Shown here piece by piece: positions 1 through 55,844 of a DNA stretch of 55,844 nucleotides. The position numbers and the translations under genes were made by a program. Each line of letters starts with the position of its first letter. The first letter of the stretch is position 1. This stretch comes from Chiloscyllium plagiosum (lineage: Eukaryota): NCBI RefSeq assembly GCF_004010195.1, contig NC_057749.1, positions 14,481,142 to 14,536,985 of the forward strand. Direction: 5' to 3'. A model generated the notes under the pieces. It searched no databases, was not told where the DNA came from, and was given only the letters and a program-made list of their open reading frames with translations.

Positions 1-1466
1 TCTTAAGAGTAAGAAAGAGAAAATGGGAAACATGACATTGGTACTTGTTAACAAGACTCACACTAGGATGCTGTTTATTGTCATCCAGCAATCTTCTTTT
101 TGTAAATTAGAAATGTCCATTGAAACAATATAAGATTCCAAGGCAGCTTGGCTAGAATTACACTGAAACCAAGATCTGGTTTTAGTTCAAGGATTCTTTA
201 CACTTTGAAAGTCGCAGGAGTAATCGGACCTCAGGGTTGCTCTGGGAATGGGATGTTCTATATCGAGTGTCATTTATTGTGCCAAACTTTCACAAGGTGA
301 TAACCTGATCTTACGGGAGTTGTGTATTGAAAGATAAAAATGAACATTGAGTATAACTACTGACAGTGGATTGCTGCCACATCAGACTAAATTTTGTGAT
401 GTTGGCATTAACAAGGGGCAACAGGTGTCTCATAAAGAATGTTGCTGCTGAAGACAATGTTTTAACAAATATTGAAGAAGCAGTGTATGCATTTTGCTGT
501 GGAGTACAAAGTGATGCACTGGACTCTTCTCCATTATTTCTTAACAGCAAGTACTCAATTTTGGCAAGACTAAGATAGGGTAGTTCAAGGAAGGCAGTGG
601 TGAGATACTTTATGCTATTTCCCTGTACCTCTCAGTGCCAAATTAGGAGCTGTTTTTGTAAAAATTATAGAACTTAAAGATTTTATATCCTTGTTTCATA
701 TTTATTATTGATGAATGTAATTACAAATCTCTTTAATTCTGTTTACTATCCTCATCCTAAACTTATATCTTATAATATCTTATAAAACAGGGATGTTTTA
801 ATTTTCCAATTCTGTCCTCTCCTGAAGCCACGAATATTGTTGGTACCTCAAGTTATAATGTGACCATTCTCCAGATGTGAAATTTAAAGTGAATGACAAT
901 ATCTTCTTCCACTTAGTTATTTATGCGCAATGATTTTTCTGCTGGGAATCTGTTGTTAATGGATTCTAACCAGTCTGGTCAACACATTTTATTTGATTTT
1001 ATCTGTTTATTAGTCCAACAGTTCTCTCCTATAGCTCTAGCTATTCCTCTATTATACGTATTTTTAATCAAACCATTCAGATATATTATGACACGTCTTC
1101 AACCCAAGATGTTCTGGTCCATAGAAACATTACGACATGCCACAAAATTCCTTTTGTTTCCCCTTAGTTATCAATTAATCCATCAAAGCCATCACCTTTT
1201 TCCTCTCTGATCTTAATTACTTGTTATATTAATATTAACCAGCAGCAAACAGGATGTGGTTTGGTTGACTTGATCATCATGGTTAAATATTCCACATTAG
1301 AGTTCGCCTGAAAAGAACAACCATCTGGGAAGGTACTATAGGTATTCCAGAGGGGTGTGATGCTTTCAGGGGAATGACTGCAGTGATAATTGTCAAAATA
1401 ATGACACTAGCCTGTTTCTGATGCTGTTGTTATTCTTTAACTGGAAGTTTTCTTATTTTTTTGCAG

Positions 1467-1603
1467 GCTCTGGTGAGACACCCACCCTGGAAACCATTGA
1501 TTCCTACATGAGGAAACTACACAGTATTATTCTATCCAACCCTCAAAATAATGAAAATCTCATTGCCACAGTACGTGACTTAGTAAGTCAACTTGACAGG
1601 TGA
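1467..1603 (+). CDS. HMG20A: HMG20A (iBRAF) C-terminal coding exon
   Basis: Polypyrimidine tract + ttgcAG acceptor at 1465-1466. Translation GSGETPTLETIDSYMRKLHSIILSNPQNNENLIATVRDLVSQLDR* closely matches the recalled human HMG20A C-terminus (GSGETPTVDTIDSYMNRLHSIILANPQDNENFIATVREVVNRLDR). Upstream exons lie outside the window. Confidence 0.95.
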
Positions 1604-1827
1604 GGAGGCAGTATCCGGTATCAAAGAGTACTCTGTGCTGACCCTCAGCATACTGTCTGAGATTATCAGCAGCCAGTGGGGAATCTCTATATTTGATGAT
1701 TAATTTGAGGCTTATTTAGACATTCAAAACTATCCATGTTTGCATTTACTGTTTTTCCAGTGATTATTGGTTGGGGACAGTGTTGTGCAACATTGGTGAG
1801 AGTTATGTTACAGATACAACATGGATT

Positions 1828-2172
1828 GGGAGCAACACGATGGCTCAGTGGTTAGCACTACTGCCTCACAGCACCAAGGAACCAGATTTGATTCCAGCAT
1901 TGTGTGACTGTGTGGAGTTTGAATGTTCTCCCCATATTTGCATAGGCTTCTACTGAGTGTTCTAGTTGCCTACTACAGTCCAGAGAGGTGGAAGTTAGAT
2001 GGATTGGCATGCTAAATTGCCACATAGTGTCGAGGATACGCATGACAAATGGAAGATCCACTTAGCATTACAGGGCTAGGGTGAGGGCATGGGTCTTGGT
2101 GGGATGCTGTTCGGAAGGTCGGTGCAGACTCGATGGGCCAAATGGCCTCTATCTACACTATAGGGATTCTGT
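1828..2172 (+). mobile_element. HE1-type V-SINE (tRNA-derived)
   Basis: tRNA-like head ggctcagtggttagcactactgcctcacagc, V-domain tgtgtggagtttgaatgttctcccc, HER1-LINE-like tail gatgggccaaatggcctc. Confidence 0.85.
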
Positions 2173-2569
2173 GGATGCCGCAAAAATATTATCAACATGC
2201 AAGATAGATTAATAGCTAAGAAAGCCAAATGTAAAATGATTTAGCAGTCTCTGGTTTGTGCGATGTCACAAAAAATCAAAATCAAGAAACTGCCTCTCGA
2301 ACAGCACTCTAGTTGTACCTACATCACATGGACTGCAATGGATCAAGAAAATGGGTCACCACCACAGTGTGGATGGCAATTAAGGATAAGCAATAAATGC
2401 TGGCCTAGCCAGAAACACTCACATCCCATGAATGAATAAGAAGACAATAAGTTTTGTAGAATTAAGAACAGGAAATGAGCTTTAAAATGGAATTTTGCGG
2501 TTCATTTTGAAGCACAAACCTGGCATGGCTGATGTCTGCCTATCCTTCATTTTTAAATGCACTTATTGA

Positions 2570-3720
2570 ACCCATGAGAGTATATATAAATGATTTGGAT
2601 GAAAATTTCGCTGATTTGATTAGTAAGTTTGCAGTTGACATGAAAATTGGTAGAGCTGTAGATAGTAAGGAAGGATATCAAAGGATATAAATCAGCTGGA
2701 AAGTTGGGCGGTGAAATGGTGGATGGCATTTAAAACGGACATGTGTGAAGTGATGCATTTTGAGAGGTGAAATGCAATAGAAAAGTACACTGGGCCCTTA
2801 GGAGCATTAATATACAGAGGGATCTTGGAGTCCAAGTCCATCGCTGCTGGTGGAATAACTTCACAGAGGCTGGAATCACTCTTTATTTACATTGAACCGT
2901 CCTTCACTTTAGAGCTGCCTCATACAGAGTCAGGCGCCAGAGTGTCAATATTTCTGCCACTCATCTTTCTTTATATGTCAGCCAAGACTTCCTGATTGAA
3001 TAGGATTAACAGCCCCAATCAGGGAACTCATACTGTATGAGGTCCAGCTGGCTGACCTTGTAGCAATCATTACAGTGGCAACACAAATGGATAAGGTGGT
3101 AAAGTAGGTATACAGCATGCTTGCCTTCATTGGTCAGGGCATTGAGTGCAAAGGTTTCCAAATCATGTTGCAACTGTATAAGACATTGGTCAGGCTACAT
3201 TTGGAGTTCTCTGTGCATTTCTAGTCACTGAACTATAGGAAGGATGTGAAGGGTTTGGGGGTGGTGCAGAAGAGGTTAACCAAGATGTTACTGAGATTGG
3301 AGTGTATTAGCTATAAGGGGAGGTTGATCAAACATGGATTGTTTTAGAGCATCAGAGGCTGAGGGGTAACCTGATAGAAGTATATAAAATAATGAGAGGC
3401 ATGGACAGGGTCGATGGTCAAAGTCTCTTTCTCAGGGTGGAAATGTCAAATACTAGGGGACATCGGTTTAAGGTGAGGTGGGGAATGTTTAAAGGTGATG
3501 CGCAAGGAAGATGTTTTAGACAGAGAGTGGTGGCACCTGGAACGTGCTTTAAGGATTGGTGGTAGAAGCAGATAGAATAACAATGTCTAAGCAGCATTCA
3601 GACAGAAAATAGACAGATGCAGGCTATGTGTAGGCAAAAGTTAGTTTAGAATAGCATAATGGTCAGCACAGACATGGTGGGCCAAAAGGCCTGTTCCTAT
3701 CATGCACTGTTCTGTGTTCT
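2570..3720 (+). mobile_element. Degenerate CR1/HER1-type LINE 3' part, interrupted by a solo LTR-like insert
   Basis: Decayed RT C-terminal motifs (aagtttgcagttgac ~ KFADD; LVRLHLEF; gtgcagaagaggttaaccaagatg ~ VQKRFTRM) and the typical 3' tail. Confidence 0.8.
2847..3065 (-). mobile_element. Solo LTR-like repeat (same family as 45688-45910)
   Basis: Reverse complement resembles 45688-45910 (caaggtcagccagctggacctc...tatgagttccctgattggggctgtt...aataaa...gattccagcctctgtgaag). It interrupts the CR1 copy. Confidence 0.6.
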
Positions 3721-4117
3721 GTGAGAACTTCAAAAATGCGCAAAGAATCTGGATGAGTTACAAATGACTCTCATCCATGGGCTTTGGCCCCTACAAGAAG
3801 TTGATTCTATCATGACATTGGAGGAGTGGTGGTAGAAAAGGAGAGATGCTTGGTGGTAAGGGGGAATTCACTCTTAATGAACTGAAATCATATAGAAATG
3901 TTTTAATATTTGACATCTGTTAGTTTTCAAAAATGTTGCAACATCTGGGTTGAAACCAGATGCAAAGGGGAAAATGTTGGATGATTAACCAGAAAGGCTT
4001 TAACATCAGTGTTCCAATTCTGAAGAGATTATGAAAGATTTGTCAAGGCATAATGCTTTAATGGAATGGGATTTTTAAATTCAACTTTTGTTTTCTCCCC
4101 TTTCCCGCCATATCCAG

Positions 4118-6800
4118 TTGAAATCGTGATTGATTCTGAGGGCATCATCATCTGTTTACACAGCTCGAGCAGTCTGAAATGGAAGATGCCACTTAGACTT
4201 GCAAAGAGAATGAAATGGCAGCTACTGTCTGAGGCCTTGGAGTTCAGCTTGCTTTGGGGAAGAACTGTTCCCAGCCACAGGTCTTCTTTCATTTCTAATG
4301 CACTGAAAGTCTGCCGACCTACAGGGGACTGTTGTGTTGCCCCTTATTCTCTGGAAGTTTGATCTCTTCTCATTCCATCACTGGGTGACTAAATGGATGA
4401 CTAAAGCCAAATGTTTCTGTATTATTTGTGTGAAACCTTCTCTTGTGGCATTGAAGGCTTTGGGTGCTTAATCATCAAATTTATCTATTCAATAGCTTTT
4501 TAAAAAACAAAACAGATTGTTCATTTTCCTTTTCTACCTTGAAAATGGCAACATGTCCTGCACATAGAAGCAAGCTCCTAGATGAAGCTGATTTTAATTA
4601 TTTGAGTTGATGACTTTCTGAAATCCTGAATGTGTTTACCAAACCAGAACTTTTTTTAAAAAAATCAAGAGTCCCTGTGGTTGAATAGGCCAATGTAAAG
4701 GTAAATTCGGCAAGTCAGGGAATTCCCAGATTCAATCGCTGGCCTGTGCTGGCTTCCTTGGTCTCAACCAGTTAATGGTGATGCAATTGGCCATAACTGC
4801 TCCAAATGAAGTGGAATTGGGAAAGATTGCCCAGAGTTCCCATCCTGTTTTGCTATCTAGTCATTCCTGCTTCAATGTGTATATTTGGCAAGGGAAAGAA
4901 TCAGCTTTAAATGCCCCTCAATGACATGGGGAGTGTATGTGGTACGTGAAAGTACATGGTTGGTGAAGACTGAATCTAACTAATCAGAATGCAACATAGC
5001 GCAGTTAGTTAAAACATACTATATTAGCTGAAATATGAAAAATCGAACCGACAGCTTGATTATAGAGTATCAGTGGAACAGTATTTCAGCAACATCTTCA
5101 AATGAGGAGAGAAAACTAGCAACATTTTGCATTACTTGCCATGTATTAAACTCAAATTGAGATTGGATTTGTGGAAATTATTTTGTATTGGTATGTAAAT
5201 CATGAATTCCAGTTAAATGACCTGGAGAACATCTTCATGTTGTGGTGCTTTTAATACATCATTGTTGAGACTGGAACATAACCCCAGACAATATATTCCA
5301 AGACTTGTCTTTTGTTTCATGTGAGGCTGGTTTATTTTTAATGATCTTGGGGTTTTTTGCAGGGGGACTGGGGGGTGTTGTCACTTAGGCAATGAAGTCT
5401 ATTGCATCTATGAAATTGAGACGAATGGTCTACTCTAGGTTTGTTGAAGGGAAAGGTTGAAATAATTACTGAGGCTTCGTGGGTTGCGCTTGAGAGTTTG
5501 AATCAAAGCCAATTGAGGGTCCTATTTCCTTGGATGGATTCAGTTTACATAGCGCTAGTGGGTCAGGTGGATTTCTCAGCTTGTGTCTATTTTCAGAATC
5601 TGCAGTATCTAACCAGTGTATGTGACTGATTAACCGATTGCGTACCAGAATCTCTCTGAATATTTAGGAAAATGCACCTCAGATCAAACCTTTAACCTCA
5701 AAGAATAGAGGCCATCCTCATCCATGAACTGGGCAGGTCATTTCATATTCCTATGTGTTACCCATTGATCTCCTCCATTGGAAAATGCATGTGGATATCA
5801 GGTCAAGTACAATTGCATGTCTGTTATATGACCCCCTAATTATTACATAAAGGAATGAAATATTGAAACAAGCTCAATGCACTTGCATTGCTGTCCAGGT
5901 GGCCTCCGGAAACTGACACACATGGCTGATTTTAAGATACTTCAATTGGTCATTTGGGAAATTAGCTTGGATTCTCATTTCCTCAGCACTATCCAGCAAC
6001 GTGTACAAGAAGAATTTCTGCTAAATGAAGGTATGGTTGAACTTTGTCCGCCAGAATAATTGTCCTCTGATACTCATTATGTACACTTTCATATGAAGCA
6101 CATATTTTTGATGGTCACCACTCCCTATTGAATTATATTCTTAGCATGAGTCATTGCTTCAGTAAATGCGGACAAAAACTCCTAGTGTAAGATTTTCTGT
6201 CAGTTTTACTGGTGCCTAAAATTCTGAAGTGTTCCCCATCTAATATTTCACCCCTTCATAAGCCTAAACATGTGCCAAAACATAATTCTCCTGTTCTGAA
6301 ATTCTGTCCTCCATTGCATACATGTTTGAGAATGCACTGAAGTACACCAAATGAAATGAATAAATCTGTCAACTCAGAATTTCCTTAACAATTTCTTATC
6401 TCTCCCTGCAAATTGATCTTTCTTTTCTTGTTTAGAGACTGTTTAATCTTCCAAGTTCTGCAGTTTATATTTTGTTTGAATATAGATTGAATCATAACCT
6501 TAAAAAAAAATACAAACCGTTTAATGGTCAAACCACAAAATTTCCATTTGCAGAAACAGTGATCTCGTACTGTTTTGATAAACTGCCTCTTGAAGGTTGT
6601 TAGGAAACTATGATCTAAACCACTGCCAGTAGACAAGATAATGATAAAGAGAATAGTCCAGAATGGTCTGCAATAATGCAGTTGCTCTTTCAAGCTGTTA
6701 ACTGATTGAACAATTTATGCACACAGATTGCATTTTGAAGGAGTTACAGTGTAACTGCAGTTAAAAATGAAAACTATTAAATATTTATGAAAGCTGATCA
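4118..6800 (+). other. HMG20A: Probable HMG20A terminal exon / 3'UTR
   Basis: Strong acceptor (ttttgttttctcccctttcccgccatatccAG at 4116-4117) followed by T-TGA. AT-rich, repeat-poor sequence follows, with polyA signals AATAAA 6359-6364, ATTAAA 6776-6781 (followed by a GT/T-rich tract) and AATAAA 6859-6864. Confidence 0.6.
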
Positions 6801-7239
6801 CTCTTATGTATGTGTTTTTAAAAATGTCCATGTCACTACAAGGACAAGATAAACTCACAATAAATCCTTTTTGATTTTGCCTTTAGGAATCTGGATATTT
6901 TGTTAAAATCCTCCCACTGCAGAGAGTTGATGATAGACATATTTGTCCTTATGCTAAATAGTAATTTGAGAACCATTTTCAAGGATTTTTACAAGGAGTT
7001 TCAGGCCAAGTTGTTGATAAGCTAGTCAACATTTTGTTTGAAGATCAGGAAAACACCGGGTTTCGATTGTGGTCTTTTACCTCTGTTACGTAGGCTAACA
7101 GAAAACCAGAGTTCCTTTGCTGGTCACTATGCAATGATACCGACTGGAAACAGGTTTATGCAGATAGAAGCAGCCTCAGTTGTGTCCAATAATTAACAGT
7201 TCAATAATCATTTGTTGACTCGGCTAACACAGGAAGAAT

Positions 7240-7328
7240 TCCTGATGAAGGGCTTTTGCCCGAAGCGTCGATTTTCCTGCTCCTCGGATGCTGCCTGACC
7301 TGCTGTGCCTTTCCAGCAGCACTCTAAT
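7240..7328 (+). mobile_element. Hammerhead-bearing mini-retroelement with 16-bp target-site duplication (TSD)
   Basis: CTGATGA (7242-7248)-a-gggc-tttt-gccc-GAAG-cgtc, flanked by identical ctaacacaggaagaat at 7224-7239 and 7329-7344. Confidence 0.8.
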
Positions 7329-8707
7329 CTAACACAGGAAGAATGGCAACTTGTGCTCAGGACTGATACTGACCCACGAAACATACACCACAGAGAAAAT
7401 TCCATCTCTTGAATAATAAAGGGAAAGTCGAAGAAAAACTAAATTCAGGAAGACTACAAATCATGTATACCATTTCATCTATAGCAGGAATGTCACAAAA
7501 TAGGAGCAGGATTACACCATTTAGCCCATTGACTCAGCTCCATCATCTAATAAGATTGTATCTGTGCATTAACACTTGTTGCGTATGCATCTTAATTCTT
7601 GATTCCCTTGCCAGTCGCAAAAAAACTTATCTATCCAGACACTTGGGCTAAATTAGTAGAATTGAGTGAATAACATAATTTTTTTTTATTCACTAACAGG
7701 ATTTATTGTCATAGGAGGAACATAGATAGTTAAACTGGCATTTTTGTTGTCACTCAGTTTTTGATGATACTATCCTACTTAGAGCCTCTCTCAACCCTCT
7801 GGATGCAATTCTAATGATGAGGAAACTGGAAATATTCACGTGGAAACTATCACAAGACTCTGCGTGCACCACTGCCACATTGTTTTGTACAGAGCCTTAC
7901 TGATATATTTGAAATGCATTTTTTACCTTCGGTGACTTCTCCCAGGCAACTAGAGCACCCAGTGTCCAAAAAAGCACAACAATTAGTTTACACAAGAACA
8001 ACATTCACAACAGGACCCAGGCATTTCTGCAGTGTTAGTCACTCAGTCTAAATCAACAGTGTCCTGTGACTACCATGTGAAAGCAGCTCCAGTCTGGTTC
8101 ACAAATCTCCCTTTTTCATTATAAATGGGGTCTCAGTATAAGTGGCTATTTTTATCACTGGACTGAAACTATTATTTCTTTCTTTAGCCAGTTTTCTTTA
8201 TCTTGAGTTTGTTCTGCATCTATTTTCTCTTTAGTCTGTTGCCTTGGAATTACAATATGCAGCTGCTGTGGCATAAAATAATTATTATTGCTATTCTACT
8301 GTAACTCTGGAGTCAGAATGATGATCTGATTCCATTACATTGAAGCCACTCCTTGCCACTTCATTTAATCATTCTGGTATTGCAGTTCCTAACATTTGCC
8401 CTAAACCACTTATTTAATTTTCAAAGTTTTAAAATTAACAATTATACTAGTTTCTTCTTTCCATTGCTTTGATTTATTCTGTTTCATTTATCCTTCGTAA
8501 ATGCCGAAAGCAATGCTGTGCATTCTTATGTAGTTGAGTTAAAACTCCTCCAGCTAAGAATTTGCTTTTTAGTCGGTGGTCTGCAGTTTTTGGTTGGCAA
8601 GTCTGTCTTTCTTAATATTGTCTTTATTCAGCTGCTGCTTTATAACCCTGGCCAAAACCTTTAAGTGTCGGTCTGGGCCTTACTAATCCTATTGCTTTGC
8701 CATCTTG

Positions 8708-9133
8708 ATTGAATAGGCTGGGGCTGTTTTTCCCTGGAGCATCAGAGGCTGAGTGGCAACCATATAGAGGTTTATAAAATCATGAGGGGCATGGATAAGA
8801 TAAATAAACAAAGTCTTTTCCCTGGGGTGGGGGAAGTCCAGAACTACAGGGCATAGGTTTAGGGTGAGGGGGGCAAGATATTAAAGAGACCTAAGGGGTG
8901 ACATTTTCACGCAGAGGGTGGTACATGTATGGAATGAGCTGCCAGAGGAAGTGGTGGAGGCTGGTACAATTGAAACATTTAAAAGGCATCTGCATGGGTA
9001 TATGAATATGAAATGTTCGGAGGGATATGTGCCGCGTGCTGGCAGGTGGAACTAGATTAGGTTGGGATATCTGGTCGGCATGGACGAGTTGGTCCGAAGG
9101 GTCTGTTTCTGCTCTGTACATCTATGACTCTAT
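8708..9133 (+). mobile_element. HER1/CR1 LINE 3' fragment
   Basis: LNRLGLFSLE...FTQRVVHVWNELPEEVVEAGT coding remnant and tail ccgaagggtctgtttc...ctatgactctatga. Confidence 0.9.
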
Positions 9134-9189
9134 GAGGAGGATGATTCTCTTGTTTTGTAAACTCAGCACATGATAATCTTCTCTCTACA

Positions 9190-9317
9190 TAAATTGCTGG
9201 AAAAGCTCAGAACGTCTGAAGAAGGGTTACTCGATCTGAAATGTTAACTCTGCTTTCTCTCCACAGATGGTGCCAAACCTGCTGAGCTTTCCCAGCAATT
9301 TATAGCATCTGCTGTTC
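9190..9317 (+). mobile_element. Short repeat with hammerhead-like core (second family)
   Basis: CTGAAGA (9216-9222)-agggttactcgatct-GAAA-tgttaactctg...ctccacagatg...ctgctgagctt. Related copies lie near 10690-10890, 31525-31630, 33815-33935 and 45385-45490. Confidence 0.6.
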
Positions 9318-9612
9318 ATAGAATCCCGACAGTGTGAAAGCAGGTTATTCAGCCCATCGATTCCATACCGACTCTCAGAAGAACATCCCACCTAGACCCA
9401 TCCCCTACCCTATCCCTGTAACCCTGCATTTCTCATGGCCAGTCCATGTAACCTGCACATCTCTGGACTGTGGGAGGAAACTGGAGGACCTGGAAGAAAT
9501 CCATGCAAACACGGGGAGAATGTGCTAATTCCACACAGTCACCCGAGAGTGGAATCGCACCTGAGTCCCTGGTGCTGTGAGACATGTGAACCACTGAGCC
9601 ACTGTGTGACCC
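9318..9612 (-). mobile_element. HE1-type V-SINE
   Basis: Reverse-strand HE1 (aaccactgagccac, cacggggagaatgtgc, ggactgtgggaggaaac). Confidence 0.85.
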
Positions 9613-11039
9613 TTTTGGTTCTTTTGGTTTTTATTTTATAATCTTCTATCCATTGTATTCAAGTTAATTTTCTTAAAGAGAATGGTTTGTAACAGATACT
9701 GCAATTGAAAACATTTTCCTACAGGAACTTTAATAGGATAGAAATTACAGCACAGAATGTGGCCATCATATTCATGTTTGGTCATTAACTGAAGTTCATG
9801 TTTCCTAACTTCATCTTCTTGTTTTACCCGTCTAGAATTTTCTTTTTCAAATACGTATCTGGGTTACATTCAAATGCTATTATAATTTCTGCTTGAAAAT
9901 CCATTGTGATGAAAGCAATCAAAATTCTAACTTCAAGAAAGCTTTCCTATTGTGCTGTATGTCTGTCTGCTGGCAATCCTGAATTATGTTGTCTTGTTAA
10001 CAATTATACAAGTTACGTATTGGTGAATAGAGAGACTTTTCATCTTGCATTCATCTGCACAAACACAAGATTGCCAAATTTCAAATTGTCACAACAATTC
10101 GTGCTACAGGAGAAAAGGATACTGATTAGTTAGCAACTCAGCTCTGATTGGTTGAAGCATCGCAATGGAAAAAGTAACAGGGATCTGGAGGCTGCCCAAG
10201 CTCCCGGGTAATTCTATAAAGGCACAAATTTTGAACAATTAATTGAAACAACCTTGTATTGTTCATAGTTCTGCAAATCTCTAGTCAAACCTTTTTAATC
10301 CCTATTGTACTGGATTGAAGGGAGAAGAAGGGGTTAAAGCCTTTTTTTTAATGTTTCTTCCAAACATTAATCTTTCTGATGTGGTAGCATTCTACTTGGT
10401 CTTAGTTATATCCTTCCATGGTACTAATATACTTCCTTTAGTGGATAGAGTAATTAAACTTGGAAAAATATTTTGAAATATACCAGGGAGCTGGAACAGA
10501 AAAGAAACAGGTTTAGGTTGTGAAAGACAATTTAGACCAGATGGCAGGAAGTATTTCTTTACTCACAGCTGGACTCCTTTAAAAGCAGCTGTTTAGTGTG
10601 AAGGTGGTGGGGTTGGTGTTGTGGAAGGATGAGATGAAATGAGCTAATGGGTCTTCTGAACCTGAACCCAACTCACAATTCTTCCAAAGAAAAACAGAAA
10701 TTGCTTTAAAAATTCAGCAGGTCTGGCAGCATGTGTGGGGAGAAATCTTCAGAACTTGGAAGAACCCTTCTTTAGAACTCGCTGGACCCAAAAAATTTAA
10801 CTCTGATTTCTATCCATAGATGTGGCCACACCGGCTGAGTGTTTCCAACAGTTGCTGTTTTTGTTTCAGATTTCCAGCATCTGCAGTTCTTCCAGTTTCC
10901 AAGTATGCTCATTTGACTACTTGTGTTTTGGAAGAGTCCCTTCTTATTCTATTCTCACCTTCCTAGAATTCTCCTGCTTGCTGAGTAAGTAAAATCAATA
11001 CCTTAGGAATTTTACTTGACCAAATAGACTAAGAAAGAA

Positions 11040-11395
11040 ACAACTTAATTTTCATGTCCCAAAGTATTTTAGAGCCAATGAAGCACTTTTGAAATGTAAT
11101 CACTGCTGTAATGCATAAAATGTGGCAGCCAATTTATGGACAGCAAGGTCCAATAGGTAATGGCCACATAATATATTGTTGAGCATTAAATATCAGTCAG
11201 GACACAAGTATCCTTCTACATTATAGTGTCATGGAATTTCTGATATTCACACAAAAAGGTGCAAGATGATGCCTTTTCTATAGTACACTTGCTCCCAACT
11301 GCACAGCATTGTCAGTCTGGACTTATTTATAAGCCTCTGCTGTGACTTGAACCCTTAACTTTCTGATGTAGAGGCAAGAGTGCTGTCCTAGAGCT
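11040..11395 (-). mobile_element. Deu-domain SINE (SacSINE/AmnSINE-like), old
   Basis: agccaatgaagcacttttgaaatgtaatcactgctgtaatg...gcagccaatttatggacagcaagg is the reverse of the Deu domain. B-box-like cttgaaccc near 11346. Confidence 0.6.
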
Positions 11396-12737
11396 GACTT
11401 GTGTCTCCTGCCTGGTCTGTGTGTATAACCATATGGTGTAGGAGCAGAAGTAAACCATTTGATCCATCACACCCGCTCTGCCATTCAATAAGATCAAAGC
11501 TGATCTGATAATTCTCAACTCCAGTTAGATGATTCCTGTTGGGTCAGCAATTGAAAGGAGCATAGGGTGATTTGTAGATTTGGATAGGTGCCAGAAGTTG
11601 ACAGGGAAAAAGCCAGTCAAACACAAAATGTTGTATACACCTAATTTTGATGTTTGCTCAATCTTTTTGTGTTCTATTATGCGGTGACCAAGAATCTAAA
11701 CTCCCAATATCATTTGTATATGCATTCAATCAAGTTTAGGATGCTGAAGATTTGAGGGAGTGGAATTCTTACATCTTTGCGTAAGAATGACAGGTGCTAA
11801 TTCATTGGCATAACTAGTCCTTAACTATGCAGCTATGTCTTAAGGTACTAAGAGCACAACTTAAAAATTTCTTGTATGTAGAACAGCCAGGACAGTGAGA
11901 TGCAGGAGTGATCGTAGGGTTCCTCCCTCCCCCCACTGTGCATCAATTAGCCTAGGACAATATTGAGTTTCATAAACCTTCAGAAAAGCAACCTAGTGCC
12001 AGGACTGAAGAGAATTAGAAAATCGTTCATTAGTTAGCTCAGCAGTACAGTGACAGTCACTGCACTTTGCCCATCTGTTTTTCTTTGAATTCGTGATCTA
12101 AATTTGTATTAATCTCTAGCTTTATATTCAGCCACTGAGCAGGAGACGTGATTATTTGTATCCCCGGGGACTGCTGTGCTATGGCTGTCTTCTGTATTTA
12201 AAACAAAGCAAAACAAATCTGTTCCTCTTCTATGTTCCACAAAGTAAAGGATGCTGGAATACAGAAATTGCCTTTATGATGACCTAAATACATCTGAACC
12301 GAAAAAGCTTGTATGAAACCACACGTTGTGGGAAGTATGCTTTGATAATTTTTTGGTTTACCATATACTTTTGTCTGTTGGCAGCGTGCAGCTTTGTTTA
12401 GCGGTCTTGCTCTCTGTTTGTATATCATTTGCTTTCCAACCAATTGTGCCGTCCCTTTTTTCTCAATCTGATTTTGTTTCAATCTTGAAGGATTGTCTCA
12501 TAATTTAGACAATCTTTAGGTAGGTGTCCTGAATAACTGCTCTCTTGAATCAATTGTAGGTAATGGTGAGCTGATTGACTGACTAAATTTAGAGCCCCGC
12601 GTGATCCTGTACTTTTTCAAATTCCCGATGCACACAAAGGGACAGCTTGGCGGAGTGAATGTCTTAATATCTCTCCTAGCTGAAGCATCGAGAGCTAGGT
12701 ATCACACTTTCAGCATAAGGAGCTGATCATCAAGGAT

Positions 12738-12970
12738 TTAACATTTTCACACAGAGGGTGGTGCATGTATGGAATGAGGTGCCAGGGGAAGTAGTGGAAG
12801 CTGGGACAATTACAATATTTAAAAGGCATCTGGATGGGATAGGAATAGAAAGGGTTTAGAGGGCTATGGGCCAAATGCTAGCAAATGGGACTGGATTAAT
12901 TTAGGATATCTGGTCGGCATGGACAAGTTGTACCAAAGGGTGTTTCCATGCTGTGCATCTCTAAAATTCG
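12738..12970 (+). mobile_element. HER1/CR1 LINE 3' fragment nested in an older CR1 remnant (to ~13230)
   Basis: aacattttcacacagagggtggtgcatgtatggaatgag...ggatatctggtcggcatggacaagttg. Confidence 0.8.
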
Positions 12971-13339
12971 ATGAATTATATAAAGTGAAGTTTCTTCATT
13001 TAGAGGGATGTGATGTATTAGAATTTTCCACCATTGAGGTTTGTGGATGCTCAGCTGAATCGTGAGTATGTGCAAGGCTGAGATAAATCATTTTTTTAAA
13101 CAGTAATGGAATAGAGGGATGTAGACAATCGGAAGTGAAGTTCAGGTAGATGATCAGCCATGATCATGATAAATGAAGGAGCGAAGTCAACAGAAGAATG
13201 GCTTACACCCACTTTATCTTTTATTCTATGACCCATCCACTGAATATACAATGTGAAACAAGTCATGGCACCAATAATATCACTGAATCAGAAACTGCCC
13301 ATATTAAGGCTGCTACTACATAATGGCAGTAGAGAGGTC

Positions 13340-15820
13340 TTTAAACTAAATGGGGATGGGTTAGGGGAAGGACTCAGTTATAGGGGAAATTAGAAAACCC
13401 GAATTGAAGAGGTAAGACTGCAGAACTCAGGAGAGGTTATTAAAATTACAAGCACAGACACAAATAGGACAGAGAGTATGGAAAGGATTAGCAATCAAAC
13501 TTCAAGCTCACCGGATAAACAAATGACAATGAGAAGAGGGACGGCTAATACAGGTCTGAAGGTGTTCTATCTGGATGCAGTCAGTATAAGAAATAAGGTA
13601 AATGAGCTTGTGGCATAGGTCAAAATTGGCAGGTATGATGTGGGCATCACGGAGATGTGGCTGCAAGGGGATCAGGATTGGGAGCTGAATATTCAAGGAT
13701 ATACATCTTGAAAAGATGGACAGGTGGGCAGAAGGGGTGAGGTTGTCTTATTAGTAAGAAATTAAATTAAATCAATAGTAAGAAACAAAGTAGGGTCAGA
13801 TGGTGTAGAATCTTTGTGAGTAGGATTGAGGAACTGCAAAGGTAAAAGAAAACATAGTTGGGGTTATATACAGGCCTCCAAATAGTAGTCAGGAGCTGAG
13901 GCTCAAAATACACCAGAATGTAGGAAAGGCAAAGTTATGGTGATCATGGGCGATTTCAATATGCAGGTGGCCTGGGAAAATCAGGTTGGTGATGGATTGC
14001 AAGAAAAGGAGGAATATCTATGACATGGCTTTTTGTAGCTGGTTGTGGTGGCGCCCACTCGGGAATAAGCAATACTGCATTTAGTGTTGTGCAATGAGGC
14101 AGACTTGATAAGGGAGCGTAAGGTGAAGGAACCCTTAGGAGGCAGTGATCATAATATGATTGAATTTTTATTCTGCAATTTGAGAGGGAGAAAATAGAAT
14201 CAGAGGTAACTGTATTACAGCTGAATAAAGGCAACTACAGAGGCATGAGGGAGGAGCTGGTAGAATTGACTGGTAGAGGAGCCTAGCAGGAAAGACAGTG
14301 GAATAGCAACGGCAGGAGTTTCTGGGAGTAATCAGGAGACAAACCAGAAATTCATCCTGAAGGAAAAGAAGCGTGGTACATGGACGATGAGACAACCGTG
14401 GCTGACTAGGAAAGTTAGGGATAGCATAAAAGCAAAAGAGAAAGCATATAATGTGGCAAAGGGCAGTGGAAAACCAGAGGATTGGGAAGCTTACAAAGAC
14501 CAGCAGGGCAACAAAAAAAAGGAGGGAATAGATCAAACATGAGGGTAAGCTAGCCAGTAATATAAAGGAAAACTGCAAGAGTTTCTTTAGATATATGAAC
14601 GGTAAATAAGAGGCAAAAGTGGACATTGAGCTGCTGGAAAATGACAACTCTAGAGATAGGAGTAGGGAACAAGGAAATGGCTGAGGAACTGAATAATATT
14701 TCACGTCAGTCTTCACAGTGGAAGACACAAGAATTATCCCAAAACTTCAAGAGAGTGAGAAGGCAGAGCTGAGTATAGTGGCCATCATCAAGGAGAAGGT
14801 GCTAGAAAATCTGAATGGCCTAAAGATGGATAGATCACCTGGACCAGATGGGCTATACCGCAGAGTTCTAAGGGAGATAGCTGAAGAGATACTGGTGGCG
14901 ATCTTTCAGCAATCGCTAGAATCAGGGAGGGTAACCAAAGGACTGGAAAATCACTAACATAATACCCCTGTTTAAAAAAGGATTAAGGTAAAAGACAGAA
15001 AATTACAGACCAATTAGCCTAATCTCAGTTGTGGGTAAGATCCTGGAATCTACTGTGAACGATGAGATTTCTGAATACTTGGAATTGTATGGTAAAATAG
15101 GGCAAAGTCAGCTTGGTTACATCAAGGGGAGCTGAAAATGTGTTGCTGGAAAAGCGCAGCAGGTCAGGCAGCATCCAGGGAACAGGAGAAACGTCGATTC
15201 TCCTGTTCCCTGGATGCTGCCTGACCTGCTGCGCTTTTCCAGCAACACATTTTCAGCTCTGATCTCCAGCATCTGCAGATCTCACTTTCTCCTCCTACAT
15301 CAAGGGGAGGTCATGCCTGACAAATCTGCTAGAATTCTTTGAGGAAATAACGAGCAGGTTAGGCCAAGGAGTCCCAACGGATGTTATCTACCTGGACTTC
15401 AAGAAAGCCTTTGACAAGGTGCCACACAGGAGGCTCTGAGGCCCATGGTGTCAGAGGCAAGGTGCTAGCATGGATAGAAGCTTGACTGTCTGGCAGAAAG
15501 CAGAGAGTGGGGATAAAAGGGTCTTTCTCAGGATAGCAGCTGGTGACAAGTGGTGTTCCGCAAAGCTCAGCATTGGGACCACAACTTTTCACTTTATACA
15601 TTAACGATCTAGATGAAGGAACTGAGGGCATTTTGGTTAAGTTTGCAAACGACAAAGATAGATAGAGGGACAGGTAGCATTGAGGAGGTGGGGAGGCTAC
15701 AGAAGGATTTGGACAGGTTAGGAGAGTGGGCAAAGAAATGGCAGATGGAGTACAATTTAGGAAAGTGTGAGGTCATGCACTTTCGTAGGAAGAAGAGGCA
15801 TGGGCTATTTTCTAAATGGG
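13340..15820 (+). mobile_element. Large degenerate CR1 LINE ORF2 segment (APE endonuclease + RT), frameshifted
   Basis: LKVFYLDAVSIRNKVNEL, ITEMWL, IMGDFN (atgggcgatttcaat), [42 protein letters not shown](Q)MEYN-KCEVMH, with many stops and frameshifts. Confidence 0.92.
15129..15259. repeat. Perfect 62-bp inverted repeat (7-nt loop) in a mini-element inserted into CR1
   Basis: 15129-15190 is the exact reverse complement of 15198-15259, loop acgtcga. The insert 15132-15295 is flanked by the 14-bp duplication tacatcaaggggag (15118-15131, 15296-15309). Confidence 0.92.
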
Positions 15821-17359
15821 GAGATGAGTTGCAGACGTTTCATCCCCTGTCTAGTTGATATCTTCAGTGTTTTGAGTACAGATTCCATATTTTGCTCCTC
15901 TTTACTGCTTCTAACTGTTGTGTAATGGCTTTGATGGCATTTGTCTTTGGATAAGATGAAAATTGGAACAGGTTCTGCTGTGAAGCTTTCCAAAGGCAAA
16001 TAGCTTATTGACACTCTCCATCCAGGTTTTGCAAATGAAGAGCAGCCTTTTTGATCAGCTGAGAGCGGATTGTACACATAGAACCTTTACTCAGAGATTT
16101 CAGGACTCGAAGGGAAAAAACTCAAGATTTCTTCAAAAAAAAAGTCTGCAATTAATATATTCAAAACATTACATTGATGGATTGCCAGCAGGTTTTGAGT
16201 GAATATGTGTGGATAATGTGGAGGTGGCTCCTACCCACAGAACGGAGGATCAGCTGTCCTACATTTGATGCAGTTACAGATTGTTCTGTCAAAATGTTCT
16301 GTTTTCTGCACAAAGAGATTTTTTAAAATGTTGTATATGTTTACTAATGTCTTAGTTTTTAACAGTCTTTCTGATTTGGTATTTAATGAAATGCACAAAT
16401 GAATCAAAATTGGGTTACTGATTAACCTTAAATATGGTGGTGTTGACCAGTCATAATGAAGGAATTTTGTGACTTCCTTCACCAGCACTAAAGGTCAGTT
16501 TTGATTAAAACATTAGCCTGCTTCTTTCTCTTTCAGGTGGTCAACCTGCTAATTCCAGTCATTGCAGTTTTTCTTAAAACTACTTTATCTTCAAATCTCT
16601 CCCCTCCTTCCCTGAAAACATTGAGTCCTTCCTTGGTCATGGTAGCACCAGTTACCCTGTTGTATTGTAAGTAATCAGAATGTACGACAAGCTTAATCAG
16701 AGAAAGAATTTGTCAGAGTTCCCATTTCTGATTACATCGACGTGGCTTGTGTATTTCAGGCACTCCGTGTGACTGTGGAGTGAAGACTTGAGGTGGGGTA
16801 GCAATCAATGTTGAATCACTTGCTTTGTAGGCCCTCACCTGAGGGACATAATGTTGATGGTTTGAGCAATTGGAACCTCCACATCTGACATACACATTCA
16901 GAAAAAGCAAGGTTTAGCCATCTACATTGTGTGACTCCTTTCAGTTGTACATTTGACCTCTTGTATGTCCCCTTTCACTCTCTGCCCATGTTTGTCTGTT
17001 CTATTATTTTTAAAAATTTGATCAACAGCTCAATTTCTCCATTTTTGGCTCACAGAAAATCTACAGTATAAAATGTTAAAAATTGCATGTAGCAGCTTAG
17101 TTGCTGCTGCTTTACAATGTAATTAAAGGTGCTTCATCATCTGGTAAATTGCTTCAGAAGACAATTTATCAGGTGAATGAATGAAAGGAGAGCATAAAGG
17201 CACATTGGCAGTACAATGTTATTGCTATGTGATTGGTGTTTCAAAGTTAATTAATGCCAAGTCCTTGAAGGGCTTATTCACTTATATTTCTCCCTGCATT
17301 TCCTTGAGCCTTGCCAGGCCCCATCAGATGTAGGATTGGTAGCCAGTAATCATGGATGA

Positions 17360-17722
17360 ATAGAATCATAGAATTCCTACAGTGTGGGAGCAGACTGTTC
17401 GGCCCATCAGGTCCACACCAACCCTCAGAAAAACAGCCCACCCAGGCACAACCCCCACCCTATCCTTGTAATCCTGCATTTCCCATGACTAATCCATCTA
17501 TCTTGGAGATCCCTGGACAATATAGGCAATTTCCCATGGCCAGTCCATCTAACCTGCACATCTTAGGACTGTGGAAGGAAACCACAGAACCCAGAGGAAA
17601 CCTATGCAGACACGGGGAGAATGTACAAACTCCACACAGACAGTCGCCCTAGAATGGAATCGAACCTGGGTCCCTGGAGCTGTGAGATAGCAGTGCTAAC
17701 CACTGAGCCACCCTGCTGCCCC
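17360..17722 (-). mobile_element. HE1-type V-SINE, near full length
   Basis: Reverse HE1: gcagtgctaaccactgagccacc, atcgaacctgggtccctgg, cacggggagaatgtacaaactccacaca. Confidence 0.9.
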
Positions 17723-18914
17723 AAAAATAGAATGGGACCCTCCCAAATCCAATTTATGCATCATAATTCTGAGGAGTAGCAAAGATGAGTACAGTGTTAT
17801 TACCATATTTGATGTTTTCAGGTCACTCTCTACCTCTCCTAAAGTCACTGGCTTTTGCTGGGGTATATTTGTGCAGGCACCTGCTGTCCTCTGGTAATTT
17901 ATCCAAACTGGTATTCCTCATGTGAATTGGAGGAACACCAGCTGTCAAGTCGGTCCATCATTGGAGAGTATCACAGCTGAGCCCTAGACTTGTTTTACAT
18001 CATGATCATAGGGAACATTACTACAAGTTTAATACTGTCTATGTACACATAAGGTACAATTTCATATAGCCCACAGGAGTGAGCCGAGAGGTGGGATGGG
18101 CATAGAATTAGGAGGGGCAGTGCCCATCACCTTCTCAACTCCCAACAATTCAGTCAAAGTTGGGGAATTTTGAGGATGGCCACTTTGTTCAGAAGCCAGT
18201 TGAGGCCCTGAAGTGATTGAATAAGGATCACTTGGAGGTCTGTTGGTCCTGCATGTTGGCATTCCAACATGGGAGAGTGGGCCATCTATAGCTCAGTAAA
18301 AACTATCTACCTTTTTCTGAATAAGTTGGAGGTCAGGGTGTGCGATCCTTCTAGTTGGACACCATAGAAGGCCATTGTCCCTGAAACACCTCATCCCTAC
18401 AGCCTTTGGGAACACACACCACCTAGTCAGGATCTGTCTGACCATCCTGCTCTATTTTCAAGCTTTCTGCACACTAGCATTGTCGGGTTGTAGTCCCAGC
18501 ACACCCAGCGATATTTCTGAGACTGAAGAACAATTGGCATTTCAATTCTCCGGCAGTTCTTGGAGGGGCATCGTCACCTTTAAAGGGGTATATCCCCTGA
18601 TGGCAGGTTTTTAATTTCCTGACGGGCATAGAGTTATATAGGGGTTCTCACTTATGTGAAGAAATTGACCCCAGGTTTTTAGCCTGCCACTGGGGCTCCC
18701 AGCATCAAATTCTACCCATAATTATCAGTAGAAGAAACTGGATAAAGAGTGGGAGTTCAGGCTAATCTTCCCAGGCCACTCATTTTTCCTTTACATTTTA
18801 AAATAATTAGACTAATTATGACACCCCTACTGTTTCTTTGAATGAAATCATATAATCTGGTGCAGCCTAAATACTATTATAAATGGTCCTGTAATTGCTG
18901 TTCTACGTAGAAGT

Positions 18915-19090
18915 GGGGGTCAATGAGCTCAGTTGACTGGTCATCTGGTTTGAAATGCAAAGTTGCACAAACAGCATTGGATTCAATTCCCACACAGGCT
19001 GAGGTCACCATGAAGGTCTCTTTCTTACAACCTTTCCCCTCCCTTGAGGCATTATGACCCTCAGGTTAAGCCACCACTGGTCGACTCAGC
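18915..19090 (+). mobile_element. tRNA-like SINE (second copy at 32079-32410)
   Basis: ggggtcaatgagctcagttg...ggattcaattccc...gctgaggtcaccatgaagg...gaccctcaggttaagccacc is shared with 32079-32410. Confidence 0.6.
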
Positions 19091-19449
19091 AACTTTGCCT
19101 TTTATTATATAATCCTTTGGCATTACGCCATCAGAGTGGAGTGCCATTGCTAAATGGACTCCAGCAATTTCGGTTGAGCCCGAACACTCTTGCTAGCCAG
19201 CAATGTTGCATATTTCAGGCGAGCATAGATATGGCCAAATACACTGGGTGGGAAGACTGAAAAATATTTAAATATGACCTTTATCACTGCCAACAGAAAA
19301 TAATAGGATGGAGAGTTGGAGACTACTTGCTAATTATTCTGAAGTTACAGTGTAGTCATAACCACATCTTATTCCTTGCTTCAATGATCATAGTTAAGGA
19401 AAGTCATTCACCACAAGATCCTAATGCTGACCTACACTGGCTTATATTT

Positions 19450-19840
19450 GAATAACATCTTGTTTTTATCATTCTTATCCTTGATTTCAAATCCCTCCAT
19501 GCTTATTCCTGCTTTCTGTAATTACCTCCATCTTCTCAGCCGTTGAAGATATCGCCACTCCTCTAACTCTTGCCTCTTGTGCAACTTTGATTTTAATAAT
19601 TTCACTATTGATGGCCATGTCTTTCGCTGCTGAGGCTCTAGGCTCTGAAAATCCCCTCCTTACATCTTGCTTTTTTCTTTTAGTTCACCCCTTAAACCTA
19701 TCTCTTTGACCAAACATTTAGTGATCTGACCAATATTTTGATATTTGACTCAGTGATATATTTTGTTTTCTTAGGCTCCTAAGTGCCTTGACACAGTTCC
19801 TTATGTTTAAGGAGCTTTATGAGTATAACTTGTTATTGTA
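19450..19840 (+). mobile_element. L2-like LINE 3' end, old
   Basis: cttaaacctatctctttgaccaa...aggagctttatgagtataacttgttattg tail. Similar copies at ~21960-22268, ~30940-31157 and ~33980-34476. Confidence 0.6.
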
Positions 19841-20136
19841 CAAAAAACAGCTTCTTTGAGTGAAAGCAATGAAGGGACCAGTTTCCCACAATGCATTAAG
19901 ATTATATTCATCCCCAGCTGATAGTACTGTGCTTCAGCAGGCAAGCCACCACTGAATTGGAAAGTTCTTTTTTCTGGTCGTTAAGCAGAGCATTTAGTAG
20001 AGACTGTGGTGCTAGAAAATTGCTTTTGAAACATTGTTAGCTTTCTCCACCATTCCATTTTAAGGAAAATTGCCACTGCCCAGATTCACTTCATGCTACA
20101 GTCCCAGCAGTAACTTGTTTAGAGACCTGATCTTCG

Positions 20137-20467
20137 TAGAATCCCTATAATGTTGAAAGAGGCCATTTGTCCATCAAGTCCATGTCAACCCTCCAAAGAG
20201 TATCTCAACCAGACCTCTACATTATCTCTGTAATTCCACATTTACCATAGTTAGTCCACCTAGTCTGCACAACCCTGAACACTAAAGGCCAATTCAGCAT
20301 GGCCATCTCACCTAATCTGCACATCTTTGGATAACGAGAGGAAATTGGAGCAAACCCTTCCAGACTCGGGGAAAACATGCACAGATAGTCGCCCAAGGCC
20401 AGAATCGAACCTGGACCCCTAGCGCTGTGAAGCAATAGTGGTAACAACTGAGCCACCATGCTGCCCA
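20137..20467 (-). mobile_element. HE1-type V-SINE
   Basis: Reverse HE1: actgagccaccatgctgccc, atcgaacctggacccctagcgctgtga. Confidence 0.85.
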
Positions 20468-22796
20468 CAATTAAAGTTCCCTTCAGTAGAATCATTGAAC
20501 AATGGGGAGGATCCTAAGCTCAAACTGCAGAGACTTGGAAACCATCCCCTTGTCATAAATAATGCTGGACAGTAGGAGAAAGAATAGGAATAGAGCTGAA
20601 TCCTCTTATTAATTATATTTCAAGTGAGTGCTCCATGAGTTGAGACTGTGAAACTTATTAATTAACAAACCACATGAGAGAAGACTGCTCATGAGTGGCC
20701 CTGACTTGCTGGACTTACTGACTGACTTGCCATTTGCGGGAAGTCTTAGCAGCCTTCCGTCTCTTGGTGATTAACTCTGTTAAGTGGGGGTGCTTTGCCT
20801 GCTCCACTCTAGCGTACCAATCTCTGTTACGATTACTGCAAAGAGAGTTTGCTGAGAAGGCTTATGCTTGGCCACTATTTTCTCTGGATCCTCTCCTTGG
20901 CCAGCTGAGCTTTTCATTTCTTTTTGTCTCTAAATTGACCTTCCAAACAGTCAGCCTCCAGGACTCACTGCTGTTTGCAATTGTTGTCAGTTCTAAATAT
21001 CAATAGGCAGTAGCCATGGCTTGACTGGTTAAGGTAATAGGCAAGAATTCTATCAGTATCCCCCGAGCAGAGGATAATAAGTACTGTCAGGGAAAATGGC
21101 TACCTTGACAGAATTCCTAGGTTACGTTGATCTTTGGATGTTCATGCTACATGTTCTGCAAGAAAATTCAAATCTGAATGCTCCAGATTATTTCTGTCAT
21201 TGACTTAGATTCAGAATTCTTGAAGTTCATTATTTTAAACAAAAATGAAAACACATCCAACCCAATGCCAACCATTGACCGAGTACCAATCAAACTGCCA
21301 AAAGTGGATTGCTTTTTGTTTTTTAACTTCGTTCCTGCAAATATTTTATGAACCATACTGGCTTTTGGTGAATTTTTTAGGTTCTAATACCATAGCTGAG
21401 CACCCTGAACTTTCTGGTTATCCAGTAAGCTTTCAGTAACTCGTCTGCATATCCACAATATCATTTTCTTACCAATCAAACTGTTTTCTTTGCTAAACTG
21501 TTAATTTGCCTCCTGTGAATCAGTGATGTGTTTTTATGCAGGAACAGATTTTAATAATTTTCCATAATATGTTCACATGCACAATGAGAAGAACAGTCAG
21601 GAATTCATTATTAACATATTCCAGAAATATAATTTTGCGGGAGGAATCTGTCGTCTATTTCTCTGTAAACAGTAGTAATGACATTCCAATTGTCTGATGT
21701 GATCTGTATACAATAAAGAAGCTAGAATCTTCTAATGAAAAGTAAATATTTCCAAATAAAATTGAAGTTATTAATGCTTTTACAAGGGAGAGATTTAACC
21801 AGCCTCTGACTTTCTTTCTTGAAATATGTTTTGGGAAGATAAGATGAAAACTTTGTTTTTAAGAGGAACATAGGACTTCAGCAAGAATAGCTCACTCCTT
21901 CTCCATCTCTCCTGATCCTCCTTTCTCTATTGTAATTAATATTATTATTATTTCTCAACTTCTCATCCCAACCCTTTTAATATGTGTGCCTCTAATTCTG
22001 GCCTCTTGTGCATTCCAAATGCTAACCACTCTGCCATTGATGGCTATGCCTTCAGTTGTCTGGATCCTAATCTTAGGGATTTTCTTCCTGCAGCTATTTA
22101 TCCATTTCATTTTCCACCTTAACTCTGTCCTTGAAAACCTACCTGCTTGACCAAGAGTTTAGTCAGCTGACCTACTATCTCTCAACTTGGCATGGTGTAG
22201 TACTTTTATAATGCCTTGGGATGTTTCCTTACATTAAAGATGGAATATAAATTTCCGATGCTGTTGTTGCTCCAGAGCCTCGGATTTGCTAACTTTTCTT
22301 TACAATTGTAAAAACACCATCATCTCCTGTTCTAACTCATTCTTTCTCCTGGCTCTTCTTTGATCTCTTTATGTTCCAAAGACCTTTAAAATGCAAGATT
22401 GTTAACATTTAGCTATTAGTACTTAATGTAACTTCTACTTTTTTCAATGTTGAGTGTTATCTTGAACTATTGCACTCAAGGCTTCACCTAGATTTCCCAA
22501 TGACAAAAGGAAAGATTTATACAATTTCCCAAAGCCCTGGATTAATGTTTTTTGGCCTGTAGCTTTTTGAAAGCTTCTGAATTTAAATTTAAATTTTAGT
22601 TAGATCATTTATAACTGCCTCTCATTTGCACAATAAAACATAGAAATGCGAAAATGTTGTATGCTGTTTTTCAAACAAATGCTTATCCTTATACTATATC
22701 AGCTCTGACAGCTTGGTGTGTGGAATTAAATGTTTCCCAGGTTGGCTGCATAGTTTTCCATCGTAAATCATGAAAGGGAAATAATGGTTCAGAACA

Positions 22797-23337
22797 TAGA
22801 GTCATAGAGATGTACAGCATGGAGACAGACTCTTCAGTCCAACCCGTCCATGCCGACCAGACATCCCAACCCAATCTAGTCCCACCTGCCAACACCCAGC
22901 CCATATCCCTCCAAACCCTTCCTATTCATATACCCATCCAAATGCCTCTTAAATGTTGCAATTGTACCAGCCTCCACCACATCCTCTGGCAGCTCATTCC
23001 ATACACGTACCACCCTCTGCGTGAAAAAGTTGCCCCTTAGGTCTCTTTTATATCTTTCCCCTCTCACCCTAAACCTATGCCCTCTAGTTCTGGACTCCCC
23101 GACCCCAGGGAAAAGACTTTGTCTATTTATCCTATCCATGCCCCTCATAATTTTGTAAACCTCTATAAGGTCACCCCTCAGCCTCTGACGCTCCAGGGAA
23201 AACAGCCCCAGCCTGTTCAGCCTCTCCCTGTAGCTCAGATCCTCCAACCCTGGCAACATCCTTGTAAATCTTTTCTGAACCCTTTCAAGTTTCACAACAT
23301 CTTTCCGTTAGGAAGGAGACCAGAATTGCACGCAATA
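22797..23337 (-). mobile_element. Young HER1/CR1 LINE 3' fragment (open frame 22876-23295)
   Basis: KLERVQKRFTRMLPGLEDLSYRERLNRLGLFSLERQRLRGDLIEVYKIMRG...WNELPEDVVEAGT is the CR1 RT C-terminus. Confidence 0.95.
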
Positions 23338-24484
23338 TTATTTTATATCTTTCCCCTCTCACCCTAAATCTATGCCCTATAACATGACAGGAAGACTTTA
23401 TTTATAGAAATCAAACACATGATTTAAATAATTTTGAATAATTTATTAGTTATCCATAGAATTGTTACATTACAGAAGGAGGCCATTTGGCCCATCATGT
23501 TTGGTTCAGCTCTCTGCAAGAACAACTTAGCTACTGCCACTCCCTAGCTTTTACCCTGTAGTCCTGCAAAACTTTCCTCTTTAGTGTCAATTTTATGTGA
23601 CAGTTGTCAACTCTGTACGTATTCTTGGAGGTTAGACCATATCACCTCTAGCCTCCTTAGCCAATCAAAAGTCCTTTCCATCACACCAATATTTTATTTA
23701 GAAACTAAGAGAATAAACTGTCAAAATTATTTATTTTATAATGTGCAATTTTTTTTGTAATGATTGCTCCCTGTTTTGTGCAGGAAAATTAATTGCAAAT
23801 CCTGGAAAGACATTTCAGTAGCACAAAAGTTATTGAATGAAACTGATTCCAAGGCAGAGGAGTGGGTGTTGGGAATATAAAATGGGATGGTTTTCAGATG
23901 GGCTTTGGACTGGGAGCATCTTGGAACAAGTGTAAGTAATTGACTGTGCCTAGTTCCTGCTCAGCTGCAGTTGTTTCCTGTGGTCAAACTGCAATTGAAA
24001 TCTTTTGAGTCACGTTTTTCCGTTGCCAGGAAACCTGGAGAATGTTTCACTGATGGAATGGGGGGAGGAAGGGGATAGAAGAAAGCTGAACTGCAGGAAA
24101 CCTCTCAGGACGCATGTGTCACAGGTCTGACAAATTTCCTTACTGTGTTTGAGGATGTTTAAGTCATTTCATTAGGACAAGCTCCATAGCTTTGCCAGGA
24201 TCTGTATCCGTAGACAGAAATAACTGCATGTTCAGCAAAAGTTTATTTTTAATGTTGTGTGTGTGATTCATATCTCATTGAATTACTTACCCTGAGATCA
24301 AGTAGAATCCATGCAATAACTGTTTGCGAGATGGGCTGAAAAGATAAACAGACTCTTGTGGGTTTTTTTCAGCTGGTTGAAGTAGCTTATCCCGAAGGGT
24401 CATTCTCTATGGGTGATCCAAGACACTGATCATCCAATTGGGAAGTGTGCATCTGTGGACAGATGTAATTCTTAAAAAAAAAAA

Positions 24485-24945
24485 ATTCTTTCACAGGATA
24501 TGGGTGTTGCTGGCAAAGCCAGGATTTATTGTGCTTCCCTAACTTCCTTTGAAAAGGTGGTGGTGCCTTCTTGAACCGCTACAGTCCATGTGGTATAGAT
24601 ACACCCATTACTGTCAGGAAGGAAGTTCCAGGACTTTGAACCAGCAACTGTTAAGGGTGATGTAGTTCCAACTCAGGATGGTCTGTGGCTTGAAAAGCAA
24701 TGCGTAGGTGTTGCTATCCCTGTGCTTCTGCTACCCTTGTCCTTCTAGGTGCTAGATGTCACAGATTTGGAAGATGCTGTTGAAAGCCCCTTGGTGACTT
24801 GCTGCATTGTATTTTTTAGATAGCATACATTGATGCCACTGTGCATCAGTGGTGGCAAGCATAATTGTTGAAGATGGTGAATGTGGCACCAGTCAAGTAG
24901 GCAGGTTAGTCCTGGATAGTATCAAGCTTCTTGAGTGTTGTTAGA
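24485..24945 (-). mobile_element. L2/Crack-like LINE 3' end
   Basis: Similar to 46330-46925, whose minus-strand translation gives ...LREHLPNPRPL...FHSKPLTILTWKYIA. Confidence 0.65.
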
Positions 24946-25199
24946 TTTTAGGACAATTTCAAGTTTGCTTGGATTTCTCTTCTGGATATCCTGCTGACCC
25001 TCATTGTCCAAGTTCACACATGTAGAAAGGCCACTTGGATGAGGAACTGGAATCTGGTGTCACCTGGGATTCTGCACACCATCTTCTGACAAGAAAATTA
25101 AAGGGAATGGTGTGAGATTGTGTTCCCTCGATTGTAATAGTGATTATATTTCAAATGTTTTCTTCAATAACTGCAAATCAATATAATACAATGCACTAC

Positions 25200-25870
25200 A
25201 ATTATACAATACAATTCAATACAGTATAGGAACAGGCCCTTCGGCCCACCAAGTCTGCACAGATTCAAATCCTTATTTAGACTCGCTATTTCTTGCCCTT
25301 ACATGGTTCTTATCTTGCTTCACCTCCCCTTTATATATCTATCAAGTTACACCTTAAACATTGCTAATGAGCTTGCATCCACTACCTTCACTGGCAGTGC
25401 ATTCCAGGCACCCACCACGTTCTGTGTGGAAAGTTTCCCTCAACTTCTTCCCGAAACTTCCTGCCCTCACCTTGAACCTGTGCCTTCTTGTGGTTGACCT
25501 TTCCACCCTGGGAAAATATCTCTGACTATCCATCCTATCTATGCTTATAATAATTTTGTAGATCTCTTATCAGATCAACCTCTGTCAGAAAGCTTCCGTC
25601 TTTCCAATGAAATCAATCCAGGTTTATCTAACCTCTCCTTGTAACTAAAACCCTCCAAACCAAGCAACATCCTGGTAAACCATGTGTGCACCCTCTCCAA
25701 AGCATCCGTGTCTTGGTAGTGTGGCAACTAGAACTGCACTCAATATTTCAAATGTGGCCTAACTGAAATTTTGTATAGTTGTTACATAACTTGCCAACTT
25801 TTATATTGAATGCACCAGCCAATGAAGGCAAGCGTGGTATGTGCCTTCCTGACTACCTTATCCACCTGGA
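25200..25870 (-). mobile_element. CR1-type LINE 3' fragment with (aatac)n tail
   Basis: ggcccttcggcccac tail, reverse of gataaggtagtcaggaaggcacatacc...ttggagagggtgcacac. Confidence 0.75.
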
Positions 25871-28800
25871 TCACTTCAGAACTTTCTCATGAGAAGAGCT
25901 ATATAGGTATCCTTTATTTAGTACAATGTTTCAAACAGCAGCTTATATAAATTGAGGAGCTCAGTAATTTCCACCTTCTTATCCTTACCTCAGTGGCTGG
26001 CACGCTCATGTCTGAATGGTTTTGAGCTCAACTCCAGAAATCTGAGTACTCCAGCACTGTGCTAAGGGAGATGCTATGCTGTTGGACATGTTAGTTTTTG
26101 ATGAGATGTTAAACCAAGCCTCTGTCTGCCCTTTCTGGTGAATACAGACCCTTCTGTGGCATGAAAAAGAAGAGGTGAGTCCAAAGGAAGATAAAAGTTA
26201 AAAAAAAAAAGATGTATTGGTCAGGCTCAGAGTTTAATGAAGAAAAGATGTTGCAGCCATTTTGCCGGGTGATACGGGTAGCACGGATTTTGGTAGTTAA
26301 GCAGCAAATTTTGAGATGCTTAGCTTTGAGGATCAACTGAAATTATTTTGTCCTGTTTGTGGTTTCACTTGGTTTCTGGCTTCCAGCAAAAAGTCAAAGA
26401 CTTATTTTCTTCTTCCCTGCAGCACAGGGATGACTTGAAGTATGACCCTTGCTGCACAGACCTTTATCCACTAGCAGAGATCAGAGTTGAAATTGGCTTT
26501 TAGCTTCTAGTCTTGTGTATTCCTGAAAGAGGATAACACAAACTTGTCTAGCAGCCAGACTGCACACTTTACTCCCATCATGTTTCTGGTCTGAGCTAGC
26601 TTACAGGAGATAACATTTCAGTTTGCAGTTTTCTCCCTGTAAAGTTTTCCTCTTTGAAGCTTCCTTGACACGCATCAAATATGACATTCCAGGGTCTCCC
26701 TCAAGGCTGAGCGTAATCCACACAGGCATTCCAGACATTACACTGTGCATAATCTACGTTTTCAGTCATTATTTTGGCTGTACATCTAGAACACTTTTTA
26801 TAATTAAGAGTTTAGTTTTTTTCCATAAGTGATCCAAAGCTATGATCTTAGCACTGCACCACTGTTAAGCAAAAAGACTCGTTACCTGATGGGTGATGCT
26901 TGATTGTCAGCAAATAGCTTTTTGACCATTTTCAATATTTTATAAATGGTAAAGGGATATGTTTGCAGAGAATGGCGAAATGGTCAGATGTTTTGAATGT
27001 CCAGGGTTTTCTCTCCAGGGTTGCACAGAGCAGTGATGTTCAATTCCTGGAGCATTGGCAACCCTGTTCTCACCTCACCTTAGTCCAAGGCCTATCATTA
27101 GCAATGATTGGACAGACAGGTCCTGGGTTCTGCTCATTGAAATGAACTTATCTGTTAAAGGAATAGATTCTGTCGCACATCAGGATGTGGATCTTTCAAT
27201 CCTGGGGTTAGAGTTGGAAACCATCCCAGTGCAATAAGTTGAAAAATCCCTTCTTTGATAATCATCAAGACTTTTATGTGCATTACACTTGAATAGTTTC
27301 AAACCTGTTCCCACTGAGGTGGGAATCACAGCACAAAATGACACATTGTGACCCAGGTTGACTAATCTCTCAGGTCATAAAATAGAAGGTGTGGAAATAG
27401 GAGTGTTGCTGCTGTGATAGTGAAGGGGAATCTTTGGAAGTTGGAAACTATGACACATCATTGAGCAACAACAGAGTGAATGGTTTTGGGGACAGGCAGA
27501 AAAATGGAGTTGAAGCCACAGTCCCTCAATTATTATAGAAGGAAGTCCTTGTCTGCACCAGCTCTCTATACAAACATTTCACTTCATGCCATTCTCCTGC
27601 TTTCACTCCATAACGCTGAGCAATCTTCCTTTAGCTCCATTTTGATGCTTCGATTGAACCTACCTCCATCACATACTCAAGCATTCTAGACATTCACCTC
27701 CATTATATGAATAATTTTTCTTATCATTTTTGTTCCCTTTACTAATTACTTCAAATCTAAGCCATCTTGTTCTTGATCATTCCCCTATCAGAGTGGCCGA
27801 CCTCTTATTGAATGGTGGAACGGACTCCGTGGCCATAGGACCTACTCCTGTTTTTTTCCTTGTGTTTCTAATTGAACAGCCTAGAGATAAGCTTGCACTG
27901 CATTTAATCCTTGTATAGGGAGTACATGAAAAGCCATCACTGAGCACAATAAATTCAGCAAATACCTTCCTGTGAGAATTATGTAAATATTGGATGATAA
28001 CTGTCTCTAAGAATGAAAATTCCATGAGGTTCTGTTGCAATCCTTAGTTAATAAAGCAGAACATCCACAAACAACAGAAAAAAAAACTGCATGAGGAGTT
28101 CATGTCTTGCTATATTGTAGGATAAATACAAAGGTATAGCCGTGCACTTTTTTGCAGCAACTTTCACAACCACATCTTGTCCATTTCCATAGTTTGTTCT
28201 TCCTAAGCCAGGCCAACAGAGGCTCTGGCTTGAGGGGCTGATCTCAAATATGGCTGACCAGGAGACACTCCCACTCTTAGCACCAGCCATTGGTATATTG
28301 GGTGGATTTTCAAGTCAAGGGTCATGTGGCACAGTGATAATATCACTGCCTCTGGTCCAGGAGACTTGGATTCAAGTCACACCTGCCCCAGAGGTATGTC
28401 ATAAAATGACCAAACAGGTTGATTAAAAGAACTGTAACTACTGTAGGTAGTTCAGAGGAGGTTCACTCGATGGATAATCCACCTGTTTAATGAACACACT
28501 TTCCCTAGCCATCAACTGCTGGTGTAAGACTCAAAGATAGAGTTCCTGGCTTAGAGACAGGGAACAACATTACCTGCTGATCCTTAAGATTGCCCTGTAA
28601 AGAAGCAGGAACCCTGACTATTCATTCATTCTTTCCAACCCCCAACATCTCACCCAGAGATAGGGACATTAACTCCCATCAGGTATCCTGGGACTTAGCA
28701 CTGCCCAAGAATTGAAATCTGGACAGGTGTCACCTGAATTGGGGGAAAATTGTTGCTTTCCACTTCAAAGCATTTTACCAGAAATAGTATGTCTATTTTA

Positions 28801-30651
28801 AACTAAAAACAAACAAACACGTCTCTTCAGGTTTAATTGCAAAGTACCTTTGGCTTGAAAGAGACAGGAATACAGAGAGTTTCAAATCCAGTTATGAAGT
28901 CTTGCAGATATTTATGTTGTGATCTAATTACAGCTCTGTGACATTTTAACATTTTAGCCTCAGTGAAATGAATACATGGTCACTATACAGTTCTCAATAA
29001 CATCTTTATTAAAGCTTTAATTAAACTTCTCTTTTAATGGATAATTAAATGTACTTGTGTCAACTTAGGACATATGTAGCATACGTTTATTTTAGAGAAG
29101 AAGCGCCAAGGACTAAACTGTTGTGTGATAGAAGATTCCTGAAACATAGATGGTAGTGCTAAGCAGATTGGAGTAACACGGAGTCCTATTTCATTTTCAA
29201 ATCCCATAATGGCCCAGATCCAGACAGACACCAGACATATTCCCAAAAATAAACATCAGGATCCCTTGGAAGTTCCAAAGTATTAGCTCCACAGAAATTG
29301 CCTGAGGTGTTTAAACTCTAATGGGCTCCCCAGTATCTTACATGTCTCAGATTCTGAGTTAGCGTTGAAGATTTAGTAGAGATTTGACGGCCTTACTTGG
29401 ATAGTTACCCAAGAAAGATCAGTTATCCAGGAGTTAGACATGGTTTTATGTAAATTACAGCCTTCACTTCCACACCACACCCCCAAAAGAAAACTGACTC
29501 TCCAACATCTCCCTGGCTGCCCCCACCTCAAACCTCTGAGCCCTCTGCCAATACTGCCCTTTTGGGTATCCTTGACTTCACTCTACCATCCCTACTTCCT
29601 TACCTAGCTGCCACCATAACCACTTCTACTTACCTTGCCCACCCTAGCACCTTACACACGTACATACATGCACATTTACTGACCCTCATACGATCATGTC
29701 AAGTTCTGGGAGAAATAAACTAACTTACTAGAAAATGGACAGCTAGTGTTGTAAAAAGAAAAAGGGATTCTCTATGCTGAGCTCAGGGTTCTTGTGTTGA
29801 AGGAGTTTTGGAAGATTAGTGAGAAAACTTGAAGGAGTTGTTAAATAGGGTAAATATCTGGGATTCAGATTGGGATCAATGGCAATAGTCTATCCCCTTA
29901 CTACCACTCATTTCAGTTTAGATGTTCAGTTTTGTCCATCGCTCAGTTGATATCACTGGCACTCTTTGTCAGGAAGCTATAGATTCAAGTGTGTGTAAAA
30001 TCTAGGTTTACAAACCCAATGCAGTACTAAGAGTGTTGCACTCTCTTGAGTTCTAGGTTGAGGTAAACTGGTGGCCACTTTTAAAAACAAAGCATCCTGT
30101 GAACAGCACTACTTATAGAGTCTGTGCTACAGTTGAAGTCCCCCCTCCCCCAGCATCAAAGTGCGACCAGTAAGACCTGTTGTATTGCCTGGCTGTGAGT
30201 CAGACTTTACCTGTTCAAAGAGCTCTTGTGCATCCACATAAAGAACTCAGTTTACCAATAACTAATAAATTTTAAAGGTGGGGTTTGGAGATAATTCATT
30301 CTCTTGAAATATAAAGGAGGCAGCCTGATATAACATATCTTGGAGCTGCAATAGACTCTCCAACCAAGCCAGCTTCAGTGTCCACTGGATTTGCACTGCA
30401 GCTAGAGTGAAGCATTTTGTACTCTGAAATCAGGCCAGGCTATGTCTCTGGATTCATACATTTTGATGCAGGCTGGAAGGTGGTTCAGACATTAGCCTGC
30501 AATGGCTTTGTGCCACGGTAGGTACTATCCATTGCTACACCAACAGAAAAGCTTGAGTAAATGTTACTTTACACAAATGCACACACCCACTTTAATGGTT
30601 TCTTTTCAATATACTGGGAGAATCTATCAGGAAGATAGTGAGATCTCTAGG

Positions 30652-30703
30652 CCTGTCCTCGGATGCTGCCTGAATTGCTGTGCTCTTCCAGCAACACTGA
30701 TCC
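30652..30703 (+). mobile_element. Truncated mini-element (same family as 7240) with 11-bp TSD
   Basis: cctcggatgctgcctgaattgctgtgctcttccagc flanked by agatctctagg at 30641-30651 and 30704-30714. Confidence 0.7.
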
Positions 30704-32115
30704 AGATCTCTAGGTCAGATCATCTCACTCCACCTACACATTACTCCTATGATAAAGCAATTTCAATTAATTCCTTTTGGTCGAAATGCCTGCATAAAAG
30801 CAGAGACTCACTAAAAATGCAAATAGAAATGCCCCCACATCTTCAATGTCTTTGGTGAGATAAAGCACCACAGGCTTCTTGTCTCTGGGACAAGCAGCTA
30901 ATATTATCTCTAATTCCGGTCTGTGATGAAACTTAAATTTATTCATGCCACCATTGACAGCAATGCTTTCTGCAGTCTGGGCCCTTTTACCTTTCCACAC
31001 CGCCTTCTCTCTACTTCTCTGTCTTCCTTCAAGATAGTCGTCAAAGTTATCACTTTCATTTGCACTAATACCTCTTTATGTGGCTCAGTGTCAAAGTGTG
31101 TTTGATAACTCCTCTATGAAGCTTTGGAATGATAAAATTGTGATAGATGCAAGTTGTGCACCTTTTTGATGCACATAAAGATGTTTCCAGGTTCAATTTG
31201 TGGGCAGTGCTGATTTGTTCTGAGACAGAATAGCAGTTAATCTATAAGCCATTTGGTTTTGGTGAGGGTGATGGGGAGAAACCCAGATGCCATTCTTCTT
31301 CCTGACTGGTAAAGTAATGTCTTTAAATGTGGGTATGAGTTCAGCATTGGGCTTTGAATGTAATACCCATCACAGTCAAATAGCCCACTGATGCTTATTG
31401 GCTGGACTTAAGATCTTAAGGATCACCACTCATTGTGCTTCCTGAGCCATGACCCAACACGGGTGGAGGAATCTAGGGTGAAGGGAGAAAAAGTTTAATA
31501 TTTCATTCCAAATACACAACCAGGCATCTGAAATAAAAACAGAGAATGCTGGAATTACTCAGTCCATCCAGAGGTGTCAGTGAAAAGAGAGAAATAGTGT
31601 TAATGCTTCAGCTTGATGACCTTCATCAGAAAGCTGTAAATGGACTGCAGCAGTTGAGAAGGCATCACCTAACCATTATCTTTACAAGGGTAACTAGGAA
31701 TGAAAAGTAAACACTGGTCCAGCCAGCAAAACACACATTCTGTCAGTGAGTAATAAAACAAAGGTATCTGGCTGTGTGGAGTTCAGCTCTGCCAAAAGTG
31801 GGGAAAAAAACAGAGTGATTGACTGATCCATAATGCAGTCCATAGTACAGAGGCTCCCGGCCTAATGATGTTAACCTGTGACCATGTCTTCCCTCTCAGA
31901 TGCCAATATTTCATTGGATACACAGTATGGCACAATATCAGACCATTCAGCCCAACCAGTCCGTGCCATTGTCTCCTTCCATCTTTGCTCATGTAAATCT
32001 ACCATCATAACCATCTATTTCTTTCTTCCTTGAGTGCTTGTGTTACATTCCTTTGCAAACATCTCTACTATTCAGCATTGGGGTCAATTAGTTCAGTTGG
32101 CTAGACAGCTGGTTA

Positions 32116-32258
32116 CTGGTCGAGAGTGGAGTGTTGGAAAAGCACAGCAGGTCAGGCAGCATCCGAGGAGCAGGAGAATCGACATTTCGGGCAGGAGCCC
32201 TTCATCAGAAATCACTCTCTTCTTTGATCTCCAGCATCTGCAGTCCTCACTTTCTCCT
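32116..32258 (-). mobile_element. Hammerhead mini-element (internally inverted) inserted in a SINE
   Basis: Minus strand CTGATGA-a-gggc-tcct-gccc-GAAA-tgtc (32208-32181), followed by a plus-oriented tail. TSD agctggtta at 32107-32115 and 32259-32267. Confidence 0.78.
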
Positions 32259-32689
32259 AGCTGGTTAGTGGTGCAGAGTAATGCCAACAGTGTGGGTTTA
32301 ATTCTCACACCAGCTGAGGATACCGTGAAAGACTCTCCTTCTCAATATCTCCCCTCGCTTGAGACCTGGTGACCCTCAGGTTAAACGACCACCCAACATC
32401 TCTCGCTCTCTCTAACAATGTGGAGGTGCCTATTTTGGACTGGGATAGACAAAGTTAAAAATCACACATCAACTCTTGTTGGACTATAACCTCATATTGT
32501 GTGATTTTTAACTCTCCTCTATGAGAGAGCAGCCCCATGGTCTGATAGGACAATGACAACTTTACCTTTTTATTCAATCATTCATGCAATAGCAAATTCC
32601 TCATCATCACCATTCTTAGGTAAAGAAGTAGAACATGGGAGTTCGCCTGTGTGTTGCAGTCAATAACTATCCTTCAACCAGCATCATTC

Positions 32690-32855
32690 TTTTTAAACCT
32701 GGTCATTATCACATTGCTGTCTGTGGAAGCTTACTGTGTGTAAATTGGCTGCTGTATTTCTTACATATCAACAATTGCTACACTGAAAAGTACATAAAAT
32801 TGGCTGGAAAGCACTTTAGCATATCTTTTGGGTCTGAAAAGCCATATAGAAATTT
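32690..32855 (+). mobile_element. Deu-domain SINE fragment
   Basis: tcacattgctgtctgtggaagcttactgtgtgtaaattggctgctgtatttcttacat...attggctggaaagcacttt. Confidence 0.65.
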
Positions 32856-35069
32856 ATTTGTATGTGTATAATCAAATGAATGTAAATACAGATTAAAGAC
32901 AATGCAGAAACAAGCCCTCAAAATATAATCAAGCCTCAGAAAAAAAAGTCTGTTGGCAATTTGAAAGCATATAGATGTGAGGCAACGAATAAAGAATTTT
33001 GGGAAATTTCAAGCAATGTGCAAAATACATACTAGGGATGTAACTGCATGTAAATAGTTAAATCTTGGCTTTTCCTGGCTGAAACTAGCCAGGTTAAAGA
33101 ATTTCTCTTCTCCCTCCACCCATAGAACTGGTTTGACACTATTGTGTGTCACAGGAAATGGCAGCAGTGTGAGTACGTCTGGCTCTGATGTCTATAGTGG
33201 GACGGGCATCTTGCCAAAACACACAATGCACAATGTTCTATTTAATATTCTTATGGGAAAAATTAACAAACATCACTAGTTCCCTCCCATTCACTTCTCC
33301 TCAAGTGTTGGGGTACAGTTTCAGGGACACAGCTGTACTTGAGCAGCTCACCATTTGACCACATTCTTTGTGCAAGCCCAGAGTATTGAGAGGAGACAGT
33401 GAGGTTTGCAGATGCTAGAGATCAGAGTTGAGAGTGTGTTGCTGGTAAAGCACAGCAGGTCAGGCAGCATCCGAGGAGCAGGAAAATCGACATGTTGAGC
33501 CGGAATCTATTTAATTTATTGTGGTAGAATAGCAATCAAGCTTGACCATGTCCTCAACCAGCAACTGAAAAACTGTCAGGACCTGAAATCCTCTCTGGGC
33601 TTTTCTCTAGTCCTCTTACCTATGGACACATGAGGCCAGTTCCAGCATCCCTGCCAGTGCCTCCATTGTTTGGGGTAAATTAGCAGATTGACAGAATCAA
33701 ACATTGCACCTCCGACAGACTGAATAGCTGGTACCTGAGTAAGCAAGTGCATTCACCCACTTGTATATTTATGAGCAGGGAAAAACATCTTCCACTTAAC
33801 TAGTGTAAGTAAAGCTCTGATGAAGGGTCATTTAGACTCAAAACAGCTGTCTCCACAGACGCTGCCTGACCTACTGTGATTTCCAGCATTGTTTGTGTTT
33901 AGTACAGGTTCTAGCATCTAGCAGCAACTTGCTCCTACTTCATAATTAAGGTGGTATATATTAACAAAACTAATACTCCTGGTCAGCCTCCTATATTGTA
34001 ACTTTAGAAACTTGAGAGCATCCAAATTCTTCTGTCTGCAACCTAACTTTGCCTCAAGTTCTGTTTACCCATCATCTCAAGTCATCTCCTGATTAAGCAA
34101 TGCCTCCATTTTAAAATTCTCATTCCAGTTTCCAAAATGTTTCAGTCTCGTCCCTGTCTCTTTAATGTGCTACAGCCCACTGGGGTATCTACTCCCTCCC
34201 AAAACTGACCTCTTGAGTATCCCTGATTTTAATTGTGACACCATTGGTTGCTCTGCCTTTGGCTACTTTGATCTGAAACTCTGATCTCCCTCTGCCTGTT
34301 GCCTCACTCTCCTCTTTTAAGTTGCTCCTTAAAACCTACCTCTTTGACCAAGGTTTTGACCACCTTTCTGAATATTTCCTGATATGATTCAGTTTTAAAT
34401 TCTGTTTGATAATGCTGCTGTGAAGCCCTTTGTAGTGTCCTATTATGTTAAAGGTGCTTAATAAGTACAAGTTGTTCTGTGGGATTTAATTCACAGCTTA
34501 TTTCTGAGCATGTAAATTTTGACCTTGGCCCTAATTTTCATTCTGGGATCAGGTACACAGAGGCATAAGAAATCCTGGCTCTACGAAGCCAACCTCTAAA
34601 AATGGCAGCCTCCAATTTCCATTATGGGTTAGATAAGGTGATACAGTAAAAGCAGAGGAAGCTGATGATTTTCAGGAGTCAGTTGGGAAGCCTGATGGGG
34701 GATATCCCACATTGTGTTCCTGTTCAATAATAAAGACTAAAGGATAAAACATCCTACCTGCCCTCAAGCCCTCACTCTTCATGCCCCATCCATGCCACCT
34801 AATTCCCTGTATCAACCCTATAGTGCCCACACTCTTCATGCCAAACTATGATTCTTTACACACTGATGGCCCATCACATGTCTGATACCTTATTCCTCAA
34901 TGTGCATTACACAAAGTCTTTCACACCCCATGTGCCACCCTAAGCCTATCTATTGATCTCTGATAGATGCGCATAAACTCTAACCCCCCAGTCATCCTCA
35001 TGGTTTGTTTTATAATCCTTATGCCAACTCATAGGTCCTACACACCACTCTTTGTTTTCTCCATGCCAA

Positions 35070-35192
35070 CTCACCTACCTGACGAAGGAGCGTCGCTCCA
35101 AAAGTTAATGTGCTTCCAATTAAACCTGTTGGACTATAACCTGGTGTTGTGTGATTTTTAACTTTGTCCAACACCGGCATCTCCGAATCATG
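35070..35192 (+). mobile_element. Short repeat with hammerhead-like core (third family)
   Basis: CTGACGA (35079-35085)-a-ggagc-gtc-gctcc-AAAA, then aaacctgttggactataacctggtgttgtgtgatttttaac. Relatives at 32420-32512, 35699-35938, 38815-38860 and 51985-52070 (-). Confidence 0.65.
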
Positions 35193-35751
35193 TCTCTTAT
35201 TATCCACATGGATGTACATCAGGAGGTATGATGTCCAAAAATAAAGTAACCTATTGACCTTGGGAGAGGACCTTGACTCTTCACCTTATCTATGCTCCTC
35301 ATGACTTTATGAACCCCTATCATGGAAGGGTCTGTTTATGTGCTGTATGACTGTATGCTGACACAATTTTTTTTTAAACTGATAGAAAAGCATTCAATAC
35401 ATTGAAATCCTTTATGAAGCAAGCTTTCACTTAAGTGCTTAATCCCTTATATCAATAAACGTTTCACTCTATAATGGAACTGTCCATTAAAATGCTAATT
35501 TGAAAGACACCCCATTGTGAAAATATTAGTTTGGGAAATCAGTCATGCAGGATAAATCCTATAATGGCTTAGTCGACAGAAAAACTAAAATCCTAGCACC
35601 TTTTTTAAAAACGCCATACTTCTGTTGTGTTTGAAATCTGGTCTTAATCATTGTCCCAGAGGAGGCCTAATTCTAATTCCTTGTTGCAGTACCTCTAATA
35701 AAGTTAAAAATCACACACACCAGATTAAAGTCCAACAGGAAGCACCTGTTG

Positions 35752-35885
35752 GATTCCTGATGAAGGGCTTTTGCCCGAAACGTCAATTCTCCTGCTCCTC
35801 GGATGCTGCCTGACCTGCTGTGCTTTTCCAGCACCACTCCCTCAACTCTGAGATCTCCAGTATCTGCAGTTTTCACTTTCTCCTA
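35752..35885 (+). ncRNA. Minimal type-I hammerhead ribozyme motif with intact core, in a mini-element
   Basis: CTGATGA (35757-35763), stem II gggc/tttt/gccc, GAAA (35777-35780), CGTC cleavage triplet. Confidence 0.75.
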
Positions 35886-37724
35886 ATTGATTTTTAACTT
35901 TGTCCACCCTGGACCAATACTGGCACCTCCAAATCATGACTACCTTAGATAGTAATCCTTCAATTGTATAAACACATTAACAAGGGACTTTTGCAAGCCA
36001 GGTGTTAAAATGCATAATAAAATGCTTCTCCCCTCGGAAATACTTAATCTTGCTTCATTGTGGAATAAAAATTCTAAACTGTCTCACAGAAGAATAATGT
36101 TTTTAAATCCATTTGCAGGAAATGGAATTACTTGCAAGGCCAACATTTGGCAAGCAAGCAACTTTCCCAAACCACTGTAGTGTGTGTGGTGAAGATTGTA
36201 ACAGTTTCTATTTGGTTTTAATGACTATTTCAGAAGGCAGTCAAAGGTAAGCCTCATTTCATTGCTGAAGGTTTGGAGTTCCACATGAGCAGGTCAGGAG
36301 AGCAGATTTCTTCCCCTCAAAGCCAAATGAATAAACTGAATGGGTGTTCATGTAATCTGGTCATGTCATGGTCACCAGATTTAATTCATTAATGAGTTTA
36401 AAATTCCCACACTGATGTGGTGGGATTAGACTCTGTTTCTCCAGATTACAAACCCAGACTTTAGCATATCCACTTGGCATCAACACTTTGTTGTGAATTT
36501 ACAAGAGGTAAATGAAGAGGGAACAGTTCCATGCAGCTCTTTTTATCTGTTTCCCCACTTTATTTCAATGTAATCTATTTCATTGTCATTACTCATTGTC
36601 ACAGTAAAGAGTATTACCTTCATGAAAAGAGGAAAATTGGAAATGCAAATAAAGGTGGTATTTAAAATTGCTATTAGTCCCTGCGAGTTGCTAAGATACT
36701 GATAATCCTTGTGGGTTGCTAAACTACATGACACCATGTTCCAAATCATCATGATTAGACTTTATTCATAAAGACAGCCAGTTGCTTTGTGTTTTTCTGA
36801 CACATTTTTATCTGTGTTTTTGCTTCACATTCAAATCTAGCAGAAACATGGAAATAATTATACAATTACAATGTTCAAAACCATTATCACCAATGCTCCA
36901 TGTATGGGGAAGAGAAGGCTGAATGTGCACCTTTGGTGGAAATGGAAAGCAGAGTAGTAACCAATCAGCTGATTATAACGCCATTCCTAAATCTCCCACC
37001 CCACCCACCACCACCCAACCCATCCCTCACCACCACCAGCCCTGGACCCCACACCCTCCAAACACAACTTGTGAAATTCCACTTTACACCTGAAAAGATT
37101 AGGAAATAAGCTGAGGGTGCAATGGGTGACTGGCCAATTTGATATCTGTCAATAAACAATATTCCTTAATGGGATATGGACACTACTGGCTAGGCCAATT
37201 TTTTTTTTGCATATCCCCAATTGCCCTTGAATCAAGTGGCTGTTTAAGCCATTTCAGAGAGCTGCTAAGAGTCCATTGCTGTCGGTCTGGAGTCACATGA
37301 GGTCAAACTGGGTAAGGATGGCTGACTTTCTTCCCTGAAGGACATCAGTGAACCAAATGGGTGGTTACAAGAGTCATCATTGTTTCATGGGACCATTCTT
37401 AAGACTATCTTCATATTCCAGACTTGTTAATGCATCTGGATTACTTGTCCAATGATTTTAACACTACGTCACTGCTTCCCCCAAAACTTTAGAAAAGCCA
37501 CTATACAAAAATAAGGAATAAAGAATTTGACTGCGTGCAATAAAGGAAACATTAGATGGGGTGGGGGATGAGGTTTTCATCTCCAGCAGGGTGTTTTACA
37601 AGAAGCAACAATGCTTGTGTAATCCTTCATAACTAAAGAAACTGAGCGCAGATAACATGATATTGAAGAATCCAACATTTAATATAGATGGTTATTATAT
37701 TATCAACATTATATTCAAAGATAC

Positions 37725-37825
37725 TTTGGTTTCAGTGGAGGCTTACTGATGATGTCACCTTGCATGGTGATGAAATGTCTGAAAACAAACCTTCCAGCTC
37801 AATAAGCAAACTTACAATTCATATC
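37725..37825 (+). ncRNA. Penelope pseudo-LTR fragment with hammerhead motif
   Basis: CTGATGA (37746-37752)-t-gtcacc-ttgcat-ggtgat-GAAA (37772-37775)-tgtc-tgaaaacaaaccttccagctc, homologous to 54590-54660 of the Penelope copy. Confidence 0.72.
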
Positions 37826-37861
37826 TGAGTGTGCTCACGTTAGGCTATTATATTACAACAG

Positions 37862-38009
37862 TCGAAAAGGGTGGCGCTGGAAAAGCACAGCAGGTCAGGC
37901 AGCATCCAAGGAGCAGGAGAATCAATGTTTCGGGCATAAGCTCTTCATCAAGAATGTGCCACACTTTTCGACTCTGATCTTCAGCATATGCAGTCCTCAC
38001 TTTCTCCTG
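37862..38009 (-). mobile_element. Hammerhead mini-element (internally inverted), core decayed
   Basis: Minus strand TTGATGA-agagcttatgccc-GAAA-catt. Near-TSD ttatattacaacag 37848-37861 / ttatattagaacag 38010-38023. Confidence 0.72.
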
Positions 38010-40359
38010 TTATATTAGAACAGACCAGCATGCTTTCAATAGCATGCCATGCCTGAAGTGATCCTAGGATAAGATGGCGTCTGTTCACAGTGATGACATC
38101 AGGAACATGTCTCTTTAAGGTGTGCCGACATACCATGTCTCTTAATGTCATGATGACATACCAAGAGACACAACACAATAGGCAGAATGAGGTGCAAGAG
38201 CTGAATTGAAAAAATTAATGTTGATGTTTGTAAATGTGAAGAAAAATGGAGAAACCGTGCTGGGGAGTGCTTGGTTCATTGGATAGGAGTGGGATAGAAG
38301 CATGTTTGTTGGGGTGGGGGGAGGGGAGGGTTCAGAGATGTTGGGATTCTTTCTCTCAGGTGGAAAGGAGGGATGACCCCAAAAGGCCAGAGTCAAAAGG
38401 GCTGAAAGGTGTGCTGAACGATTCAAGACTGATGGAAATTGCAGAGAGATGCAGTGAGAGGAGATTGCTGAGGGATTAGAGAATAAGAAATTTAAGTAGT
38501 AACGTTGAGAACAGGAGAAAATATAGGTCATTCCTTTGGTGCTTGGCCTCTTTTTGATTAGTTCCTTTTTGGCTTTCCTTTCTCGCAACATTGCTATTTC
38601 TCTGTAATGGAAAGGAACAGACTTGCAGCTGACAAACACATGGAATATTCAGATTGGGAAGTAGACAACCTTCCAAAGGAAAAGAGCTTTGGTGGTTTGG
38701 AGGGGGGAGGGAGCAGCATAGTAGAAAGAGTTGCCAGTCAGTTACCCTCATTTCTACGCACCTTTCCCGTTACCATAGTCAAAAGTTACTTTGAAAGCAA
38801 GTTTAAGAGAGAATTATGATTTCAAATTAATCTGTTGGACTGGTGTCATGTGATTTTTGATTTAAGAAAGAATAAGACAAACATCGGGCAGGAAGGAGAG
38901 TTGAGGATACAGTATAGTGTCTGAATTTTAAGTGTCTACATTTTCCTGTGCAAGTTTAGTGTTCATTCATGATCCTAGAACTAGCTAAATCAGAACCTGT
39001 CCTCACTCAGCACACTGCCCAGCCACCTTCATAATCTCCTCCCCCAAATTCCTGTTTCCTCATCCTATTGAACCTCAATCCTTCAGCCTATTCCTGTCTT
39101 CATCGTACTCTATTTAATGCCTTTTGATTTTGTTCACGTTCCCTTATATGTTTTCTGGGACTCCATTATAAATAGTTTATCATAATAAGTCTAGGCAATG
39201 CATGAGGTAAAAATTACAGATGGGTTGTGTATGTAATTTTAACATTCCTGGGCTTTGGCCAAGGGTCTGTATTAGTTGAAAATGTTTGCTTAATAGACAA
39301 ACAATATAAAATGTCCCAGAAGAATCTCTTTTTGCAGAAGATAGAATCTGGCTTTCAAGCGATGAGCAATCCATATGAAAGTGATCCATACAAAGATCAG
39401 CAGTCTGGAGTATAAAACCCTAAAGTTGGGATAAATTCCACAAAATGAATTATCAAACCTAACTTTAAAAGCAACAACATCTAAAGGCTGTGTTTAGAAT
39501 ATCGAACAGCGAATATCGACATTTAAGCATCAGAAGGATTTCTTTTAAGTTTTTTGATCATTTTTAAAATCCTCTGATCCCATGTGAGTTCTTTCACATT
39601 TGTTATTTTTTCCTTCTCATCCTGCATTGTAGCACTGGGAGAGAACGTTATTTGAAGTCCAGAAGAGGTTTACAAGAGTGATCCCGCGGATGAAGAACTT
39701 GTCTTAGGAGGAACAATTGAGGACTCAGGGTCTATACTAGATGGAGTTCAGAAGTATGAGGTTATGTATGAACTACAGCAGCCAATTCACATGACCAATC
39801 CAAAAGATGCCAGACAGCATTCCCTCAGTATGACTCAGAATGCTTGCCTCAATTTTGCACTTAAGTCCTAGATTGGAATTTGAACCCAGGACCGTGTAAC
39901 TTTAGAAAGTTTGTTCATTGATCCACAGGTGATGGTAGGATTGTTAGCATCTACCTGAATACATGAAATGGGACTATGATTAAATGTCTCACCTGAAGAG
40001 TGAGATTGAACAATACACACTCATTCAGCTCTGGCAAGTTTCGACCTGGATGACACTATAATCTACAAATCAGGAGCAGGAGTAAGCCATTCAGCCCCTT
40101 GAGCCGACTCCACCATTCAACAAGATCACGAGTGATCTGATTATGACGTCAACTCCACATTCCCATTGACTCCCAATAACTTCCTTGATATAGTCAATAA
40201 CTCTGCCTTAAAAATGATTCTGTACCTTGGTACTAGTACCTAGATGGTGCTTGTATGGCCGCATTATACACTTTGTACTTGAGTACACATGACAATAAAA
40301 TCAAAATCAAATTAATACCACTCCCTGGGGACAAGAGTTCCAAAGACTCATGATCCATC

Positions 40360-40937
40360 AAGTACAGGAATTGGTAGGTCATGTTGTAGTTGTACTGGAC
40401 ATTGGTTAGGCCACTTTTGGAATATTTTGTGCAATTCTGGTCTCCTTCCTATTGGAAGGATGTTGTGAAACTTTAAGTTGCCGGGATTGGAGGGTTTGAG
40501 CTATGGGAGAGGCTGGATAGGCTGGGGCTGTTTTCCCTGGAGCCTTGGAGGCTGAGGGGTGACCTGAGGTTCAAAAAATCATGAGGAGCATGGATGGGGT
40601 AAATAGACAAGGTATTTTCCCTGGGGTGGGGGAGTCCAGAACTAGAGGGCATAGGTTTAGGGTGAGAGGAGAAATATATAAAAGGGACCTAAGGGGCAAC
40701 ATTTTCACGTAGATGGTGGTGTGTGTATGGAATGAGCTACCAGAGGAAGTGGTGGAGGCTGATACAATTACAACTTTTAAAAGGCATCTGGATGGGTACA
40801 TGAATAGAAATGGTTTAGAGGGATGTGGTCCAAGTGCTGACAAATTCGACTAGATTAATTTAGGATATCTGGTCAGCATGGACAAGTTGGACCGAAGGGT
40901 CTGTTTCCGTGCTGTTCATTTTATGACTCTATGACTC
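40360..40937 (+). mobile_element. HER1/CR1 LINE 3' fragment nested in an older minus-strand CR1 remnant
   Basis: acattggttaggccacttttggaatattttgtgcaattctgg (TLVRPLLEYFVQFW)...tail atgactctatgactc. Confidence 0.88.
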
Positions 40938-42069
40938 AGTAAGAAAAAAAGTTCTCCTCCTCTCTGTCTTAAATGGGCAGTCCATTATTTTTAAATTGTC
41001 TAGTTCTAGTCTTCTCCCAAAGACGAAAAATAGCATCCACCCTGTTAGGCCCGCCCAGGATCTTTTTATGTTTCGATATTCTGTAGACTTCAGTGGATGT
41101 AGGTCCAGCCTCATGAGGGTAAAGATGCAGATATAAATGTTTAGGAAAATTTGGAGTGAGAGGCCATCAATCCATTTATGATTGTGCAGCCAATCAAATC
41201 ATGATCATTTAAGTAGGATCCATCATTAGGTGTTCTATCAGATGTGTAGCATCTGCTTGTTCTCTGTGTTTAATGACTGCAGAAAGCTGATGGCCACATT
41301 TCCCTAAGAATGTTCCCTTTGTGAACAATTTCCTGAGTCCTGTGAAAATACACAGAAAACTATGCGTATTCAATTAGACCCAGAAGAGAGATTAACCGAT
41401 CAGGAAATGGGAAAGTAACATTCCACTGCAAAATAAACAATCATTGCAATCTAATTCCCAATTGCATCGCTCTGTAGATAAACCTCAGCATGCTTGGTAT
41501 CAGGTTTTTATGGTTCTGAGCTACAAGTCAGGGCAGAGAAAAATTACAATCAGTTCCCTTGGGCAGCAGCTCAGGCTTTACCCAATTAAAACAACAAAGC
41601 AGGATTTCTCCTTTTGTGAAGCAGGCCTTCACTACAAATAGCTGGGAAACTCATTATCAGCAACCAATGGGGAGACACATTTAAATATTGTGTGGTTTTC
41701 ACAGTGGAGCATCTCAAGGGGCTTTCCAATTGAAGCATTGGATGTGAGACAGGAAATGGGAGGGTATTTAAAAGAGCTAATTGAAGGGGAGACCAAAAAA
41801 GCCATTGACATTTAGAAAGCAGCCAAAGGCCTTTGGCCCATTGTAACTATGCCATATCTTGGCTAGAACATTCAATCTAAGATTAAAACCACTCTGCTGT
41901 CACTTTGCTCAGTGAGTACAGTATGTCAGAGCCTGTAAATGTTTAATGCTGACGGAGTACATTTGCACTGCTGATGTAATGTTTCACATGGACTCTGGAA
42001 GCAATTGTATCTTACAGAAGAATGACCAAACATTGAGGTGTCCCTTTTAGTCTCAGTAAGGGGAGGCAG

Positions 42070-42552
42070 GGGGTTCAGAAAAGGTTGACAAGAATGTTCC
42101 TGGGGATAAAGGGCTTGTTATAAGAGGAACAACTGGGGACTGTGGGTCTGTACTCGATGGAGTTTAGAACGATGGTGGGGGGAGGTGGGGAATCGGATTG
42201 AAACTTACAGAATACTGAGAGGCCCAGATGGAGTGGATGTGAAGAAGATGTTTCCACTAGTAGGAGAGACTAGATCTGAGGGCACAGCCTCAGAGTGAAG
42301 GGACAAGCCTTTAGAAATGAAATGTGATGGAATGTCTTCAGCTAAAAGATAGTGAATCTGTGGAGCTCGTTGTTGCAGAAAGGTGTGCAGGCCAAGTCAT
42401 TGAGTGTATTTAAGATAGTGATGGGTTCTTGATTAATAAAGGGATCAAGCATATGGGGAGAAGGTAGGAGAACGGGGTTCAGCCCTGCTTGAATGGCCAA
42501 GCAGACTCAATGGGCTGAATGGCCTAATTCTGCTCCTATATCTATGGTCTTA
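42070..42552 (+). mobile_element. CR1 LINE 3' fragment (different subfamily)
   Basis: gttcagaaaaggttgacaagaatg...gggctgaatggcctaattctgctcctatatctatggtcttatgg. Confidence 0.8.
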
Positions 42553-44525
42553 TGGCACAGAGGTACTACCCAGAGCCCCAAGCTAATATTCTGGGGACAT
42601 GGGTCCAAATCCCCTATGGCAGAGAGTGAAAATTGAATCCAGTACAATCTCGAATTAAATGTTATGTAACCATTTTCAATTGTCATTAAACAAAAAATAC
42701 ATTTGGTTCAATGATGCTGTTTAAGGAAGGAAACCTAATGTCCTTACCTGGTCTGGCCTACAAGTGACTCCAGCTCCATTGTAAGAGAGTTGACTGCCCT
42801 CTACAATGACCCAGCAAGCCAAAGATGGAACACGCAGCATTGAGCAAGGCACTGGAAAGTACAATGGCTAACACTGCCATATCAACCCTGCAAAGGCATC
42901 CTTCCCAGCACCTGGGAGTTTGTGCTAAAATTTGGAGAGTCGTTCCACAGACTAATCAAGTAATATTCTGACATTGTCTCACTCCCAGAATTGTACATCA
43001 CTATCAGCATCTCTGGATTTATCCTGTCCCACCAACAGAACAGACCCACTAGAAGTGGTGGCACCAAGGGTTGGAATGCAAGTGGGAAAGAATTCCTTTG
43101 GGAGTCCCCAACATTGACTCCAGACCCATGAGGTCTCATGGGATCAGATCAAATACGGACAAGGAAACATCCTGTGTTACAGCTTATTGCTTCCCTCAGC
43201 TGACAAATCAGTATGCCCCCATAAGGAACACCACTTGGAGAAAGCACTGTGGGAGGCAAAGGTACCAGAATGTGCTCTGAGTGGGAGACTTCAATGTCCA
43301 TCATCAAGAGTGATTCAGCAGAACCAACACTGCCTGAGCTGGCAGAGTGAGAAAGGACATCATTTGCAGCAGGGAACCAACATGAGAGAAAATCTACTCA
43401 TCTGATCTCATCCTCACCAATTGTTGTCCCAATCGTGCCATGGATGGACAGGATCCGCCCACACAGTCATTGTGAAGACAAAATTCCATCTTCATATTGC
43501 AAATTCCCTCCATTGTATTGTGTGCCATTAATACCTTGTTAAGTGGGATAGGCTTTCCACAAATCTACCAATTTAAAAATGGGCATCCATGAAGCTCTGT
43601 GGGCCAGCAGTAACAGAGTTGTATTCAACTACAATCAATATGGTGAAGCTACAACACAGGATTATTTACATGTCAAACAGCAGAGGCAAAATGCAAAAAG
43701 ACAGGGCCTAGAGATCCCACAACCAAAAGGTCACACCTAAGATCTGCAGTCCTACTGCATCTCGTCATGAGTAGTGGTGGGCAATTAAATAACTCACTGG
43801 AGGTGGATGTTCCACAAATATCCTCATCTCAGTGATGGTGGAACCCAGCACATGAGTGCAAAGCCAGAGGTGAAAGATGTACATCCATCGTCAGCAAAAG
43901 TGCTCAGTGGATAAATCATTTCTGCTTCCTCCTGAGGTCCCCAGCATCATAGGTGCCAGTCTTCAACAATTCAATTCACTCCATGTAATACCAAGAAATA
44001 GCTGAAGATGCAGAATACTGCAAAGGCGATGGGCCCGAACAATGGTTTGGCACTATTACTGAAGGTCTGTGCTCCAAAATGCATTGCAGCCCAGTCCCAA
44101 TATGGCTACAACATTGGCACAGAGTTGAAAATCACTCAGTTATGTCCTACAATAAACCACGCTAACAGACATCATCAGTTAAAGTGATGGAAGGATCTGA
44201 AATAGTGCTTTCAAACAGCGTTTGCTTTGCGATAAACTGCTCATTGACATTCAGTTTGGATTCTACCAGCACCACACGGATCATGGCCCCATTAAAGTCT
44301 TAATTCAAACATGGAAAACAGCTGAACTCCAAGACTGATATAAGAGTGCTTATTCTTGATATCAAGGCTGCATTTGACAGAATGTGGCATCAAAAAGCCC
44401 CAGAAAAACTGGAATTGTTGGGCAACAGGGAAATAGTCTCCACTGGCTGGCATGATACCTGACCCAAAGGAAGATATTTGTTGTTGTTGAGGTCAATCAC
44501 CTCAGCCCACAGGACATCAGTGGCT
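42553..44525 (+). mobile_element. Degenerate L2/Crack-like LINE with a SINE-like 5' head
   Basis: Endonuclease GDFNVHH (ggagacttcaatgtccatcat ~43283), RT motif RVLILDIKAAFDRMWHQ (~44343-44393). The 5' portion matches short elements at 47720-47930, 52095-52405 and 54735-55070. Confidence 0.75.
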
Positions 44526-45687
44526 GCCTGCTATAGTGCTACTGTTCATTGTTGTACCATTCTTACATTAATCCCACTGTCAATGTGTTTCCCACCTGCT
44601 ACAATTTAAAAGCCTTGGTCAAAACACTTACTCTCTTAGTGTCTTGCAGAAACCAGTGAAATGCCAGCATTAGTCAAAGGGTAGTCCCAAAAGTCATGTC
44701 CCTCCGCTGACATCTCTAAGGAAGACAGTATCTGTGTCCCAGGGGAAGCACAGGAAAGGCTGCCATCTTCCACAGTGAGGAAATGGACCCCTTGCTGGGT
44801 ATTTTACCTTGACCACTGTAAGGATTCTGGCCTCTGTGGAGATATTTAAGTCTTGGGCTTTTTGAAGACTTAGACTCACTGTCTCTCGTGTGCAATACAG
44901 AAATAGTATCTGCTGGTCAGCACTTCTATGATCGAGGAAGAAATGTGACTCCAGTCACTGACACTCAGAGGATGGTAGGAGACCAGGCATCTGCTCAGCT
45001 TTCATTAAGATAGGACCCCATGGTATTGATGATTAGAGACTTCACCCAACTAGAATTCTAAGACCAATGGGCTCCAGTGTACCGCAGGCTACCTCCACCC
45101 AGCTCTGGACCCCAGGACTGCACTGAGTGTAAATCTTGATTGTAAATATGTTCTCTCATTTGTAAATAAACATTCATGTCTCACCATCATCTGTCTGAGT
45201 CTGCATGTGAGATGAAAATTCAAACCCAAAGGGACTGAAGCCACTGATCCTTACCCTCAGATGATGTTCCATGGGCCAAGGTGTGAAAGCAGCAGCTTCT
45301 GCATCAGGAGAAGCCAATGACTGAATGGGTAATTCTCATGCCATTCTCCCAGAGTCGTCCTTACCATAGTTCACGCCTAAATAAGATTCTGCTCTTGACT
45401 GTATTTCTCTCTCCACAGATGCTATCTGACCTGTTTAGAGTCCCTAGCCTTTTGTGTTTTTATTTCAGATTTCCAGCATTCGCAGGGCTTTCATTTTTAG
45501 AAGAGAGACAGTGTATTGTGACCTAACTGGAAGTAATAAGCAGCAAAACACTTAAATCTTTAACCAGAGAAATAAACAAAACTCTTAAAGAAATTATGTT
45601 TCAGATCTGTAAACCATTAGATATTTGAATATGCAGGGTGATAGAATCATGAATACTAATAATGTTTTCAAGTATGTCTGGAGTCAC

Positions 45688-45910
45688 TGTAACAAGGTCA
45701 GTCAGGTGGACCTTAGAGAATATGAGTTCCCTGACTGGGGCTGTTTATCTAGTCCAATCAGGGAGCCCTGGCTGGCAGATAAAAAACAAGAGTGTCAGAG
45801 GTTCTGCTCACTCTGAGAGCTGGCTCTGAGGGAACTGCATCAGTATCAATATGTACGCATAAATAAAGGGTGACTTGGTGATGAGATTCTGGCCTCTGTG
45901 GAGATATTTA
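45688..45910 (+). mobile_element. Solo LTR-like repeat
   Basis: Begins TGTAAC, has CCAAT (ccaatcagg), a TATA-like site, then AATAAA. A second copy lies at 2847-3065 (-). Confidence 0.6.
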
Positions 45911-46329
45911 AGTCTTGGGCTTTTTGAAGACTTAGACCCACTGTCTTTCGTGTGCAATATAGAAATAGTCAAGCAATTTAGTTTAATCATCTGAAACCCT
46001 GCAAAAAGATGAAGTGTTGGAAATATAATTTAACCCTTACAATGCAGAGAAATACCTGAAGGCAATTTACATGTAGGATTGGTAAGTATACATGATGCTT
46101 CTTCAGTCTCTGAATCTAAAAAACTAAATCATTTTGACACAGCAGTGAACAATTATGGAGAAAAGACATAGGGTATTTAATTTTCTTTAAACTGATTTAT
46201 TTATTATTTCTGAAAAAATATTGGAGGCTTAAGAAAGATTTCTATGGTTGGAGACAGATGGTCATGTGATAAAACCGCAAGGAAATGTGTCCAGTCAGTG
46301 ATCTGCTGCTTAGTATCTTCAAAATGGTT

Positions 46330-46925
46330 TTCTTCATTCACGGGATGTGAGTGTCATGGCTGGGCCCAGCATTTACTACTCGTGTCTAGTTGTCCTTAAG
46401 AAGATAGTGGTGAGCTGCCTTCTTGAACCAATACAGTGCATTTGGTCTCAGTGCAGCCACCCACAATGCCCTTAGGGAGGGAATTCCAGGATTTTGACCC
46501 AGCGGCAGTGAAAGAGCAGCAATATATTTCCAAGTCAGAATGGTGAGGGGCTTGGAGTGGAACTTGAAGGTGCTGGTGTCCCATGTATCTGCTGCCCTTG
46601 TCCTTTGAGATGCAAGTGGTCTTGGGTTTGGAAGATGTTCTCTGAGGAACTTTGGTGGATTTCTGAAATACATCTCGTAGATAGTTGACACAGTGCTGCT
46701 ACTCTCCACCCTTCAGGCACTCTGCCTGTATTCCTGATGAAGAGCTTTTTGCCCGAAACGTCAATTTTACTGCTCCTCGGATGCTGCCTGAACTGCTGTG
46801 CTTTTCCAGCACCACTAATCCAGAAACAGGTTTCCAGCATCTGCAGTCATTGTTTTTATACAGTGCTGCTACTGAGCATCAGTGATTGAGGAAGTGAATG
46901 TTCATGGATGTGGTGCCAATCAAAC
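46330..46925 (-). mobile_element. L2/Crack-like LINE 3' end interrupted by a hammerhead mini-element
   Basis: ORF 46386-46709 translation is an L2-type RT C-terminus. The insert spans 46704-46859. Confidence 0.75.
46704..46859 (+). mobile_element. Hammerhead mini-element with 14-bp TSD
   Basis: CTGATGA (46734-46740)-agagctttttgccc-GAAA (46755-46758)-cgtc. TSD acagtgctgctact at 46690-46703 and 46860-46873. Confidence 0.8.
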
Positions 46926-47209
46926 AAGCAAGGGGAGGTTATCAACTGGATTTGATTACCTGAAGTCATAAGTACTACTCAATTAGTCATTGTGTTTAAT
47001 AAAGTAAAATGAGTCAAATGATTGTTTTCATACTATTTAAAAATCACTGATGGTTGATTTGGAAGGTTTCTTTCTAGAAATGACCAGCTCTAAGTTCAAC
47101 GTGCACTCAGTGACTAAGGTCTATTGAAATAAAACCTACCACTAGGCTGAGCAACTTGTTTCTGTGATCTGTCAACACCAATGTGGATTGATTTTTATTA
47201 AAAGGATTT

Positions 47210-47709
47210 NNNNNNNNNNNNNNNNNNNNNNNNNNNNNNNNNNNNNNNNNNNNNNNNNNNNNNNNNNNNNNNNNNNNNNNNNNNNNNNNNNNNNNNNNNN
47301 NNNNNNNNNNNNNNNNNNNNNNNNNNNNNNNNNNNNNNNNNNNNNNNNNNNNNNNNNNNNNNNNNNNNNNNNNNNNNNNNNNNNNNNNNNNNNNNNNNNN
47401 NNNNNNNNNNNNNNNNNNNNNNNNNNNNNNNNNNNNNNNNNNNNNNNNNNNNNNNNNNNNNNNNNNNNNNNNNNNNNNNNNNNNNNNNNNNNNNNNNNNN
47501 NNNNNNNNNNNNNNNNNNNNNNNNNNNNNNNNNNNNNNNNNNNNNNNNNNNNNNNNNNNNNNNNNNNNNNNNNNNNNNNNNNNNNNNNNNNNNNNNNNNN
47601 NNNNNNNNNNNNNNNNNNNNNNNNNNNNNNNNNNNNNNNNNNNNNNNNNNNNNNNNNNNNNNNNNNNNNNNNNNNNNNNNNNNNNNNNNNNNNNNNNNNN
47701 NNNNNNNNN
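47210..47709. other. Assembly gap (500 N)
   Basis: Run of N. Confidence 0.99.
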
Positions 47710-48224
47710 TGAGTATATTCAGTGGGCTAATAATAGACCTGAGGGCACTAGTTCAAAGCCTACCATAAGTGGTGAGATTCAAATTTAAAATTAGTCCCAT
47801 TCATGAAACTTGTCAATTTTTCACTTGTTCACAGGGAGGGGAATCCTGCCATCCTTACCTGGTCTAACTTTGCTGTAGGTCTGGAGTTGCATCTATGTGG
47901 TTGACCCTTCATTGGCCATTCAGTTCTAAGAGACACCAATCTTACAACTTCTTTGCAGGATCTGGATGTCTGCAGTGAGAAAGGAGTGGTTAGCGGAGGG
48001 AGAAAAATAACCAGAAGTTGGATGTGTGATGTGCTCCCAAATGTTCCTCTTGTTCAATAACTAGCACAAACACACTTTCAGTACCAAGACAACTATCAAC
48101 TGTTTCATGCTTTGTAGAGTCACTCAGGCTGGAGAAGGTTAGAACCTCACCCAATAACCTGAGAGAAAATACATTCAAAGCGAGTGATGACAGATGCACT
48201 GTGCAGGAGAGATAAAGTGAAGAC

Positions 48225-50097
48225 ATATTGCAGCAGAGGTTTTTAATGAAGTGTCACATTAATACAGATGCTTTTAAAAAAATATTTATCTGAACAGAAT
48301 TTTACATAAATCCAAACCAATTTTTAAACTGTACAGTCTTTAGACAAAAAAGTTAACTGAACAAACATTTTGTAAATGTTAATGGGATCAAAATTTTCTC
48401 CCAAAACATTTTAAGAGTCTGGTGTGGCGTGCTTTACAATTTAGTTAAGATTGAAGTATAATTCAATATATACACAAATCGGAATAATCTGAATGCATAT
48501 CCTAATATATAATCTTAACACTCACTGTTAACCAACAGTAAACAAACACACCTTTGCAGTCAGGTCCCACAGTACACGAGTGCTGGTTCTACCAATTTTA
48601 GTAGGTATTGAAGTTTGTAAAGGTCTGAAACCGTACAACTCAAATCTTTAAAGCTTGAACTGCTGCCAGGCTAAGACTTAAATTGTGTATTACTTTGATT
48701 ATATTGTGATTAAATACCTCAAATGCATGATGCCATAAAACTTACAGATCTTGAGTGTTTCAGTGTTGTCACAGATGGTGGAATTTTAACCATGAACAAT
48801 ACCAAATAACTACACATTCTGGCCTTCCAAGTTTTGATTTAGGATGACAGTGACACTGACAAGGCCAGATTTATTGTCCATCCCTAATTGTACAGATCAG
48901 TGGGTTGCCTTGATTGTTTGCTAAGCCATTACCACACAAAACTGGAATCAAAAGGCCAGACCCCTTAGAACAGCAGGTTCCCTTCCCATTAGCATACTGG
49001 TGAATCAATTGGGATTTTCTTTTTGCACAACCAGGCAGTGTCAGTTAATATTTGGCTGCTACCAGAATTTTGTGCTAATTATGGCTGGAATTCCCAAAAG
49101 GAATATTCAGCTGTAAACTTGTCTTAGGAACTAGGGGAAAATTATGCATATTGCACAACACAAGTACTTTGGTAGCAATGCTAAATCAACCCAGTGTCAA
49201 CACTGAAGACCTCGTGTCCAACATAAGCTGACAGTACAGAGCTAGAAGCAGCAATGTACGTTACCAGTCCACTCGTGTAACACAGTAGGATTCAGCTGCA
49301 AAAGAGGGAACGGTTATCGCTTATGATTCTGCTGTTCAACAATCATTTAACAGCATTCAATTGGAGACAACCCAGTTCAGATGTCCTGGTTAAAGTCATG
49401 CACTTGTAGAGGTGAAATGCCAGCAGTAGCGTAGAAGACAACAGCTGGAGGGAACGGTTAGTGACAGGGTGGTGAAGCAGGGTCCAACTGTCCTGCTGGG
49501 CGTTGCATGTTCTATTCAGATCCGCAGGAACCATTCAAGTGTAAAGAAAAATTTCACATTCTGCACCTGCTTGCAGACAACCAAAAATCCATTGCTGAAA
49601 TTCTGCTACTATTAGGCAAGAGTCAAATCCCTCATTCACAGCTTGGGTTGACACTGTGCTGCCTGGAAAAGAAATGCAGTCAACACCATCCAGGACAACG
49701 CCAAGAAACATCATGAATAAGGCAAAAATGTGTCTTCTGTGGTTGGACGACTAGTCTAATGTTGATCAGAAGCAGAGGATCTACTCAGCCAGTCTTCACA
49801 AGCTATAGAAAACTGGCGATTTGCAACAGTGAACTGTTCCAATTCTGGATTTTTGGAATAATTAGGAAAAGAATACACAGCCTCACAGTAACAAGGAAGA
49901 GGTATCTCCCAGAATTGGAGGGGAGAAGGGGAAGGGGACAAGATAAGCAGCTTCAATTCAAGGTTTGCAATCTCAGTCAATGAGGAATCAGAGGTCCTTT
50001 CCCACCCAGACACCTTGGGTGGTTTTCTGTGTGTTTTCTCCGCAGGATGCCTACCCGTTTCCTTTGAGCCGCGGGAGATGATGGTTCATGCACTAGA
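48225..50097 (-). other. Probable terminal exon of the THAP gene (coding SSA* at 50097-50086, then ~1.85 kb 3'UTR)
   Basis: Minus-strand polypyrimidine tract ctcactctctctctccctccccattcccccactctgatcCAG before 50097. ATTAAA on - at 48247-48242 at the end of an AT-rich stretch. Confidence 0.55.
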
Positions 50098-50151
50098 CTG
50101 GATCAGAGTGGGGGAATGGGGAGGGAGAGAGAGAGTGAGCTGACAGAGGGA

Positions 50152-50804
50152 NNNNNNNNNNNNNNNNNNNNNNNNNNNNNNNNNNNNNNNNNNNNNNNNN
50201 NNNNNNNNNNNNNNNNNNNNNNNNNNNNNNNNNNNNNNNNNNNNNNNNNNNNNNNNNNNNNNNNNNNNNNNNNNNNNNNNNNNNNNNNNNNNNNNNNNNN
50301 NNNNNNNNNNNNNNNNNNNNNNNNNNNNNNNNNNNNNNNNNNNNNNNNNNNNNNNNNNNNNNNNNNNNNNNNNNNNNNNNNNNNNNNNNNNNNNNNNNNN
50401 NNNNNNNNNNNNNNNNNNNNNNNNNNNNNNNNNNNNNNNNNNNNNNNNNNNNNNNNNNNNNNNNNNNNNNNNNNNNNNNNNNNNNNNNNNNNNNNNNNNN
50501 NNNNNNNNNNNNNNNNNNNNNNNNNNNNNNNNNNNNNNNNNNNNNNNNNNNNNNNNNNNNNNNNNNNNNNNNNNNNNNNNNNNNNNNNNNNNNNNNNNNN
50601 NNNNNNNNNNNNNNNNNNNNNNNNNNNNNNNNNNNNNNNNNNNNNNNNNNNNNNNNNNNNNNNNNNNNNNNNNNNNNNNNNNNNNNNNNNNNNNNNNNNN
50701 NNNNNNNNNNNNNNNNNNNNNNNNNNNNNNNNNNNNNNNNNNNNNNNNNNNNNNNNNNNNNNNNNNNNNNNNNNNNNNNNNNNNNNNNNNNNNNNNNNNN
50801 NNNN
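50152..50804. other. Assembly gap (653 N), inside the predicted THAP-gene intron
   Basis: Run of N. Confidence 0.99.
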
Positions 50805-50887
50805 CGTGCAGAGACCCCAGTGCGTGTCTGTCTCTCTCTCTCTGTGGGGTGTGGGGTGGGGAAAGGGAGCGCAGTTCGCGAACCTTC

Positions 50888-51658
50888 TCAGCCAACTGTC
50901 ACCTCGTTGCCCGGCACAGCCTCCAGCGGCTCGGCGCTCTGGGATGGCCCCGGCTCAGCCCCCCTCTCCCGGCAGCGGCACTCCCGCTGCAGCCGCTCCA
51001 GCTGCCGGGACGTGGCCTCCAGGGCGGCCTCGAGCTGGCGGCTCCGCTGCCGGAGGTGGTCGTTCTCCCCCTTGAGGCAGGCGATGAGGGTCCGGGCCAC
51101 CCTCTGGCTGGAGCTGCAGCGGAGCCGCATGATGGCCTGGACAGCCGCCTGCTCCCAGGAGCCGCTGGGGGGTAAGGGCGACGGCGGCAGCCAGGGCCTC
51201 GGCTCGTCGAGCCGCTGCTGGTGCTGCTTCTTGCGGGCCCTGGTGACCCGGGTCTCCCGGACCCGCCGCTCCTCGGCCTCGGCCTCCTCCTCCTCCTCGT
51301 CCCAGGTCGGGGCCTTGGGCAGCAGCAGGATCTCAGCCCGCGACTTCTTGCGGAGGCCGAGGCCCAGCAGCAGGGTCCCTTCCTCCAGGTGCAGGGAGCA
51401 GACGGCGGCCCCGGGCCCAGGGTCGGGGCCGGACACCAGCTTCAGACCGCGGCCCCTCAAGGCCTGCACCCACCGGCCCCGCTCGTCGACGCCGCTCGGG
51501 AAGTTGTAGAAGCAGAAGGGCTCAAGGCAGGGGCACTCGCGGTGGAGCTGCGGCCGGTGCTGCTCGCAGGCCGCCTCCCTCCACTGGCTCAGGGCGCTGT
51601 GGGTATTGGTGCAGCCGCGGACAGCGCAGCTCCGGCTGTCACCCTCTTCATAGGCCAT
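50888..51658 (-). CDS. THAP (C2CH zinc finger) + acidic tract + coiled-coil protein, ~255 aa, not assignable to a named THAP gene
   Basis: C11-x4-C16...F53P54...R-x2-W63...V-C87-S-L-H90. Poly-Glu tract, heptad region LKGENDHLRQRSRQLEAALEATSRQLERLQ. Intact, high GC3, CpG-rich, start context gctATGG, promoter motifs directly upstream. Confidence 0.85.
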   Translation of the reverse strand: MAYEEGDSRSCAVRGCTNTHSALSQWREAACEQHRPQLHRECPCLEPFCFYNFPSGVDERGRWVQALRGRGLKLVSGPDPGPGAAVCSLHLEEGTLLLGLGLRKKSRAEILLLPKAPTWDEEEEEAEAEERRVRETRVTRARKKQHQQRLDEPRPWLPPSPLPPSGSWEQAAVQAIMRLRCSSSQRVARTLIACLKGENDHLRQRSRQLEAALEATSRQLERLQRECRCRERGAEPGPSQSAEPLEAVPGNEVTVG

Positions 51659-51812
51659 AGCCGGAACCGGAACTACTGACCCCGCGACCTCTCCCCCGCC
51701 CCGCCCCGCTCACCGGAACCGGAAACTCCCTCGGACCGAAAAAAAAACCCCGGTTTTCCCCTGATCCCGCCTCCAGGAAGTGACGTAGGACCCCAAACCG
51801 GAAGAGCGCTTT
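51659..51812 (-). promoter_or_regulatory. CpG-island promoter of the THAP gene
   Basis: Repeated CCGGAA ETS cores (51661, 51667, 51713, 51719, 51798), GC box ccccgccccgcccc, ETS-CRE composite caggaagtgacgt (51774-51786). Confidence 0.75.
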
Positions 51813-52094
51813 TTAAAACATATATATATAAACAAATAAACTATTTTTGACTTTAATTTTTAAAATGAAAACCTTTTCCAGGTTAAAGTTTGCTGGAGGC
51901 AGGTCACTGTGAGAGGAGGCTTGAGCAAGGCTCCCAAGAGGAGACATGGGAACTGGGCTGGAAATAGGACAGAGAAGAATTTTAATGTTAAAATATCTCA
52001 CAACTCCAGGTTGTGGTCCAACAGGTTTATTTGGATGCACTTGCCTCCTGAGCGCTGCTCCTTCATCAGGCTGTTATACTGCTAGGCCATTCCA

Positions 52095-52405
52095 GTTGGA
52101 CAATCACTAGGTTGTTAATCTAGAGACCCGGGTCGTGTCCTGGGGACTGGAGTTCAAATCGAATTTTAATTCAATAAAAGTCCGTAACTAAGAGTCCAAG
52201 GATGACCACTGTCAATTGTTGGGAAAAATCCATCTGGTTCACTAATCCCCTTTTGGGAAGGATACTGCCATCCTTACCTGGTTTGGCCCACGTGTGACTT
52301 CAGACCCAGAGTAATGTGGTTGACTCTTAACTGTCCTCTGGGCAATTAGGGATGGTCAATAAATTGCTCCCTTAGCCAACAACATCCTGATCCCTGAATG
52401 AATAA
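52095..52405 (+). mobile_element. Shark tRNA-derived SINE
   Basis: ctggttcactaatccccttttgggaaggatactgccatccttacctggtttggcccacgtgtgact...gcaattagggatggtcaataaa. Same family at 54735-55070. Confidence 0.7.
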
Positions 52406-52454
52406 GATAATTTAACATGTTAACTATGTTCAATGTGAAAAATATTCAATATTT

Positions 52455-52875
52455 GTTATAGAACAATACAGCCCAGAACAGGCCCTTCAGCCATCGATGT
52501 TGCACCAACCTGTGAACCAATCAAAGCCCCTACACTATCCCATCATCATCCATGTGCTTATCCAAGGATTATTTAAATACCCCTAATGTGGCTGAGTTAA
52601 CTACATTGGCAGGAAAGGCATTCCACCCCCTTACCACTCTCTGAGTAAAGAAGCTGCTTCTGACATCTGTCTTAAATCTATCACCCCTCAATTTGCAGCT
52701 CTGCCCCCTTGTACAAGCCAACATCATCATCTTAGGAAAAAAGACTCTCAGTGTTCACCCTATCAAATCCTCTGATCATCTTGGATGTCTCTATTAAATC
52801 CCCTCTTGGGTCTGTTCTCATTGGAGAGAAGAAGGCTAAGTCCCTCAGTCTTTCCTCATCAGGCCATCCCTCCAC
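52455..52875 (-). mobile_element. CR1-type LINE 3' fragment
   Basis: aacaggcccttcagcc tail, reverse of ttagaggggatttaatagag / tttactcagagagtggtaagg. Confidence 0.7.
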
Positions 52876-53825
52876 ACTGAACACACTATGTTCAGTTTGT
52901 TTTTACAATTAATATGCTTAATGCCAAATATGATGACAGAGTGTGGAATAGGTACAGTACAAACAGAACCCTTCATCCCAGACCTAGTTCCCATGTCTCC
53001 TTTTGGTAGCCTTGCTCAAGCCTCCTTTTCACAGAATAATCCAATTTCCTCTCACAGTGAGCTGCCTCCATCCCTCAGGCAGCACATTCCAGATCTAAAA
53101 TACTTCCCACATGAAAAGGTGCTTGCTCATGACACCTTCACATCTTTTGCCAATCACCTTAAATCAGGGTCCTCTTGCACATGTGCCTTCCATCAATAGG
53201 AATAGTTTCTCTTCATAGTTATTATGTCTGGACTCATGATTTTGAACACCTCTATCAGATTTCCCTTTAAACTCCTACAGGCTAAAGAGAACAGACCTAG
53301 CTTCTACAATCTTCCCACATTTATGAGCACTTTCTTCTTTGGAATCATTCTTGCAAATTTCACTCACTGCATTTGAAAGAAAATTGTCTCTCGTCACCTC
53401 TTGTTCTTTTTCCAATCACCTTAAAGTGGTATCATCTGGTTCTCAATTCTTCTGCAATGGAAGTCTCCAATTACTCTTAGTGAGGGGCTGTTAAGGTGGA
53501 ATGGCAACTGGGTTCAAGTCCCACCTGCTTGTTAATAACATCTATAAACAGGTTGAGTGGAAAGTAGCTAAAACTGCTGTGTCCAGATTCCTCTTGATTT
53601 TAAGCGGCTTAATCAAATCTCCTCTCCGCCTTTTCTGGGAACAATATCCACATTAAATGAGGTCCTCTATCCCCTGACACAAAATTAAATTGAAAACATA
53701 ATTATATTAACACAGCTGTGCAGATTCATGCCCCAATGGAGATTAAATCTGTAAAACAAAGACAGAAAATGCTTGAAATACTAAATAGGTCTTGCAGCAT
53801 CTGTGGAGAGATAAACATAGTTAAC

Positions 53826-54669
53826 ATTAGTGAGTTTTGAGAAGACTTGTAGCTCAGGTTGAGGTTCTGGATGTTGGTTTGCTCGCTGAGTTGGAAGGTT
53901 CATTACCAGATGTGTCGTCACTATACTAGGTTACATCTGCAGTGAGCCTCCAGACAAAGCACTGTTATTTGTGCTTTCTAGTTATGTGTTTGGGTTTCCT
54001 TGGGTTGGTGATGTCATTGCATGTGGTGATATCATTTCCTATGGTGATGTCATTTTCAGTTCTTTTTCTCAGGGGATGGTAAATGGGATCCAAGTCAATG
54101 TTTTTGTTTATAAGAGTTCCGGTTGGAATGCCATGTTTCTAGGAATTGTCATGCATGTCTCTGTTTGGCTTGTCCTAGGATGGATGTGTTGTCCCAGTGG
54201 AAGTGGTGTCCTCCCTTATCTGTATGTAAGGATAATAGTGAGGGAGGGTCATGTCCTACATGGACATCAACTAGCCACAAAACGACATGACCCTCTCACA
54301 TTAGTATCCTTACATACAGATAAGGAAGGACACCACTTCCACTGGGACAAGACATCCATCCTAGGACAAGCCAAACAGAGACACGCATGGCAATTCCTAG
54401 AAGCTTGGCATTCCAACCGAAACTCTATCAACAACACATTGATTTGGATCCCATTTACTTCCCCTGAGAAAAAGAACAGGAAATGACATCAACATAGAAA
54501 ATGACATCACCAAGGCAATTACATCATCAAACCAAGGAAACCCAAACATGTAAACTGAAAGCAGGAAACACCAGCAGTGCTTTGTCCGGAGGTTCACAGA
54601 TGATGTTACCTAGTATGGTGACGAAACATCTGAAAATGAACCTTCCAGCTCAGCGAACAAAGTTACATC
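53826..54669. mobile_element. Penelope-like element fragment arranged as two inverted copies (GIY-YIG endonuclease C-terminus + pseudo-LTR with hammerhead)
   Basis: The right arm encodes HGHQLATKRHDPLTLVSLHTDKEGHHFHWDKTSILGQAKQRHAWQFLEAWHSNRNSIN (Penelope EN tail). 53860-54255 is its reverse complement. TSD catagttaac at 53816-53825 and 54670-54679. Confidence 0.85.
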
Positions 54670-55386
54670 CATAGTTAACGTTTCAGGCTTTTCTCCACAA
54701 TGCTGCCAGTCCTGTTGGGTTTCTCTACTAGTTTCAGGGGAGGTAATGCCACAGTGGTATTATTGCTAGACTATTAATCTAGACTCCCAGTTAATGTTCT
54801 GGATTAGTGGTGCTGGAAGAGCACAGCAGTTCTGGCAGCATCCAAGGATGTTCTCTGGCCTGGGTTCAAAAGCCTACCATGCCAGATGGTTACATTTGAA
54901 TTCAATACAAATCTGGAATAAAAGTCTAGCCATTGTCAATTATCAGGGAATAACCTATCTGGTTCACTAATGCTCTTCGAGGAAGGAAATCTATTGTCCT
55001 TACCTGGTCTGGCTTGCATGTGACTCCAGACCCACAGCAACGTGGATAGCCAATAAATGCTGCCATCAGTCAACCCAGCAAATGTGATTTTAAAAAATAA
55101 TTATGTTTTTATGTTAACATTTCGAGACTGAAGACTTTTGTTCAGAATTTGAGGAGGGAAAAAAGGGAGACTCATCAAACTGGACTTTAAAGCCAGGTTA
55201 GAATGCAAAGGAGAAATCTAATATAGGTCTCCTGGTGATCAGGAGAGACTAAATGGAAAACGTCTCTTTGTACAAAAAAAAGGGAATGGTGATGGGGAAA
55301 ATAAAGATTGGAAAAATATGTCCAGAATGATGTCAATCTCAGAGACTCCCAGACAATACAGGAGCAGTTGGCAACCTCATACAGAT

Positions 55387-55405
55387 GCATTCTGGGAATT
55401 GTAGT
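55387..55405 (-). promoter_or_regulatory. ZNF143/THAP11 (SBS, ACTACAnnTCCCA) motif in the UBL7 promoter
   Basis: Minus strand reads ACTACAATTCCCAGAATGC, the full-length consensus. Confidence 0.8.
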
Positions 55406-55524
55406 TCCAGAATAAAATCAACCAAGAGAAAATATTAAAAGTTGTTAATTGTCAGAATACCAGGAGATAATGGAGAATCCATTTATTTTTATTTGTTGTT
55501 TTGTTTGTTATTTATCTGTTTTGG

Positions 55525-55616
55525 CTGGTTTCCGGTATGGTGACGCAGCAAACCGGCCGCCGCTTCCGGTCCGTCTCCATAGGAACCGGGCCTAGGCCTC
55601 AGGCTCCGTCTAGAAG
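55525..55616 (+). promoter_or_regulatory. UBL7 core promoter / 5'UTR
   Basis: ttccgg ETS sites (55530, 55564), tgacgc half-CRE, X-box-like gtctccataggaac (55573-55586), start of a CpG island. Confidence 0.65.
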
Positions 55617-55786
55617 ATGCGGCCGGAGGTGATTGCTGTCAAACTGGCCGAGCAGCCGCGGGCCCCGAAGCTGCTGCTGCCTCTGCCCGAGGGCCTGCAG
55701 CAGGGCCCCGGCGGCGGAGTCCGGATCTCCGCCTTGAAGGAGCTGATTGTCGAGAAACTGCCCGGAGCCGCGGCCGCCCCGGAGCT

Positions 55787-55791
<5 letters not shown>
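55617..55791 (+). CDS. UBL7: Ubiquitin-like protein 7, first coding exon (not in the ORF track)
   Basis: MRPEVIAVKLAEQPRAPKLLLPLPEGLQQGPGGGVRISALKELIVEKLPGAAAAPELM aligns to the recalled human UBL7 N-terminus (LAVKLADQPLTPKSILRLPE...GGYSISFLKQLIAGKLQESVPDPELI). Start context aagATG, phase-1 donor G|GTATGG. Confidence 0.88.

Positions 55792-55832
<41 letters not shown>
55791..55832 (+). repeat. (GGTATG)7 microsatellite at the UBL7 splice donor
   Basis: Seven perfect hexamer units. Confidence 0.95.
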
Positions 55833-55834
<2 letters not shown>

Positions 55835-55844
55835 GGAAAGGAGC

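Follow-up and report, generated by a model that had tools for sequence, protein, structure and literature searches.

The hammerhead motifs scattered through this 55,844-nt stretch of the Chiloscyllium plagiosum genome (the window) are, we conclude with high confidence, the known minimal hammerhead ribozymes that several protein-coding Penelope-like elements (PLEs) carry in their pseudo-LTRs (pLTRs), left behind by the insertion mechanism that we infer below. They remain as very many short, decaying, often back-to-back copies. The families adjoin reverse transcriptase (RT) and endonuclease coding sequence, and their copies carry target-site duplications, end at either of two 3′ positions and commonly stand in head-to-head pairs. 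The original prediction had placed motifs with four types of stem II at 13 sites, and all 13 were recovered there with those stem II types (the one given as about 53940 on the minus strand lies at 53942). The copies in the window are listed below; the target-site duplications given are the clear cases from an automatic finder, many of whose calls were weak.

7240-7328, plus strand: family 1 solo pLTR arm, starting 2 nt before its core at 7242; A15.1 mutated; 16-bp target-site duplication.
9216-9300, plus strand: family 3 arm with an intact core and a stem I of 1 pair; short inverted piece at 9189-9218.
10698-10873, both arms: degenerate family 3 head-to-head pair, absent from the original prediction; ends approximate.
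15129-15293, both arms: head-to-head pair of family 1 arms with its junction near +21; target-site duplication of 14 bp; long hairpin fold.
15830-15872, minus strand: extra motif, a sister of family 4, also new here; core intact at 15867; ends approximate.
30652-30713, plus strand: family 1 arm without a core, starting at +34; 9-bp duplication.
31520-31629, minus strand: old family 3-type arm with a broken core; lower end approximate.
32119-32264, both strands: family 1 head-to-head pair; intact core at 32208 in the minus arm, tail end only in the plus arm.
32418-32513, both arms: family 2 head-to-head pair without a core.
33391-33500, minus strand: family 1 arm starting at +16.
33817-33915, plus strand: family 3-type arm, G12 mutated; upper end approximate.
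35077-35189, plus strand: family 2 arm with its core at 35079, G12 mutated.
35700-35935, mixed strands: composite of families 2, 1 and 2, made up of an inverted family 2 piece (35700-35739), a family 1 arm (35754-35889; core at 35757 intact, stem I without its first pair) and a family 2 tail end (35888-35935).
37731-37816, plus strand: family 4 arm with an intact core at 37746 and a 3-pair stem I.
37860-38008, both arms: family 1 head-to-head pair; core at 37951 (minus strand) broken.
46704-46848, plus strand: family 1 arm starting 30 nt before its core (46734); 14-bp duplication; stem II mismatch despite the intact core.
51984-52070, minus strand: family 2 arm with a broken core.
53827-54670, two head-to-head arms: Poseidon-type Penelope insertion, tailed end left and untailed end right, each arm holding a broken family 4 hammerhead (53942 minus, 54597 plus) besides an endonuclease C-terminus and a 3′ UTR; 10-bp direct duplication at 53817-53826 and 54671-54680.
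54807-54848, minus strand: family 1 arm without a core, starting at +39.

An exact core with a stem II of at least 3 pairs matched five times in the window (9216, 15867 minus, 32208 minus, 35757 and 37746); the 20 dinucleotide shuffles averaged 0.1 matches. With one mismatch allowed and a stem II of at least 4 pairs there were 9 matches, against 2.0 per shuffled window. It is this background in the relaxed scan, together with an Rfam scan of the window that returned no hammerhead family up to E=10, that might suggest chance matches to a short pattern. However, the exact-match excess, the genome-wide counts and the fact that stem I pairs vary by family yet remain paired refute this reading, whose probability we regard as negligible. 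The top Rfam match, to the microRNA mir-671, fell below the cut-off and was rejected; it sits on a head-to-head pair. In the 3.56-Gb genome, intact generic cores with a paired stem III stub number 215,688 (1,582 for the reversed pattern), bearing out the very high copy number that had been anticipated. The perfect family 1 core has 87,506 matches (control, 0), and two such cores lie back to back within 30 nt at 11,201 loci (control, 0). Extrapolating roughly from 96 kb (the window plus four 10-kb stretches), the number of arms in the genome is of the order of one million.

The cores themselves are of a recognizable kind. In every motif of all four families, one unpaired base separates CUGANGA from stem II; a scan of the window without this extra base found no convincing motif. 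The original description of the core was correct as regards CUGANGA, GAAA and the stem II types and had omitted the unpaired base. Positions 15.2 and 16.2 are complementary without a stem III loop, being C-G in families 1, 3 and 4 (with CpG decay) and G-C in family 2. Families 1 and 4 have GUC as the cleavage triplet, family 3 has GUU and family 2 has CUA. Stem I can form, as had been proposed, with 3 to 4 pairs that differ by family; its first pair is C-G in families 1 and 2, U-A in family 3 and A-U in family 4, a compensatory change between families. In family 4 the successive stem I pairs form in 32, 32 and 33 of 36 copies (0, 5 and 26 when slid by one), and in family 1 in 38, 53, 9 and 52 of 62, a U-U mismatch being usual at the third pair. 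A GU repeat lets stem I of family 2 pair in a register shifted by two as well. The assignment to minimal type I hammerheads of the Penelope kind thus stands. Cervera and De la Pena (2014, PMC4209133) describe the same core in metazoan PLE pLTRs, with G10.1-C11.1, the unpaired base between 9 and 10.1, the palindromic 15.2-16.2 without stem III and a short stem I; the U-U mismatch of family 1 sets it apart from the motifs described there. They also find, as we do, that one genome holds many families, that most motifs are single and derive from truncated elements, and that pairs lie on opposite strands. They give about 4,000 motifs in coelacanth and about 9,000 in Xenopus, against our 215,688 cores, the descriptor used there being stricter; sharks are absent from the searched parts of the text and two supplement files.

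All four families have longer copies that continue upstream into Penelope-type coding sequence, and since the families adjoin such sequence on its 3′ side, they are pseudo-LTR ends of protein-coding elements. The proposed mobilization by Penelope RT and endonuclease agrees with this. Upstream of family 1 lie an endonuclease-like frame, a CX4CxxC linker (loci L008, L018 and L019) and RT motifs; the RT was recognized by eye and by a weak RVT_1 match (E 0.06), and the endonuclease-like frame resembles that of family 4 (E 3e-5). Frames upstream of family 4 match Pfam RVT_1 at E 2.7e-5 and 4.2e-5 (below the cut-off) and GIY-YIG at E 1.2e-4 (at the cut-off), and locus L059 has RVT_1 followed by GIY-YIG. 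An endonuclease-like C-terminus also lies upstream of family 2 (L036) and family 3 (L026), in one or two degenerate copies each. Pfam gave no match at its cut-off for the coding pieces of families 1 to 3, nothing for an 84-aa piece from the window, and nothing or noise for 5 of 10 longer pieces. The fetched loci, which reach about 1.5 kb upstream at most, include no full-length intact element. Judged by such sequence features, families 1, 2 and 3 are probably of the Neptune type and family 4 is of the Poseidon type. The cysteine linker (the Neptune criterion, CX2-5CxxC before the endonuclease) is present in family 1, whereas the loci of families 2 and 3 end short of that region; these two are presumably Neptune, given their similarity and C-terminal motifs that we take to mark that clade. 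Families 1 and 3 are sister families with 3′ sequence in common. Family 4 has no cysteine linker and places an ATG at the start of stem II, both Poseidon features on comparison with PMC11167929 and PMC8557442; the frame from this ATG runs to the long 3′ end and is open for at least 26 codons in 3 of 4 copies.

The 3′ ends of the copies are bimodal, falling at two fixed positions 35 to 40 nt apart. Among 200 arms, 53 head-to-head pairs were found against 8 direct neighbors, and 49 of these 53 pairs unite one long (tailed) and one short (untailed) end. At the other side, 33 of the 43 bystander cores of family 1 and 10 of the 15 of family 2 have a 5′ end no more than 10 nt upstream of the core (counts that exclude family 3, whose few, divergent templates are unreliable, and family 4, with too few unbiased arms), with positions scattered from 0 to -9 rather than at one base. 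All four families have a TATA-like box about 30 nt before an initiator-like A, and the box is kept 22 to 40 nt upstream in 10,170 of 64,389 family 1 cores. [quoted passage not shown] An inverted pLTR, an optional 30- to 40-bp tail and a target-site duplication are all found, as in endonuclease-positive PLEs. Known PLE insertions (Arkhipova et al. 2013, PMC3846280; Craig et al. 2021, PMC8557442) share the 5′ truncation, the inverted pLTR on the 5′ side, head-to-head junctions, a one-sided tail of 30 to 40 bp and target-site duplications, and their pLTR likewise contains TATA and initiator-like motifs together with the first ORF codons. Unlike those, most insertions here are pLTR arms alone. Not described in the literature covered are the 5′ starts of most copies near the core, with a TATA-like box about 30 nt earlier, and the pairing of tailed with untailed ends in 49 of 53 cases.

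These ends bear on the earlier claim that the repeats are separate, non-autonomous, ribozyme-processed retroelements, that is, retrozyme- or SINE-like units, their RNA being cut by the hammerhead into unit lengths that Penelope proteins would mobilize in trans. Most copies are indeed short, do not code and have a 5′ edge that is fairly fixed; the same junction type is seen at 7 of the first 50 loci listed, and some short copies may be re-amplified in trans; moreover, pLTR-derived retrozymes have been reported, with one cartilaginous fish among the carriers (bioRxiv 10.64898/2026.07.22.740005). Non-LTR retrozymes (Cervera and de la Pena 2020, PMC7229834; Li et al. 2026 preprint) share the type I hammerhead, the non-coding character and the kinship to pLTRs. 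However, copies here are dispersed or head to head, with 90 to 135 nt per arm. The retrozyme hallmark of head-to-tail tandems with a hammerhead in each unit was not found in the window or the fetched loci: the window holds no motif-bearing array, and among the 200 arms direct neighbors (8) are far fewer than head-to-head pairs (53). Nor are family 1 DNA copies bounded by the cleavage site. Most junctions differ between loci, and the same sequences form the ends of coding elements. The claim of separate elements is not supported, and we consider this explanation very unlikely.

We favor instead an origin in PLE insertion. The element's protein would nick both target strands, and reverse transcription would be primed inside the RNA at two sites about 75 to 130 nt downstream of the core. 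If the transcript starts just upstream of the hammerhead, the cDNA would run off its 5′ end after about 90 to 135 nt and leave a short copy; where both nicks are used, two cDNAs would be joined back to back. The clustered 5′ ends and the tailed/untailed pairing suggest such run-off from two internal priming sites to the transcript start, the start itself being deduced from motifs alone. The Penelope promoter of D. virilis is TATA-less and internal (PMC2377424), a point against this reading of the start. The fuller proposal, that the short copies are a genome-scale record of Penelope insertion in which a protein dimer primes both nicked strands, one per internal site, and the cDNAs reach a capped start 4 to 13 nt before the core before being joined back to back, we advance tentatively, at somewhat less than an even chance. 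As a possible trace of the cap, an extra G stood at 10 of the 20 5′ junctions with non-templated bases (among 42; P = 0.02), a signal confounded by overlap with the inverted partner. Poly(A) addition in the pLTR of family 2 ahead of the RT start sites would, if it occurs, account for the dominance of short copies.

The same elements could have acquired their 5′ cluster without any transcription start, through RT stalling or jumping at the hammerhead fold or through self-priming on an antisense template; this rivals our mechanism alone, and we hold it to be a substantial possibility, albeit one that we doubt. Self-priming of this kind, or endonuclease resolution, has been proposed for head-to-head PLE junctions (PMC3846280; PMC8557442). 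Consistent with it, the 5′ ends spread over about 10 nt, and some junctions, holding short copies of motif sequence, fall within the motif at +6 to +31. However, an enzyme arriving from the 3′ side should halt at the 3′ edge of the structure, and hardly any copies stop between +29 and +21. Folding of single arms did not yield the hammerhead, and these monomer folds are weak (z of -1.8 to +1.7 in 5 single-arm stretches). The TATA-like box before the initiator-like A in all four families likewise speaks against stalling, and self-priming by itself does not predict one tailed and one untailed arm.

A close parallel to these elements is the green anole Poseidon element PAc (Frangieh et al. 2024, PMC11167929). 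The PAc ORF starts at stem II, as in family 4, and two internal RT start sites define the tail, as proposed for our copies; the far site lies 111 to 118 nt into the ORF, against a family 4 long end about 108 nt after the ATG. Both strands are cut, both are extended, and the template is mainly uncut RNA; no reads end at the cut site. The portions of that report covered here describe neither short copies ending at the transcript start nor a link between two-strand priming and head-to-head insertion. PAc is a Poseidon element, whereas families 1 to 3 are probably Neptune-type. We found neither these shark repeats nor two-strand priming by PLEs nor strong-stop cDNA of a Penelope-like element described in the mostly open-access literature covered.

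Uncut RNA would also be the template in our mechanism. Family 1 copies with sequence beyond the cut site keep the core in 79,100 of 89,807 cases (88%), against 77,909 of 89,807 (87%) for a control 3-mer; because the core is kept as often as the control, the copies were not made from ribozyme-cut RNA, and no class of family 1 copies beginning at the cut site was detectable. After insertion, the catalytic G12 decays at the CpG rate, being altered in 23% of family 1, 48% of family 2 and 27% of family 4 arms. In family 1, CpG changes do not differ significantly between core (8/39) and flank (41/159; P = 0.54), whereas non-CpG core bases are somewhat better kept (9/394 versus 66/1480, P = 0.06; 9/394 versus 101/1600 with subfamily-diagnostic columns included, P = 0.001). 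Ascertainment or subfamily variation may account for this, and selection on some copies could. It is one of the few signs that the host might have retained window copies as working ribozymes or regulatory hairpins, along with family reads from both strands in poly(A) RNA (5,100 reads from one single-cell run, none from a second raw run) and two motifs of the 13 that look complete (32208 minus and 37746, the only ones with an intact core and 2 to 3 stem I pairs). Yet all 11 conserved core bases survive in only 5 of the 13 motifs (9216, 32208 minus, 35757, 37746 and 46734) and the core is broken in the other 8, while a head-to-head pair folds as one long hairpin that buries both cores (z of -12). 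Published minimal hammerheads do not cut as monomers (PMC4209133). Host retention is accordingly hard to credit. Read starts and ends showed no pile-up in the poly(A) single-cell run, a data type poorly suited to detecting cleavage ends; self-cleavage of these motifs as a dimer or with protein is putative. Selection would keep the hammerhead in source elements, where it would probably cut the transcript slowly and in a dimer- or protein-dependent way; in genomic copies it would be a passenger.

Both the motif class and its host elements were already known, and the useful part of these results is their scale. With more than 200,000 intact cores, the role of the hammerhead and the origin of head-to-head insertions tailed on one side become testable by counting; by the counts made here, cut RNA is not the template. 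The hairpins formed by paired arms can be mistakenly annotated as microRNA precursors. If the proposed mechanism is true, the hammerhead occupies the first 35 to 50 nt of the mRNA, so that cutting would strip off the cap and, in Poseidon-type elements, also the start codon. Cutting would then be an off-switch on expression of the element rather than a template-making step.

The hammerhead motifs of this window are real and of a known kind, with new members present in very high number. All 13 sites named in the original prediction were found in place (13/13), in four families distinguished by stem II (F1 to F3, probably Neptune type; F4, Poseidon type), and a 14th lies at 15867 on the reverse strand. 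One unpaired base separates CUGANGA from stem II in the 13 motifs, and a scan of the window that disallowed it failed to recover them; with this base allowed, the exact motif occurs 5 times, versus 0.1 per shuffle (20 shuffles). All conserved core bases are intact at 5 of the 13 sites, and core and stem I together at only two (32208, reverse strand, and 37746). An Rfam scan of the window returned no match to any hammerhead family. Across the 3.56-Gb genome, exact counting gave 215,688 generic cores (about 61 per Mb) versus 1,582 with the reversed pattern, which bears out the very high number that had been predicted, and 87,506 perfect F1 cores versus 0 in the control. Arms (copies of the pseudo-LTR [pLTR] end of a Penelope-like element, with or without a core) of F1, F2 and F4 were counted in the window (21) and in 40 kb of unselected DNA (16), from which we extrapolate to roughly a million genome-wide.

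The motif features match those listed for Penelope minimal hammerheads in PMC4209133, where a monomer did not cleave and dimers cleaved weakly. Positions 15.2 and 16.2 form a complementary pair without a loop, and the cut triplet is GUC in F1 and F4, GUU in F3, and CUA in F2. Stem I has 3 to 4 pairs, family specific in sequence with pairing kept; its first pair is C-G in F1 and F2, U-A in F3, and A-U in F4. The three F4 pairs form in 32/36, 32/36, and 33/36 arms, dropping to 0, 5, and 26 of 36 after a one-position shift of the partner; the third F1 pair is mostly U-U (paired in 9/62), and F2 stem I pairs also with its partner slid by two. RNA folding of single arms did not yield the hammerhead shape. 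Past stem I, F4 stretches (L058:2525-2610, a locus outside the window) hold an upstream GGAGG complementary to a downstream CCUUCC; these could lengthen stem I beyond an internal loop, resembling fuller type I hammerheads.

The predicted link to Penelope was right; longer copies hold Penelope-type coding sequence upstream. One F4 unit lies in the window:

53827-54670: F4 insertion, two inverted arms, inside a 10-bp direct duplication

In each arm, the F4 motif lies about 115 nt downstream of an endonuclease C terminus. A peptide search with this C terminus gave 150 scored matches out of 55,125 candidates; the motif lies downstream of the endonuclease peptide in most fetched loci, and in L059 (F4) RVT_1 precedes GIY-YIG. 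An ATG stands at the start of F4 stem II, its frame open toward the long (tailed) 3′ end, an ORF start like that of lizard Poseidon (PMC11167929). Upstream of the motif, longer F1 copies carry a frame that resembles an endonuclease and includes RT motifs and a CX4CxxC linker; such a linker is a mark of Neptune and Nematis (PMC8557442). The 3′ part of F3 is common to F1, and the F3 motif of L026 sits after an endonuclease-like frame; 12 stretches were fetched for F3, and the F1-type endonuclease piece appeared in none of them. The F2 motif lies downstream of a different endonuclease-like C terminus in L036 and L066, and its Neptune label, read from C-terminal motifs, is tentative. A Pfam search confirmed none of the F1 to F3 coding pieces at the cut-off. 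In F3 (window 9240-9262 and L079-L090), a branch-point-like motif, a pyrimidine tract, and a CAG immediately 5′ of an ATG, about 25 nt downstream of the cut site, may constitute a 3′ splice site where the ORF begins.

Counting from the C of CUGA as 0, 3′ ends are bimodal in F1 (about +85-95 and +125), F2 (about +85 and +120), and F4 (about +75 and +113), and the spacing is the 30-40-bp tail of Penelope-like elements. Neighbours no more than 700 nt apart among 200 arms were head to head in 53 cases, direct in 8, and tail to tail in 4; in 49 of the 53 head-to-head pairs, one arm has a long 3′ end and the other a short one, and back-to-back F1 cores within 30 nt occur at 11,201 loci genome-wide (control, 0). 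Duplications of 9-17 bp flank the clear units. Inversion, one-sided tail, duplications, and TATA/initiator motifs are known for pLTRs (PMC3846280, PMC8557442). Retrozymes, as defined in PMC7229834 and bioRxiv 10.64898/2026.07.22.740005, form tandem arrays with the motif, and the window has none. F1 arms also lie within or back to back with F2/F4 arms (window 35700-35935, L040:2467-2691, and L058:1196-1352), probably through nested insertion into AT-rich pLTR sites; alternatively, two families may have primed together.

A T/A box stands at about -36 in F1, -38 in F2 (a canonical TATA), -36 to -32 in F3, and -42 in F4, followed about 30 nt later by an initiator-like A (-4, -8, -4, and -13, respectively). 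The F1 box-to-A spacer differs in sequence among subfamilies and is nearly constant in length. Among bystander cores (present by chance in fetched DNA, distinct from the hit that recruited the locus), 33/43 F1 and 10/15 F2 copies start no more than 10 nt upstream of the core, and 9 F1 and 5 F2 copies are long. A box 22-40 nt upstream is kept by 10,170 of 64,389 F1 cores (16%), or 14-18% after correction for chance and decay. We infer that short copies would be cDNA primed at internal start sites and run off at the transcript 5′ end, and that head-to-head pairs would arise by priming at both nicks. Against run-off, 5′ ends scatter across 10 nt, some fall within the motif, and in Drosophila the promoter lacks a TATA box (PMC2377424). 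An additional G at the 5′ junction, as a cap might leave, stood in 10 of 20 non-templated cases among 42 (p = 0.02), a figure confounded by sequence overlap with the inverted partner. Literature searches outside Repbase, Dfam, and most subscription papers turned up no earlier description of run-off copying or of such shark repeats; genomic-coverage supplementary figures of PMC11167929 may already show the 5′ edge.

Use of cut RNA as template was assessed in F1, with 89,807 copies sharing one exact anchor that begins just past the cut site. The core AAA upstream is present in 79,100 (88.1%) and a control 3-mer at the opposite side in 77,909 (86.8%); because AAA is retained as often as the control, no class beginning at the cut site is detectable among these copies, a class of up to 12% being possible. 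This agrees with lizard Poseidon, for which uncut RNA is the main template in vitro (PMC11167929). With no tandem array in the window and no detectable cut-site class among the F1 copies, the proposal of non-autonomous, ribozyme-processed elements is unsupported. Among indexed sequencing runs, no RNA run was listed as containing these repeats. In one raw single-cell poly(A) run, 5,100 family reads mapped to 35000-35950, on both strands, and neither their starts nor their ends piled up; a second raw run gave 0. Reads in the first run span the F2 cut site, so some loci make uncut polyadenylated RNA, whatever the cut fraction. Poly(A) begins at 35139 (+60 of the F2 core) in 403 reads, about 20 nt past AAUAAA/AUUAAA in the F2 pLTR and upstream of both RT start sites. 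The F2 pLTR contains an LTR-like poly(A) site, with reads that may come from few loci.

G12, a catalytic core base, lies within a CpG and is changed in 23% of F1, 48% of F2, and 27% of F4 arms; all 11 core bases are kept in 45/78, 14/33, and 13/38, respectively. Non-CpG divergence, core versus flank, is 0.030 versus 0.029 in F2 and 0.066 versus 0.075 in F4; F1 bystanders give 0.023 versus 0.045-0.063 (p = 0.06 to 0.001), a gap that may be due to arm picking or flank subfamily differences. The core is conserved between families and not clearly within copies.

The window also holds the following:

50891-51709, reverse strand: 273-codon open frame rich in GC, weak THAP match (E 4.4e-4, under the cut-off)
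8728-9135, 12740-12974, 22808-23307, 40566-40933, and 3347-3498: multi-copy LINE 3′ ends
9319-9584, 17369-17725, 20137-20466, and 1826-2173: SINE-like family containing a 51-nt internal repeat
about 47210-47710 and 50150-50800: two N runs, 1,153 bases in total

The open frame, whose end is coiled-coil-like, is probably a THAP gene of the host or a gene derived from a transposase. By their motifs, the LINE ends are CR1/L2-like; a Pfam search with a 143-aa piece gave zero matches. The SINE-like family has a tRNA-like end.

A head-to-head pair folds as one long hairpin. The F1 pair at 15129-15293 gave a sub-threshold mir-671 precursor match (48.9 bits against a cut-off of 65; E 1.3e-5). Head-to-head pairs can mislead microRNA annotation.
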